Assembly (NCBI GenBank): GCA_965203275.1 | Contig: OZ241865.1 | Coordinates: 1,888,001 to 1,952,000 of the forward strand | Direction of reading: 5' to 3' | DNA: 64,000 bases | Origin: Bdellovibrionales bacterium | Lineage (GTDB): Bacteria; Bdellovibrionota; Bdellovibrionia; Bdellovibrionales; JAUICD01 | Part shown: positions 1 to 64,000 of the stretch, piece after piece | Position numbering within the stretch: the first letter of the stretch is position 1 | Layout: the number at the start of each line of letters is the position of its first letter | Position numbers and translations under genes: made by a program | The notes under the pieces: model-generated | Told to the model about the DNA's origin: nothing | The model's database searches: none | What the model saw: the letters and a program-made list of their open reading frames with translations, nothing else

Positions 1-409
1 CATTCAGATTTGCTGTTCAATACTATCCCACAGATGCAAACTGATCCTGAATTTGAACCTTATATTAAAAGATATGAAGCTCTAAAAGCTCAATATACAG
101 GCATTCATACATCTATAAGCACTAAAGTCTTCTTAAGTGCATCACCATTGCCTGTTAAAGATTATGAGTCATCATTAAAAAAGTCCCTGGTTTAGTGACT
201 GATATGGAAAATATACTGCGACCACATTCAGATTTGCTGTTCAATACTATCCCACAGATGCAAACTGATCCTGAATTTGAACCTTATATTAAAAGATATG
301 AAGCTCTAAAAGCTCAATATACAGGCATTCATACATCTATAAGCACTAAAGTCTTCTTAAGTGCATCACCATTGCCTGTTAAAGATTATGAGTCATCATT
401 AAAAAAGTC
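1..409 (+). repeat. Tandem duplication, period 224 bp, in the 5' part of the HExxH gene
   Basis: 1-185 is identical to 225-409. The left copy runs off the window edge. Confidence 0.9.
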
Positions 410-833
410 TGCATTTTGTGTGTTACCACTTGATATAATTATAGTAGATCGAGATACTTGGGAACACTACCAAGATGAAGTCAGACAATTTATATTATTC
501 CATGAATTAGGACACTGCGACTTAGATCAAGGTCATAATTCTAATCACATTATGGACACTTATAAAAGCAATCTTGATAAACCTGCCGTAATTAGAGAGA
601 CAATAGATTGGGATCCACTTTATGAAGAATTTTTTTCAATGAAAGATACAAACGCTTCCACCATAATAATATGTCACGAAGGTAATTTTGAAATGTTTGA
701 TGCTTATAGCTTAGCAGAAATTAAGAGGCGTGTTTCTACTGATGATCAACTACAACGCTGTGAATCGAAAGAAGATTTCTTAAACAAATACAATCAACTT
801 CCCATAGTATTGAGGCATTTTCTAATCGAATAG
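195..833 (+). CDS. Putative zinc metallopeptidase (HExxH), start uncertain
   Basis: FHELGHCDLDQGH zincin-like motif. Confidence 0.6.
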   Translation: MTDMENILRPHSDLLFNTIPQMQTDPEFEPYIKRYEALKAQYTGIHTSISTKVFLSASPLPVKDYESSLKKSAFCVLPLDIIIVDRDTWEHYQDEVRQFILFHELGHCDLDQGHNSNHIMDTYKSNLDKPAVIRETIDWDPLYEEFFSMKDTNASTIIICHEGNFEMFDAYSLAEIKRRVSTDDQLQRCESKEDFLNKYNQLPIVLRHFLIE

Positions 834-944
834 GAACGACAGAAGACTTGACGAGCTAGAAAAGAAGTCCTTAATATTGTGGTGTGACATCAATAAAACA
901 TAAAATTTATGAGTGGGAGGCGGGGGCAGGCTGAAAGAGTTGGC

Positions 945-982
945 TCACTAAAAGTAGCCAGAGGCTAGACCACTTTTAGTGA
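945..982. repeat. Internally deleted copy of the structured 3WJ element
   Basis: tcactaaaagtagccagaggctagaccacttttagtga keeps the P1 ends and the AGA-loop hairpin. Confidence 0.75.
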
Positions 983-1114
983 AAGAGAGGTGTGGTTCAT
1001 TTCAAGTGCAAAAGACGGCATGATTTATTTTGAGTGAAATGTTATAGCCTCAGAATATCTATCTGTTTTGCCATGTCATCATTTTTTCCAGTAACAGTAA
1101 CAGAAGTAACCGAT

Positions 1115-1366
1115 TCAGTTAGCTACAGAAATACGAAGATGTTTTTTATTCATTCGTTCAAATAAGACAATACCAGGTGATTTTGCAAAAATGGTGTGAT
1201 CCCTGCCAAGTCCGACATTTCTTCCAGGGTGAAATTGAGTCCCTCTTTGACGAACAATAATCATCCCTGGTTTAACCTTCTGCCCGCCAAATATCTTAAC
1301 ACCTAGCCTCTGACTATGGCTATCTCGTCCGTTTTTGGTACTTCCACCTGCTTTTTTTGATGCCAT
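1115..1366 (-). CDS. rpmA: 50S ribosomal protein L27
   Basis: [16 protein letters not shown]...RLGVK...RQRGT. Confidence 0.98.
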
Positions 1367-1378
1367 ATTATATCCTTT

Positions 1379-1720
1379 TTAAGGTGTGATAATTTGATTG
1401 ATCTCAAGCTCTGTAAATGCTTGTCTGTGGCCTTTGAGTCTTCTATGTCTTTTCCTACGTTGTTTTTTGAAGACTAAAATCTTTTTATCCTTACCATGCC
1501 TCCTTACTGTGACCTCTACCTTTGCATGTTGCACAAAAGGATCTCCAAAAAGAGGATTATCGCCTCCAATAGCTAGAACTTCTGTGATTTCAAATTGACT
1601 CCCAGGAGTTTTGTCGATTTTAGCAACCCGCAAATGTTGACCAGGACTGACATGGTACTGCTTACCACCAGATTGGATGATTGCTTTTATAAGAGGTTTT
1701 TGAGAAACTTCAGTTGGCAT
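1379..1720 (-). CDS. rplU: 50S ribosomal protein L21
   Basis: AIIQSGGKQY...KGHRQ, upstream of rpmA. Confidence 0.97.
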   Translation of the reverse strand: MPTEVSQKPLIKAIIQSGGKQYHVSPGQHLRVAKIDKTPGSQFEITEVLAIGGDNPLFGDPFVQHAKVEVTVRRHGKDKKILVFKKQRRKRHRRLKGHRQAFTELEINQIITP

Positions 1721-1835
1721 TATAAAATTCCTTCTTTAAACTTTTAAAATAAATATATAATCAAAATAAGTCAAATATTTTTTTTACGCAAAATAAACAC
1801 ATAAATTAAACTCAGCATAGATTAGGAGAAATCTC

Positions 1836-2423
1836 ATGTGGCTTATTGTAGGTTTAGGCAATCCAGGTCAAAAGTATCAAAGAACCAGACATAACATAGG
1901 GTTTATGTTCCTTGATCATTGGAAAGACAAACTTCTACCTCAAGGGCAACAGGTTAGTAAAAAAGAAGCACAATCTCAAACATATCATGTCAAAATTAAA
2001 GGACAATCTGTTATTTTATGCCAACCTTTAACTTATATGAACCTTTCAGGGTTTGCAGTTCAACCTCTTATGCAATTTTATAAAATTCCTTTAACACATT
2101 TATTGGTCATCCATGATGAGATGGATTTGCCTTTTGGGAGCCTTAAATTTCATAAGAATAGAGGATCTGCCTCTCACAATGGAGTTCAACATATACACAA
2201 TCAGTTAGGAAGTAAAAATTATATGAGAGTAAGGGTTGGGATTGGCAAAGTACAAGCTACTATGGGGAAAGGACATGTCTTAAGTCATTTTTCTCAGGAA
2301 GAACAAAAGCACTTAACCGCTCTGATGGATTGGATGAGAGAAGGTATTGAAGGGCTTTTTGATAAAGGATTTGAAAAGGTAGCCAATGAGTACAATGGGG
2401 CTTTCTTAATGAATGCTACTTGA
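1836..2423 (+). CDS. pth: Peptidyl-tRNA hydrolase
   Basis: LIVGLGNPG, TRHNIGF, TYMNLSG, HDEMD, HNG motifs. Confidence 0.97.
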   Translation: MWLIVGLGNPGQKYQRTRHNIGFMFLDHWKDKLLPQGQQVSKKEAQSQTYHVKIKGQSVILCQPLTYMNLSGFAVQPLMQFYKIPLTHLLVIHDEMDLPFGSLKFHKNRGSASHNGVQHIHNQLGSKNYMRVRVGIGKVQATMGKGHVLSHFSQEEQKHLTALMDWMREGIEGLFDKGFEKVANEYNGAFLMNAT

Positions 2424-2455
2424 AAATCACCTTAAAATAAAAGTCATTTTAATAT

Positions 2456-2881
2456 TCAAGAGACAGCTTCTGGATTGTTAAAGCAAAGCAGAATAGGAAA
2501 ACGATTTGCATTCATATCATTTTGTATGGCATCTTCAGAGGAACAATAATTAAATAAATCTTGTTTATTAAATTCTTCTGGATCACAATTTGAAGGGTTT
2601 TTAGAACACATTTTAATTAGAAAATCTGCGTCATAGCTCGCTTCTTGTCCATCAGATAAAGCGAAAGTAAATTCTTCTGTGGCTTCTAGCCCTCTTTCAA
2701 CATATTCTTGGCAAAAATAAGTGATAAAAGAGACATCTAAGGCAATGCAATCTACAGGATTAGATGAAGATGAATCGTTGAGTGATGCAAGTTCCTCTGG
2801 AGATTTCATTGTGATACAGTTCTGTCCTAGAATTAATAAACAAAACAATAATAAAGCACATGTAAAATATCTGTAAACCAT
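2456..2881 (-). CDS. Cys-rich hypothetical lipoprotein
   Basis: Hydrophobic N-terminus ending GQNC, multiple Cys. Confidence 0.6.
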   Translation of the reverse strand: MVYRYFTCALLLFCLLILGQNCITMKSPEELASLNDSSSSNPVDCIALDVSFITYFCQEYVERGLEATEEFTFALSDGQEASYDADFLIKMCSKNPSNCDPEEFNKQDLFNYCSSEDAIQNDMNANRFPILLCFNNPEAVS

Positions 2882-3040
2882 AATTCTTTATCGGCTTGAA
2901 AGTGTAATGACTTTATATTTGATTTAGGATGTTTTAATAAATAATACTCTAAATTCTAATAATTTATGGTTATAATGCATTTATAATGCTTTAAAAAGGC
3001 TATTTTGGGTTATTTTGACTTTCAGTTAGATCAATTTCAT

Positions 3041-3069
3041 CCGGGATCCGGGATCCGGGATCCGGGATC
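3041..3069 (+). repeat. Heptamer run (CCGGGAT)x4
   Basis: ccgggatccgggatccgggatccgggatc. Degenerate versions near 7141, 7238, 17447, 17931, 26476 and 54860. Confidence 0.9.
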
Positions 3070-3084
3070 AGAAGGGAACTTTTT

Positions 3085-3653
3085 CCTTAACATGGGGTTA
3101 AAAGACGAAGATATCCTCCTTACTAAAAGTAAACGGACTTTTGAGACATTGCTCTTTTTAGACAGCGTAAGCTGTCAGAGCAATGTCCAAAAGTGACCAG
3201 AGGTCAGTTTACTTTTAGTGAGACAAACCCTTAACATGGGGTTAAAAGACGAAGATATCCTCCCTACTAAAAGTAAACGGACTTTTGAGACATTGCTCTT
3301 TTTAGACAGCGTAAGCTGTCAGAGCAATGTCCAAAAGTGACCAGAGGTCAGTTTACTTTTAGTGAGACAAACCCTTAACATGGAGTTAAAAGACGAAGAT
3401 ATCCTCCTTACTAAAAGTAAACGGACTTTTGAGACATTGCTCTTTTTAGACAGCGTAAGCTGTCAGAGCAATGTCCAAAAGTGACCAGAGGTCAGTTTAC
3501 TTTTAGTGAGACAAACCCTTAACATGTAGTTAAGAGATGAGGAGATCCTCCCTACTAAAAGTAAACGGACTTTTGAGACATTGCTCTTTTTAGACAGCGT
3601 AAGCTGTCAGAGCAATGTCCAAAAGCAACCAGAGGTTGGTTTACTTTTAGTGA
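3085..3653 (+). repeat. Tandem array of four 144-bp units (leader plus structured 3WJ element)
   Basis: actaaaagtaaac at 3122, 3266, 3410 and 3554. Each unit has nested inverted repeats. Confidence 0.95.
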
Positions 3654-3660
3654 AAATGAC

Positions 3661-3941
3661 GAAGATCATCGAAATTAGATAATAAAAGGTCCGAAAATAG
3701 AAGGCCCAAATGTAATAATATCTACAACAAAGAATATATATAGAGTGTTATGCAGTGCATTTCTGACCGATCGCCTCAAAATTGACCTTCCCTTTCTCTG
3801 AAAAAAGCTTGACCTGGTGGATTTACAAAGTGAAGTAATGATAGATTCAAGGAAAGGAAATTTTGAGGGAAACAACTCACGTATTTCTAAAAAAGGTACG
3901 TATGGGTAACCGAAGATCATCGAAGTTAGATAATAAAAGGT
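3661..3941. repeat. ~250-280 bp dispersed repeat with ~30-bp terminal direct repeats, copy 1
   Basis: gaagatcatcgaaRttagataataaaaggt at 3661 and 3912. Homologous to 7441-7690 and partly to 25004-25140. Confidence 0.85.
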
Positions 3942-3943
3942 AC

Positions 3944-5203
3944 TTACTTAGGAAAAAGCCCTCTTTGTGACATAGCTTTTTGAAAGCGTTCAAGAGCAAG
4001 GGCTATGGCAGCCTCTCTTAAGGAATATTGCCTTTCTTGAGCATGTACCCATGTTCTGTTAAAAGCAGATGAGATAATAAACTTAAGTCTTTCATTAATT
4101 TGTCTGATAGTCCAAAAATAAGAAGCAATGCCTTGAACCCACTCAAAGTAAGACACAATCACACCCCCTCCATTAGCTAAAATATCAGGTATAACCTCAA
4201 TCCCTTTCTCTTTTAATATCATATCAGCATCTTGAGTGATAGGTCCATTGGCTCCTTCAATAATAATCTTAGCTTGCACTCCTGTAGCATTGTCTTTATG
4301 AATGACTCTGTCCAATGCAGCTAACAATAGAGCATCACATTTCAGTTTTAAAAGCTCCTCATTTGAAATAGATTCTCCATGAGTAAAGCCTGATAAGGTT
4401 TTATTTTTTTGGTAGTATTCTATCAGTTGAGGAACATTTAAACCACCTTTATTGTAAACACCTCCATAGACATCACTGACTGCAATCACTTGCATTTCTC
4501 TTTCAAAAGCTGATAGAGCTGCATGGCTACCAACATTTCCAAATCCTTGAATAGCCAGTTGACAACCGCTAGGATTTATTTGTAGCTTTTGGTACATTTC
4601 TTTCAAGCAGTAAATTGTTCCTAAGCCTGTAGCACTTGTTCTTCCAAGTGAACCGCCAATCTCAATAGGTTTGCCAGTCACTACTCCAGGGATAGAAAAT
4701 CCCTCACGTTGAGAGTATGTATCCATAATCCAAGCCATGATCTGTTCGTTTGTTCCCACATCAGGTGCAGGGATATCTCTCTCAGGTCCTATGAACCTAT
4801 GTAGCTCTGTGGCGTATCTTCTTGTCAAAGTTTGCAGTTCAACAGGAGAAAGCTTATTGGGGTCTACAGCAATACCTCCCTTAGATCCACCTAGTGGAAG
4901 GCATAAAAGAGCATTCTTTAATGACATCAACATTGCAAGAGCTGCCACTTCACTGAGAGTCACAGAAGGATGAAAACGAATACCTCCCTTACAAGGTCCT
5001 AGGGTGTAGTTATGCTGCACACGGTAACCATCAAAAACAACCACTTGGTCATTATCCATGCGTACAGGGACACTAACAATAATAGACCTTTTGGGTTTTA
5101 AAATGCGAACCAAAATATTCTCGTCAATGTCTATTTGACCAGCAACACCACGTAAAACTTTGGTGATATTTTTATAAAGAGGACCTTCAATTATGCTTTT
5201 CAT
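3944..5203 (-). CDS. gdhA: Glu/Leu/Phe/Val (glutamate) dehydrogenase
   Basis: GPCKGGIRFHP, GGSKGG, DIPAPDVGT, QGFGNVG, EGANGP. Confidence 0.95.
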   Translation of the reverse strand: MKSIIEGPLYKNITKVLRGVAGQIDIDENILVRILKPKRSIIVSVPVRMDNDQVVVFDGYRVQHNYTLGPCKGGIRFHPSVTLSEVAALAMLMSLKNALLCLPLGGSKGGIAVDPNKLSPVELQTLTRRYATELHRFIGPERDIPAPDVGTNEQIMAWIMDTYSQREGFSIPGVVTGKPIEIGGSLGRTSATGLGTIYCLKEMYQKLQINPSGCQLAIQGFGNVGSHAALSAFEREMQVIAVSDVYGGVYNKGGLNVPQLIEYYQKNKTLSGFTHGESISNEELLKLKCDALLLAALDRVIHKDNATGVQAKIIIEGANGPITQDADMILKEKGIEVIPDILANGGGVIVSYFEWVQGIASYFWTIRQINERLKFIISSAFNRTWVHAQERQYSLREAAIALALERFQKAMSQRGLFPK

Positions 5204-5487
5204 TTTATATTTAATCCTATTATGATTAATAGTACCTGATATTTGTATGTGATGGCAACACGAATGGTAAAAATTTCAAAAAAATTGTAATATTTTCATA
5301 GTTGAATAAGAAAAACATAATTGATTTTCTAAAAAAGTTCTTCTTCAAAAGCCTTCTTTAAAGATACTCCTGTAAAAATAAACACAATATTTTAAAAAAT
5401 GGCATTCTTGTTGCAACTTTTAATAAAATATTAATAACATAATTGTTTACTGCTAAGGCCAAAGCCTAAAGATAAAAGGAGCTATAT

Positions 5488-6423
5488 ATGCATATTATTA
5501 TAAAGTACAGTTTAGTTTTTGTTTTTTTATGTATTCCTCAAATAGGCATATCTCAAATGCAAACCTCTCATGTTATGCAAGCTGAGGAATCTTTTGACGA
5601 TTTTTTTTACAGGATATTAGACCCTATTGTGCAAAGTCGTTATAGAGGTCAATATAGATTATCTAAATTATTTCTTATAAATAGTTCAAAAGATATTCAC
5701 CAGGGCTTAACTCACCAGGGCATACAAGCATCACTAAACAATCGCAATGTTGCTTTGCATTATACTTTGGTTCATAAGAAGGGGTGGGATGTACCCAAGC
5801 ATATACCCAGAGCTTTAAACCACGTTTGTGACTTACATACCTATAATAATGAACAAACAGATTATTTAGAAATATCATTAGATAACTGTTCTGATCTTCC
5901 TCAAAATGTCAATGGGGATTTAGGAGATTGGATGGGCTTATTTAGAGACTATCGTCGTCAACAAGTTGTGGCCAATGGCCTTATACCTTTGACTTATATC
6001 TTTGTAGAAATTTTAAACAGAGGTGATACCGAAGAAAAAATTCATGTATTTAGAAAGAACTTTATTTCAACAGAAGATCAAGGCAAGTTAAAGACAGCTA
6101 TAGAAAATGGAAGACTTATCTTTAAAAATGACACCCTTGAATTGCTGGTGATAGCACTTGAATATAAAGAATACGAGATAGCTAAAATACTTGTTGAAGC
6201 TCTTATAGAAACAAATATTGATATACAAAATTATGAAATAGGATCTTCATTAGCTCGTTATTTATCCTATCCTGCACATTTAACTTTGTTAGATCTGATT
6301 CAGATCTATTTGTTTGATTATTATACTTATATAGATGATGTTGATTTTGAATATCAAAAATCTCTATTAGAGTCAGCTATTTACGACCTGCTCTATATGC
6401 GGAGATTGCTGACAGGCCAGTAA
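5488..6423 (+). CDS. Hypothetical secreted protein
   Basis: RBS aaggag, signal-peptide-like N-terminus, 311 aa. Confidence 0.7.
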   Translation: MHIIIKYSLVFVFLCIPQIGISQMQTSHVMQAEESFDDFFYRILDPIVQSRYRGQYRLSKLFLINSSKDIHQGLTHQGIQASLNNRNVALHYTLVHKKGWDVPKHIPRALNHVCDLHTYNNEQTDYLEISLDNCSDLPQNVNGDLGDWMGLFRDYRRQQVVANGLIPLTYIFVEILNRGDTEEKIHVFRKNFISTEDQGKLKTAIENGRLIFKNDTLELLVIALEYKEYEIAKILVEALIETNIDIQNYEIGSSLARYLSYPAHLTLLDLIQIYLFDYYTYIDDVDFEYQKSLLESAIYDLLYMRRLLTGQ

Positions 6424-6432
6424 TTATAATGT

Positions 6433-7089
6433 TTGGAGGTGTTTATGAAATTTTTTAAAATAATTTTTATCATTTGTTTGATGAATGCTTTTTTGAGTAT
6501 TCATGCTAAGGGACAAAGTCTAAGTGGAATGGAAGCAACTAAGAGACTAAGAGCTTTGTTGATCCCTATAAAAAACAAAATTTATGCCCAAAGTCCGATG
6601 GAGTGGAATCATTATACTTCTTTGATTTGCCTTAGTGACCCCAACCCCATTGGAGTCCTAAACACAACTTTTTATTCATATAGTTTTGATAGGGAGTCTT
6701 GTTTTTGGACTTCAGGCCAAGTACTTACATATTATAAGGCGGATAGCTTTTATATAAAAACTCAAGGAGATAATCCAAAGGTCGATGCTCTTAATAGCAA
6801 TTCTCAATTCTATGGGTATTCTTTTAGAGATTTTAAAGATAACAATAAAAAATGGATTGAAGAATTAGCTACTCAGCTTATAGTTCATAAATTATGGTAC
6901 GGTTCTTTTCAACATGTTGCTCAAGAGCAATCCAAAGAGTTTTATTATGATCATGATCCAAAGGAACTTGGCAGAGAGTGTAGAGATATTTCTGACCATT
7001 TTGAAATCAATCCAGATACTTCTTCAGATATAGAAAGTATTTCTATTTGTCTGACATTACAGCCAGTGGGACAGCCTATTCGTCGATAA
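6433..7089 (+). CDS. Hypothetical secreted protein (probable start at ATG 6445)
   Basis: ggagg RBS before MKFFKIIFII signal peptide. Confidence 0.7.
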   Translation: MEVFMKFFKIIFIICLMNAFLSIHAKGQSLSGMEATKRLRALLIPIKNKIYAQSPMEWNHYTSLICLSDPNPIGVLNTTFYSYSFDRESCFWTSGQVLTYYKADSFYIKTQGDNPKVDALNSNSQFYGYSFRDFKDNNKKWIEELATQLIVHKLWYGSFQHVAQEQSKEFYYDHDPKELGRECRDISDHFEINPDTSSDIESISICLTLQPVGQPIRR

Positions 7090-7140
7090 TAGTTGTTAAT
7101 GGTGGTCTACCTTCTTTTTCTTCCTTTACAGGGTGTTTCT

Positions 7141-7434
7141 CCGGGATCTTAGATCCGGCAACCCGGCATCAGATCCCGGGATGCCTGCTTGCTGGATCCC
7201 GGGAGCGAATGTCTTGTTTCCTTAACATCATATTTATCTGGGATCTGGGATCTGGCAACCCGGCATCAAAAGGAAAAGGTGTAAGAAGGAACTGTTTCCT
7301 TAACATTGTGTAAAAAAACGAAGGGATCCTCTCTACTAAAAGTGGTCAAGCTTTCTAGGTTGCCAGCATTTGAGAAGGCGGTAGCCTTCGGCTGGCAACC
7401 AGAAAGTGACCAGAGGTCAGACCACTTTTAGTGA
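7141..7434 (+). repeat. Mosaic cluster: heptamer runs plus structured 3WJ element (7298-7434)
   Basis: GATCCGG-like runs, ccttaacat leader, actaaaagtggtc...gaccacttttagtga. Confidence 0.9.
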
Positions 7435-7440
7435 AAAAAA

Positions 7441-7690
7441 TTAGATAATAAAAGGTCCATAATGATATATACAACAAAGAGTATATATATGGTGTTATGT
7501 AGTGAATCTCTAGCCGATCTCCTCAAAGTTGACCTTCCATTTCTCTGAAATAGGTTTGATCTGGTGGATTTACGAAGTGAGATAATAATAGATTCAAGGA
7601 AGGGAAACTTTGAGGGAATCAATGCACGTATCTCTGAAGAAGGTACGTATGGGTAACCGAAGATCATCGAAGTTAGATAATAAAAGGTCC
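7441..7690. repeat. ~250-bp dispersed repeat, copy 2
   Basis: Colinear similarity to 3661-3941, flanked by ttagataataaaaggtcc. Confidence 0.85.
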
Positions 7691-7697
7691 AAAATAA

Positions 7698-7973
7698 CTA
7701 TTCCCAATGAAAGGGTTGGGGTGAGATGGATGTTGGCCTTCCAAAAGTAGAGTAAGCTGTAGTACCGATAGGCAAAAGTCCTAAGATGCGTGCTTTTTTA
7801 ATAGCTTTTTTCAAGTGTCTTTGTTGAAAGTGACTTAATTTGGTGATCCGAGCAGGTGTGATCTTAGCTCCTTCAGACAGAAACTTACTTAATGATAGAG
7901 GGTCTTTATAGTCAAAAATATGAGAAGAAGGATAATCTAATCGATATTTTGAACGAATATTCTTTTTTAACAT
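7698..7973 (-). CDS. rpsR: 30S ribosomal protein S18
   Basis: [21 protein letters not shown]...[18 protein letters not shown]. Confidence 0.93.
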
Positions 7974-8135
7974 AATAGCTCCTTTTTTTGATTTTATTGT
8001 TTATTTTATGGCTTATCATAAAAAAAATCAAAAATAAACAAAAAAATCATTGCTTATAAGACTGTTTTTTTATAAAAAAATATCAAATCATTTTTGTAAA
8101 ACTGATATAGTAATATCTTAAAAAGGAGGTTTTTT

Positions 8136-8417
8136 ATGTCTATATGTGAACTCACAAATAAAAAACCAGCAGTGACCAATCTGGTAAGTCATTCTAATAT
8201 CAAAACCAAATCACGGAGCAAACCCAATATCCAAAACAAAAGGCTTTATAGCCATGCATTGAAAAAGAGCTTTACTTTCCGTATTGCTATGAGTACGCTC
8301 CGCACTATAGAGCATAAGGGAGGACTTGATGCTTTTATTTTAAAGCAATCCCCTTCTTTGCTCTCTCAGAGGGCTACATTTATTCAAAAAAAAATTAAAA
8401 AAAAACTAGGGCTTTAA
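8136..8417 (+). CDS. rpmB: 50S ribosomal protein L28
   Basis: CELTNKK...NLVSHSNIKTK...PNIQ...LRTIEHKGGLD. Confidence 0.95.
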   Translation: MSICELTNKKPAVTNLVSHSNIKTKSRSKPNIQNKRLYSHALKKSFTFRIAMSTLRTIEHKGGLDAFILKQSPSLLSQRATFIQKKIKKKLGL

Positions 8418-8449
8418 AACATAAACAAATTTAAAAGGAGTCACAGAAC

Positions 8450-8791
8450 ATGAGTACATTGAATATAGACAAAAATACATTGAATCGTCACCTTCATATT
8501 CGAAAAGGTATGATGGCTACAGTGATCACAGGCAGTGATAAAGGCAAAAGTGGACGTATCTTAGATATTCAATACAAACATCAGCAAATTAAGGTAAAGG
8601 TTCAGGGTGTCTGTTTACAAAAAAGGCATCATAAACAAGGAGGAATAAAATCTCAAGAAGGCTTTATTGATTACTCAAATGTGAAAGTTGATCGTCAATC
8701 TCGACAGCTAAAATCTTCTCAAAATCAAAAGACAACAAAAGCAGAGGACAAAAAAGCTACACAAAGTGCTAGTAGTGATGGGGATGTATGA
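8450..8791 (+). CDS. rplX: 50S ribosomal protein L24 (KOW), outside the spc operon
   Basis: HIRKG...VITGSDKGKSG...GGI...EGFIDYSNV. Confidence 0.85.
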   Translation: MSTLNIDKNTLNRHLHIRKGMMATVITGSDKGKSGRILDIQYKHQQIKVKVQGVCLQKRHHKQGGIKSQEGFIDYSNVKVDRQSRQLKSSQNQKTTKAEDKKATQSASSDGDV

Positions 8792-9720
8792 AAAACCTCG
8801 CTTTGGAATTTGTCAAAGTTACAGAAGCAGCAGCCTCTGCTTCTGCCCAATTTATAGGTCGAGGAGATTCTGTGCAAGCAGATCAGGTAGCTGTAAATGC
8901 TATGCGAGAAGCTTTTAATTCTGTAGATATAGATGGGGTGATTGTCATAGGTGAAGGAGAGCGTGATCAAGCTCCCATGCTCTTTATTGGTGAAAAAGTA
9001 GGCCAGAGGAAAAAGGGCAGTCCTCAGCTGGACATTGCCGTAGACCCGCTTGAGGGAACATCCATTTGTGCTAACGCAGGTTATGGAGCCTTGTCTGTAT
9101 TAGCTGTAGCTCTAAGAGGACATCTCTTACATGCACCAGATACTTATATGGATAAGATTGCTGTGGGTCCCATAGCTACTGATGTGATTGATATTACAAA
9201 ATCTCCGACAGAAAATATTCAGGCTGTGGCAGAAGTCCAAGGAAAATCTGTTGATCATATAAGGGTGGTTATTTTAGATCGACCTCGTCATAAGGACCTT
9301 ATAGCAGAAGTCAGGAAAACAGGTGCTACTGTACAGTTAATTGGTGATGGGGATGTGTCTGCTGCTATTATGACAGCACAGAGCTGTGGAGTAGACTTGC
9401 TTTTAGGTATTGGGGGAGCTCCTGAAGGAGTTTTAGCTGCTACTGCTTTAAAATGCCTAGGTGGTAATTTTCAAGGGCAATTGAAATATCGCAATGCTCA
9501 AGAAAGAGAACGTACAATCGCTATGGGTTTGAAAGACCCTGATCAAATTTTAAAATTAGATGACCTAGCATCAGGAGATGTGATGTTTGTGGCAACAGGT
9601 GTGACTCATGGTCCTTTGTTAGAAGGGGTCATCTTTGCTGATCACCAATATTTGACAATGTCTTCTATGATCATTGACTCTGATTCGACTCGTTATCTCT
9701 TAACGACACGTCAAGTGTAA
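8788..9720 (+). CDS. glpX: Class II fructose-1,6-bisphosphatase
   Basis: VIGEGERDQAPML, DIAVDPLEGT, LDRPRH, GIGGAPEGV. Confidence 0.96.
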   Translation: MKNLALEFVKVTEAAASASAQFIGRGDSVQADQVAVNAMREAFNSVDIDGVIVIGEGERDQAPMLFIGEKVGQRKKGSPQLDIAVDPLEGTSICANAGYGALSVLAVALRGHLLHAPDTYMDKIAVGPIATDVIDITKSPTENIQAVAEVQGKSVDHIRVVILDRPRHKDLIAEVRKTGATVQLIGDGDVSAAIMTAQSCGVDLLLGIGGAPEGVLAATALKCLGGNFQGQLKYRNAQERERTIAMGLKDPDQILKLDDLASGDVMFVATGVTHGPLLEGVIFADHQYLTMSSMIIDSDSTRYLLTTRQV

Positions 9721-9741
9721 AGTGATTGATGTTATAAGAAA

Positions 9742-10024
9742 CTATCTATGATGAAAGGCTAACTCTTTAGGGCTAAACTTATTGATATAATTGACAGCAA
9801 GTTTTTCTTCCTGAGTTTTAGCTACAGTTTGCTCCCCTCTCATAATGAAATGTTGAAAGCTTACATTTTCTTGATATGCTAAGCGAATACTCCCTTTATA
9901 GTAATTTGATTGAGAGGTTAAGTTGACTAAATAACTTCTACCATCCTTTAAAATCACCTTTGTATAAAGACTTTCACCTTCTAACAAGTCGACACCATGC
10001 ACTTCTAGGTCTGCCATGATCATT
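9742..10024 (-). CDS. Hypothetical protein; the called 5' extension lies inside the IS end
   Basis: ORF 9742-10077 begins within the IS1634 left end, so the native start is probably near 10024/10018. Confidence 0.5.
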
Positions 10025-10042
10025 TCACCGCGGAATTTTGTA

Positions 10043-11416
10043 CCTGAGTTTGACAGTTGATCTGCAGATGTGGACATCTTTTTTTTGAGAATGCTTTATT
10101 TATAGGTGTTAGAGGGATTTGCAAGCTTGAATTTTTGGGATTTTGTAAAAAATCCTAGTGGCACAAAATTCGAATGCAGTGCGTTAAAAAGTCATTTTTT
10201 TCTTGATTTTTTGTTTTTTTGTTCTAGTATATTCTTATGTTCATAAAGAAAACAAAAAACACTAGAGGACAAACTTACTATCAAATAGCTGAAAGGAAAG
10301 ATGGTAAAAGTCACCATAGAACACTTATGTCTTTAGGAAAGTCTAAAGATGATCGATTAGAAGACTTATCCGAACTGATCAGTCGTCATTTAGATATCAT
10401 CTCTGCGAATCAATTAGCTAAAAAAATTGATATAAAAAATACATTTATCTTAGGTCCTCTGCTTATTATAGATGCCATTTTTAAACAGTTAAACCTCTAT
10501 GAATTATTAGCAGATTTGAAGAAAAAACATCCTAAACTGCGATTTGATTTTGTTAAGATTATTTTCACATTGGTTATAAGTCGATTTGTAGAGCCATGTT
10601 CTAAACTGCAAGTTTTTTCACACTGGCAGAAGTTATTTTATCCGGACTTTTTAGAAAAAGAACTTCATCTTCAGGATATTTATCGTTCTTTAGATATTCT
10701 AGCAGAACATAAGGAAGATATAGACTTTATATCTAATATGAATTACAAAAAATACATAAGTCATCCTACTTCAAAAGACAAGCCTCAATTAAATGAAGAT
10801 GCAATAAAAGCATCAGAACAACAAGATGGATTTTTTGGAATTATTACAAATGCAAAAAATTTATCATCTAAAGAGCTTATATTAAATTATAAACATCTTT
10901 GGAAGGTAGAGAAAGCATTTAGAGATATAAAAGGTTTTCTCAAGACTCGTCCGATGTTTCATTGGACAGACAAGAGGATATTAGGTCACTTGGTATTATG
11001 TTTTATATCATATCTTTGTGAAGCTTATTTAAGCAAGAAGCTTTATGAAAAAGGTATTAAATGTAGAGAAGAATTAATGACAGGTCAGAATAAACAAGCA
11101 AGGCAACTGAGTGTTTCAGAAGCAATGTTAAAGTTAAAAGAAGTCAGAGCAGTGCCAGTGACATTAAAGGATAAGACCTTGTGGATGAGAACAGATATCA
11201 CAGGTCATGCAACAGATGTATTTAAAGCAGTCAAAATACCAGCAAAACCCATCAAAGCTTAAAAGTAAAAGTAGAATCATCACAATCTTAATTTTAATCT
11301 TAATAGATTGTCCAAAATTCTGCCACAAAAACAAAAACCTAGTGGCACAAAATCCTTTTCGACTCATAACCTACTGATTTTACTCAACTTTATTTTTGCA
11401 GGCTATCAAACTCAGG
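10043..11416 (+). mobile_element. IS1634-family element, internally deleted
   Basis: Terminal IR cctgagtttgacag (10043) / ctatcaaactcagg (ends 11416). Subterminal cctagtggcacaaaat occurs near both ends. Confidence 0.8.
10237..11262 (+). pseudogene. IS1634-family transposase with central deletion
   Basis: RFVEPCSKL, IYRSLD, DGFFGIITN, YKHLWKVEKAFRDIK, RPMFHW. At 341 aa it is shorter than typical family members. Confidence 0.8.
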
Positions 11417-11582
11417 ATTTGGTTATGGATAAAACTCAAAAGTCTAAAAGAAAGACAATCGAGTATCATCCATTAGGTTTAATAGAATGCTTTGTAAGAT
11501 TTCGATATTTGAGACTTCAAAGAAGGCATGGCAATCAATATAAGAGTAAAGATTGATATGTGAGACAAATATAGAATTGGTC

Positions 11583-12074
11583 TTATTCTGTAGCTCCGGC
11601 CTCTTTTAATAGTCTTTCAATATCAGTATGTCCTTTATTTCTAGCAAACCATAGAGCTGTCTTGCCTTCATTGTCTTGAAGATTGACGTCCGCTCCAGCC
11701 TCTAGCAATAACCTTACAATCTCTGTATGGCCTTCACGGCTAGCCAACATTAAGGCCGTCCAGCCTAATATGTTTTGATGATTGACGTTAGCTCTGGCCG
11801 CTAGCAATGCCCTTACAATATCTGCATTTCCTCTCTTACTAGCATGTATTAAAGCCGTAAGGTTATATGGGTCTTGATAATTGACGTCCGCACCATCTTC
11901 TAGCAATACCCTTACACTCTTTATATGGCCATAATAACTAGCAAATATTAAAGCTCTGCCTCTACCTTCCTTCATCTTGATAATTGATGTTTTAAATAAC
12001 CCTTTGTTTGACGTAAGGAATTCAGCACAAGTCTTCAATGGGTCCATAGATAGAGAATCACTAGAAACAAGCAA
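11583..12074 (-). CDS. Secreted ankyrin-repeat protein
   Basis: ANK repeats (TALxxAS..GH.EIVRLLL.AGADVN), ends AGATE. The signal-peptide ATG seen in paralogs is ATA here (~12107). Confidence 0.9.
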   Translation of the reverse strand: MLVSSDSLSMDPLKTCAEFLTSNKGLFKTSIIKMKEGRGRALIFASYYGHIKSVRVLLEDGADVNYQDPYNLTALIHASKRGNADIVRALLAARANVNHQNILGWTALMLASREGHTEIVRLLLEAGADVNLQDNEGKTALWFARNKGHTDIERLLKEAGATE

Positions 12075-12322
12075 AGCAATAAATAGGATAAATATATATT
12101 TTTTTATTTGTACCTTCCTTTTGATTTTTGGATTTTATAACAGCATATATCTAAAAAGTCAAGCCTAGGTTATAAAAAACTAAAAAATGAGAGATTTCTA
12201 AAGTCGACCTGAAAAAGTCTAACAATTACAAATGCTTAGCACTGTAACTTTTATACAGAAGCATAAGACAAAATATTATGAGCTTCATCAATAATAAAAT
12301 GAAGTGATTTAGAATTTTGTTT

Positions 12323-12559
12323 TTATTTGTCATATTTTTCTCTTTTTTCTGAAAGCTCAGTTAAAAGTTTTTCAATATTACCAAGCAGTGAAATAGACGG
12401 GGTTGATAGACCAGCACCTATAAGAAAGTTGATATGACAATCTTGAAATATATCTTTTAAATTGTTTGAATTTGACATAAGTTTGCTATTTTCCATTTTG
12501 CAATCTCTAATATGTAAATTTAAAATCCATATTTTATAGGCTTTGTCTTTTTTTACCAA
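12323..12559 (-). pseudogene. N-terminal fragment of a SIR2-like protein
   Basis: HINFLIGAGLS resembles the SIR2 GAGxS loop. The ORF ends soon after. Confidence 0.55.
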
Positions 12560-12701
12560 TATTTTTATTTAGAAATCTCATGCATCGTAGAGGAGCGTCA
12601 TAATAATGAAGTCAAAGAATAATTAAGATTAAAAAGAGTAAAGAGTGTTTAGAACAGTGCTGACCTTATAAGATTTTGTGCGTGCCATTATGAAGTGGGT
12701 T

Positions 12702-12965
12702 TTATTTTTCTTGTTGGTTTTTAGCTAACATCTCAAATAATCGATCAAGTCTTTGGTTAGTTTGATCGAGTCTTTGGTTAGTTCGATCAATCTTTTCTCC
12801 AAGTTCTCTTATTTGAGTAGGGATATGGTTATTTACTTGATTTTCAATATGATCTAGCCGATTATAGATAGGGCTAACTAAAAATTGAAGTATAACGATC
12901 AAACTAGCAAGACCACCTAAAACACCTATTATTAAACCTATATTCTTTTGAAAAAAATCTTTCAT
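12702..12965 (-). CDS. Membrane-anchored coiled-coil protein, family A
   Basis: N-terminal TM helix, NNHIPTQI, DQTNQRL repeats. Confidence 0.85.
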   Translation of the reverse strand: MKDFFQKNIGLIIGVLGGLASLIVILQFLVSPIYNRLDHIENQVNNHIPTQIRELGEKIDRTNQRLDQTNQRLDRLFEMLAKNQQEK

Positions 12966-13140
12966 AATTTACCTCTTTTCTCTTACTATACCACTAAAAG
13001 ACAAGAAAGAAAACAAAAATCCTTTTGATGCACAATATTATATTATTGTTTTGAAACACTTAGAAATAGCAAATTATTCTATATTTTGATTAAATTGAAA
13101 TAATTAAAGTCACAAAATCAAAATACAATAACCAATAAAT

Positions 13141-13213
13141 CCTGAGTTTGACAGTTGATCTGCGGATGTGGACATCTTTTTTTTGAGAATGCTTTATTTA
13201 TAGGTATTAGAGG
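13141..13213 (+). mobile_element. Solo IS1634-type left end
   Basis: Near-identical to 10043-10115. Confidence 0.85.
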
Positions 13214-13620
13214 ATTAAAAATGAATGACAAACAACTCTCAATATAACCCGCGGAGGTTATAATTGAAACTTTAATATAAGCAATTTTTATCAATTTTAG
13301 TGGGCTTGACATCGTTATCTGGCCCCTGGCAGGCCCCCACTATAAGATATGCTTATTTAAAAAACTTAAGCCGACTTATCATTGTCAAAACGCTCATTTA
13401 AATGCTTTTTCAAGTTCGTTAAGACCACGTTTTAAAGTGTGACCATCCACAAAACAAAACCTTAAAAATATTATGGGATGATGGGTTTTGTGATCTAAGG
13501 ATACAAAGATAGAGAAAGCTAACAACATGTGTCACAACATCACTCTAAGATTTTAAAAGCGTTTGCATAATAAAGAAAAGTGTAAGAGACTTTCTTATCA
13601 ATATAGGAGGGAAAAAAAGA

Positions 13621-13956
13621 ATGTTAGAGTTTATAAAAAAATATAGTTCTTTGATAGCAATTGCTCTTTCTATAGTAGCCATCTGCCTTGCCATTTATGC
13701 TATTTCAATTAACAAAGAATATTTTAAAGTTACCCATCAAGATCATAGTCAAATAATTCAAAAAATTGACAATTTTGAGGCTATTCGTCAAGAGCATGGT
13801 CAGCTACTTCAAAAAACTGACAATATTGAGGATAGACATTTTGATAAGGAGTTTTGTAGGCTTTTAGAAACAGAAAATTCCATACTTCATGATCGGTTAG
13901 AAAAATCCAATGAAAACTATGATGTTCTTTTAGATGATTATTTAAGATTTCTTTAA
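13621..13956 (+). CDS. Hypothetical membrane-anchored protein
   Basis: aggagg RBS, N-terminal TM helix. Confidence 0.65.
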   Translation: MLEFIKKYSSLIAIALSIVAICLAIYAISINKEYFKVTHQDHSQIIQKIDNFEAIRQEHGQLLQKTDNIEDRHFDKEFCRLLETENSILHDRLEKSNENYDVLLDDYLRFL

Positions 13957-13965
13957 TTAAAAAAC

Positions 13966-14688
13966 TCAATGTATATTATGACGATCAGCAAGCCTCTTGA
14001 TTGATGTTCGATGCCATATTCCACGAACACGTGTTTCAAATCCTAGCCTGTTAAATTCACAAGCTATATTTTCCCATGAAAATTTATTATTCCTTAATGT
14101 CTTTAAAGCCTCAACATGCTTTTGATCGGCTTGGCTTATCTTTGTGGGTTTATCCACTTTAGGGATTGCTTTAACTTTTTGAGGCTTTACCTTGTTATCT
14201 TTATCCTTTTTTTGTTTGTCTCGGTATTTCTCAAGACCAGCTTTAACCTTAGGATTATTTGCTCCAAGCTCCACTCCACGACCTTTTAACTCTGCCAAAG
14301 CCCGCTTTGTCCTCTTAGATATGGTCTCTCTTTCATATTGAACAATCGCTCCTAGCAAGTGTATTGTCAGTGGTGTTGCATCCGGCATATCACAACATAC
14401 AAAATCTATCTTAGATTTGGATAGGGACGTTATAAAATGCAAATCCCGACTTAATCGACTTAATGTAGCCACGATCAAAGTAGCCTTGTGTTGTTTGCAA
14501 TATTCCAAAGCCAATTGCAATTGTGGTCGATTCTTATCAGACTTGCCACTTTCCTTTTCTGTGAATGACTTGACGGGAGGCCATTTATCCTTAAGATAGG
14601 CTTTAACCATTGTCTCTTGAGTTTGTAAGCCAATAGTTTGCCTTGATGTTGATACTCTATAATAAGCTACATATTGTTTGATATTCAA
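13966..14688 (-). CDS. Serine recombinase (resolvase/invertase family)
   Basis: YYRVSTSRQ catalytic motif, EKESGK, RPQL, LSRLSRD, ERETISKRTK, C-terminal DNA-binding-like region. Confidence 0.93.
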   Translation of the reverse strand: MNIKQYVAYYRVSTSRQTIGLQTQETMVKAYLKDKWPPVKSFTEKESGKSDKNRPQLQLALEYCKQHKATLIVATLSRLSRDLHFITSLSKSKIDFVCCDMPDATPLTIHLLGAIVQYERETISKRTKRALAELKGRGVELGANNPKVKAGLEKYRDKQKKDKDNKVKPQKVKAIPKVDKPTKISQADQKHVEALKTLRNNKFSWENIACEFNRLGFETRVRGIWHRTSIKRLADRHNIH

Positions 14689-14732
14689 GCTGTGTCTCCC
14701 ACTCTAGTTTACTTTAAAGTGCAACACAGCTT
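14687..14732. promoter_or_regulatory. Inverted repeat over the recombinase start and RBS (candidate res site or operator)
   Basis: aagctgtgt...acacagctt. Copies at 23986-24033 and 27133-27180. Confidence 0.55.
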
Positions 14733-14772
14733 TAAGAAAGTCAAAAGGATATATGACTTTATAGAATTGGTA

Positions 14773-15276
14773 TTATTCTGTAGCTCCGGCCTCTCTTAAT
14801 AGTCTTACAATATCGGTATAATCTCTATAATCTCTGCCTAAACTAACCCTCGATCTAGCCATTGATAAAGCTGTCTGGCCAGAGTTGTTTTGAATGTCGG
14901 CCACGGCCCCGGCCTCTAGCAATAGCTTTACAACCTCAATATGTCCATTATGACTAGCATACATTAAAGCCGTATTGCCTTTTTTGCTTTGATGATTGAC
15001 GTCCGCTCCGGCCTCTAGCAATAGCTTTACAACCTCTATCTCTCCACTAGCACTGGCATATATTAAAGTCTTATTGACATCTATTAAAGTCTTATTGACA
15101 TAATTATCTTGAAGGTTGACGTTTGTCCCGTCTTGAGCAAATAAGGGTTTAGTAGAAAAACATAAACATACTATTGCTATTTTTAAAAATTTTATCACCA
15201 TAATAATCTCCTTTATCATAATTGGTTTATTTAATAGACTTAAACGAAGTATAAACCCTATTAAATAAAAAGTCAA
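14773..15276 (-). CDS. Secreted ankyrin-repeat protein (true start probably ~15200, MVIKFLK)
   Basis: Signal peptide, ANK repeats, ends AGATE. Confidence 0.9.
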   Translation of the reverse strand: MTFYLIGFILRLSLLNKPIMIKEIIMVIKFLKIAIVCLCFSTKPLFAQDGTNVNLQDNYVNKTLIDVNKTLIYASASGEIEVVKLLLEAGADVNHQSKKGNTALMYASHNGHIEVVKLLLEAGAVADIQNNSGQTALSMARSRVSLGRDYRDYTDIVRLLREAGATE

Positions 15277-15368
15277 GTCTAATATAGATTATAAAAAACT
15301 ATGGAAATATAGGGCTTTAGAAAATTAAGCCGGTCTTTTGATTTACTTAAGGATAAATAGCATTGGTA

Positions 15369-16011
15369 TTATTCTGTAGCTCCGGCTTCTCTTAATAGTT
15401 TTTCAATCTCTGTAAAGTCTTTATAAATAGCATACATTAAAGCCGTCCAGCCTTCCTCATAGGTTTAATTGACGTTTGGCTCCGGCCGCTAGCAATAACC
15501 TTAAAATTTCTATATGGCCTTCATAACTAGCCAACATAAAAGCCGTCCAGGTATACTTGTATTGAATATCGACGTTAGCTCCATTTTCTAGCAATAACCT
15601 TACAATCTCAACATAACCTCCATAGCTAGCATGCATTAAAGCCGTCCATATATTAGTATTCCAGACATCCTTATTGTCTTGATTGACGTTAGCTCCGGCC
15701 GCTAGCAATAATCTTACAATCTCAATATAACCTTTAGAGCTTGCATGCATTAAAGCCGTCCAGCCATTAAGGTCTTGATGATTGACATCAGCACCGGCCG
15801 CTAGCGATGACTTTACAATCTCTATATCTCCACTAGAACTAGCATCTATTAAAGTCTTATTGCCATAATTATCTTGAAGATTGACGTTTGTCTCGTCTTG
15901 AGCAAATAAGGGTTTAGTAGAAAAACATAAACATACTATTGCTATTTTTAAAAAATTATTCACAATAATAATCTCCTTTATCATAATTGGTTTAATTAAT
16001 AGACTTAGCAA
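15369..16011 (-). pseudogene. Ankyrin-repeat gene with a frameshift/stop near the 3' end
   Basis: ORF stops at 15457. The final repeat and ...EAGATE* continue in another frame to 15369. Confidence 0.8.
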
Positions 16012-16175
16012 AGTATAAACCCTATTAAATAAAAAGTCAAGTCTAATATAGATTATAAAAAACTATGGAAATATAGGACTTTAGAAAATTTAAGCCGGGC
16101 TTTAGCCAGACTTAATGATTTATTTGATAAAAGATAAAAAAAGATTCTCACTTTGAGACAAATATAGAATTGATC

Positions 16176-16964
16176 TTATTCTGTAGCTCCGGCCGCTAGC
16201 AATAGTCTTACAATCTCTGTATGTCTTGCAGTTCTAGCCATAGATAAAGCTGTCTCTCCAAAGTTTCTTTCAATATTGACGTCCGCACCGGCCGCTAGCA
16301 ATGCCCTTACAACCTCAATATGGCCATTCGCACTAGCCAACATTAAAGCTGTATAGCCATTATAAATTTTAAGATTGACGTTAGCTCTAAACTCTAGCAA
16401 TGCCCTTACAATCTCAATATGGCCATTCTTACTAGCCAAAATTAAAGCTGTATAGCCATTATACATTTGATGATTGACGTCCGCTCCGGCCGCTAGCAAT
16501 GCCCTTATAAACTCAATATGGCCATTCTCAACAGCCAATATTAAAGCTGTATAGCCATTATAAACTTCTTGAAGATTAACGTTAGCTCTAAACTCTAGCA
16601 ATAACCTTCCAACCTCAATATGGCCATTCTCAACAGCCAATATTAAAGCTGTCTGACCTTTGTTAGGGTGATCTACTTTTTGAGCATTGACGTCCGCACC
16701 GGCCACTAGCAATGCCCTTACAATCTCAATATGGCCATTCGCACTAGCCAACATTAAAGCTGTATAGCCATTATAAGCTTGAAGATTGACGTCCGCACCG
16801 CCCTCTAGCAATAACCTTACAAATTTAAGACGACCGCGTTTAACTTCCTCTAGTAATTTATTACTAATATCCACTTGATTTGGCATAAGGCTTTTGGCAC
16901 AAGCCCATAGAGAATCACTAGAAACAAGCAAAGCAATAAACAGGATAAAAATATATTTTTTCAT
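16176..16964 (-). CDS. Secreted ankyrin-repeat protein (about 6 repeats)
   Basis: MKKYIFILFIALL signal peptide, repeated NGYTAL.LAS.NGHIE, ends AGATE. Confidence 0.93.
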   Translation of the reverse strand: MKKYIFILFIALLVSSDSLWACAKSLMPNQVDISNKLLEEVKRGRLKFVRLLLEGGADVNLQAYNGYTALMLASANGHIEIVRALLVAGADVNAQKVDHPNKGQTALILAVENGHIEVGRLLLEFRANVNLQEVYNGYTALILAVENGHIEFIRALLAAGADVNHQMYNGYTALILASKNGHIEIVRALLEFRANVNLKIYNGYTALMLASANGHIEVVRALLAAGADVNIERNFGETALSMARTARHTEIVRLLLAAGATE

Positions 16965-17216
16965 TTGTACCTCTAATTTTTGTTTTTGATTTTATAACAG
17001 CATATTTCTGAAAAGTCAAGCCTAGGTTATAAAAAACTAAAAAATGAGAAATTTCTAAAGTCGACCTAAAAAAGTCCAACAATTACAAACACTTAGCAAT
17101 GTAACTTTTATACAAAAGTCACAATATTAAGTGACTGAAATCACTGGAATTCCAATTTTTAAACCTAATTCCTCTCATTTTTTAGAAAAATATACAGAGA
17201 AACAAATACCTTGTTT

Positions 17217-17356
17217 CCTTAACATGGTGTTAAGAGACGAAGAGATCCTTTCTACTAAAAGTAAACGGACTTTTGAGATAGCCAGCCTTTGATCGACGGC
17301 GTGAGCCGTCGGGCTGGCTATCCAAAAGTAGCCAGAGGCTAGTTTACTTTTAGTGA
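17217..17356 (+). repeat. Structured 3WJ element
   Basis: gatagccagcc/ggctggctatc, cgacggc-gtga-gccgtcg, tagcc-aga-ggcta. Confidence 0.9.
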
Positions 17357-17606
17357 AACAAACTAGCTGAAATCACTGGATTTCTAATTTTCAAATACCT
17401 TTTTCCCCATCTTTTAGAAAAAATACAGAAATTACGAATATTTTATCCGGGATCTGGGATCCGGCAGTCGGGCAACCCGGCATCAAAAAGAAATTTTTCC
17501 TTAACATCGTGTTTATCCGGGATCAGAGTATTGGTTGTAATGAATTTTTGCATCTAAAAAATTTCCTCCCAAGCCCTGGCGGGTTTTCAGAAAGGAGGAA
17601 ATTTTT

Positions 17607-17912
17607 ATGACGATGCAAAAATTCAAAACTTATCAATTAGCTACTGAATTTTATTGTAATTCTAAAAAATTACATCTGAAAGAACCTCATAGAAGTCAAT
17701 TTCGAAGGGCTGTTTCAAGTATCGTGCTTAACTTAGCTGAAGGGTCCGCTAAACCTACAGCAAAAGATCGTAGGAAATTTTACTATATTAGCCTTGGCTC
17801 TCTAAGAGAGGTTCAGGCAATATTGGATCTAGAATTTGTTGGTTGTATGGAATTAGCAAAACAAGCGGATAAATTAGGAGCTTATTTATACAAATTATGT
17901 AAAAATACTTGA
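17607..17912 (+). CDS. Four-helix-bundle protein (23S rRNA intervening-sequence protein / Avd-like family)
   Basis: QFRRAVSSIVLNLAEG...RRKFYYISLGSLREV signature, aaggagg RBS. Confidence 0.9.
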   Translation: MTMQKFKTYQLATEFYCNSKKLHLKEPHRSQFRRAVSSIVLNLAEGSAKPTAKDRRKFYYISLGSLREVQAILDLEFVGCMELAKQADKLGAYLYKLCKNT

Positions 17913-17989
17913 AGTCAAATTTGACTTTTCCCGGGATCTGGGATCGGGCAACCCGGCAGACAGGCAAGAATGAAGCGAATATCTTGTTT

Positions 17990-18126
17990 CCTTAACATGG
18001 AGTTAAGAGACGATGAGATCCTTCCTACTAAAAGTAAACGGACTTTTGAGACATTGCTCTTTTTAGACAGCGATAGCTGTCAGAGCAATGCCCAAAAGCA
18101 ACCAGAGGTTGGTTTACTTTTAGTGA
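17990..18126 (+). repeat. Structured 3WJ element
   Basis: Same variant as the 3085-3653 units. Confidence 0.9.
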
Positions 18127-18521
18127 AATTGTTTCAGGGGTTGCAAGGAGTGAATAATCAAGATATAATATTATCAGCAGTTCAATATCATTTATCTTGT
18201 AGAAATCCAAAGATAGATTTGGGGTTTTTCAATAGATGTTTGAAATTAGCTTCAGATAAGGATAGTAAATTAGTCAAAGTAGAAGGAGGTAAGATGGGTG
18301 CATATATACCAATGGTTAAAAGAGGTTTATTAGAAGGTTTAGCAAAAGGTCGGCAGGAAGGTATCGCTGAGGGTCGGCAAGAAGGTATGGAAAAGGGTAT
18401 GGAAAAGGGTATGGAATTAGTTGCACACAATATGTTAAAAGAGAATATGAATATTGCTTTAATCTCTCAGGTGACAGGTTTATCTCAAGATCATATTTTA
18501 AAGCTAAAAAGTAAAACCTGA
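18127..18521 (+). pseudogene. C-terminal remnant of an Rpn/YhgA-like gene with an intact internal small ORF (18294-18521)
   Basis: GRQEG/GMEKG repeats, VAHNMLKENMNIALISQVTGLS, aaggaggt RBS before ATG 18294. Confidence 0.75.
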
Positions 18522-18594
18522 GTTTGACAGCCTGAAAAAATAAAGTTGTGGGATTTCAATAGGTTATAAGCGTAATAAGATTTTGTGCCACTAG
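18517..18594 (-). mobile_element. Solo IS1634-type right end
   Basis: Similar to the reverse complement of 11338-11416. Another copy at 19074-19152. Confidence 0.75.
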
Positions 18595-18742
18595 GATGTG
18601 AGCTTTTTTTATTGTAAGCTTTTTAATTTAGGGGAAATTATTAATTTATTCATCTGAAATTTCATTTTTCCCCTTATTTTTAGGCTTTTATATTTTACAT
18701 TATTTTTTATCATTGTGAGAGAATAAGCTAAAAAAGTGGGTT

Positions 18743-19039
18743 TTATTTTTCTTGTTGATTTTTAGCTAACATCTCAAATAATCGATCAAGTCTTTGGTTA
18801 GTTTGATCAATCTTTTGTCCAAGTCTTTGGTTCATTTGATCAAGTCTTTGGTTGGTCTGATCAATCTTTTGTTCAAGTCTTCTTATTTGAGTAGGGATAT
18901 GGTTATTTACTTGAGTTTCAATATGGTCTAGCCGGTTATAGATAGGGCTAACTAAAAATTGAAGTATAACGATCAAGCTAGCAAGACCACCTAAAACACC
19001 TATTATTAAACCTACATTCTTTTGAAAAAAGTCTTTCAT
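18743..19039 (-). CDS. Membrane-anchored coiled-coil protein, family A
   Basis: Paralog of 12702-12965, 11 aa longer. Confidence 0.85.
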   Translation of the reverse strand: MKDFFQKNVGLIIGVLGGLASLIVILQFLVSPIYNRLDHIETQVNNHIPTQIRRLEQKIDQTNQRLDQMNQRLGQKIDQTNQRLDRLFEMLAKNQQEK

Positions 19040-19165
19040 AATTTACCTCTTTTCTTTTACTACACCATTAAACCCTGAGTTTGACAGCCTGCAAAAATAA
19101 AGCTTAGTAAATTCAGTAGGTTATGGGCTTAATAAGATTTTGTATATGCCACTATGAAGTGGGTT

Positions 19166-19528
19166 TTATTTTTCTTGTTGGTTTTTAGCTAACATCTCAA
19201 ATAATCGATCAAGCCTCTGGTTGGTCTGATCAAGTCTTTGGTTGGTTTGATCAATTTTTTCTCCAAATCCTTGGTTGATCTGATCAATCTTTTGTCCAAG
19301 TCTTTGGTTGGTCTGATCAATCTTTTCTCCAAGTCTTTGATTGGTCTGATCAATCTTTTGTTCAAGTCTTCTTATTTGAGTAGGGATATGGTTATTTACT
19401 TGATTTTCAATATGGTTTAGCCGGTTATAGATAGGGCTAACTAAAAATTGAAGTATAACGATTAAGCTAGCAAGACCACCTAAAACACCTATTATTAAAC
19501 CTATATTCTTTTGAAAAAAGTCTTTCAT
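19166..19528 (-). CDS. Membrane-anchored coiled-coil protein, family A
   Basis: Paralog with extra KIDQTNQRLGE units. Confidence 0.85.
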   Translation of the reverse strand: MKDFFQKNIGLIIGVLGGLASLIVILQFLVSPIYNRLNHIENQVNNHIPTQIRRLEQKIDQTNQRLGEKIDQTNQRLGQKIDQINQGFGEKIDQTNQRLDQTNQRLDRLFEMLAKNQQEK

Positions 19529-19668
19529 AATCTACCTCTTTTCTTTTACTATACCATTAAAAGACAAGAAAGAAAACAAAAATCCTTTTGATGCACAGTA
19601 TTATATTATTGTTTTGAAACACTTAGAAATAGCAAATTATTCTATATTTTGACTAAATTTGAAGTCTT

Positions 19669-20070
19669 TTATTTATTTTGAACTGGATATCGACTGGCTA
19701 GCACTTCTATTTCTATCTTAGCACCTTGAGGTAATTTAGCAACTTGTACACAAGACCTGACGGGCCAAAGAGGAGCAGAAAAATACTCTGCATAAATTTT
19801 GTTCATTGTTTCAGCATCTTCTATAGATGTTAAAAATACAGTTGTTTTAATAATATTTTGAAAGTCTAAGCCCGCAGATATAAGAACTGCTCTGATATTT
19901 TCCATCACTTGTTTAGTTTGTCCTTTAATATCTTTAGCTGTGATGGCCTTTGTTTTAGGGTCTATAGGTATTTGCCCTGAACAGAACACCAAACCATCAC
20001 ACTCTATAGATTGACTATAAGGACCAATAGGTGAAGGAGCATCTGAAGTTTCAAATATTTTAATAGACAT
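19669..20070 (-). CDS. ridA: RidA/YjgF family deaminase
   Basis: APSPIGPYSQ, SGQIPIDP, RSCVQVAKLP..AKIEIE. Confidence 0.93.
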   Translation of the reverse strand: MSIKIFETSDAPSPIGPYSQSIECDGLVFCSGQIPIDPKTKAITAKDIKGQTKQVMENIRAVLISAGLDFQNIIKTTVFLTSIEDAETMNKIYAEYFSAPLWPVRSCVQVAKLPQGAKIEIEVLASRYPVQNK

Positions 20071-20084
20071 GTAAATCCTCTTAT

Positions 20085-20630
20085 TTATATTCCACTTTTG
20101 ATACGATCTTTATCATCTAAAACACTTTGAATCCCGCCTTTTAAAGATGGGCGATAAGCTAACTCCTCAATGCCATTGATAAAACTTGAACCATTCACAC
20201 CAGGGCTTTGCCACTCAGGCCCCATTCTTACAGCATCTACAGGACACGCTTCTTCACAAAAACCACAAAAGACACACCGAAGCATGTCAATTTCATAATT
20301 AATAGGATATTTTTCTACAGAAGGGTCTTCATGTTGTGAAGCTACAATAGTAATGCAATCTGCTGGACAGTTTGTTGCACATAACATACAAGCTGTGCAA
20401 CGTAAAGAGCCATCTTTTTTCACTGTGAGAACATGATTACCCTTAAACCGAGGGCCGTATGTGTATTTTTCCTCAGGATAATTTACAGTGAGCATATCTT
20501 CATTACGTTTGAAAATATTTTGAATCATTTTGGAAAAAGTCAAAGCCATCCCCTTGAGAATACCGGGGAGATACCAACTTTTTTTAAGATTTGAACCTTT
20601 GAGTGTGATATGAAATGTTTTATTTTTCAT
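20085..20630 (-). CDS. nuoI: NADH-quinone oxidoreductase subunit I
   Basis: TVNYPEEK, two CxxCxxCxxxCP ferredoxin motifs. Confidence 0.92.
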   Translation of the reverse strand: MKNKTFHITLKGSNLKKSWYLPGILKGMALTFSKMIQNIFKRNEDMLTVNYPEEKYTYGPRFKGNHVLTVKKDGSLRCTACMLCATNCPADCITIVASQHEDPSVEKYPINYEIDMLRCVFCGFCEEACPVDAVRMGPEWQSPGVNGSSFINGIEELAYRPSLKGGIQSVLDDKDRIKSGI

Positions 20631-20846
20631 TTGATTTTTCTATTCCAAATTTTTATTCCAACGGGATACCTTTAAATGACCTAAAAAGCTTAAAATATAA
20701 CAAAAGTTAAAAAATCTTCTGTAAAAGATAGGCTAGAGGCTTATCATTTAACAAATCACAAATACTTATTCTTATACCCTGTTGTCAATATCATTCATGT
20801 CATAACATCTTAATTAAAGTATCACAAAATCAAATAGGCTACAAAA

Positions 20847-21518
20847 TCATGATTTGATGGCTTTGTTCTTTTTAGCTTCTTCTTCTGCTTCCTCTGCCTT
20901 TTTTGCTTCCTCTGCTTCTTCTGCTTCCTCTGCTTCTATTGCTGCCAGGCTTTTGGCTCTTTTATTTTCAATGCCTAAAATATCTTCTAAGGATTCAAGA
21001 GCTGTTTCCCATTGCTCTATAGCATCTTCTAATGATGTCAATGCCCTTTCTTCTTCCCTTCTAAGCCTTTTCCATAGTTTAGTCATTTCTTCTAATTTAT
21101 CTATATTTTTTTCTAAATCAACAATTGTTTGACCTGGTTTTTGTATAACCATGCCTCTTTTATCTATTATTTCATCCCATCTTGAAAAAGCATTTTTCCT
21201 TGCATCTGTTGTTTTTTTCCATTTGTAATTGGCCATTTTCCAGTGAAAGACCATATTTTTTAACTGGGTTTCTGCCTCTAACCACCTACTTAATTGAGAT
21301 TGTAGCTTGAAGAGTTCCTCTTTTTCTTCTATTTTTTCTCTTAAATCCATGAGGTGATCCCACTTGTTATGCAGTCGATTGAGCAGGTCCATATCTTGTT
21401 GCCAACGATCCATTAGTGTTCTCCAATCAAGCTTTGCCTGCATCCAAGTGACAATCATTAGCTCTTTTTTATAGAAAATAAGCTGTTCTTTTTTATCCAT
21501 AATAAAATGTTTTGTCAT
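20847..21518 (-). CDS. Trp-periodic coiled-coil hypothetical protein
   Basis: Heptad-spaced Trp, EA-rich tail, aaggaa RBS. Confidence 0.7.
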   Translation of the reverse strand: MTKHFIMDKKEQLIFYKKELMIVTWMQAKLDWRTLMDRWQQDMDLLNRLHNKWDHLMDLREKIEEKEELFKLQSQLSRWLEAETQLKNMVFHWKMANYKWKKTTDARKNAFSRWDEIIDKRGMVIQKPGQTIVDLEKNIDKLEEMTKLWKRLRREEERALTSLEDAIEQWETALESLEDILGIENKRAKSLAAIEAEEAEEAEEAKKAEEAEEEAKKNKAIKS

Positions 21519-21699
21519 GATTATAGTTCCTTTCTTTGTTGGAATGGTGAATGTGGTAAATAAATATTTTATCCACTATTTTTGTTTAAAAATCAACCTT
21601 TATTTTTAATTCTACCTCACTTTGTCATTTTATGAAAGTCTTTTTTTTATATTGTTATGGCCAGAGGTGAAAATCATTGTATTCAAGCTATTTATCTTA

Positions 21700-23721
21700 T
21701 CAACATGTAGTTTTTACATCTTTTATTTGAAAAAAAGCTTTATTGAGGCTCTTATCTTCTTTGCAGACTTGAAAATCTTCATCGTCTATCTCTGAAAGAT
21801 GAACATAGAGTTGATTTTTATTTAATAATTCCGTTAATAGTGTCTTTTGTGCTTCTAAGCCCTTTTCCTTGCCTACTTGGATAAAATCATTAATAGCCTT
21901 TTCTGGCCTCTTATGATTGACATACCAATTTAAAAAAGATTGTTGACAGATATCTTTCCAAAGCTCCACAAGCTCATCAGAAGATTTCATTTCTTGAATC
22001 TTGTCTATATAAGTTGCGTTATATTTCATTAACTGGCAAGAAATAAAATCACCACCACCCTTCCATTTCAAAGCTCTTGAAACGCCAGAGCCATCACCTT
22101 TCATCACATTTTGTAATCGAACAATACTGTCATTCTGCCCATAATCTAACTGCTCAATGCCAATGTATTGCCGTCCCATCTTATGAGCTACAGCTACTGT
22201 GGTGCCACTGCCTAAGTGATAATCTAAAACCAAATCGCCTGGTCGTGTACTCATTTCAATAATATGTTGAAGTAATTGTTCTGGCTTTTTACCACCTCTC
22301 ATTTCAACTTGACCTTCATGGCGACAATTTCCAAAAGCAGCAGACAAATCATAAAAATTTGCAATGCTTTTAAATTTTATGGGTTGACCATTTTTTATTT
22401 CTTTTTGTCTGTTTAAGGGAATCGCAGAATAAAACTTCCCTTTTGTAGCACTTTCTCTTTGAGGGCCAGTAAAGTACCTATATCCAAGACCATCTTCACC
22501 TATACCCTCCACTTTATATAAAACTCCTAATCCATCTTGCTCTTTTCTATCAGCAAGGTGATCGGCAAAAAACTTTCCTGTTGTTTTTAAAACTGTCCCA
22601 CTTGCCCATGTCTCCTTTAAGCCTATCTTCCCTTTGGGAACTCTTTCTATTTTATAGCCTCCTTTTTTAAAGATTGTGACTTTTCGTCCTCCAAGTGTGA
22701 TTTGCCTATCCTCAGCAAGCTCTATGATCTTCCAGATAAACCGATCTGTAGAATACTTCTCTTGCTCTTTATATGGTGTAAAATGGCCTTTAGAATAAAC
22801 AAAAATATGCTCTATTAGTTTTTGGTAATTGCTTTTTTCTGCTAAAGATTTATCTTTATACCTGACTTGAATATATAAAGTGACTTCATTATTTTCGATA
22901 CCTAACACTTCATCCATAAGGATTTTCAAATAAGCTTGTTCCTTGTCATCACATTGTACAAAAATCACACCATCATCTTTGAGTAATTCTTTAGCTACCT
23001 CTAGTCTGTTTTTCATAAAAGTCAGCCAACTAGAATGATTGAAAGCATCATTATAGTTAAACGCATCACTACCTGTGTTGTAAGGTGGGTCAATGTAAAT
23101 AAGCTTAATTTTACCTAAAAACTGGCTTTTAAGTGTATGAAGAACCGAAAGATTATTACCTTTGATGATCAAATTTTCTTTAATCATCCCATCAATAGCT
23201 CTCTTGATTTCTTTTACTTTTTCAGTGCCGGAAGGTGTATGTCTTTTCCAGTGAGTTAAAACCTTAGGATCAAAAAATCTATTGATTTCATCTTCTGCTA
23301 AAACTTCATTGAAAAATACTTCTTTTCGAGTTTCTTCTTCTTTTGTCTGTCCCCCTTCTAAAATGCAGTCTTTGTAAGGCCAGACAAGAGATATATCTTT
23401 TGTTTCTTTAAAAGGTTTATCGCCTAGATAGAGACCAATTTTATTTCTAAATCGAGTATAAGAGCTAGATAAAAAATTCTTATTAGAGATATAATCAATA
23501 AAAGCATTGGTATTAAAAACTAAAGCATCAGACACTTGATCAAAAAACTTAATTTTGATCTGATCATCTTGCAATAAAAGTCCAATAAGTCGAGAGTCCA
23601 TTTTCCAAGCCTTATCTATAGCAGAGCTTGGAAGTAGGTGACCATTTCTATCTAATAAACGGGGATCCGTTTTAAGCAAATCTACAAGCTTTTTATGAAA
23701 GTTTTGTTCCATAATCAACAC
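21700..23721 (-). CDS. Type III R-M-like Mod subunit (N6-adenine DNA methyltransferase)
   Basis: IYIDPPYNTG, KKPE.LL, VLDYHLGSGTT, YIGIEQ. Confidence 0.9.
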   Translation of the reverse strand: MLIMEQNFHKKLVDLLKTDPRLLDRNGHLLPSSAIDKAWKMDSRLIGLLLQDDQIKIKFFDQVSDALVFNTNAFIDYISNKNFLSSSYTRFRNKIGLYLGDKPFKETKDISLVWPYKDCILEGGQTKEEETRKEVFFNEVLAEDEINRFFDPKVLTHWKRHTPSGTEKVKEIKRAIDGMIKENLIIKGNNLSVLHTLKSQFLGKIKLIYIDPPYNTGSDAFNYNDAFNHSSWLTFMKNRLEVAKELLKDDGVIFVQCDDKEQAYLKILMDEVLGIENNEVTLYIQVRYKDKSLAEKSNYQKLIEHIFVYSKGHFTPYKEQEKYSTDRFIWKIIELAEDRQITLGGRKVTIFKKGGYKIERVPKGKIGLKETWASGTVLKTTGKFFADHLADRKEQDGLGVLYKVEGIGEDGLGYRYFTGPQRESATKGKFYSAIPLNRQKEIKNGQPIKFKSIANFYDLSAAFGNCRHEGQVEMRGGKKPEQLLQHIIEMSTRPGDLVLDYHLGSGTTVAVAHKMGRQYIGIEQLDYGQNDSIVRLQNVMKGDGSGVSRALKWKGGGDFISCQLMKYNATYIDKIQEMKSSDELVELWKDICQQSFLNWYVNHKRPEKAINDFIQVGKEKGLEAQKTLLTELLNKNQLYVHLSEIDDEDFQVCKEDKSLNKAFFQIKDVKTTC

Positions 23722-23916
23722 ACCTCATTTTTAGTTTTCAATACTCATTTTTACAAGTCCAGTCAAGGTCATCTAACAACAATCACTTATGACATACAGG
23801 TCAAGGCTAATTTTGATATTCATTTTCAAATGGATGTATTTTTTTAAAAAGCTTCATTCTAAAAAAGGGCAAAAATTTTGTTTGTAGTTATAAAAGTGTC
23901 TTTTCTTACAATCTTC

Positions 23917-24060
23917 ATTAAGACCACGTTTTAAAGTGTGACCATCTAGGAAACAAAACCTTAAGTTTATTATGGGATGATATTCAAGCTGTGTCTCTCC
24001 CACTTTGGTTTACTTCAAAGTGCAACACAGCTTTAAGAAAGTCAAAAAAATACGTAGCTT
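23917..24060. repeat. Deleted copy of the recombinase locus (flanks joined, gene absent)
   Basis: 23917-23980 matches 13418-13481 and is fused directly to the sequence found at 14680-14745. Confidence 0.75.
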
Positions 24061-24073
24061 TATAGAATTGGTA

Positions 24074-24727
24074 TTATTCTGTAGCACCGGCCTCTCTTAA
24101 TAGCCTTACAATCTCAATATGGCCTTGAGAATCAGCCAACATTAAAGCCGTATTGTCATTTTTGTCTTGAAGATTGACGTTAGCTCCGGCCTTTAGCAAT
24201 AACTTTACAATTTCTATATAGCCTTCACGACTAGCCAGCATTAAAGCCGTCTCCCCATCTTCTGTTTGAAGATTGACGTCCGCACCGGCCGCTAGCAATA
24301 ACTTAACAATATCAATATCCCCTCTATGACTAGAATTTATTAAAGCCGTATAGCCCCCACTGTCTTGATGATTGATGTTAGCTCCGGCCCCTATCAATAG
24401 CCTTACAAATTCAACCTTATTATGATGTTTATTGGTATCACCATAAGAAGAAGCTCCACTGGCCATCGTTAAAGCTGTCATGCCAAAATCGTTTTGAATA
24501 TTTGGATTTACACCGGCCTTTAGCAATAACTTTACAAGAGGATAGTTGCCTTCTTTAGCAGAAATTAGTAATGCATTATTAAACCCCAATATTTCTTTCT
24601 CACTTAAGTCTATTTTAATAACTTTTTGCTTTGGCATAAGACTTTCAGTACAAGCCCATAGAGAATCACTAGAAACAAGCAAAGCAATAAATAAGATAAA
24701 TATATATTTTTTCATTTGTACCTTCAT
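24074..24727 (-). CDS. Secreted ankyrin-repeat protein
   Basis: MKKYIFILFIALL signal peptide, ANK repeats, ends AGATE. Confidence 0.93.
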   Translation of the reverse strand: MKVQMKKYIFILFIALLVSSDSLWACTESLMPKQKVIKIDLSEKEILGFNNALLISAKEGNYPLVKLLLKAGVNPNIQNDFGMTALTMASGASSYGDTNKHHNKVEFVRLLIGAGANINHQDSGGYTALINSSHRGDIDIVKLLLAAGADVNLQTEDGETALMLASREGYIEIVKLLLKAGANVNLQDKNDNTALMLADSQGHIEIVRLLREAGATE

Positions 24728-24779
24728 TTGAATTTTTGATTTTATAACAACATATATCTAAAAAGTCAAGCCGTCTTTT

Positions 24780-24997
24780 TCACTAAAAATAAACCAGCCT
24801 CTGGCATGTTTTTGGACAATCAGCCCGACGGCTCTCGCCGTCGATCAAAGGCTGATTGCCTCAAAAATCCGTTTATTTTTAGTAAGGAGGATCTCCTCTT
24901 TTCTTAACACCATGTTAAGGAAAAAATTCTTTCATCTGCTGTGCTGGCAACCTAGAAAGCTTGACCACTTTTAGTGAAACAGCCCACTTTTAGTGAA
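24780..24997 (-). repeat. Structured 3WJ element (24780-24920) plus fragments
   Basis: Reverse-complement copy with leader catgttaagg. Confidence 0.88.
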
Positions 24998-25755
24998 ACA
25001 AAGGCTTGACCTAGTGGATTTGCGAAGTTAGAGATAGAGCATTCAAGAAAAGGAAAATTTGAGCAAAACAATGCACGTATCTCTGAAAAAAATGTACAAA
25101 TAGATGAAGATAAACAAAATTAGATAATAGAAGGTCCGATGAATGAAACAAAAACACATAAGGAGCAATTATGTCTAAAAAATTCAAACATCTTAAAAAG
25201 AACAAAAAAGGTTTTAAGCGTGATGTCTTGCATTTATTTGACCATCTATTTTATGAAGTTTACAGCAAAGAACAATATATTTTAGATTTGTTTCGTTTAG
25301 TTTTAACTTCAGAGGAATTTGAACTTTTTGATTGGAGTACCTTGCAATCCAGAGTGACTGTTTTTATAGATAAGGCTTTTAGAGAGCGTCGGGCTGATGT
25401 GATTTTTTCTGTTAAACTGAAAACAGGGCAGATGGTTGAGATTATCTTCCTTTTTGAGCATAAGTCTTATAACGATCCTAGTGTTTTTATTCAGATGCTC
25501 AATTACCAAGCTAATATTTATGAGAAGGACAGCAGGCAGGGTAAAAATAAAGTGCCTTCTTTGGTAATTCCTGTATTGGTTTATTCTGGTAAGGAGCCTT
25601 GGAAGATGCCATTGAGTTTCCATGGATATTTGAATTTTCCATCACTAAAAGTGCAGGCAGCTTTTAAAGAGAATATTCTCAATTACAAATATCGCTTGCT
25701 CAATCTACATGATTTAGGTATAGAGATATTAAAATCTAAGAGCTTGATTTTTGTT

Positions 25756-26087
25756 TCACTCAAAATAAACTGGCTTCTAGCCACTTTTGGGTAGCCAGCC
25801 CGACGGCTACCGCCGTCGATCAAAGGCTGGCTACCTCAAAAGCTTGTTTATTTTGAGTAGAGAAGGATCCTTTTATTCCTTTACACCATGTTAAGGAAAA
25901 AGTCCTTTTATTGCCTTAAGAGCAAGTAGCTTGCAAATGAAACATTTTTGCCTTAACATCATGTTAAGAGACGAAGGGATCCTTCCTACTAAAAGTGGTC
26001 AATCTTTCTAGGTTGCCAGCATTTGAGAAGGCGAAAGCCTTCGGCTGGCAACCAGAAAGTAGCCAGAGGCTAGACCACTTTTAGTGA
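25756..26087. repeat. Back-to-back pair of structured 3WJ elements (25756-25896 minus, 25951-26087 plus)
   Basis: Two different stem variants with leaders facing each other. Confidence 0.9.
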
Positions 26088-26172
26088 AAGAGACAAGATT
26101 TATGATCCTAGTTTTACCTTGGAAGTATTGCAAAAAATAGAAGAAAAACACATATCAAAGGAGGAAAGAACC

Positions 26173-26412
26173 ATGCCACCATTACAGATCACAAGAGAAA
26201 GACTATTACAAGAAGGGTTGCAAAAAGGTTTGCAAGAAGGGTTACAAAAAGGGCGACAGGAAGGGCGACAGGAAGGGCGACAGGAAGGAGAACAAAGTAT
26301 CATCTTAAAAATGCTTAAAAATAAGATGGATATTTCGACTATTGCAAAAATCACAGAGTCCACAGAGAACAAAATACGAGAAATACAGAAAAAACTAAAC
26401 AGCTTAAGCTAA
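26173..26412 (+). CDS. Internal small Rpn C-terminal ORF (RpnS-like)
   Basis: aaggagg RBS at ~26158, ATG 26173 in frame with the Rpn C-terminus. Confidence 0.65.
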   Translation: MPPLQITRERLLQEGLQKGLQEGLQKGRQEGRQEGRQEGEQSIILKMLKNKMDISTIAKITESTENKIREIQKKLNSLS

Positions 26413-26523
26413 ATATTATTATTTGTTGAACAATCTGCAAAATCTTTCACTTAAAGCTAAATTTGATTTTTTCAAGGATCTGGGATCCGGCAACCCGGCA
26501 GACAGGAGGTGAAATAAAAACCT

Positions 26524-26770
26524 GGTGTTAAAAGACAAAAGGATGATCCCTAACCCCACCCGCCACCCTTCGATTCTGCTTTTCCATTTTGTTTTTACTT
26601 GAGGATGAGGGCAGAGGGAGCCTTCCGAAGTCCTCAATTGAGCTTGCTTTTAAGGAGCAAGCTCAATTTGCGGAAGATCTCCAGTCTCCCTCTGCCCCCA
26701 TCCTCCTCTTAATTACTTTTTTTTGAGAGTTACGCAGAATCTAAAAGAAAATAAAAAAACAAAAAGAAAC
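26524..26770 (+). repeat. Second structured element class (long multi-stem), copy 1
   Basis: Nested stems gattctgc/gcagaatc, gggcagagggag/ctccctctgccc, gagcttgct/agcaagctc. Homolog at 54915-55164. Confidence 0.8.
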
Positions 26771-26777
26771 TCTTTTT

Positions 26778-27036
26778 CCTTAACATGGAGTTAAGAGACG
26801 AGAAGATCCTCCCCTACTCAAAATGAGCGGATTTTTTAGGTGTTGCCTATTTTGTCAAAGGCGAAAGCCTTTGCAGGCAACATCAAAAAACACACCAGAG
26901 GTGTGGCTCATTTTGAGTGAAACAACTAACTCCTTACTAAAAGTGGTCAAGCTTTCTAGGTTGCCAGCATTTGAGAAGGCGAATAGCCTTCGGCTGGCAA
27001 CCAGAAAGTAGCCAGAGGCTAGACCACTTTTAGTGA
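26778..27036 (+). repeat. Two tandem structured 3WJ elements (26778-26920, 26931-27036)
   Basis: actcaaaatgagc/gctcattttgagt and actaaaagtggtc/gaccacttttagt variants. Confidence 0.9.
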
Positions 27037-27040
27037 AAAA

Positions 27041-27134
27041 GATAGGCTTTGACCATTGTCTCTTGAGCTTGTAAGCCAATAGTTTGCCTTGATGTTGATA
27101 CTCGATAATAAGCTACATATTGTTTGATATTCAA
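27041..27134 (-). pseudogene. 5' remnant of the serine recombinase, truncated at the structured element
   Basis: Near-identical to 14595-14688. Confidence 0.85.
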
Positions 27135-27395
27135 GCTGTGTCTCTCCCACTTTGGTTTACTTCAAAGTGCAACACAGCTTTAAGAAAGTCAAATATGATT
27201 AAGGGATATTAACAAGTCTCTTTTTGTCGGTCATAACCCACTTATCGTCATACATATTTATAGCTCCAATTAAAAATTCCACATTCCTATAACCTTAATA
27301 TAATTTGACAAAAAAAAGAGACCACAAGGGCCTCTTATAGTGTGCATCATAAGTTTTATCTACAATAGTAGAATTTAATATCAGAATATCATATT

Positions 27396-28334
27396 TTAGT
27401 TTGCAGTACCACCTTCTCTTATCTTTCGGAGTCGCTCATGGTCATAATAACTGCCTCTAGTTCGAGTACTGGTTGGAAAAAGCTCATCCTGAATCTTTTT
27501 AGGGTCTATTCTTTCAGAGTCTCCTGTGGCACATCTTTTGCGAGCCGCACAAATAACTTGAGAGTTTAATAACTGACCTATTTTATCTTGCATGTAGGCC
27601 CCTAATACTGTGCGATCATAAAGCCTTTCAACTTCGTCTAAAACTTTATCTATGTCTCCTAGATCGGCATCTAATTCAGAAACCTTTGCTTGTAAGGCCA
27701 GAGCTTCAATCATTGCTTCTTGACGTTCAGTTTCCATCGCATCTTTTGGCACGGTGTCTGTAAGTCGATCGTCTAATCCTTCTATATCTCCGGTTAGTCT
27801 ACTCAAATACTCTCTCTCTCTTCTGAGCTCTGCCCTTAATTCAACTTGCCTATTTCTTGCTTCATCGTATTGTTTCAGCTGTTGTCTTGTTAATGGTATA
27901 CGTTCTCCATTGTGAACACAGTACTGGAAGTTATACCCATACCCAGCAGGGGGGGTAATAGTTACATTCTCTGAAGGACATATTTCTCGGGCCTTTTGTA
28001 CCATAGGTGGCAGGTCCCTTTCTAAACTCCTTATCTTTCTTCGCGTGTTCATTATCGCCCTGTTTCGATGTCCTATATTTCTCCTGATATTTCCCACGTT
28101 GGTTTCAAGGGCTACCAGATCAGCAATGGGAGTTCTTCTTCTTTCATCTGCCGCTCTTCTTCTCGCTAGACTTCTTTGGGTTGCACCCCTGCTGGGTGAG
28201 ACAAGATCGATAAGATCGGTAATTGTACGAGAGGTATATGATGTCGCTGTATTAGATACAAAGCCAATCAATAAAAAGATGATGAGACATCCTTGGCAGA
28301 TTATTTTTTTGTTTGGAACACAAAACAAATACAT
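27396..28334 (-). CDS. Secreted coiled-coil paralog 1 (probable true start 28509, out of frame at poly-C)
   Basis: Conserved C-terminus YDRTVLGAYMQDKIGQLLNSQVIC shared with two neighbours. Confidence 0.85.
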   Translation of the reverse strand: MYLFCVPNKKIICQGCLIIFLLIGFVSNTATSYTSRTITDLIDLVSPSRGATQRSLARRRAADERRRTPIADLVALETNVGNIRRNIGHRNRAIMNTRRKIRSLERDLPPMVQKAREICPSENVTITPPAGYGYNFQYCVHNGERIPLTRQQLKQYDEARNRQVELRAELRREREYLSRLTGDIEGLDDRLTDTVPKDAMETERQEAMIEALALQAKVSELDADLGDIDKVLDEVERLYDRTVLGAYMQDKIGQLLNSQVICAARKRCATGDSERIDPKKIQDELFPTSTRTRGSYYDHERLRKIREGGTAN

Positions 28335-28463
28335 GAGTTGTTTTAAACTTATGATTTTGTAAAGTAAATAAAATAATACTTTGATCAGCTTGAGATTATA
28401 AAATGATAAAATAAACTGTCTTAAAGATTTACGTGCTAAAAAATAGCTATGACGCGACGTGTT

Positions 28464-28475
28464 GGGGGGGGGGGG
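28464..28475 (-). repeat. C12 homopolymer in the 5' coding region
   Basis: G12 on the + strand. Confidence 0.9.
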
Positions 28476-28961
28476 ATTTGATTGATAAAAATTTAATAAA
28501 ATTAGTCATGGTACACCTCTCTTTTTTAAAATTTGAAAAATTGAATATTTTACTCATTTAACAACTTAAAAAATTTTTTAAGTTCTAACTTAACTAATAG
28601 TTCGGCTCTATTTATTAAATCCTTTACCTTTTATTTCAATTTTTGAGAATGCTTTATTTATAGGTATTAGAGAGATTTGCAGGACTTTTGACTTACTTAA
28701 GGATAAAAAACATGGTATAAGGAGTTTATCAATTTATTTATCGGATATAGGTCTATGAAATTTAATTATATAAGTAGATTTTATCAAAATTGGCAAGTTG
28801 GTGATGCGATCAGGCCCCCTCAGTGGGACTCACTATAAGATGTGCTTATAAACCGCCCACATACGGGCGTAGCCCATAAACAAAGAGGCTGTCAAGCCCC
28901 TTTTCAAACAATTATGAGTTTTATCTACAAATAGTAGAAATTAATATCAGAACATCATATT

Positions 28962-29954
28962 TTATTGAACGCCATCTCTTATCTTTCGGAGTCGCTCATG
29001 GTCATAATAACTGCGTCTAGTTTGAGTACTAGGAAAAAGCTCATCCCGAATCTGACTAGGGGGTATTTTTCGAGGATCTCCTACGGCACACCTTTTGCGA
29101 GCCGCACAAATAACTTGAGAGTTTAATAACTGACCTATTTTATCTTGCATGTAGGCCCCTAATACTGTGCGATCATAAATTCTTTCAACCTGGTCTAAAA
29201 CTTGATCTATGTTTCCTAGACTGGCATCCAAATCAGAAACTTTTACTTGTAACCTCAGAGCATCAATCGTTGCATCTTGAATTGCCTGTGCATTAGTCAC
29301 CTCTGCATGTACTTGTGGAATCTCGCCTGCAACTCGATCGTCTATTCCTTCTATACCACTGCTTAGTGCATCCAATACCACTCTATGTTCTCTGAGATTT
29401 CTCTCTATTGCAATTTGCTCATTTCTTGCTTTATTGTATCGTTCTAGCTGTTCTTCTGATAATCCTGCCGAAGCATATAGAAGGTCTCCTGGCCGAGGAC
29501 CTTCCTCTCTGTGAACACAGAACATCCCGCTTCCACTTCTGCCCCCCCTTACATGAGTTACATTCCCTGGAGGACATACTTCTTTGATTTCTTCCGCAAT
29601 AGGAATCAGTTGCTTTTCTAAAGCCTCTATCCTATTTTCCGTAGCCTCTATCGCTCTGTTTCGATGATCTATACTTTTATCGGCATCATTCAATATGGCT
29701 TCAAATTCTTCCTTAGTAGTAATGGGAGTACTAGATAATAGACTTTTAAGTTCTCTGGTAGCACCTCCAGCTAAACTAATAGCTCCTCCAATGGGGATAC
29801 TGACTACTCTAAATGGGAACAGGAAGGCATTCTTCATACGTTCACCCAGTCCTACATTCCTTTGTGTCAATGCTGTATTAGATACAAAGCCAATCATTAT
29901 AAAGATGATTAAGCTTGAAATTATAAAATGATAAAATTTAATAAAATTACTCAT
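28962..29954 (-). CDS. Secreted coiled-coil paralog 2
   Basis: RBS agaggtg, signal peptide, conserved C-terminus. Confidence 0.88.
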   Translation of the reverse strand: MSNFIKFYHFIISSLIIFIMIGFVSNTALTQRNVGLGERMKNAFLFPFRVVSIPIGGAISLAGGATRELKSLLSSTPITTKEEFEAILNDADKSIDHRNRAIEATENRIEALEKQLIPIAEEIKEVCPPGNVTHVRGGRSGSGMFCVHREEGPRPGDLLYASAGLSEEQLERYNKARNEQIAIERNLREHRVVLDALSSGIEGIDDRVAGEIPQVHAEVTNAQAIQDATIDALRLQVKVSDLDASLGNIDQVLDQVERIYDRTVLGAYMQDKIGQLLNSQVICAARKRCAVGDPRKIPPSQIRDELFPSTQTRRSYYDHERLRKIRDGVQ

Positions 29955-29993
29955 GGTTCACCTCTTTTTTTTAAAAAAATTGAATATAATAAT

Positions 29994-30929
29994 TTAGTCT
30001 GCATTACCACGTCCTCTTATCCTTCGGAGTCGCCTATGGTTATAATAACTCTCTCTAGTTTGAGTACTAGGAAAAAGCTCATCCCGAATCTGACTAGGGG
30101 GTATTTTTCGAGGATCTCCTACGGCACATCTTTTGCGAGCTGTACAAATAACTTGAGAGTTTAATAACTGACCTATTTTATCTTGCATGTAGGCCCCTAA
30201 TACTGTGTTGTCATAAATTCTTTCAACCTGGTCTAAAACTTCATCTATATTTCCTAGACTGTCATCCAAATCAGAAAGTTTTACTCGTAAGCGTAGGGTT
30301 TCAATCGTTGCATCTTGACGTTCTCTTACCCTCCTGTCCTCTGGTGGCACAGCTCCTGTAATTCGATCTTCCATTCCATCTAGATCACTTTGTAGTCTCT
30401 CCAACTCCGCTCTCTTTAGTCTAAGCCTTCCCCCTATTTCAAAATACTTTTGTCTTGATGTATTGTATAGATCAGCTAGTCTTTGTGAAATTCTTGTCCT
30501 CGTATAGAAAACTCCGCCACCATGCTGTGCAGTATGTTGCTGTCTCTTAACACAGAAATGTTGGTCATTTTGGGTCTGTATAGTCCCCTCTGGACATGGT
30601 CTTTGCATTCCTCGTGCAATAGGGATCAGTTCCTGTCGTAATTTGTCTATCTCGTCTTCCGCGTCCATTATAGATCTCCATTGGTTTACTCTCCTTGTAT
30701 TGATAGCATTTACTTCGGCTTCAACGGTTGCCCCATCAGTAAGGGGAGCTGTACTACTTCTATTTGGTGCTCTGGTTGTCCCTGTCCCACTACCACCCAC
30801 CAGGAAGTGTTTGAGACCATCTAAAAAACCTTGTGAAAATGCTGTATTAGATACAAAGCCAATTAATATAAAGATGATTAGACATCCTTGGCAGATTATT
30901 TTTTTGTTTGGAACACAAAACAAATACAT
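29994..30929 (-). CDS. Secreted coiled-coil paralog 3 (probable true start 31110, out of frame at poly-C)
   Basis: Conserved termini, variable centre. Confidence 0.85.
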   Translation of the reverse strand: MYLFCVPNKKIICQGCLIIFILIGFVSNTAFSQGFLDGLKHFLVGGSGTGTTRAPNRSSTAPLTDGATVEAEVNAINTRRVNQWRSIMDAEDEIDKLRQELIPIARGMQRPCPEGTIQTQNDQHFCVKRQQHTAQHGGGVFYTRTRISQRLADLYNTSRQKYFEIGGRLRLKRAELERLQSDLDGMEDRITGAVPPEDRRVRERQDATIETLRLRVKLSDLDDSLGNIDEVLDQVERIYDNTVLGAYMQDKIGQLLNSQVICTARKRCAVGDPRKIPPSQIRDELFPSTQTRESYYNHRRLRRIRGRGNAD

Positions 30930-31058
30930 GAGTTGTTTTAAACTTATGATTTTGTAAGGTAAATAAAATAATACTTTGATCAGCTTGAGATTATAAAATG
31001 ATAAAATAAACTGTCTTAAAGATTTACGTGCTAAAAAATAGCTATGACGCGACGTGTT

Positions 31059-31070
31059 GGGGGGGGGGGG
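31059..31070 (-). repeat. C12 homopolymer in the 5' coding region
   Basis: G12 on the + strand. Confidence 0.9.
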
Positions 31071-31472
31071 TTGATAAAAATTTAATAAAATTAATAATAA
31101 AATTAGTCATGATACACCTCTCTTTTTTAAAATTTGAAAAATTGAATATTTTACTCATTTAACAACTTAAAAATTTTTTAAGTTCTAACTTAACTAATAG
31201 TTCGGCTCTATTTATTAAATCCTTTAGCTTTTATTTCAATTTTTGAGAATGCTTTATTTATAGGTATTAGAGATATTTGCAGGACTTTTGACTTACTTAA
31301 GGATAAAAAACATGGTATAAGGAATTTATCAATTTATTTATCGGATATAGGTCTATGAAACTTAATTATATAAGTAGATTTTATCAAAATTGGCAAGTTG
31401 GTGATGCGATCAGGCCCCTCAGTGGGACTCACTATAAGATGTGCTTATAAACCGCCCACATACGGGCGTAGC

Positions 31473-32871
31473 GAGCTTGTCCCTAGCATCGGTGAAAATA
31501 GACGGCTCATAATTTAGTTTTTAATTGTTTTTTCTTTTTGTCAATAATAACTTTTGTCAAACTTTTTTCTAATTGTTTTAAGTCTTTAAATCCTTTAATA
31601 CTTTTGAAATGTTTTTCTGCTTCCAATAGACTCACAGCAGACCATCTTAAAACTTGATCTGAAGAAGACCCCCAGTTCTTTACCCTACGAACTTTTTCCC
31701 TCACAACTGAAAAAACAGACTCAATAGGATTTGTCGATGATAATGACTTCCTTAAAAGTAACGAAACTCCAAGCTTGATCGTTGTCAGTGTCTCCATCTC
31801 TGCTTCTTTTAAAGAAGTGAATGCTGAATGATTGACACGCTTTAACCAGCTTAATAAAGACTCATGCTCTAGCTTAGAAGACTTCTCATCTGGCATACCA
31901 TGTAACTTCTTCCAACGACTCTTAAACTCTATGTGATGACTTGGAGGTAAGCAACTCAGAATATTTCTCTCTTTATGCTGAATACAACGCTGAACAACTG
32001 AACGACCTGAAAATACTCTATCTATTCCCTTCCTTAATGCTTTGCTACCATCAATCACAAAAAGATAACCCTTCTCTTTATCAAGACCACGACCTATAAG
32101 TGCCTCCAGAAGGTCTCGGCAAACTTCCCAACTCTCTGTATTGCCTTCTCTAAGACCTAATATAACCTTTTTACCTTCATCTGTGATACCTAAGGCCACT
32201 ATAACCAGCCTAGAACCAAAACCCACACCATCTATCATTATCGCTGGAAACTTGTACTTACTTAAATACGATTGTTAATCGACTCAAGGGCTTGTTTAGA
32301 TGACTTATTAAAAACTTTACTTACACTACTCCTAGAAAGTCCAAGGCCTCCTGAAATATCATCTAAAAGATGATTGTAATTCCGTGATGAAACTCCAGTC
32401 ATTACATGTTTTAAAACACGATCACTGAGTATGTCATAGTGTTGAAGGGCTGAATAGATCTTAAGCCTCACTTCACGATCTGACTCCTTAACACGAGGCT
32501 TCCTGACCTGCAACCTTTGACCACCTGCAAGTATGCTACCTTTATCACTACCAGCTCTACGATATGATGTATCTCGATGACGACCATAACGCTCACCGCA
32601 AAGCTCTAATAGCTCAGCTTCAAAAAAACCATAGACCGAACAAAGAATAGATGACTTGATCTTATCCTCTACAACCTGACGAATTTCTGACAAAGTATTG
32701 TCTGAAAATTGAAATGAATGACTATTTTTGGTACACTTCATAATGGCTCCTTTCTTTTTATTTTTAAAAGTTAATTGTTAATAAAAATTGGTTGGCTGAA
32801 ATATGCCAACCGGGAGCCTTCTATCTTAACATCTTCTCTAAGAAAAATTCACCGAATTATAGGACATGCTC
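31473..32871 (-). mobile_element. IS256-family element with an 8-bp target duplication
   Basis: Imperfect IR gagcttgtccctagcatcggtgaa / ttcaccgaattataggacatgctc. TSD ggcgtagc at 31465 and 32872. Confidence 0.92.
31507..32741 (-). pseudogene. IS256 transposase split by a frameshift (32262-32741 and 31507-32238)
   Basis: MIDG, ALGITDEGKKVILG, VIDGSKAL, QRCIQHKERN, STNPIES. Confidence 0.9.
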
Positions 32872-33101
32872 GGCGTAGCCCATAAACAAAGAGGCTGTCA
32901 AGCCCCTTTTCAAACAATTATGAATTTATCTACAATAATAGAAATTAATTATTTATTTTGTCTATTTTTTTTATTAACCATCTCATTAGTTACAGGATTT
33001 AATAAGACATGAACATCTTTCGCAAGTGATTCTACAATTTTTCTCATTTCATTTGGACGTTATCGTCTTGAATCTTCTTAATCTCGGCATGTACTTGTTC
33101 A

Positions 33102-34703
33102 TTAGAGAGGAATATTGCCATGACGTTTAGGTGGTGTGTGATCTTTTTTATTTTGTAACATAGTTAAAGATTGAATGATTCGCTTTCTTGTCCATGCAGG
33201 TTCAATGACTTCATCAATATAACCTAGCTGTGCTGCAAGATAAGGACTGGCAAATACTTTTTGATAATCTTCTGTTAGTTTTTGCTTTTCTTTTTGAGGG
33301 TCTTGAGCCTTTTTGATTTGTTCTCTAAAAATAATATTCACTGCTCCTTCAGGTCCCATCACTGCAATTTCAGCTGTGGGATAAGCTAAATTAACATCAC
33401 TACGTAAATGCTTAGAAGCCATAACATCATAAGCTCCTCCGTATGCCTTTCTAGTAATAACAGTGATTTTAGGAACAGTGGCTTCAGCATAAGCATAGAG
33501 GAGTTTTGCTCCATGGGTGATGATTCCATTCCATTCTTGATCTGTTCCTGGCAAGAAGCCAGGCACATCAGCTAAGGTGATCAAGGGAATATGAAACGCA
33601 TCACAAAAACGCACAAATCGAGCTGCTTTGATCGAGGCTGCAATATTCAGACAACCTGCTAAAACCTCTGGTTGGTTAGCTACAATACCAACACTTTGAC
33701 CATTAAACCTTGCAAAACCTACAATAATATTTTGAGCATAGTCTTTTTGAACTTCAAAGAAATAATTATCATCTACAATGTGTTTAATGATTTCTTTCAT
33801 ATTATAAGGTTTCTTAGGATTAGAAGGAATCAAATCATTGAGTAGTTGAATATAACGATGAGGATCATCTGTGGTGGGGAGGATAGGTGAGTCATCTAAG
33901 TTATTGCTAGGCAAAAAACTCATAAGCTCTCTAATTAAAAGCAAGCAGTGTTTATCATCCTCTGTAGCAAAGTGAGCTACTCCTGATTTTTGAGCATGAG
34001 TTAAGGCTCCACCAAGATTTTCTTTTGTTACTTCTTCATGGGTGACTGTTTTAATCACATCAGGCCCTGTGACAAACATATAGCTGGTATTTTTGACCAT
34101 AAATATAAAGTCTGTAATGCTAGGACTATAAACAGCTCCTCCAGCACAAGGTCCCATAATAGCACTGATTTGTGGAATAGTACCTGATGCAAGAGTATTC
34201 CTTAAAAAAATATCTGCAAAACCTCCTAAAGCTTCTACACCTTCTTGAATCCTAGCTCCCCCAGAATCATTTAAACCAATAATAGGTACTCCATTTTTCA
34301 TGGCAAGATCTAAAACCTTGCAGATCTTTTTAGCATGCGATCCTGAGAGACTTCCACCAAAAACTGTAAAATCTTGGCTATAAATATAAACAGGTCGACC
34401 TTTAATAAGTCCATGACCTGTGATCACTCCATCCCCTAAAATGCGTTTATCTTGCATGCCAAAATAATGACACCTGTGTACTACAAATTGATCTATTTCA
34501 ACAAAGCTCTCTGGATCAAGGAGAATATCTAGCCTTTGCCTTGCAGTTAAACGTCCACCTGCCGTTTGCTTTTTGAGCTTTTCTGGACCACCTGCTTGAA
34601 GTGCTAATTGTTGCTTGTCCTGTAGTTGCTTAAGCAATATCTGATGACTTTTATTGTCTTTTACTTCTGTTTGTTGATGAGATTTTTCTTTTGTTTTTAT
34701 CAT
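33102..34703 (-). CDS. pccB: Acyl-CoA (propionyl-CoA) carboxylase beta subunit
   Basis: [45 protein letters not shown]. Confidence 0.93.
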
Positions 34704-34785
34704 ATATAAGTGTCCTATTTTGTGATTGACTATGATGTTTTATAGCAAAGCCACTTTACTCATCACATCAATAAAAAGCAAGAGG

Positions 34786-35949
34786 CTACAAAAGATCAAG
34801 TAAGGCTTCTACTTTATTGGTTTTTTCCCAAGTAAACCCTTCTTCAATACGACCAAAATGACCATAAGCAGCTGTCTTTAAATATTTAGGCGTTAGAAGA
34901 TCAAACTCCTTGATCATACCAGAAGGGCTTAAATTCCATAGCTTTTCAATAGCTTTAACAAGTTTTTCTTCCTCTTGTTGAGAAGTGCCAAAAGTATTGA
35001 CCATAATGCTGATAGGAAGAGGATGACCAATCACATAAGACAGCTGGACTAAACATTTTTGAGCGATCTTTGCTTTGACAATATTTTTGGCAATATGCCT
35101 TGCTGCATAAGCAGCAGAGCGATCTACTTTGGAGGGATCTTTTCCACTAAAAGCTCCTCCACCATGGGCTCCATGCCCTCCGTATGTATCTACAATGATC
35201 TTTCGGCCTGTCAGTCCACAATCCCCCATAGGCCCTCCAATCACAAACCGACCACTAGGATTGATATCATACTGTGTTTTTTGATCTATCAATTTTTGAG
35301 GTAAAACCTTATCAATCACTTCATCCCTAATAGCCGATTCAAATAAATTTTTATCACGGCGAGGACATTTATCTGGTATATGTTGTGTGCTGATCACCAC
35401 ACGATCTATTCTTTGAGGAATGCCATTTTGATATTCTACAGTGACCTGACTTTTGCTATCAGGCCAAATAAAATCAATGCGTTTTTCTGTCCTAGCTTTA
35501 TCTAGCTCTTGCATTAAACGATGGGCATAATGTATAGACAAAGGCATCATTTCTGGTGTTTCATCCACAGCATATCCAAATACAAGCCCTTGATCTCCTG
35601 CCCCTAATTCTGTATCCTCTGTAGCTTGAATCCCATGAGCAATATCCTGACTTTGTTCATCAATAGATGAAATAACAGCACAGGTTTTATAATCAAAACC
35701 CATTTGAGCATCTGTATATCCAATGTCTTTAACAAGATGACGAGCTATTTTAGGAACATCCAATGGGGCTTGAGTAGAAATTTCTCCAGCAACAACGATT
35801 AGACCTGTTGTGACAAGAACCTCACAAGCCACACGCCCTTGAGGGTCGCAAGTTAAAACTTTGTCTAAAATAGCATCACTTAATTGATCGGCTATTTTAT
35901 CAGCGTGTCCTCTGGATACTGATTCGCTTGTAAACTTGTAATGTTGCAT
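34786..35949 (-). CDS. metK: S-adenosylmethionine synthetase
   Basis: FTSESV..GH.DK, GAGDQG, GGGAFSGKDPSKVDRS. Confidence 0.97.
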   Translation of the reverse strand: MQHYKFTSESVSRGHADKIADQLSDAILDKVLTCDPQGRVACEVLVTTGLIVVAGEISTQAPLDVPKIARHLVKDIGYTDAQMGFDYKTCAVISSIDEQSQDIAHGIQATEDTELGAGDQGLVFGYAVDETPEMMPLSIHYAHRLMQELDKARTEKRIDFIWPDSKSQVTVEYQNGIPQRIDRVVISTQHIPDKCPRRDKNLFESAIRDEVIDKVLPQKLIDQKTQYDINPSGRFVIGGPMGDCGLTGRKIIVDTYGGHGAHGGGAFSGKDPSKVDRSAAYAARHIAKNIVKAKIAQKCLVQLSYVIGHPLPISIMVNTFGTSQQEEEKLVKAIEKLWNLSPSGMIKEFDLLTPKYLKTAAYGHFGRIEEGFTWEKTNKVEALLDLL

Positions 35950-36075
35950 TTTGAAAACCTCAACTAAATATTTATAAACACACTATTATAACAAATATTT
36001 TTTATAGAAATCAAAATAAAATGCATATTTTTTTATATTTATTTACTTAGGACATAAGTGCAAAAATATCGTAAT

Positions 36076-38142
36076 TTATCCGCTAGTGGCAAGTGCAAAA
36101 AGTCCATCTTTTTTAGAAAGTTGTGCTTTCAATGCTTGATGTTCTTTTTGTGTGAGATGGGGGTCCTTTTGAAAAAGCTCCTTAGCAGCTTGATGTGCTT
36201 CTAAAAGCAAATGTTTATCTCTGAGAAGATTAGCCATTTTAAACCCTTCAATCCCTGATTGACGAGTACCTAAAAAATCACCAGGTCCTCTTACTTCTAA
36301 ATCTTTATCTGCTATTTGAAATCCATCATTTGTCTGCTCTAAAACATATATTCTTTTTATAGCTTCACCAGAAACCCTTTGTCCTAGCATCAAGATACAA
36401 TAACTCTTATGAGAGCCTCTGCCCACACGGCCTCTTAGCTGATGAAGCTGTGAAAGTCCAAAACATTCTGCATGTTCTATCCATATCAAATTAGCATTAG
36501 GAACATCCATACCTACTTCAATCACTGTGGTAGAAACTAACATAGAAATTTCCCCCTTTCGAAAATCATCCATAATTATTTCTTTCTCTGATGATTTGAG
36601 TTTGCCATGTATCAGACCTAAAGAAAATTCTTTAAAATCTTCTTTTAAAACTTCAAACTCTGACATAGCATCTTTTAAAAATTCCTTTTTTTCACTTTCT
36701 TCTACAAGTGGATAGATCACATAAGCTTGCCGACCTTGTCGGAGCTGCTGTCTTATGAATTCTATAACCTTAGGTCTTTGATGTTGCCTAACCATTCTAG
36801 TGATCACAGGCTGTCGGCCAGAAGGCATTTGATCAATAATAGAAATATCTAGATCGCCATAGAGAGTCATAGAGAGTGATCGAGGGATAGGCGTTGCTGT
36901 CATCACCAATAAATGAGAGCCTTTCACCTTAAGCTGTCTTCTTTGATGTACACCAAAGCGGTGCTGTTCATCTATAATAGACAGGGCTAAATTTTTAAAT
37001 TGTACATCCTCTTGAATTAAAGCATGAGTTCCAATACATAATTGGCTTGCTCCAGTTTTGATTTTTTCTAGTCTTTTGGTTCTCTCTGATTTTTTAAGTC
37101 CTCCTGTTAGCAGTGTGACCTCAACGTTCATGCTAGCAAATAAAGAAACGGCATTCTGATAATGTTGTTCAGCTAAAACTTCTGTAGGAACCATAAATGC
37201 TACCTGATAACCGCTTTGAATAGTGTGTAGAGTAGCTAAAAAAGCCACTATGGTTTTCCCACAGCCTACATCTCCTTGGATGAGCCGATGCATAGGTCTT
37301 GGCAGTTTGAGGTCTTGTTTGATTTCTGAAAGGACTCGAACTTGAGCTGGAGTCAAAGTGATCTTCAATAATTTGAGAGCTTGGTCTTGTAAAGCTTGAC
37401 TGTCTTGGTCAATGACAAAAGATTTTTTATGTGAGGTAAGTGATTTTCTGGCTAAGGCCACCAGTTGCATCCAAAAAAACTCTTCAAATTTAATTCTTTT
37501 GTGAGCAGGAGAGACTCCATTCATAAGGTCTTGAGCCATACGTATATGAGGTGTGTGGAGATCTCGCAAAGCAGTTTCTTTAAATATTAACTGGTATTTT
37601 TGTCTCAACCACTCAGGGAGTGGGTCTTGAATTTTCCCTTTAAGTATTTCAAGAGAGGTCTCTATCATACGCAGTAATTTTTTGTGGCTAATAGGATCCA
37701 TATCTGTGTAGAGAGGAATGATCTGGTGAGGATTTTCTTGCTCTGTATAATCTAAAATATCAGGATGATGAAATTCTTTTTGACCACGATAAAAGCTCAC
37801 CTTCCCTTCAACACGTACCTTCATATCAGCTTGAAAGCGGTCAAAGTAACCTTTATAAGGTTGTTTAAAATATTTGCAATGAATATACCCTGAATGATCT
37901 TTAAGCACCACTTCCCATATTCTTATATGATGAGAAAAACGCACACTGACAACAGTAGCTACAAGGCTGACATTTTCTCCTGGTTGGAGCTGTTGTATAG
38001 ATTGACAAGCTCTATAATCACGATAAGAGCGAGGATATGTATGCAATAAGTCTTCTAGGGTATTGATGTCTCTTCTCTCTAGGACCTTAGCTAGCCTAGG
38101 CCCTACGCCTTTTAAATACTGTATAGATGTTGATGGTTCCAT
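36076..38142 (-). CDS. recG: ATP-dependent DNA helicase RecG
   Basis: QGDVGCGKT, DEQHRFGV, MTATPIPR, QLHQLRGRVGRG. Confidence 0.97.
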   Translation of the reverse strand: MEPSTSIQYLKGVGPRLAKVLERRDINTLEDLLHTYPRSYRDYRACQSIQQLQPGENVSLVATVVSVRFSHHIRIWEVVLKDHSGYIHCKYFKQPYKGYFDRFQADMKVRVEGKVSFYRGQKEFHHPDILDYTEQENPHQIIPLYTDMDPISHKKLLRMIETSLEILKGKIQDPLPEWLRQKYQLIFKETALRDLHTPHIRMAQDLMNGVSPAHKRIKFEEFFWMQLVALARKSLTSHKKSFVIDQDSQALQDQALKLLKITLTPAQVRVLSEIKQDLKLPRPMHRLIQGDVGCGKTIVAFLATLHTIQSGYQVAFMVPTEVLAEQHYQNAVSLFASMNVEVTLLTGGLKKSERTKRLEKIKTGASQLCIGTHALIQEDVQFKNLALSIIDEQHRFGVHQRRQLKVKGSHLLVMTATPIPRSLSMTLYGDLDISIIDQMPSGRQPVITRMVRQHQRPKVIEFIRQQLRQGRQAYVIYPLVEESEKKEFLKDAMSEFEVLKEDFKEFSLGLIHGKLKSSEKEIIMDDFRKGEISMLVSTTVIEVGMDVPNANLIWIEHAECFGLSQLHQLRGRVGRGSHKSYCILMLGQRVSGEAIKRIYVLEQTNDGFQIADKDLEVRGPGDFLGTRQSGIEGFKMANLLRDKHLLLEAHQAAKELFQKDPHLTQKEHQALKAQLSKKDGLFALATSG

Positions 38143-38456
38143 AAGCTTTACCTTTTGATTTTGATAAAGTCACCTTGACACTTATAGAAATAATAATAGT
38201 TTATATAAAAATTATTTTTTGTTTTCTTCTTATAGTTAGTATTTTGGATATAATTTTTCTGTGGGGATATCCCTTGCATTTAAATTTATTAAGCTATAAT
38301 ATCGATAAAACTTGTCTTTGTCAATAAAAAATGATGAGAAGATTATGAAAAATTGAACATTTTATTGTTGTTCAATCCCGAGTTTGACAGTTGTCTTACA
38401 ATCTGTGGATATCTTTTTAAAAAAGAAAGTCAAAGCATTTTAACTTTTATTTACTT

Positions 38457-41400
38457 TTATTTAGGTTCATATCTAAGTCCCATAGAGCAAACAATATGTG
38501 GCTTTTCATCCATTCTTTGAGCTTCTTTTTTATTAACAAGGGTTTCATTTTTATATCTTTCTAAGAGAAAATCTTGGATGTCTTTATCAGGTATTTTCCT
38601 TCTAAACATTCTATTTAAGGTATGTTGAACTTCGTGAGATAAAGGGTAATGGTAAATATCTTCTATAATTTGTGAGATAGTGTCATCTGGATTTGAGATG
38701 AATATGAGTTTGTCATAAATCTTTCTTCTAGGATTGCGAGAATTACCTAGATGACCAGATAAAGATAAAATGTTGAGTTGTTTTTCAACAAGCTTTAACC
38801 CTGATTCTACAATTTTATAATGGTCTTCTGACCTTTTCCAAGCTTTTGTGTCAGGTGAACATTTTGCTATTTGAAGAATAGCCCTTTGATCTTCTGTAAG
38901 ACTCTCCCCCTTTTTATTTAAGTGTAGCAAATAATTATTGATGTGAGATTTTGCGAATAACAAAACACCTTCATGCTGGCTCTTTGCAATACTTTTTGAA
39001 GCATGGACTACATTAGGCAGGGTTTTAATTCGATTAGCTAATGAAGGATTTTGTTTAATGCCTTTGTTCCATATTTCTAAAGCGTATGAAGACAAATCCA
39101 CATCTTCTAATATTTCTTTTTCTAATACATTTGAATTTTCATTGTAGAGATCTATCAAAATTTGTTTTTCATTTTCAAAAAACTGCTCATCTGTTCCAAT
39201 CACTTCTGCATTTTCTTTGAGTCTGTTTTGAATCCGATCTTTTAAGTGGATATGTTTCTCTAAATCTTCATCAGGCATAAAAGAGTAACAAAAAATTTTA
39301 TCTGATTTTTGTCCAATACGATCCACCCTTCCTACTCTTTGAATAAGTTTTATAATAGCCCAAGGCAAATCATAATTGATGACGGTATGACAATCTTGCA
39401 AATTCTGCCCTTCACTTAAAACATCTGTTGTGATCAAAATATCAATCTCAGAATTATTATCTTCTTTAATGTTAAATTCATTGCTGACAGGACTAAATCT
39501 TTTGATCAGAGGCTGGATATTGTCCATTCCTCCAGTAATAAGCCCTGCTTTTTTAATCCCTCTTTGTTCTAACTGTTTGTTAAGATAAGTAGCTGTTTCT
39601 CTTGATTGAGTAAAAATTAAAACTTTGTTTTGGCTCTCTCTTAACATGGTTTCAAGTTTTTGCAATTTAAGATCTTTTTCAGGTTGCCAATCTTGAGATT
39701 TTTTAAGAAGAGAAATCATTTGATTGGTGTCTTTTTTTAAGTCTTCTTTGAGCTTGTCTGTAAAATAATCAGAAGAAATCCATCGCAAAGTTTGAGTGTT
39801 TTGCTCTTTATACTGTTTATAAACCTCTAAAGCTTTTTGATAGAACTTTTCGAAATCTGTGAAGAAATAACCTGTGTCTGTTTCTTCTTGTTCACCAGCA
39901 AAACCAGTCATACCACCTTCCCTATCGTCAAAGGCATCAGAGATCAATTCGCTACTTTTTTCTCTTACGATCAAATCTTGATGATGGTCAATGGCATAAA
40001 TAAAAATACAATTTCTTAAAACATGCCTCTGGATGGATTGCAGAAAAGCAAAACCACTACTCTCTAACCTTTTAAATAAATTGATACGACAAAAGCCTTT
40101 AGGTTGACTCCTTGATTGCTTTAAATCTTTAAAAATATTTGCTTCTTTGTGTGATAAATTTTTTAAATTTTGTTTTTTATAGTTATAAAGGTCATACCTA
40201 GGCAATCTTAGGTTATTGATCATGTTGACTACGTCTTGTGAAAAAAGTCTTTTATACTGTTGGTCCACTTTATATTTAATGGTTTTAGCTATTCTTTTTG
40301 GAAAAAACTTTTTATCTTTTGTTGAAGTTTCTATATAATCTCTGCCACTACTATCTTTTTTGCCATAATTTTGCTTAATAAAACTTCTGGTTCTACGGAC
40401 TAAAAATTGAGCCATTAGCTGTTGCCAATCTTCAGAATGTGTAGATTGTTCAAAAGCTTTTAGTGATGAACTTAAACCTTCATAAGAATTTTCTTTTAAA
40501 AATTTGTGAGGACGAATACCTAAATCAACATCTGGATCAATAAAAAGCCCTAACTGACTAGAAAGATCAACATAAGTTTTATTGTAAGGAGTGGCTGATA
40601 GTAAAATACACTTGCTATCATTTTGAGTGATATAGTCTTTGACAACTTGGTATCTTTTACCAAGTGGGTTTCTAAGATTATGACTTTCATCAATAATAAC
40701 AATTTGATGTCTTCTAAGATCTGGTAACTTTTTTTGCACTTGGCTAATAGGGATAGTTGTTGCTCTGATTTGCCATTTCTGTCTTTGATCTTCCCACATA
40801 TTTTCCAAGTTTTTAGGGCATAAAATCAAAGTTTGCCAACCATGTTCTTCCTCAAGGATTTTAGCTACAGAAATAGCCATAAGAGTTTTACCTAGTCCTA
40901 CAACATCTCCAATCAATACACCATTTCTGCGATATACATAGTGAGTAGCAATGCGAACCGCAGCTGACTGAAAATCAAATAAAGTATTTTGCAAATTTTT
41001 AGGTATGAAAAAATCAGTCAACCCTTGTCTAGCATCTTCTGAAAGATGATAGGCCATTTTCATATAAATATCATAAGGGGGCAGAAGTTTTTCACTTGCC
41101 CAACTCTCTGAAATCAAATCAATAACTTGTTCTGAAATGTCAATACTATATTGATCCTGCCATTTATCTTCAAACCATTGATTTAATTTTTGACAAGAGG
41201 ATTGATCTAATACGTCTATGTTCAGTTCACCATTTTTTTCTAACCCTGCATAAGTTAAGTTACTACTACCTAAAAAACCAATTTTCCCGGCAAATTCTTT
41301 TTTATTAAAGGTCAGGTAAAGCTTGGCATGAAGGGGATAACGAGTAAAAAGTTTAATGGTGAGCTTTTTTTCTTTGATCTGTTGTGCTAGCTTTCTTAAA

Positions 41401-41735
41401 GCTGTTTCATCTTCATTGGAAGGATTGCCTGTAGTCAGTTGCTTTTCAAATTTTTTAAGAGTTTCTTCTCTGAATTTTTTAGCTTGTTTATTATCAATAG
41501 ATGATTCTTCTTTTAATAATTCTTGTTTTAATTGATATGAAGGATTGTACATACCTAAGAGCAATCGACATTGGTTATTTGTATTTCCTTTGTATTGATC
41601 AATAAAGACAGCTAGCTTTTTCCAACCTCTTAGATTGAAATAAGCTGTACAAATATCGGATTTGTGAGATCTTTTAAGAGCATCAGTCAAGCCAGATAAA
41701 AAAGATATTTTTTGGTTGTCATAGATTGTTGGCAT
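38457..41735 (-). CDS. PLD-nuclease + SNF2-like helicase (restriction/defence associated)
   Basis: HAKLY...GSSNLT, GDVVGLGKT, IIDESHN, SEGQNLQ, QRVGRVDRIG. Confidence 0.9.
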   Translation of the reverse strand: MPTIYDNQKISFLSGLTDALKRSHKSDICTAYFNLRGWKKLAVFIDQYKGNTNNQCRLLLGMYNPSYQLKQELLKEESSIDNKQAKKFREETLKKFEKQLTTGNPSNEDETALRKLAQQIKEKKLTIKLFTRYPLHAKLYLTFNKKEFAGKIGFLGSSNLTYAGLEKNGELNIDVLDQSSCQKLNQWFEDKWQDQYSIDISEQVIDLISESWASEKLLPPYDIYMKMAYHLSEDARQGLTDFFIPKNLQNTLFDFQSAAVRIATHYVYRRNGVLIGDVVGLGKTLMAISVAKILEEEHGWQTLILCPKNLENMWEDQRQKWQIRATTIPISQVQKKLPDLRRHQIVIIDESHNLRNPLGKRYQVVKDYITQNDSKCILLSATPYNKTYVDLSSQLGLFIDPDVDLGIRPHKFLKENSYEGLSSSLKAFEQSTHSEDWQQLMAQFLVRRTRSFIKQNYGKKDSSGRDYIETSTKDKKFFPKRIAKTIKYKVDQQYKRLFSQDVVNMINNLRLPRYDLYNYKKQNLKNLSHKEANIFKDLKQSRSQPKGFCRINLFKRLESSGFAFLQSIQRHVLRNCIFIYAIDHHQDLIVREKSSELISDAFDDREGGMTGFAGEQEETDTGYFFTDFEKFYQKALEVYKQYKEQNTQTLRWISSDYFTDKLKEDLKKDTNQMISLLKKSQDWQPEKDLKLQKLETMLRESQNKVLIFTQSRETATYLNKQLEQRGIKKAGLITGGMDNIQPLIKRFSPVSNEFNIKEDNNSEIDILITTDVLSEGQNLQDCHTVINYDLPWAIIKLIQRVGRVDRIGQKSDKIFCYSFMPDEDLEKHIHLKDRIQNRLKENAEVIGTDEQFFENEKQILIDLYNENSNVLEKEILEDVDLSSYALEIWNKGIKQNPSLANRIKTLPNVVHASKSIAKSQHEGVLLFAKSHINNYLLHLNKKGESLTEDQRAILQIAKCSPDTKAWKRSEDHYKIVESGLKLVEKQLNILSLSGHLGNSRNPRRKIYDKLIFISNPDDTISQIIEDIYHYPLSHEVQHTLNRMFRRKIPDKDIQDFLLERYKNETLVNKKEAQRMDEKPHIVCSMGLRYEPK

Positions 41736-41826
41736 TAGAAAAGTTTAACCTTCTTAAGTCGTTTAACCTTCTTAAATTACTGCACATGTTATTCTTTATT
41801 TACTTTGTATTTTCAATTATTTACAT

Positions 41827-42346
41827 CAAGTTTTGTCGCAAGTTTGTCGCAAGTTTGTCGCAAGTTTGTCGCAAGTTTTGTCGCAAGTTTGTCGCAAGTT
41901 TTGTCGCAAGTTTGTCGCAAGTTTGTCGCAAGTTTTGTCGCAAGTTTGTCGCAAGTTTTGTCGCAAGTTTGTCGCAAGTTTGTCGCAAGTTTTGTCGCAA
42001 GTTTGTCGCAAGTTTGTCGCAAGTTTGTCGCAAGTTTGTCGCAAGTTTTGTCGCAAGTTTGTCGCAAGTTTTGTCGCAAGTTTGTCGCAAGTTTTGTCGC
42101 AAGTTTGTCGCAAGTTTGTCGCAAGTTTGTCGCAAGTTTTGTCGCAAGTTTGTCGCAAGTTTTGTCGCAAGTTTGTCGCAAGTTTTGTCGCAAGTTTGTC
42201 GCAAGTTTTGTCGCAAGTTTGTCGCAAGTTTGTCGCAAGTTTTGTCGCAAGTTTGTCGCAAGTTTTGTCGCAAGTTTGTCGCAAGTTTTGTCGCAAGTTT
42301 GTCGCAAGTTTGTCGCAAGTTTTGTCGCAAGTTTTGTCGCAAGTTT
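41827..42346. repeat. Tandem array of 45 units CAAG(T3/T4)GTCG
   Basis: Manual count: 27 x 11 bp and 18 x 12 bp, no substitutions. Confidence 0.97.
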
Positions 42347-43427
42347 AAAGGCTGTTTCTTAGAGCATAAAATTGTTGATTAGTTGCTCCTTTCTTTTTAA
42401 GTATTTTTTTATTGATCATGGTTTTTAGGTCCCTTTGCAATGTCCTTCTAGTTATGCTTGATTTTGGTATTTTCATTGCTCGCCCTATTTTTACGCGAAG
42501 CTTTTCAAAATCTTTTGGAATCAATACTTGGTTTTCTATCATGTATTCAATGATCACTGCCTGTCTTTTAGATAAGTTATAACTCTGTATAAGGACATCT
42601 TTACGAATAACTTTTTTCCCTATAGCCATCATTTCATTCATTTGAGATAAGAATGCTTTCACAAAAAATTCAAGCCATTCTGTCATATCCATATTGTTGT
42701 TCCTTACTGATTGAATAGCTTTATAGAAACTGGCTCTATTTTTGTCATAATATTCACTAATAGAAAACAGCTTTTTAAAATCATAATCTGATTTATAAAG
42801 ATATAAAGCACAAAGCAGACGAGACGTTCGTCCATTGCCATCGATAAAAGGATGAATATGCACCAACTGAAACTGAATAATACCACTTTTCAATACAGGA
42901 TGAATATTTGATTTTTCATTAATCCATTTTACAAACTCCTTCATAAGAATAGGAACTTCTTTTGGTTTTGGAGGTGTATAAATAATTTGTCTGGTTGTAG
43001 CATTAACTACATAATTTTGCCGGTCTCTGTATAGTCCAGGTTTAGCACTACCTCCTCGTACTCCTTTGACTAGCTCTTTATGAATGTTTTTTATAAGTGG
43101 TTCTGTCACTATAGTATTTGTTTTTAAAAAATTCGATACCAATTGAAAGGCATCTCTGTAGTTCTTAACTTCTTTTATATCTTCTTTATTGGCACCGTTG
43201 ATTTGTTGGCCTTGTAAAATCTTTTTAGATTGATCAAATGTCAGTTGAGTTCCTTCTATGTGAGTTGTGTGATGAGTCTCTACAAATAGAGCGTTGTTGC
43301 TCATTTTTTTAATCCATTGATTGGAAAGCTTTGCTGCTAGTAAAAATCCTCTAGTTTTTTCAATTTCCATTAAATGGTTAAGTATATTGGGGGTGATTGT
43401 AAATTTTGGTGAAAATTGTTTTTGCAT
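42345..43427 (-). CDS. Fic-domain protein with C-terminal HTH
   Basis: HPFIDGNGRTSR catalytic motif, TTHIEG inhibitory-type motif, RRTLQRDLK HTH. Confidence 0.93.
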   Translation of the reverse strand: MQKQFSPKFTITPNILNHLMEIEKTRGFLLAAKLSNQWIKKMSNNALFVETHHTTHIEGTQLTFDQSKKILQGQQINGANKEDIKEVKNYRDAFQLVSNFLKTNTIVTEPLIKNIHKELVKGVRGGSAKPGLYRDRQNYVVNATTRQIIYTPPKPKEVPILMKEFVKWINEKSNIHPVLKSGIIQFQLVHIHPFIDGNGRTSRLLCALYLYKSDYDFKKLFSISEYYDKNRASFYKAIQSVRNNNMDMTEWLEFFVKAFLSQMNEMMAIGKKVIRKDVLIQSYNLSKRQAVIIEYMIENQVLIPKDFEKLRVKIGRAMKIPKSSITRRTLQRDLKTMINKKILKKKGATNQQFYALRNSL

Positions 43428-43617
43428 TATATTTATCCTTATTTTTATTTAATCATCTTCTATTGATTTTGTTCTTGCTCTTTAAAAAATTTAAAGGTTT
43501 CAGAACTTACAGTTTCACTTAATTAAACTTCATTCTTTAATTCATCACATTTATTCCATTCAGAAAAGGTAATTTTCTTATTTTTTACTTTCTTGATAGT
43601 TTTGTTTTGATATTTTA

Positions 43618-44260
43618 TTATATCCATTCTTTAGGGCAATGAAAAGCTCCTTGATGATCTTTCATTTCCTTTGGAAATTGATTTTGCTTAAGTTGATCTT
43701 CTGAAATACCTTTATGAAAAGAAGCATATTTCTTTAAATCATTAACAGCATCATTTTTGTCTTTGTAAGGTGTAATAAGTCCAATAGGTCTTTTAAAAGA
43801 TATTTTGATCAATTTGAGTGGTGTTGAAATATCTGAATCATTTGAAAGTAAAATAGGAATATTATGTTTATCCTGAAAACAATCTAAAAGCATATATGAA
43901 GCCAGATTGACATCTGAACCTTTTTCTTCAAATTTTGAAACCTCAACTATTTTACCAGATAGTAGATTATTTTCTTCTTTTAATCTTCCTTTGATCGTTT
44001 GCTCCTTAAATTGGCCATAATGTATCACTACTTCAGGAATTGTCTCTAATATAAAGATTTTGTCTTATATGTTTGGAAGAATCTTGAGAAGCTACTTTAG
44101 CTGTGAAATATCTGATCTTTGTAATTGGATGAGGTTTAAAATTAAAAGACTCAAAAAGAGATTTTATATTAAGCCATTTGTATTGTGGTTTTTCTTTCAC
44201 CATGCGGTAGTAGAGATTAAAACCATCAACATAAAGTACATATTTTCTAGATTGCACACT
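43618..44260 (-). pseudogene. NYN/PIN-like ribonuclease split by a frameshift near 44040
   Basis: YVDGFNLYY and IRYFTA in one frame; EEKGSDVNLA and SNDSD in the next. Confidence 0.85.
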
Positions 44261-44286
44261 TTCACCAGTATCTATTTGTAAAAAGC

Positions 44287-44342
44287 AAAAGCCACTACTT
44301 AGTAGTGGCTCGCACCTACCAATCGAAATTAGTAGGGAAGTT
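44287..44342 (-). ncRNA. Candidate two-hairpin leader RNA with terminator upstream of NYN
   Basis: Minus strand: cctactaat-ttcg-attggtagg, then agccactac-taa-gtagtggct-ttt. Confidence 0.5.
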
Positions 44343-44560
44343 ATCTTTAAGTTAATATAACCCTCAAGAAAAATCAAGAAAAAAATAAAAATCAAATATT
44401 TTTTAAGGCATAGTGTCTCAAAATGAGAATAAATTGAGTTGCTTAGGAAGATAGCATTATTTTTTAGGTTTGCACGGGTTTGACTTAGGTCTTAACTGAG
44501 GTTGAGATAATTTTTGTTTTTGATATTTTATATATTTGTATTTGTGGTATTTGTGGGTTT

Positions 44561-45226
44561 TTAATCTTTTTCTGATTGTTGATTACTTTTTTGTTCTTGC
44601 TCTTTAAAGAATTTAAAAGTTTCAAGACTAAATTTACCAAAAGTACTAATTTCTGATCTTGGAATCATGACCTCCATATTAAGATAGTGAGCTTCTTTTT
44701 TATATTCAGGATAAAATGTATTCCAAATAACTTTTTTGGTTATCCGATCTCTATATCCACTTTGAAAAGGTATGATAGATATGGTTTGAGATTCATGTCT
44801 TGCCCTTGGATTCTCAGGATATTTCCATAAAACACCAATATAAGCTTTTTCATTTTTAAGAGTCAATATAACAAATTCATTTTCCCATTTAATACATTTT
44901 TTACAGAAATTATCTTGTATTTGTGAAAATATCTGTTTTGCAATAGGCTTCCATCGAGATAATGGAAGTAATATTAATGCAAAAAAGGTACTAGCGATCA
45001 ATTTAATAAACAATTCAATAACAATATTCTCTATGTTGAAGTTGAAAAGAGAAAGTATCAATTCCGCTGGAAGCCATGTTATAGTAGCTATGACAACTAT
45101 GAAGAAAACATAAGGCCAGCCAGATAAATCAATGGCTTGTGCGGGTATTCGCCTATTGAAAAAATGAATAAAAATAACTCCAGGGACAACCCATAGAATA
45201 TCGTTTAAATTGAGCATATTAGTCAA
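44561..45226 (-). CDS. Hypothetical membrane protein (3 TM plus soluble domain)
   Basis: VPGVIF N-terminal TM helices, ILTLKNEKAYIG, SGYRD. Confidence 0.75.
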   Translation of the reverse strand: MTNMLNLNDILWVVPGVIFIHFFNRRIPAQAIDLSGWPYVFFIVVIATITWLPAELILSLFNFNIENIVIELFIKLIASTFFALILLPLSRWKPIAKQIFSQIQDNFCKKCIKWENEFVILTLKNEKAYIGVLWKYPENPRARHESQTISIIPFQSGYRDRITKKVIWNTFYPEYKKEAHYLNMEVMIPRSEISTFGKFSLETFKFFKEQEQKSNQQSEKD

Positions 45227-45454
45227 TCATCCTTGTTGATTCTGATTATTTTTAAGGTATTTGATAGCCTCTTCAAATTTCTTAATTTCTTTTTGTACCT
45301 CTGGATCTTCCCAAAGCTCTTCTGCTGTCGGCCATGGCTCTGCCACTGTCCCTTTGACTAACCAACGTTTAAAAGAACTGAAGCAACCTTGTTTATCTTT
45401 TCTTGCATTTTGGAATTCTTCACTCTTTGCTAGGTTTGTTTTACTTGGTTTCAT
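45227..45454 (-). CDS. Small protein, KGTxAEPW family, copy 1
   Basis: aggagg RBS, paralogous to the next two ORFs. Confidence 0.75.
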   Translation of the reverse strand: MKPSKTNLAKSEEFQNARKDKQGCFSSFKRWLVKGTVAEPWPTAEELWEDPEVQKEIKKFEEAIKYLKNNQNQQG

Positions 45455-45539
45455 AACTTATTCCTCCTGCTTTTTAAAATCTATATTAAAAATAACTCCA
45501 GGGATCCCAGAGAATATCGTTTAAGTTTAACATATTAAA

Positions 45540-45752
45540 TTATTTGCTATTTGTCTTAGCTTTATCAATCACTTTTCTAACTTCTTTCATTTTCCTTTGA
45601 AATTCTTTGTTTTCCATAAATTCTTTTGGTGTGGTCCATGGCTCTGCGATTGTTCCTTTTGTCCAAGGTAACCAATTACCTTCAAATGGTAACCAGTCTT
45701 CATCAGATTTTCCTTCTTTTTTCTTTGCTAGGTTTGTTTTACTTGGTTTCAT
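45540..45752 (-). CDS. Small protein, KGTxAEPW family, copy 2
   Basis: aggagg RBS. Confidence 0.75.
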   Translation of the reverse strand: MKPSKTNLAKKKEGKSDEDWLPFEGNWLPWTKGTIAEPWTTPKEFMENKEFQRKMKEVRKVIDKAKTNSK

Positions 45753-45839
45753 AACTTATTCCTCCTGCTTTTTAAAATCTATATTAAAAATAACTCCAGG
45801 GACAACCCATAGAATATCGTTTAAGTTTAACATATTAAA

Positions 45840-46058
45840 TTATTTGCTATTTGTCTTGGCTTTATCAATCACTTTTCTAACTTCTTTCATTTTCCTTTGA
45901 AATTCTTTGTTTTCCATAAATTCTTCTGGTGTGGTCCATGGCTCTGCCACTGTCCCTTTGACTAACCAACGTTTAAAAGAACTGAAGCAACCTTGTTTAT
46001 CTTTTCTCGCATTTTGGGATTCTTCACTTTCATCTAGGTTTGTTTTACTTAACCCCAT
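45840..46058 (-). CDS. Small protein, KGTxAEPW family, copy 3
   Basis: aggagg RBS. Confidence 0.75.
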   Translation of the reverse strand: MGLSKTNLDESEESQNARKDKQGCFSSFKRWLVKGTVAEPWTTPEEFMENKEFQRKMKEVRKVIDKAKTNSK

Positions 46059-46115
46059 AATTTGCCTCCTAATTTCAATGATTGTTTTAAAATGTATGAC
46101 TTGTTTGGTTTCACC

Positions 46116-46379
46116 TTAGATTGTTTTATAAATGTCTTTTCTATGTCCTATCTTTATAACAAAAATTGTAACTTTTGCTTTTTGAACAGAATAGATAATG
46201 CGATAATCACTAACACGTAATTTCATCAATCCTTTTAAACTTTTTTTAAGTGGCACACCAAAATAAATAGGATCAATCATAAGTTTTGTTTCAATGGCTT
46301 TTTTTAAAATATTTCTCATATCCTTCGAAATTCCTTTAAGGTCTTTTTTAACAGAGTGTTTATAAATAACTTTCCACAT
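46116..46379 (-). CDS. RelE/ParE-family toxin
   Basis: KLRVSDYRIIY...IKIGHRKDIY. Confidence 0.9.
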   Translation of the reverse strand: MWKVIYKHSVKKDLKGISKDMRNILKKAIETKLMIDPIYFGVPLKKSLKGLMKLRVSDYRIIYSVQKAKVTIFVIKIGHRKDIYKTI

Positions 46380-46385
46380 TTGTAA

Positions 46386-46613
46386 CTAATTGTTTTTCCA
46401 AAAAGAACTATGAGGAATTGTATTTTCATGCTCTCTTTGAGATGCTATTTTACTAAAATATATATCTTCTTCAAGCTCTAAGGCTTCCTTTGCTAGTTCG
46501 ACAATTGTAGAAGATAGCGAAGATAGACCTTTACTTTGCTGTCTTTTTTTAAGCTGATCATAAAGGGTATGATCTATTGTAAGATAAATCTTTTTCTTAA
46601 CTGTGGGCATCAT
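46386..46613 (-). CDS. Cognate RHH-type antitoxin
   Basis: Small gene directly upstream of the toxin, ALELEED motif. Confidence 0.8.
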   Translation of the reverse strand: MMPTVKKKIYLTIDHTLYDQLKKRQQSKGLSSLSSTIVELAKEALELEEDIYFSKIASQREHENTIPHSSFWKNN

Positions 46614-46710
46614 TACCTCTTTTTATATTACTTTTTTATGGCGTTTATTTATCTTAGCACTTAAGATGCCTTTTTGCAAGCTTATCTATCTTGTCTTAAA
46701 AAGCTTGTTT

Positions 46711-49700
46711 TTAAGCTACCTTTTTACAAAGGTTATTTTGTTTGAAGGCTTCTAAGGCATGCTTTTTTAAGGTTTGTAGTCGTTGTTGATTTCTACCTGT
46801 ATTGAAAGTACTTAGGATATATTTAAATTCTTCTAAAGTGAGCTTATAAATATGAGCTATAATAGCATCGATTTCCCCTTGGATTTGCAAGCGTTGAGCC
46901 TTATCTGTGATGCCACCTCGTCGGATACCTGCCTCATCTGCTAGCTCATCAAACTGGGGATCTATACAGGTGAGCATGGCTGACTTTTCCACAAGCTCTT
47001 GAAAGCAAGGATCTTTTTCTGTAAGTCTGGGGATACGTAAGGGAGTAATATACTTTTTGTTGATATTAGCAGAAACTTTTTGTCTAATGCAATAGTCAAT
47101 AACAAAGCTATTTAAAAATGCTTGTAATAATAGCATATATTTGTATGAAAACCTTGTTTTGTTGCTGTTTGATTCTATATGAACTCCATAGATACTATTT
47201 GTAATAAAATGCTTTTTAGGAATAATTGCTGATATAAGGCTTCTTTCATTTGTATTACCAGCAATTGTTCTGATTACTAACCTGTAGTCTTGAAAACACT
47301 TTTGTAAAAAAGGAAACCCTTGCTTTGCAATAACTTCTTTTGTGCTTATATAACGATTAACATGGGATAAATCATAATTAAATTCATATTGGTAAATAGC
47401 CTTTCCTACATAAAGTGGTAAGTCATTTTTGGATTGCTTTTGGTTTTTAAATAAATAAGATTCGTGAGTTTCATTCATTTCTGCTGTGTAAATATCACAA
47501 TTCCATGAATTATTTACTTTTTTTTCAAGCGAAGGGAAGTGTCTGGCTTTTTTTAATATCTCTCGGTCCTTTGGATCTTTAAATTCAATAATAGGATAGT
47601 CTCTTCTTGGTGAAAGCTGTTTGATCTCTGTAATAGATTGTTGCATGGAGCTTTTTTCCGGGAAGTTTTCAAGTACTTTTAAGTCTCTTGTATGAAACTG
47701 ACAAGGGAATTGATCTTTTGGTTTGTCTTTCTTCACATTCAAAAGAAGAAATTTAAATTGAGGATGGACTCCTTCAAATATCTTCCCTTTTTTTTGACCC
47801 ATTTGATTTTGAAAGTCAATCAGTCCTTCTATTTTGATATTGTCAAAAATAAATCTTCTCAAACCAATAGCTCCATCATCTCTACAAAGGCCGCTAGGTA
47901 ACACAATACCTAAAACTCCTTTAGAAGATAACAAATCAAAACATCTTTCTAAAAACAATCTATAAGTGTCCATATTTTTTACTGGAATAATTTGATTAAG
48001 AATATTTCCTCGTTGATAGCTATAAAATGTTAAAAAATAATCTCTCTGAAAAAGATAAAAGTTTTCTTTATTCAAATAATCCATGTTTATACTTGGGTTT
48101 TGCAGTAACTTTTCTTTCTTTTGCTTAAATATATACTTTGAAATTTTCTTTTTATTAATACTGCTATCATACTTATAGAAAAACTCTTTATCTTCGTTTT
48201 CTACTTTATCCCAGGGAGGATTAGTGATAATCACATCAAAGCCACCTCTATCAATAATTTCATTAAAGGCAAGGTCCCAATGGAAAGGCTGTAAATCTTG
48301 AAAGTCATCAGCAGATACAGCACGCTTTTTAGTGATTTTCTTCTTACTTTGAATATCTATAATTTCTGTATATTTAAGGTCTTTTGCTTTGCATTTATTA
48401 GCAAGTACCTCATTGAGTTTTGAACTTTCTGTTTCAAGAAATTCATTAACTTTATTTTTTAAACTTTTAAGTTTTTCAAAAGATAAAGATTTGGTTTTGT
48501 ATTTTTTAATCAATTGATTATATCTCTCTTTGATTTGTGTGTAAGAACTTCCATCAAGAGATAACTGCTCTTTTCCATCTTCTTTTAAAAAGCCAATCAA
48601 AGAATTACCATGCATAATATTAAAGTCAATGTTAGGTAAGGGTTCAAGCTCCTGGCGATCTAAGGCCGTAGCTACCAGAGATAAAAACAACCTCAACTTA
48701 CAAACTTCTGTAGCCTCCTTCATCAAATCCACACCATATAGGTTTTTTAAAATAATATTTTTCTTAATTCCATAAGCTATACTTTTATGTTTGCTTTCAA
48801 AATCATCTAACCATGTTTTAAGGTCTCTATCACCGAGTGTTTCTATTTTACCAATGATTGGACTGTAAATATTTATAAGCTCTTTCATAGTAGCCATTAA
48901 AAAAGCCCCTGACCCTACTGCTGGATCTAAAACAGTTAATGTATTCAAAATGCTATCATTGTTTGTCAAAAGCAGTTTGCATAAAGGAGCATCTAGCTGA
49001 TGCAAAAGCTCTTCTATGCTCTTAAATTGTTTATTTTGTTTTTGATTGACTTTATCTAAAATGCAATTTCGAATGGTGTTGCGACTTAAGTAATTTGTTA
49101 TTTCATCTTTAGTGTAATAAGCTCCCATGCTTTTTTGTTGTAGTTGATTGATGTATTTTTCAAAAATATAACCTAACACATCAGGGTCAATGTCTTTATC
49201 TGTGGCTTTTCCAGATTTTTCATCTTCAACATGCCATTCATATTGTTGGAAAATCTGATAAGTCTTTTCAAAGGCTTGATCTTCGATCTGAATTTTACCC
49301 TTGTATTTTTCTTCAATGGTATGTGGGACAAAAAGTCCACCATTCAAATAGTCAATCTCACCAAGTAGCTCCTTAGCCTTTTCACTTCTTTCTTTTGGTT
49401 TTTTAGCAAAGCCTTCAAAAAACAATACTGTTAAAAATTCTAAATAGTATTTATCTTTTCTTCTTTGTTTGCTTTCTTCAAGTTTAGTTTGTAAATATTG
49501 AGCATCATCATTGCAAAATAGCTTTTTTTGTAAGAACCAAATAAACATCAAACGATTGAGGATCACAGAAGCATACCATTTTTTTTCTTCTTCATCTGGT
49601 ATGCCTGTAATGTGTTTTTGAAAATCAAAATGATTATTTTTAAAGTCTTGATAAAACCTTTTTGTGACTTTTTCTGTATTAAAAGCTTTGTCTAATTTTT

Positions 49701-50136
49701 TGCCTATTTCTATTATTTTTGGCTCATCTTCAAAATCAATGTGAATGCTCGCTAGTTTAGTAGTAAGAGAGTCTGTACTTTGGTCTTTAAAATAGCTATG
49801 CTCTCTAACATGACCTCCTTTGGAAAAGTATGAAAGTGTAAAAGATGTCTCATTTTGAAACAAAAGCAAATGTTCTTGGTGTTTCTTTTTGAGTTCTCGA
49901 TGGAGTTGTTCCATTTTGGAACTTTTGGAACGATCATTGAAATTATGAAGCTGTTGGCTATTAATTTTCAAAACAGGCACATTATTGATCTGAGCAATGC
50001 AAGAGTATCGAATGGTAGTCTTTGGAAAGTCAAGACTGAAAGTCATTTGAGGCGAGTGTTCCCATCCTAAGCCATCCACAAATAACTTTTTAAACTCAAA
50101 ATCTTTAATATAATCTCTGATTTTTTCAATATCCAT
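46711..50136 (-). CDS. Eco57I-like (type IIG class) DNA adenine methyltransferase with TRD
   Basis: LGYIFEKYIN, GAYYT, VLDPAVGSGAFL, NLYGVD, FDVIITNPPW. Confidence 0.9.
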   Translation of the reverse strand: MDIEKIRDYIKDFEFKKLFVDGLGWEHSPQMTFSLDFPKTTIRYSCIAQINNVPVLKINSQQLHNFNDRSKSSKMEQLHRELKKKHQEHLLLFQNETSFTLSYFSKGGHVREHSYFKDQSTDSLTTKLASIHIDFEDEPKIIEIGKKLDKAFNTEKVTKRFYQDFKNNHFDFQKHITGIPDEEEKKWYASVILNRLMFIWFLQKKLFCNDDAQYLQTKLEESKQRRKDKYYLEFLTVLFFEGFAKKPKERSEKAKELLGEIDYLNGGLFVPHTIEEKYKGKIQIEDQAFEKTYQIFQQYEWHVEDEKSGKATDKDIDPDVLGYIFEKYINQLQQKSMGAYYTKDEITNYLSRNTIRNCILDKVNQKQNKQFKSIEELLHQLDAPLCKLLLTNNDSILNTLTVLDPAVGSGAFLMATMKELINIYSPIIGKIETLGDRDLKTWLDDFESKHKSIAYGIKKNIILKNLYGVDLMKEATEVCKLRLFLSLVATALDRQELEPLPNIDFNIMHGNSLIGFLKEDGKEQLSLDGSSYTQIKERYNQLIKKYKTKSLSFEKLKSLKNKVNEFLETESSKLNEVLANKCKAKDLKYTEIIDIQSKKKITKKRAVSADDFQDLQPFHWDLAFNEIIDRGGFDVIITNPPWDKVENEDKEFFYKYDSSINKKKISKYIFKQKKEKLLQNPSINMDYLNKENFYLFQRDYFLTFYSYQRGNILNQIIPVKNMDTYRLFLERCFDLLSSKGVLGIVLPSGLCRDDGAIGLRRFIFDNIKIEGLIDFQNQMGQKKGKIFEGVHPQFKFLLLNVKKDKPKDQFPCQFHTRDLKVLENFPEKSSMQQSITEIKQLSPRRDYPIIEFKDPKDREILKKARHFPSLEKKVNNSWNCDIYTAEMNETHESYLFKNQKQSKNDLPLYVGKAIYQYEFNYDLSHVNRYISTKEVIAKQGFPFLQKCFQDYRLVIRTIAGNTNERSLISAIIPKKHFITNSIYGVHIESNSNKTRFSYKYMLLLQAFLNSFVIDYCIRQKVSANINKKYITPLRIPRLTEKDPCFQELVEKSAMLTCIDPQFDELADEAGIRRGGITDKAQRLQIQGEIDAIIAHIYKLTLEEFKYILSTFNTGRNQQRLQTLKKHALEAFKQNNLCKKVA

Positions 50137-50546
50137 AAAACGACATCGGACAATAAAAATTTTAACTTAAGCAAAATTTTACAATTTAATTTAATTTATC
50201 AATTCAAAGTGAATCTATTGCTCTAAGCTTAAAGTTTTTTTTAGATATACTAAGGGGCAGAGTCCCACCGGAGGAAACAACATCTAGCGAGAGGGTGGTC
50301 TTAACAAAGGTATTTCTGAAAATAAACTTTGATTGATGCGGGTTTGAATTTTATTCGTGTTTAATGAAAAATATCAATGATACAAGCAAGATATAGCTTA
50401 AATAATTGAAAGTATTTAGAAAACAAAGCTCTGTTTTTGGACTTTACTTTAAATATGACTTAATAAGCCCTTTTATTTAAGTTTTTGAGATGATATTTAA
50501 AGAGATGATTTGGTATAATCTATCATTGTAAATGACAATTTTATCG

Positions 50547-50957
50547 TCAGGGCCTTTCTTTATCTTTAGTATGTTCTTTTTTCACGTCTTTGCCTTTATT
50601 GATTAAAAGCTCGTATAATGTATCGAACTTCCGATCAAACTTGTCTTCTATGGCTTTGAACCTTCGATCAAACTTGTCTTCTATGGCTTTGAACTTCCGA
50701 TCAAACTTCTCGTCCATGGCTTTGATCTGTGTGGGTATATGATTGTATACTTGCTCTTGAATAGGCTTAATTGTAGCAGTCAGTAGATCTCTTAAGTTAT
50801 TTTCTAGTTGGTTTATTCGCTCATTTAATCTGTTTTCTGATTGAACTGTCTTTTTCACCGCCCTATCATAAAGAAAAAAGCCAATAATAGATATAGCTAT
50901 GATTGTTGGTAGGTCTAAAGCTTCAGCTATCTTTAAAACAAATTCCTGCCATCCCAT
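50547..50957 (-). CDS. Membrane-anchored coiled-coil protein, family B, copy 1
   Basis: TM helix, YNHIPTQI, KAIEDKFDRKF repeats. Confidence 0.85.
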   Translation of the reverse strand: MGWQEFVLKIAEALDLPTIIAISIIGFFLYDRAVKKTVQSENRLNERINQLENNLRDLLTATIKPIQEQVYNHIPTQIKAMDEKFDRKFKAIEDKFDRRFKAIEDKFDRKFDTLYELLINKGKDVKKEHTKDKERP

Positions 50958-51078
50958 AAAAGACTCCTTGTTTACACCTTATATATTATTTATAAAAAAT
51001 ATAGTTTAAAAGTACATAATCATACAACATGATCTAAAGCCTGTCTAGCAAAAAACACCGGGAACATACTATGTATCG

Positions 51079-51489
51079 TCAGGGCCTTTCTTTATCTTTA
51101 GTATGTTCTTTTTTCACGTCTTTGCCTTTATTGATTAAAAGCTCGTATAATGTATCGAACTTCCGATCAAACTTGTCTTCTATGGCTTTGAACCTTCGAT
51201 CAAACTTGTCTTCTATGGCTTTGAACTTCCGATCAAACTTCTCGTCCATGGCTTTGATCTGTGTGGGTATATGATTGTATACTTGCTCTTGAATAGGCTT
51301 AATTGTAGCAGTCAGTAGATCTCTTAAGTTATTTTCTAGTTGGTTTATTCGCTCATTTAATCTGTTTTCTGATTGAACTGTCTTTTTCACCGCCCTGTCA
51401 TAAAGAAAAAAGCCAATAATAGATAGACCTATAATTGTCATTAAGTCTGTAGTTTTAAGTATCTCTAAAACAAATACCTGCCATCCCAT
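51079..51489 (-). CDS. Family B, copy 2
   Basis: Identical body, different N-terminus. Confidence 0.85.
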   Translation of the reverse strand: MGWQVFVLEILKTTDLMTIIGLSIIGFFLYDRAVKKTVQSENRLNERINQLENNLRDLLTATIKPIQEQVYNHIPTQIKAMDEKFDRKFKAIEDKFDRRFKAIEDKFDRKFDTLYELLINKGKDVKKEHTKDKERP

Positions 51490-51611
51490 AAAAGACTCCT
51501 TGTTTACACCTTATATATTATTTATAAAAAATATAGTTTAAAAGTACATAATCATACAACATGATCTAAAGCCTGTCTAGCAAAAAAACACCGGGAACAT
51601 ATTATGTATCG

Positions 51612-51989
51612 TCAGGGCCTTTTTTTATTTTTAGTATGTTCTTTTTTCACGTCTTTGCCTTTATTGATTAAAAGCTCGTATAATGTGTCGAACTTCCTAT
51701 CAAACTTGTCTTCTATGGCTTTGAACTTTCGATCAAACTTCTCGTCCATGGCTTTGATCTGTGTGGGTATATGATTGTATACTTGCTCTTGAATAGGCTT
51801 AATTGTAGCAGTCAGTAGATCTCTTAAGTTATTTTCTAGTTGGTTTATTCGCTCATTTAATCTGTTTTCTGATTGAACTGTCTTTTTCACCGCCCTATCA
51901 TAAAGAAAAAAGCCAATAATAGATATAGCTATGATTGTTGGTAGGTCTAAAGCTTCAACTATCTTTAAAACAAATTCATAGAAACCCAT
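51612..51989 (-). CDS. Family B, copy 3
   Basis: One 11-aa unit shorter. Confidence 0.85.
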   Translation of the reverse strand: MGFYEFVLKIVEALDLPTIIAISIIGFFLYDRAVKKTVQSENRLNERINQLENNLRDLLTATIKPIQEQVYNHIPTQIKAMDEKFDRKFKAIEDKFDRKFDTLYELLINKGKDVKKEHTKNKKRP

Positions 51990-52122
51990 AATGTTCTCCT
52001 TAGTTATAAGTTATACCATTGCCTTATCTTAGTCAATTTAAAAAACATTTAAAAAGTACGTAATACTACAACATGATCTAAAGCCTGTCTAGCAAAAAAC
52101 ACCGGGAACATATTATGTATCG

Positions 52123-52500
52123 TCAGGGCCTTTCTTTATTTTTAGTATGTTCTTTTTTCACGTCTTTGCCTTTATTGAGTAAAAGCTCGTATAATGTGTC
52201 GAACTTCCGATCAAATTTCTCTTCCAGGGCTTTGATCTGTGTGGGTATATGATTGTATACTTGTTCTTGAATAGGCTTAATTGTAGCAGTCAGTAGATCC
52301 TTCAAGTTATTTTCCAGTTGGTTTATCCGTTCATTTAATCTATTTTCTGATTGGTTTATCCGTTCATTTAATTTATTTTCTGATCGAATTATCCTTTTCA
52401 CCGCCCTATCATAAAGAAAAAAGCCAATAATAGATATAGCTATGATTGTTGGTAGGTCTAAAGCTTCAACTATCTTTAAAACAAATTCATAGAAACCCAT
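52123..52500 (-). CDS. Family B, copy 4
   Basis: Duplicated SENRLNERINQ unit. Confidence 0.85.
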   Translation of the reverse strand: MGFYEFVLKIVEALDLPTIIAISIIGFFLYDRAVKRIIRSENKLNERINQSENRLNERINQLENNLKDLLTATIKPIQEQVYNHIPTQIKALEEKFDRKFDTLYELLLNKGKDVKKEHTKNKERP

Positions 52501-52677
52501 AATGTTCTCCTTAGTTAGGAGTTATACCATCGCCTTATCTTAGTCAATTTAAAAAACATTTAAAAAGTACATAATACTACAACATGATCTAAAGCCTGTC
52601 TAGCAAAAAACACCGGGAACATATTATGTATCGTTAAGGTTTAGTCTGACTTTAATCAAAATTTTATAGGGTTAGTT

Positions 52678-52728
52678 TTATTCTGTAGCTCCGTCCTTTA
52701 GCAATAGATTTACAATCTCTGTATGTCT
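52678..52728 (-). pseudogene. 3' remnant of an ankyrin gene (...EIVNLLLKDGATE*)
   Basis: ttattctgtagctcc matches the 3' ends of the ankyrin paralogs. Confidence 0.7.
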
Positions 52729-52980
52729 TTTTCACTAACTCTTATTCTATTCAAGCAGTCTTGAACATCAGTATCATAAAGTCGACTACGTATTACTTTA
52801 TTATAAAACAACTTTAAAGTCAAGTTTTTTGTATAGTAAAGGAATATTAACCAGTTTTTGATTCTTAGTCATAATCCACTGATCGTCATACATGTTTCTA
52901 CCTCCAATTAAAAACTTCACATCCTTATAACCACAACACTTAAAAGACCAATAATGCTTACGAGTATTAATAACTCTAAC

Positions 52981-53012
52981 AAAAAAAGCCCTCGTGACGA
53001 TGAGGGCTTTTT
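52981..53012. terminator. Intrinsic (possibly bidirectional) terminator downstream of atpA
   Basis: aaaaaaagccctc-gtgacgat-gagggcttttt. Confidence 0.75.
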
Positions 53013-53102
53013 GGTTTGTAAAAGAAAAAGTTTCTTCATCAATGCTGGTAATCTAGTGTTGTTACATGGCAAGCTTCAGAGAAGCTTGCTGTCTGGCCAC
53101 TT

Positions 53103-54620
53103 TTAGTGAGAATCTTTGTTGAAAATAGCTTTGAATTCATCGAGTGCTTTTTTCAGTTGATCTGTGATTTCATCCGTCAGCTTTTTCCCCTCTCGGATAG
53201 CAGGTAAAATATCTGAATGCTTTTGTTTCAAAAAATCTAAAACTTCTGTTTGGTATTTTGAAATTTGATCATTAGAAATATCGTCCATATAACCATTGGT
53301 GCCGGCAAAAATGATAGCTATTTGATCTTCCACTTTCCAAGGCGTATACTGCCCTTGTTTGAGCATTTCTACTAACTTTTGACCTCGATTCAGTTGTGCT
53401 TGTGTCGCCTTATCTAAATCAGAACCAAATGTGGCAAAAGCCTCTAACTCCCTAAATTGAGCAAGACCTAATTTAAGAGTCCCTGCCACTTGTTTCATGG
53501 CTTTAATCTGTGCATTACCTCCCACACGAGAGACAGAGACACCTACATTGACAGCAGGTCTCACACCTTTATAAAACAAATCAGATTCTAAAAAGATTTG
53601 CCCATCTGTGATAGATATCACATTAGTAGGGATATAAGCAGAAATATCATTGGCTTGTGTTTCTATAATAGGTAAGGCTGTCAATGAACCTCCACCTTCT
53701 TCATCACTCATTTTTGCAGCTCTCTCTAAAAGTCGTGAATGCAAATAAAATACATCCCCAGGATAAGCTTCCCGTCCAGGAGGCCTCCTTAAAAGCAAGG
53801 ACATTTGCCTATAAGCTTGTGCTTGTTTTGTCAGATCATCATAAATAATGAGAGCATGCATGCCATGATCTCTAAACCACTCACCTATAGCACAGCCAGA
53901 GTAAGCAGACAAAAACTGCAAAGGAGCAGGCTGAGAAGCATTAGCAGAAACCACTACTGTATATTCTAAAGCTCCTGCTGCTTTAAGTTTTTCAACCACT
54001 TGAGCTACTGTAGATTGTTTCTGCCCTATGGCAACATAAACACAAAAAACATCCTGTCCTTTTTGATTAATGATCGTATCTATAGCCACAGCTGTTTTAC
54101 CTGTCTGCCGATCACCAATAATAAGCTCCCTTTGTCCTCGGCCAATAGGAATCATAGCATCAATAGCTTTAATCCCTGTCTGGAGAGGTTGGCTTACTGG
54201 TTGCCTTTTGACAATACCAGGAGCTTTTAACTCAACTAAACGTGTTTGGTCAGAATGTATAACTCCTAAGTTATCTAATGGCTTTCCAAGGGCATCCACT
54301 ACACGGCCACAAAGAGCTTCCCCTACAGGGATTTGCACAATTTTCCCTGTGCGTTTTACAAGGTCACCCTCTTTAATATGAAAGTCATCACCAAAGATCA
54401 CAACCCCAACAGAGTTAGTCTCTAAGTTCAATGCCATCCCAGGCACATCACCTGGAAATTCAATGATTTCCCCTGCCATAACACCATCTAATCCATAAAC
54501 TCTGGCAACTCCATCACCTACAGATAAGACAACACCTGTCTCAGTTACCTCCAATTGAGTGGAATAATTTTCAATTTGTTTTTTTAAAATTTGAGTGATT
54601 TCATCTGCTTGAATTTTCAT
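53103..54620 (-). CDS. atpA: ATP synthase F1 alpha subunit
   Basis: [31 protein letters not shown]. Confidence 0.99.
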
Positions 54621-54664
54621 AGTTTGGGCCTCTTATTGTCTAATTTCGTTGATCTTCGTTTGTT

Positions 54665-55164
54665 TCACTAAAAGTAAACTAGCCTCTGTTTCACTAAAAG
54701 TAAACTGACCTCTGGTCACTTTTGGGCGATGACCACGACGACTGTCGTCGTCGATAAAATGGTCATCACCTCAAAAGTCCGTTTACTTTTAGTAAGGAGG
54801 ATATCTTCGTTTTCTAACATCATGTTAAGGAAACAAGACTTTCACTTTATCCCTGCCTGTCTGATGCCGGGTTGCCGGATCCCGGATCCCGGATAAACAG
54901 CATGTTAAGGAAAAAAGTTCCTTTTTTTGTTTTTTTTATTCTCTTTTAGATTCTGCATAATTTTCAAAAAAGCATGAATATTATGAGTGAAATGCGAAGG
55001 CAGGCTGGAGATCTTCCGCAGACCCGCTTGCTCCCAAAAAGCAAGCGAAGGTTGAGGACTTCGGAAGCCTGCCTTCGCATTTCATTCATAAAAACAAAAT
55101 AGAAAAAGCAGAATCAAAGGGCAGGGGGTGGGGCTAGGGAAGATCCCTTCGCCTCTTAACACCA
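54665..55164 (-). repeat. Mosaic cluster between atpH and atpA: 3WJ element (54691-54830), heptamers, second-class element (54915-55164)
   Basis: Reverse-complement homologs of the elements at 26476-27036. Confidence 0.88.
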
Positions 55165-55177
55165 TCTCCTGCCACAC

Positions 55178-55780
55178 TTATGTTACAACGTCAATGTTAT
55201 TTATAAGCTGATCTTTGAGTAAATGTAACTGGCCAGCAGCTGTTCCGTCAAATAAAAAGCCTCCTACTTTCACTAAAACACCACCTAAAACTGATGGACG
55301 TTCGCAATATTCAAAATGCACAGTTTTGTTTAATTTTTGTGTTGCAAATCTTTCAATAATTTGCTTTTCCTCTGGTGTCAAATGTTGATCAGAAAACACC
55401 TCCCCCTTTATAACACCCCGATCTTCATTATGTCTATATTGAAAAGCCATAATAATTTCTAAAATTAAGTGTATTCTGTTTTTATAAATTAAAAATTTTA
55501 AAAAAGAAAGCAACCTATGATTTTTTTGAGATATTTTTTCTGAAGAACTATTGGGATAGAGTATACTTTGAAGTAAATTTATTTTTTGCTCAGTATTTAA
55601 TAAGGGGCCAGATAAAAGAGAGAGCATATTTTGTGGGGAAGGAGAATCTTGTATGGGTTGCTTTAAAACTTCAGAAAGCATCTCAAAATCTTTTAAAATA
55701 ACATCTATTTGATTTTGACTTGCAAGTAAATCATAAAAAGCATCTGCATATCTTTGAGCAACTTCTGAAGGATAAATCAT
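55178..55780 (-). CDS. atpH: ATP synthase delta subunit
   Basis: VAQRYADA...VLGGVLVKVG..LFDGT, operon position. Confidence 0.9.
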   Translation of the reverse strand: MIYPSEVAQRYADAFYDLLASQNQIDVILKDFEMLSEVLKQPIQDSPSPQNMLSLLSGPLLNTEQKINLLQSILYPNSSSEKISQKNHRLLSFLKFLIYKNRIHLILEIIMAFQYRHNEDRGVIKGEVFSDQHLTPEEKQIIERFATQKLNKTVHFEYCERPSVLGGVLVKVGGFLFDGTAAGQLHLLKDQLINNIDVVT

Positions 55781-56337
55781 TTTAAAGAAACCTCTAGAGT
55801 TTTGATAAAGTGGTGTCTGTCTTCAGAGGTCATAGTTTTTGAAATTTTAGTTTGCACCTGAAGTATGATTTTTTCTGCAAATTCTGCAATTAATTGCCTT
55901 TTAGCTTTTTTATGTTCTAAATCTAGTAAAGATAAAGCTTCGTTTTGGATGCGAGTAGCTTCTATATCAGCTTCTTTAAGCATTTGATCTTTTGTGGCAA
56001 GGGCTTCTTTTTGGGCTTTAGCAATTTGTTCCTGAGATGTTGTGGTGATCTCTTGCAACTTTTGGGTATAGTCCTTGTGGGCAACTTCCATATCCTCTCG
56101 TTCTTTCTGAGCAGCTTGAAACTGCTCTTGGAAACGATCAAATCGGCTTTTATAAAAAGCCCTGATTTTATCTTTCAGAAGATAAAATAATAATCCAACA
56201 AATAAAGAAAAATTTAAAAATTGGTAAAAAACAACTTTTGGTACTCCTTCATGACTATCTGTGGCCCCTAATGCCTGACTGATTCCTAAAAAACTCATAA
56301 ATAAAATATATTTTGTAAGAAATTTTATTCTTTGCAT
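55777..56337 (-). CDS. atpF: ATP synthase subunit b
   Basis: QFLNF TM helix plus coiled coil, upstream of atpH. Confidence 0.85.
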   Translation of the reverse strand: MQRIKFLTKYILFMSFLGISQALGATDSHEGVPKVVFYQFLNFSLFVGLLFYLLKDKIRAFYKSRFDRFQEQFQAAQKEREDMEVAHKDYTQKLQEITTTSQEQIAKAQKEALATKDQMLKEADIEATRIQNEALSLLDLEHKKAKRQLIAEFAEKIILQVQTKISKTMTSEDRHHFIKTLEVSLK

Positions 56338-56561
56338 TTTTACTTTCCCTTAATCTTTTGTTGAAAAATGAAAATGTATCTACTACATCTATCCCTTTTA
56401 AAGCTACCCCTTTTGAAGCCTTATTATATTTTTTAACACAATGGTTTCAAAAACTTCAAATTTTAAAAGCTAGTGGATTCATTTGCTAGCTTATTTTGCA
56501 GTGTCGTCACAGCAAGTCTTATCTATTTTGACTTGATTCCATCACTTTATTTAACTTAAAG

Positions 56562-57014
56562 TCACACTCGTCCTAATATTTTATTAGTAGCCATTTCAAC
56601 TAATTCAGGTGTGTGTTTTTCTAATTCTTTTTGGGCAATTATTTGTTCTTGATTTTTTCGCTTTCTTGTTTGGTCTATTGTTCTTTGAGCTTCTTTCTGA
56701 GCATTTAAGATTTTTCTATGATACTCTTGGCTAGTTTCACTTTTGATTTTTGTAAAAATATCATGAATTTGTGTGTGAAGATTGCGGAGTTTGGTTTCAT
56801 AGTCATTTTTTAATTTTGCAATAGTAGCTAGTTTTTGAGCTTTGTCTTCCTCATCTCCTAAAGTCAAATGTTCCCTTTGTCTATAAGCATCAAAAAGAGG
56901 TTTGAACAAAAGAGGATGCAGGATGACATACAAGGCTAAAAAGATAGCCATTTGAAGGAAAAGTGTATGATCAATACCTAATTTTGTAAATATCTCCATA
57001 AATGAACCCCTCAC
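56562..57014 (-). CDS. ATP synthase subunit b'
   Basis: DHTLFLQMAIF...LFKPL...RE, ends KILGR. Confidence 0.85.
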   Translation of the reverse strand: MRGSFMEIFTKLGIDHTLFLQMAIFLALYVILHPLLFKPLFDAYRQREHLTLGDEEDKAQKLATIAKLKNDYETKLRNLHTQIHDIFTKIKSETSQEYHRKILNAQKEAQRTIDQTRKRKNQEQIIAQKELEKHTPELVEMATNKILGRV

Positions 57015-57346
57015 TTATTTGGTTATTTTCCGTATCATTTCTAAAATAAAACACCTAGAATAGAAAATCAATGAGAATGTTCTATCAAAAGCTTTTCTTA
57101 AATGTAGCTATATTAATAGACTCAAATTTGGTAAATTTTAAGTTTTTAAAGGAACTTTTTCCCTTTGCCATCACATTTGTAGGGTTTTTCTTTAAATTTC
57201 AATAGGTTGTGTTACATTTAAAGCCTCTTAAAAAAATATTGCAAAAAAGACTTGATATGTTATAATATTTTGATAAGTATACTTATAGTGTTATTTATAA
57301 AAATATATAAACAATTTAATCTAAATAAAAAAGGGGTTTTTAAAAA

Positions 57347-57751
57347 ATGGATGTCAATAAAATACTCACAGAGATCAATCAAAAGATTACTCAAAGTTTA
57401 GAGAATCAAAAAGAAATTCAAAAAAAACAAACTGAAATGGAAACAAGACTTACCATTCAAGAGAGTACCACCCAAAAAACTAACGAATTAATTCACCAAT
57501 TATCTGAAGATCAAATAACTCAGAAAAAAGCTACTCAACAAACTAATGAATTGATTCATCAATTATCTGAAGACCAAATAACTCAGAAAAAAGCCACTCA
57601 ACAAGCTACTCAACAAACTAATGAATTGATTCACCAATTATCTGAAGACCAAATAACTCAGAAAAAAGCCACTCAACAAACCCATGAGCTAGTGTTGGCC
57701 ATAAAAAAAAACTGGATTATACAGGCTCTGACAGGCCAAAAAGAAAGTTAA
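57347..57751 (+). CDS. Coiled-coil protein with three 21-aa repeats
   Basis: TQQTNELIHQLSEDQITQKKA x3. Confidence 0.75.
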   Translation: MDVNKILTEINQKITQSLENQKEIQKKQTEMETRLTIQESTTQKTNELIHQLSEDQITQKKATQQTNELIHQLSEDQITQKKATQQATQQTNELIHQLSEDQITQKKATQQTHELVLAIKKNWIIQALTGQKES

Positions 57752-57821
57752 TCAGGGTCATTTGTTGGCTATTTATCTTGTTTTTTAGACTATTTCTGTA
57801 TTTAATCAAACCTTTTCACTT

Positions 57822-58253
57822 TCACTCAAAATGAGTTGTTTCACTAAAAGTAAACCAACCTCTGGTTGCTTTTGGGCGATGACCACGACGACTGTCGTCG
57901 TCGATAAAATGGTCATCACCTCAAAAGTCCGTTTACTTTTAGTAAGGAGGATCCCTTCATTTTTTAACACAATGTTAAGGAAACAAGATATGTTTCTAAA
58001 ATGTTTTTAGGGAGCATGCGAGTTGCGATAAAGGAACTTTTTCCCTAACATCATGTAAAGAGACGAGAGGATTCTTCCTACTAAAAATAAACGGATTTTT
58101 GAGGCAATCAGCCTTTGATCGACGGCGAGAGCCGTCGGGCTGATTGCCCAAAAACAGCCAGAGGCTGGTTTATTTTTAGTGAAAAAGATAAGAAGGCGAA
58201 TAGCCTTCGGCTGGCAACCTAAAAGTGACCAGAGGTCAGTTTACTTTTAGTGA
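57822..58253. repeat. Back-to-back structured 3WJ elements (57841-57980 minus, 58043-58182 plus) plus fragments
   Basis: Same architecture as 25756-26087. Confidence 0.9.
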
Positions 58254-58385
58254 AAGTAATTAGTTTGGGATTTAAGTTTATTCATAGTTTTTTCAAATAA
58301 GTTTGTTGAAAAAAGAAAGAAATTTTACAATAGACTTAAAACAGAAGATAAATATTCAGAGACCAAGGCGTAAAGAGGTAAAGAC

Positions 58386-59801
58386 ATGGAAATTTTTCAA
58401 ACTTCTCAGCTACTCAAAGCCATGCTGGCTGATCTGCAAGCACCTCTTCAAAAGAAAGTTTTAGGAGTCACTACAGATACAAGGCAAAATTGTCAGCAAA
58501 AATTATTTTTCCCACTCAAAGGGGAAACCTTTGATGGACATAATTTTTTTCAACAAGCTATAAATGCTGGAGCCAGTGGGCTTGTGTGTCAAAATCAACA
58601 AAAACATAAGCTACCCTCAAATTTACCTCCTTTTCTAGGTGTCTTCTGTGTAGAAGACACTCTGATAGCCTACCAAAATCTAGCTCAATATGTTCGCTGT
58701 ACCTTCAAACCTAAAGTCATAGCCCTCACAGGTTCTAATGGTAAAACCACAACCAAAGAGTTTCTTGCAACGCTTTTGCAAGACTCTTATACAACCCTAG
58801 CCTCACCTGCAAGTTTTAATAATAGCATTGGTGTGCCACATACACTTTTGAACATTAAACCAGATACTCAAGTTGTTGTGTTAGAAATGGGCATGAATCA
58901 CTTTGGTGAAATCAAAGAACTTGTACAACTAGCTGATCCTGATATCACTTTGATCACCACTGTAGGGAAAGCTCATTTAGAAGGTCTTCAAAGTATAGAA
59001 GGCATTGCCAAAGCAAAAGAAGAAATTTATAAATATGCTCGCAAGGATGTCATAAAGATTTTTAATTTAGATAATACTTGGACGACAGCAATGTACCATC
59101 GCTATCAATCAAGTTGTTCTACTTTTACTTTTAGTCAAGCAAATCATAAAAAGGCAGATATTTGCTTTATGATAGAAGACTCAGGTATTGATTATTTAAT
59201 ATTTTCAGGTAGCATTTGTGGAGTAAAGGGAAGGGTAAGGGTTTCTATTTTTGGCCAACACCATATCAATAATTTAATGGCAGCTACTTGTGGAGCTTTA
59301 GCAGTGGGATTACAGCCTGCAAAAATTTGGCAAAACTTACATAAATGCAAAGCTACCTGGGGACGAAGTCAAATCATAACACTTCCTAATCAAGCAAGAG
59401 TTATTTTTGATGCCTACAATGCCAATCCTGATAGCATGCAAGCTCTTTTAGCTCAAATGGCAAGGTGTAAAATTTCTGGTCAGTTGCATATTTGTTTAGG
59501 GGATATGTTAGAAATGGGTCCCTCATCAGAGTTTTTTCACCAAGAGTTAGGAAAGCAAGTCGCTCAGCTTATGTCTTCTATTAATATAGGGAAAGTTGCT
59601 TTTGTAGGGCAATTTGGGCAAGCATTCCAAGATGGCTTGCAATCTGGACAATCTAGTCGGATTGAAAAAAAGGCTATTTTATTGAATAAATATAAGTCTG
59701 ATTTAGCGTCTTATTTTCAAAAAGCTCTCAAGCCTAAAGATACTTTAATTATCAAAGCTTCCAGAGGACTACAATTAGAAAGGCTCCTTAATAGCCTTTG
59801 A
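58386..59801 (+). CDS. murF: UDP-MurNAc-tripeptide:D-Ala-D-Ala ligase
   Basis: TGSNGKTTTKE, FNNSIGVP, EMGMNHFGEI, DAYNANPDSM, KASRG. Confidence 0.96.
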   Translation: MEIFQTSQLLKAMLADLQAPLQKKVLGVTTDTRQNCQQKLFFPLKGETFDGHNFFQQAINAGASGLVCQNQQKHKLPSNLPPFLGVFCVEDTLIAYQNLAQYVRCTFKPKVIALTGSNGKTTTKEFLATLLQDSYTTLASPASFNNSIGVPHTLLNIKPDTQVVVLEMGMNHFGEIKELVQLADPDITLITTVGKAHLEGLQSIEGIAKAKEEIYKYARKDVIKIFNLDNTWTTAMYHRYQSSCSTFTFSQANHKKADICFMIEDSGIDYLIFSGSICGVKGRVRVSIFGQHHINNLMAATCGALAVGLQPAKIWQNLHKCKATWGRSQIITLPNQARVIFDAYNANPDSMQALLAQMARCKISGQLHICLGDMLEMGPSSEFFHQELGKQVAQLMSSINIGKVAFVGQFGQAFQDGLQSGQSSRIEKKAILLNKYKSDLASYFQKALKPKDTLIIKASRGLQLERLLNSL

Positions 59802-59999
59802 TGGATCATATAAGCTAAGAGGCCAGACTATTTCAAGTGAAAAAAATGTCACTTGTTCATTCTAAAGGACCATTTTTGTCACTGATGTCATACAACAAAT
59901 CCTTCAAACGCTTTAATAATAGGCTTTTTATTTTGGCACAATTTGTGAACCATATAAATATATAAGTTTAAAATAGAAATAAAAGATAGGAGAAAAATA

Positions 60000-60422
60000 A
60001 TGGCAAAAAAAGTATCTATATTATTTATGATAGTGGCTACTGTTGGTATGACTTTAGTAGCTTGTGGCAAAAACAATAATTATGACAGATATGGCTATGG
60101 CTATGATCCATATAATGGCCGTAATGTTTATAATCAGGGTCAGTATGGACGTCATCTTCGTCGCCTACCCCATGGTCAAAGTAGCTGTGGTTCTGGGTGG
60201 AATACTGCTTTCCATCATACACAACAACGAGGCTTTTGCTTTGAAGCTGGATTTGATTTTGGCTTTCAAATAGATCCTTGGCAAGAATATCACGGACTTT
60301 TATGTGATGTAAGATATGATGGGTTGAGTTCATGTCCTCAAGGCATGTTCTGTCAAACAGCACCAGGTAGAGGCCATCTTGGTCAGCCTTTAGGTTTCTG
60401 TACTTACCGTATTTTTTGGTAA
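60000..60422 (+). CDS. Hypothetical Gly/Tyr/Cys-rich lipoprotein
   Basis: Lipobox LVAC, aggaga RBS. Confidence 0.75.
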   Translation: MAKKVSILFMIVATVGMTLVACGKNNNYDRYGYGYDPYNGRNVYNQGQYGRHLRRLPHGQSSCGSGWNTAFHHTQQRGFCFEAGFDFGFQIDPWQEYHGLLCDVRYDGLSSCPQGMFCQTAPGRGHLGQPLGFCTYRIFW

Positions 60423-60491
60423 AAGTGTGAACTTGATTACATAAAATATTATTTTCTTGCGGGTTGCATTTCTTTCATACAAGATAATTAT

Positions 60492-61772
60492 ATGAAGATG
60501 CAATCTGTAAGAGGGATGAAAGACCTAAGTCCTACACAAAGCCATCTATGGCTTGAGGTAGAAAAGCAAGCTATTCATATATCTTCTCTGTCAGGATATC
60601 AACTTGTTCGCACTCCTCTTTTAGAAATGACAGACCTCTTCAAAAGAAGCATTGGAACACACACCGATATTGTCGAAAAAGAAATGTACACATTTAAAGA
60701 CAAAAATAATGATCACCTCACCTTAAGACCAGAGGGTACAGCTGGCGTGATTCGAGCAGTGATTGAAAATCGCTGGATGATCTCTCCTCACACAGCATTG
60801 AGGCTTTCTTATTTAGGTTCTATGTATCGCAGGGAAAGACCTCAAAAAGGTCGTTACAGGCAATTTCATCAATTTGGATTAGAACTTTTAGGTGTCCATG
60901 CTCCAGCAGGAGATGCTGAAGTCATCTCACTGGGATGGGATTTTTTACAATCTCTTGGTCTTCAAAATATTCAAATCAAAATTTCCACACTTGGAACTCT
61001 AGCTTGCCGTAAAGCTTATCAAGAAAAATTAAAGCAAGTCCTCAAAAAAAACTTAGCACTAATCCCTAAAGATTTTATCCCTCGCATCGATTCAAACCCT
61101 CAACGCATTTTTGACCATAAAGATCCCAAAGTTTCTCAATTAATCCCTCAATTGCCACTGATTTTAGATCACTTGGACCTAGAGAGCCAAAAGCATTTTG
61201 AACAAGTGCAAGAATGTTTATCTCAAATGGATATTCCTTACACCATTGACCCACATATTGTCAGAGGTCTTGATTATTACGGACACACAGCTTTTGAATA
61301 TATCTCATCAGAGCTAGGTCCAAGTCAAAATGCTGTAGGGGGAGGAGGACGCTACGACGGACTTGTGGAACAATTAGGAGGCCACCCTACACCTGCTGTG
61401 GGATTAGCTATGGGCTTAGAACGGCTTATGTTATTAATTAATGGACAGCAATGGCTTTCAGATAAAAAAGCACCTCTTTATTTTGTGATCCAAGATCCTA
61501 GCTTAACTTCTTTAGCTTTAAAATGGAGCCGTCAATTAAGACAAGCTGGTATCAAAACACAGGTCCATTTAGAAGAACGTAAATTTAAAAATCAAATGAA
61601 GCAAGCTAATAATATGAGTGTCCCTTATGTGGTTATTTTTGGCCAGCAAGAGATAGCTCAAGGGCAAGTCATAGTTAAAAATATGCTCTCTGGGGAACAA
61701 AAGGCTATTTCTTTAGAACAGCTTGAAACTTACTTTAAAGCTTTGATCAATAAGAAAGACTCAGCAATATAA
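60492..61772 (+). CDS. hisS: Histidyl-tRNA synthetase
   Basis: VRGMKD, LRPEGTA, ERPQKGRYRQFHQ, VRGLDYY, GGGRYD. Confidence 0.98.
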   Translation: MKMQSVRGMKDLSPTQSHLWLEVEKQAIHISSLSGYQLVRTPLLEMTDLFKRSIGTHTDIVEKEMYTFKDKNNDHLTLRPEGTAGVIRAVIENRWMISPHTALRLSYLGSMYRRERPQKGRYRQFHQFGLELLGVHAPAGDAEVISLGWDFLQSLGLQNIQIKISTLGTLACRKAYQEKLKQVLKKNLALIPKDFIPRIDSNPQRIFDHKDPKVSQLIPQLPLILDHLDLESQKHFEQVQECLSQMDIPYTIDPHIVRGLDYYGHTAFEYISSELGPSQNAVGGGGRYDGLVEQLGGHPTPAVGLAMGLERLMLLINGQQWLSDKKAPLYFVIQDPSLTSLALKWSRQLRQAGIKTQVHLEERKFKNQMKQANNMSVPYVVIFGQQEIAQGQVIVKNMLSGEQKAISLEQLETYFKALINKKDSAI

Positions 61773-61910
61773 AACAATAAAAAAATGCATTTGATGCAAA
61801 TACATATCAATTGTTGATATTTGTATTTGCTTGACATCTATGATTATTTCACCCTAAAGCTTTGACCCCCTTCATGCTATGTAAAAATTTCATATTATTT
61901 AAGATATTTT

Positions 61911-63434
61911 ATGGCTTGCAATAAATCTATAAGCATGTATAATTATTCTCTTATGAAAAGCAGGGCTTTATTATTATGGATATGGATTATGTTGGTAGGG
62001 TTACCAGTTAAGGCAGATATTTGTGTCTCTAACTCTTATCGACTGGATAAAAGAATTAAAAATCTTTCTCATGAAGGTCAAGATTTGATATTGATGGCTG
62101 GGTTAATTGCTTATGCCTTAAAATCTCACACAACATCCACACAATCTCTACACCCTCTAGAGCTTAATCCTTATCATATTTTTCTTGCTGCAACTACAAA
62201 GGTTGTAGATGAAAATAAAGGGATTTTCCATCAATTTAGTTTGGTTGATAGAGTATTATTTTCTCTTTTGAAACAGTTAAATATATTAAAAAGCTTTCAG
62301 AATTTTCTTTTAGAACAATTAGGTTTTAACAACGACTATTCAGATTTTTTTTCAAAAAACCCTGATGGAAGTTTAACACTCTATCTCAATGAGTCTCCTG
62401 CTCTTTCTTCAATTACAGCTTTCACCTATCAAACAGCAACAAATATTTTACTAGATGAAATAGGCAAATCAAAACAAGGTGAAATAAACTATATACAAAA
62501 TATACAACAGCAAAAGCCTAGTTTTTTTATTTCTACAGAACATTTTCTTTTAGCTACCTTGGACTTCGATCATCCTATTCGTACATTTCTGTTCAATATC
62601 TTCAATGTAAGGCATGCTTTAGAAATCCGATCTAGTTTGTATCCTATAATAGATGATGTGAGAAAAAGTATAAAAAGATCACCAAAAAGACTTCAACTTT
62701 TATCAAGAGATCAGCTTTTGCAAGAAGCTATCTCACTTATTAAAGGGGGCATAAGTGTTGTAGAAAGTGCAAGGATGTTAAATATCAGTAATGATACTTT
62801 GCAAAAATATCTGCAAGAATATGAAGCAGTGCATGGGCCTATTTCTCGACTTAGGTTGGATATAAATTTTGCTGAAATAGAAGACAGCACAATACTCCAA
62901 CAAGCTATCCCATTAATTGAAAACGGAGGTAACATTTTAGGGGTTGCCAGACAATTAAATATCAGTCGAGGAAGATTAAGAAAATTAATTCGTGAACATG
63001 AGAAAATCAATGGTCCTATCCGTCGACCCACAAGAAGATATCATTATCACTCTTCAGAGGAAAAAACAAATATATTACAACAAGCCATTCCTTTAATTGA
63101 AGAAGGTATGGATATGGCAAACGTCGCTAGAAGGTTTCGTGTCAAAAGAAGAACTTTTCATACATGGATTCAACAACATGAAAGAAGACATGGACCCATC
63201 AATAGAGAAAAAATGCATAAACAATATAGCCACTCTATTTATACTCCCCCAGAAGAGAAGAATAACATCATTCAGCAGGCTATTTTATTATTGAAAGAAA
63301 ACAGAAACCTTGCAGCAGTAGCTAGAAGATTAAATATTCCCGAAGGTACTTTGAGGAATTGGCTTGAAGACTATGAAGCCATACATGCTCCTATAAACTC
63401 ACCTCCTATCAAATCATCTAGGATAAATAGATAG
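61911..63434 (+). CDS. Signal-peptide protein with four tandem HTH-like repeats
   Basis: Repeats of LQQAI.LI..G.....VAR.L.I...TL..W...E..HGPI. Confidence 0.75.
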   Translation: MACNKSISMYNYSLMKSRALLLWIWIMLVGLPVKADICVSNSYRLDKRIKNLSHEGQDLILMAGLIAYALKSHTTSTQSLHPLELNPYHIFLAATTKVVDENKGIFHQFSLVDRVLFSLLKQLNILKSFQNFLLEQLGFNNDYSDFFSKNPDGSLTLYLNESPALSSITAFTYQTATNILLDEIGKSKQGEINYIQNIQQQKPSFFISTEHFLLATLDFDHPIRTFLFNIFNVRHALEIRSSLYPIIDDVRKSIKRSPKRLQLLSRDQLLQEAISLIKGGISVVESARMLNISNDTLQKYLQEYEAVHGPISRLRLDINFAEIEDSTILQQAIPLIENGGNILGVARQLNISRGRLRKLIREHEKINGPIRRPTRRYHYHSSEEKTNILQQAIPLIEEGMDMANVARRFRVKRRTFHTWIQQHERRHGPINREKMHKQYSHSIYTPPEEKNNIIQQAILLLKENRNLAAVARRLNIPEGTLRNWLEDYEAIHAPINSPPIKSSRINR

Positions 63435-63466
63435 GCTGTTTTTAGTTTAAAAGAATATTTTAATGA

Positions 63467-64000
63467 TCACTTACTTAACAAAAGATCAGCTAAGTCCTGA
63501 GAGGTTTTAATTTTTAAAATATTTTCAGAAAATGCATCTTCATATTTTAAACGGAGTAGGGCTTTTGCTTCTTTTTGTAGTCTTTCTTGGCAATAACGTT
63601 GTTTTTGAAATAGGCCTTGTTGCTTAAATTTAATCATACAATCCAAAATAGCTTTTATACCTTTGCCTTCTATAGCAATAGATGAAAAGACATACTTTTG
63701 TTGATTTTTTGGTTCTGTCATCCTTAGAAGTTCGTTTTGTATTTGATAGCCACTTGATTTGTCTGTCTTGTTGATAATAAAAATATCTGCAATCTCCATC
63801 AAACCAGATTTCATGATTTGCATGCCATCACCACTGTCTGGAGTTAAAACCAAACTCACCATATCTGTCACGTTCATAATTTCACATTCTGTTTGACCAA
63901 CCCCTACAGTCTCTACGAATACTATATCAAAGCCAGCCAAATCAAAAGCTCGTAACATCAAATAAGCTTTAGCACATAGCCCTCCAATGCCCTTGCGTGA
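63467..64000 (-). CDS. meaB: MeaB/ArgK GTPase (5' end outside the window)
   Basis: LGGL, ETVGVGQTE, PDSGDGMQIMKSGLMEIAD, NKTD. Confidence 0.88.
   Translation of the reverse strand, partial: SRKGIGGLCAKAYLMLRAFDLAGFDIVFVETVGVGQTECEIMNVTDMVSLVLTPDSGDGMQIMKSGLMEIADIFIINKTDKSSGYQIQNELLRMTEPKNQQKYVFSSIAIEGKGIKAILDCMIKFKQQGLFQKQRYCQERLQKEAKALLRLKYEDAFSENILKIKTSQDLADLLLSK

What the first reader, a model, noticed from the sequence alone, without database searches (positions are those of the whole stretch)
945..58253. Dispersed ~100-nt three-way-junction element with extensive compensatory covariation
Seen: 15 full copies (four at 3085-3653; 7298, 17217, 17990, 24780-, 25756-, 25951, 26778, 26931, 54691-, 57841-, 58043) plus fragments. 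All fold the same way while the stems differ. P1 (13 bp): actaaaagtaaac/gtttacttttagt, actaaaagtggtc/gaccacttttagt, actcaaaatgagc/gctcattttgagt. P2 runs 6 bp, A bulge, 10-11 bp (gacattgctct, ggttgccagc, gatagccagcc, ggcaatcagcc, ggtgatgacca, each with its complement), a T-rich bulge, then 6-7 bp closed by a G..A loop (GTAA, GAAA, GTGA, GAGA, GGTA, GATA, GACA, once GAATA). P3 is 5-6 bp with an invariant AGA loop (tgacc/ggtca, caacc/ggttg, tagcc/ggcta, cacacc/ggtgtg). G-T wobbles and G..A loops favour one strand. Nearly all copies follow a leader ccttaacatNNNgttaagagacgaNNNatcct. Inference: selection acts on structure, not sequence, so this is a folded RNA or ssDNA mobile unit (REP/RPE-like, or a new ncRNA class). 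I do not recognise it as a named family.
Basis: partly seen in the sequence, partly recalled or inferred. Interest (0 to 1): 0.9.

Follow-up and report, generated by a model that had tools for sequence, protein, structure and literature searches.

The report
Abundant three-armed single-stranded DNA repeat
A 140-base non-coding unit that keeps one three-armed hairpin fold while its sequence varies makes up about 6% of this uncultured bacterium's genome; it behaves like a selfish DNA repeat that lands without target duplications, its copying enzyme is unknown, and a family of poorly understood nucleases is the best suspect.

Summary
Confirmed. All 15 copies fold as described. The genome holds 758 parsed cores, 470 distinct, 714 with the same three-way junction, 5.7% of its DNA. 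Covariation is strong: 31 of 41 pairs change on both sides. No Rfam match. The fold looks like DNA, not RNA: C(GNNA)G loops with a free third base, few G-T pairs, no bias to the transcribed strand. Insertions lack general target duplications, usually replace some target, carry short inherited flanks, nest into older copies (18 of 24 flank pairs match, shuffle 9.4) and turn their 3' end to the host. No Y1/RAYT, IS110 or reverse transcriptase was found in this genome. Best reading: a non-autonomous repeat acting as folded single-stranded DNA, copied in by break-primed template switching and shuffled by recombination. Best suspect for the break: Rpn/YhgA nucleases (39 of 43 loci touch a copy; two other Rpn-rich relatives carry their own hairpin families), but pilin and four-helix-bundle genes are also enriched, so this is unproven. 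Restricted to 3 of 101 order genomes. The scan reported this family before in other windows of this genome; the Rpn lead was not among those notes.

The parts
947..1035 (+). Internally deleted copy (P1 + P3 only) followed by two stacked 3' heads of other alleles
   Evidence: sequence; nhmmer hit
3085..3220 (+). Full copy 1 of a 4-unit tandem array (leader 3085, core 3122-3219, GTG end); heptamer repeats just upstream
3229..3364 (+). Full copy 2 of the array
3373..3508 (+). Full copy 3 of the array
3517..3652 (+). Full copy 4 of the array (different P3 allele)
7298..7433 (+). Full copy, behind heptamer repeats and a lone leader
17217..17355 (+). Full copy between two diverged copies of an ~85-bp repeated module
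17446..17524 (+). Degenerate 7-8-mer array plus a lone leader, upstream arm of the four-helix-bundle cassette
17607..17912 (+). Four-helix-bundle (23S rRNA IVP, PF05635) gene; one of 14 in the genome, read here as cargo or target of the repeat
17990..18125 (+). Full copy; its 3' end is joined to the 3' part of an Rpn gene
18126..18521 (+). 3' remnant of an Rpn/YhgA-like gene (C-terminal four-residue repeats)
24781..24920 (-). Full copy with 3'-truncated pieces upstream (24925-24998)
25171..25750 (+). 5' part of an Rpn/YhgA-like gene (PF04754), cut by the divergent pair of copies
25757..25896 (-). Full copy, left member of a divergent pair (3' end outward)
25951..26086 (+). Full copy, right member of the divergent pair (3' end outward)
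26090..26412 (+). 3' part of an Rpn gene resuming after the pair
26778..26919 (+). Full copy
26931..27035 (+). Leaderless full core joined to the tail of the previous copy (GAATA loop)
54659..54830 (-). Full copy (54692-54830) plus stacked 3' head, between atpH and atpA, sense to the operon
57842..57980 (-). Full copy, left member of a divergent pair
58043..58181 (+). Full copy, right member of the pair
58190..58252 (+). 5'-truncated copy starting in the T-rich P2 bulge, joined to the tail of the previous copy

Best explanation
A non-autonomous selfish repeat that works as a folded single strand of DNA (the strand written here as +). Shown: the unit is TTT-leader-spacer-three-way junction-GTG-short A-rich tail; it is under constraint for the fold; new copies sit without a general target duplication, usually in place of 0-45 bp of target, with 10-25 nt of A/G-rich flank before the leader and 6-9 nt of tail; copies land inside older copies at a few loop and bulge positions; the 3' end faces host DNA and is often hard against a gene or tRNA boundary; helices are swapped between alleles. 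Inferred: the folded strand is recognised or simply exposed at forks, a nuclease acting in trans leaves a 3'-OH at or near it, and host polymerase copies the unit into another break by template switching on a few bases of microhomology; free 3' ends also rejoin nearby, giving stacked heads, adjacent deletions and tandem arrays; homologous recombination among ~1300 pieces shuffles modules and can carry upstream cargo. The enzyme is not identified; Rpn/YhgA-like PD-(D/E)XK nucleases are the leading candidate (about 1 in 3 within this explanation).
For: Fold and covariation. DNA-type features: tetraloops GAAA 235, GGTA 96, GATA 85, GTAA 61, GAGA 58, GACA 47, GTGA 45, all closed by C-G; among 23 stem-loop alleles seen 3+ times the third base is A 10, T 7, G 3, C 3; d(cGNNAg) is a known stable DNA tetraloop class (PMC10085684, passages and reference title); only about 21 G-T cells of 1428; in co-directional gene pairs 38 clusters are sense and 31 antisense. 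One strand favoured: top strand folds better in 126 (DNA) and 132 (RNA) of 143 distinct cores (a subset). Junctions: 10 of 122 solo copies score 40+ for a direct flank repeat (null 3.9%) and those are tandem modules; of 165 junction types 122 delete 10-44 bp, 24 delete 0-9, 19 overlap (many blurred by recombination); nesting 18 of 24, shuffle mean 9.4, max 17 of 2000; cluster ends 3'/3' outward 77 against 5'/5' 3; 3' ends lie a median 82 bp (lower quartile 15) from stops against 206 for 5' ends; 4 tRNA 3' ends and 3 tRNA starts abut a 3' end among 38 ARAGORN calls. 37 groups of identical dispersed full copies. Rpn: 39 of 43 loci within 300 bp of a copy, 7 genes split; 16 of 18 intact genes against 259 of 1005 ordinary genes and 2 of 9 for each of two IS families; catalytic D and E conserved in 18 of 18; Rpn in only 8 of 101 order genomes, including all three with the repeat; RpnA leaves primable 3'-OH ends and a template-switch model was proposed (PMC5350276, abstract and passages); rpn regions move without TIRs or TSDs, with variable ends and tandem duplications (PMC10400941, passages).
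Against: No enzyme shown to act on the unit; no polymorphic empty allele was seen, so empty sites are paralogues, not ancestors. Pilin (24 of 33), ankyrin/repeat (81 of 164) and four-helix-bundle genes (14 of 14) are also enriched next to copies, so closeness to Rpn may reflect cargo or tolerated sites, and splitting a toxic nuclease gene can be selected for itself. G003 has 20 Rpn hits and no copy. E. coli RpnA is non-specific and showed no preference for a cruciform; Zhong et al. think Rpn proteins are unlikely to be transposases. In G022 hairpin repeats were no denser beside Rpn genes than in random windows. GNRA loops are still the majority (403 of 631 G..A tetraloops), so RNA is not excluded.
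Confidence: 0.55

Rival explanations
1. An HUH (Y1/Y2) dependent element, like IS200/IS605 ends, REP/BIME or IS91 one-ended transposition: the junction is the right or ori end, the leader the left or ter end, and the transposase is lost, missing from the assembly or too divergent to detect.
For: Single-strand fold with DNA-type loops; cleavage-like geometry (about 8 nt after the hairpin foot, 12-26 nt before the leader); fixed 3' end with variable 5' cargo; some insertions are exact (deletion 0 in 6 junction types); no TSD; genome is 90% complete.
Against: No PF01797 or RAYT match in G000; the single Y1 in G001 is an ordinary IS200-type gene with its own ends and no copy nearby; PF04986 found nothing but its controls were silent too; no shared target motif at host junctions; most junctions carry deletions.
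Confidence: 0.2
2. A short retroelement (SINE-like RNA): the folded top-strand RNA is reverse transcribed from its A-rich 3' tail at chromosomal breaks, with template jumps.
For: Fixed 3' end with A-rich tail, 5'-truncated pieces, deletions and added bases at the 5' junction; Avd-like four-helix-bundle genes co-occur; G001 has three RT hits.
Against: No PF00078 candidate and no strict RT motif in G000; G001's RTs are group II intron-like or retron-like by sequence (my reading); many truncated pieces are halves of interrupted copies, not aborted cDNAs; no adenine-specific mutation (A 2.2, C 6.2, G 4.2, T 1.6 per 1000); GNYA loops and scarce wobble.
Confidence: 0.13
3. A host-maintained functional RNA or DNA structure (mRNA stabiliser, terminator, nucleoid-protein site) spread only by recombination and palindrome self-correction, with no dedicated mobility.
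For: Some copies lie within operons (atpH-atpA); arm-to-arm copying can produce two-sided changes without selection.
Against: No sense bias; restricted to one small clade; disrupts genes and itself; self-correction would erase the bulged A (kept in 668 of 696) and the T-rich bulge; novel junctions need non-homologous joining.
Confidence: 0.07
4. A MITE moved by a resident DDE transposase (IS256, IS1634-like, DDE_Tnp_1).
For: Such transposases are multi-copy in the genome; a weak TGTTTC/GAAACA inverted motif brackets some copies.
Against: The two ends do not covary (AAACAA tail with TGTTT 50 of 207, with TTTT 83 of 422); no general TSD; IS copies are not near the repeat (2 of 9 each).
Confidence: 0.05

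Closest known systems
REP / BIME / REPIN repeats with RAYT (GTAG and CGTC families; PMC3733652, passages and start of abstract seen)
   Same: Abundant intergenic palindromes, clusters and dimers, acting as folded ssDNA, non-autonomous.
   Different: 140 nt three-way junction rather than 20-40 bp hairpins; no 5' GTAG/CGTC foot; no RAYT gene; deletions and inherited flanks at junctions.
IS200/IS605 ends and PATEs; IS91/ISCR one-ended transposition (recalled, no call)
   Same: Strand-specific hairpins, no TSD, fixed end on one side with 5' cargo.
   Different: No Y1 gene found, no conserved target tetranucleotide, imprecise junctions.
Neisseria dRS3/RS intergenic mosaics, Rickettsia RPE, Wolbachia WPE, Yersinia YPAL (named in PMC3733652 passages; properties recalled)
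   Same: Structured repeats expanded in host-associated genomes; a short palindromic leader heading several unrelated bodies; clusters beside pilin genes.
   Different: Unrelated sequence and fold; not inserted in frame in proteins; no TSD as in YPAL.
Rpn/YhgA-like loci (PMC5350276, PMC10400941; abstracts and passages seen)
   Same: Mobility without TIRs or TSDs, variable ends, tandem duplications, proposed primer-template switching.
   Different: Those papers describe no structured cis element (0 hits for palindrom or hairpin in PMC10400941, 0 for hairpin in PMC5350276).

Membership tests
REP/REPIN-RAYT | 20-40 bp palindrome with GTAG or CGTC foot at one end | tested here: not met
   Core is about 100 nt; bases before P1 vary (CTAC, TTAC, TTCC); GTAG appears only on the other strand, 3' of the stem
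REP/REPIN-RAYT | RAYT gene in the genome flanked by the repeat | tested here: not met
   PF01797 and NF047646: 0 in G000; NF047646 0 in G001; genome 90% complete
IS200/IS605 non-autonomous ends | Y1 TnpA with matching ends; exact insertion after a fixed 4-5 nt target | tested here: not met
   No Y1 in G000; no shared target motif, mostly deletions
IS91/ISCR | Y2 transposase; GAAC/CAAG target kept at the ori end | tested here: inconclusive
   PF04986 silent also in controls; the GAAAC-like tail is not present in paralogous empty sites
MITE (DDE) | 15-30 bp terminal inverted repeats and a target duplication | tested here: not met
Integron attC | R''-L''-L'-R' boxes and an integron integrase with cassette arrays | tested here: not met
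   Only an Xer-like and a 187-aa tyrosine recombinase, neither beside copies; no sense relation to genes
Retroelement (retron, DGR, group II, retrozyme) | Reverse transcriptase gene in the host | tested here: not met
   0 PF00078 candidates in G000; motif scan
Retroelement (retron, DGR, group II, retrozyme) | RNA intermediate or self-cleavage | not testable with these tools
   No RNA holder listed
Rfam ncRNA family | Match at gathering score | tested here: not met
   0 matches in the window; only sub-threshold hairpin families at 25700-27100
Rpn-mobilised element (proposed) | Rpn cleaves or moves the folded unit | not testable with these tools
   Only association data

The most novel reading that the evidence does not exclude
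The repeat is the cis-acting partner of Rpn/YhgA-like nucleases: a folded ssDNA three-way junction directs or attracts Rpn nicking, the 3'-OH primes template-switch copying, and the same process carries rpn, pilin, ankyrin and four-helix-bundle genes around the genome. Unrelated hairpin families in other Rpn-rich relatives (G003, G022) would be independent inventions of the same partnership: transposition without a transposase.
Probability: 0.2. Interest if true: 0.88.

Novelty: new variant of a known kind. Interest (0 to 1): 0.62.

Why it matters
It is an unusually elaborate, very abundant and naturally mutagenised ssDNA structure (hundreds of alleles define which pairs, bulges and loops matter) in a genome with none of the enzymes known to move such repeats. 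It gives a concrete substrate for two open questions: how palindromic repeats spread in host-associated bacteria that lack RAYT, and how rpn genes move without terminal repeats or target duplications. It also seems to drive gene breakage and gene-family expansion in this lineage.

Tried and rejected
Rfam at gathering score and by E-value: nothing. Family searches in five genomes for Y1 (12), RT (13), Y2 (58, controls silent), IS110 (59), tyrosine recombinase (60, 62), DinB (61), RAYT (88), AEP primase (89), TnpB zinc ribbon (91, only a 1365-aa frame): no partner; the whole proteome was not scanned. Replication-strand bias: GC skew too flat to place origin and terminus. Adenine-specific DGR-type mutation: absent. 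Four-helix-bundle gene as the mover: it matches at genome level (14, 19, 19, 0, 0), but 0 of the G004 gene copies shown (12 loci fetched) had the repeat within 900 bp, so I treat it as a separate heptamer cassette. G004 copies lie only on small contigs C1, C4, C11; whether these are foreign was inconclusive. Sequencing runs: no RNA holder listed; contigs of four runs showed no clean empty allele. Control for hairpin repeats in 100 kb each of G007, G011, G024: 0, but G003 also gave 0, so the test is weak. Parsers caught only 247 and 162 of about 780 cores and one search had a bug; replace them. Literature searches found no description of this family or of an Rpn-repeat link; subscription papers and supplements were not seen.
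Full report
Observation. A profile built from two window copies gave 1272 non-overlapping hits in the 2.57-Mb genome, 730 of them full length, covering 145,545 bp or 5.7%, in 532 clusters. Of 781 cores, 758 could be parsed; 470 are distinct and 714 have the shape of a three-way junction. Depth over the copies is tens of times the single-copy depth in three public runs. Rfam has no match.

Anatomy. 5' to 3' on the favoured strand: A/G-rich flank of 10-25 nt, TTT(T) or TGTTT, a leader starting CCTTAACAT, an A/G-rich spacer ending GATCC plus pyrimidines, P1 (13 bp), 2-3 unpaired bases, P2 with a bulged A (668 of 696 parsed), a T-rich bulge and a C(G..A)G loop, P3 with C(AGA)G, then GTG and a tail of about 6-9 nt of consensus AAACA(A/G). 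The leader pattern occurs 1407 times against 131 expected and also heads heptamer arrays, four-helix-bundle cassettes and a second structured family, so it is a module of its own; its hairpin is not conserved.

Covariation. On 35 sequences (13 from the window, 22 from relatives) 97.7% of cells pair, 31 of 41 pairs have two-sided changes, no shuffle of 500 reaches this, and slid partners pair at 35-50%. Because kin inflate such counts I also counted minimum steps between perfectly paired alleles seen six or more times in G000: 15 in P1, 3 in P2a, 20 in P2b, 7 in P2c, 6 in P3 (the parser mis-registered some P2 alleles). P1 arms match in 622 of 758 cores against 16.7% at random, although the helices between them are exchanged among alleles. 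Arm-to-arm copying could make two-sided changes without selection, but it would also erase the bulges, which are kept in all three genomes (inference).

DNA or RNA. The loop's third base is free (228 GNYA against 403 GNRA tetraloops, plus G..A pentaloops); d(cGNNAg) is a stable DNA class (PMC10085684, passages). G-T pairs are about 1.5% of cells, low for a structured RNA (recalled). Copies between co-directional genes are 38 sense and 31 antisense. The top strand folds better than its complement in 126 of 143 distinct cores with DNA energies (subset). I read this as folded single-stranded DNA; RNA is not excluded, and no RNA run was listed.

How copies sit. There is no general target duplication: 10 of 122 solo copies have a strong direct flank repeat, and these are tandem modules; one Rpn site shows an 11-bp repeat. 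Where both flanks map to a paralogue, most junction types delete target (122 of 165 by 10-44 bp, 24 by 0-9 bp, 19 overlap), though recombination among copies blurs many. Clean cases in the four-helix-bundle gene replace 4 and 29 bp. Host junctions share no target motif. Of 1351 3' ends, about half run into another piece of the element at a few positions, chiefly the AGA loop, the leader start and the bulges. Cluster ends face the host with the 3' end (77 clusters 3'/3', 3 clusters 5'/5'), and 3' ends crowd gene stops and tRNA ends. Divergent pairs in Rpn genes remove about 110 codons. In G001 tandem arrays repeat the element with 50-90 bp of local flank. All this fits a reactive 3' end joined by microhomology, with copying by template switching (inference).

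Distribution. A covariance model found the unit in 3 of 101 genomes of the order, G000, G001 and G004, the last only on small contigs (39 candidates scored per genome). Collection scans added only a related record titled Bdellovibrionales (14 of 17 loci) and chance hits.

Search for the enzyme. G000 has no Y1, RAYT, IS110, RT, DinB or AEP match; its two tyrosine recombinases are not near copies. The four-helix-bundle gene is followed by a same-strand leader in 14 of 14 G000 loci but is free of the repeat in the G004 loci examined, and earlier notes describe it as a widespread heptamer cassette; I treat it as cargo. Rpn/YhgA genes are expanded (57 hits in G000, 43 in G001), intact ones keep the catalytic D and E, and 39 of 43 loci touch a copy against 26% of ordinary genes and 2 of 9 for each IS family. 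Rpn is found in 8 of 101 order genomes. Two other Rpn-rich relatives carry different covarying hairpin families: G003, at least 10 copies with C(GNA)G loops, 2 of the 10 in or beside split Rpn genes, and G022, two families. Against: pilin and ankyrin genes are enriched too, G022's repeats are not denser near Rpn, the negative control was weak, host-associated genomes gather both repeats and Rpn for general reasons, RpnA is non-specific with no cruciform preference (PMC5350276, passages), and PMC10400941 (passages) argues Rpn are toxin-antitoxin defence proteins, not transposases. Yet the same papers report primable 3'-OH ends, a template-switch model, and movement without TIRs or TSDs with variable ends and tandem duplications, which matches the junctions seen here.

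Comparison and verdict. It works like a REP/BIME, RPE or dRS3-type selfish palindrome but fails membership of REP-RAYT, IS200/IS605 ends, MITEs, attC and retroelements on tested features. Searches found no published description. It is a new, unusually complex variant of a known kind, with an open and testable question about its mover. Interest 0.62.

Noticed in passing
window 26540-26720 and 54975-55145: A second structured repeat family with a conserved CGAAGTCCTC...GCGGAAGAT internal motif and variable stems; 47 full motifs in the genome, relatives in G001 and G004; often headed by the same leader.
   Followed up: partly
window 3044-3068, 7140-7270, 17446-17524, 17930-17965: Degenerate 7-8-mer arrays (GGGATCC/GGCAACC type), about 270 in the genome, polar and in direct orientation on both sides of four-helix-bundle genes here.
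   Followed up: partly
window 54621-55177: About 550 bp of stacked repeats lie between atpH and atpA inside the ATP synthase operon.
   Followed up: no
genome-wide: 33 type IV pilin-like genes, 24 with a copy within 300 bp, often with the 3' end just before the ribosome binding site; recalls silent pilin cassettes.
   Followed up: partly
window 3660-3950 and 7440-7690: A ~250-bp repeated module bounded by direct repeats, with a broken reading frame; about 21 copies.
   Followed up: no
window 17550-17610: A hairpin covers the ribosome binding site of the four-helix-bundle gene and is conserved with varying loops in G001 and G004.
   Followed up: no
G003 L027:2798-2915, L110-L112: Unrelated covarying branched hairpin family with C(GNA)G loops, at least 10 copies.
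   Followed up: partly
G022 L113, L124, L126, L129: Two further families of long palindromic repeats with covarying stems in an Rpn-rich genome of another family.
   Followed up: partly
L017:1282-3054 (G001): A 590-aa protein with an N-terminal extension and a retron-like RT domain, downstream of which lie a tRNA and a degenerate tRNA copy.
   Followed up: no
G000:C1:242285 and G001: A 1340-1365-aa frame with a TnpB-type zinc ribbon, probably the Cas12-type nuclease of earlier notes, in both genomes with the repeat and not in the other three.
   Followed up: no
window 1-420: An exact ~220-bp direct repeat at the start of the window overlapping a putative metallopeptidase gene.
   Followed up: no
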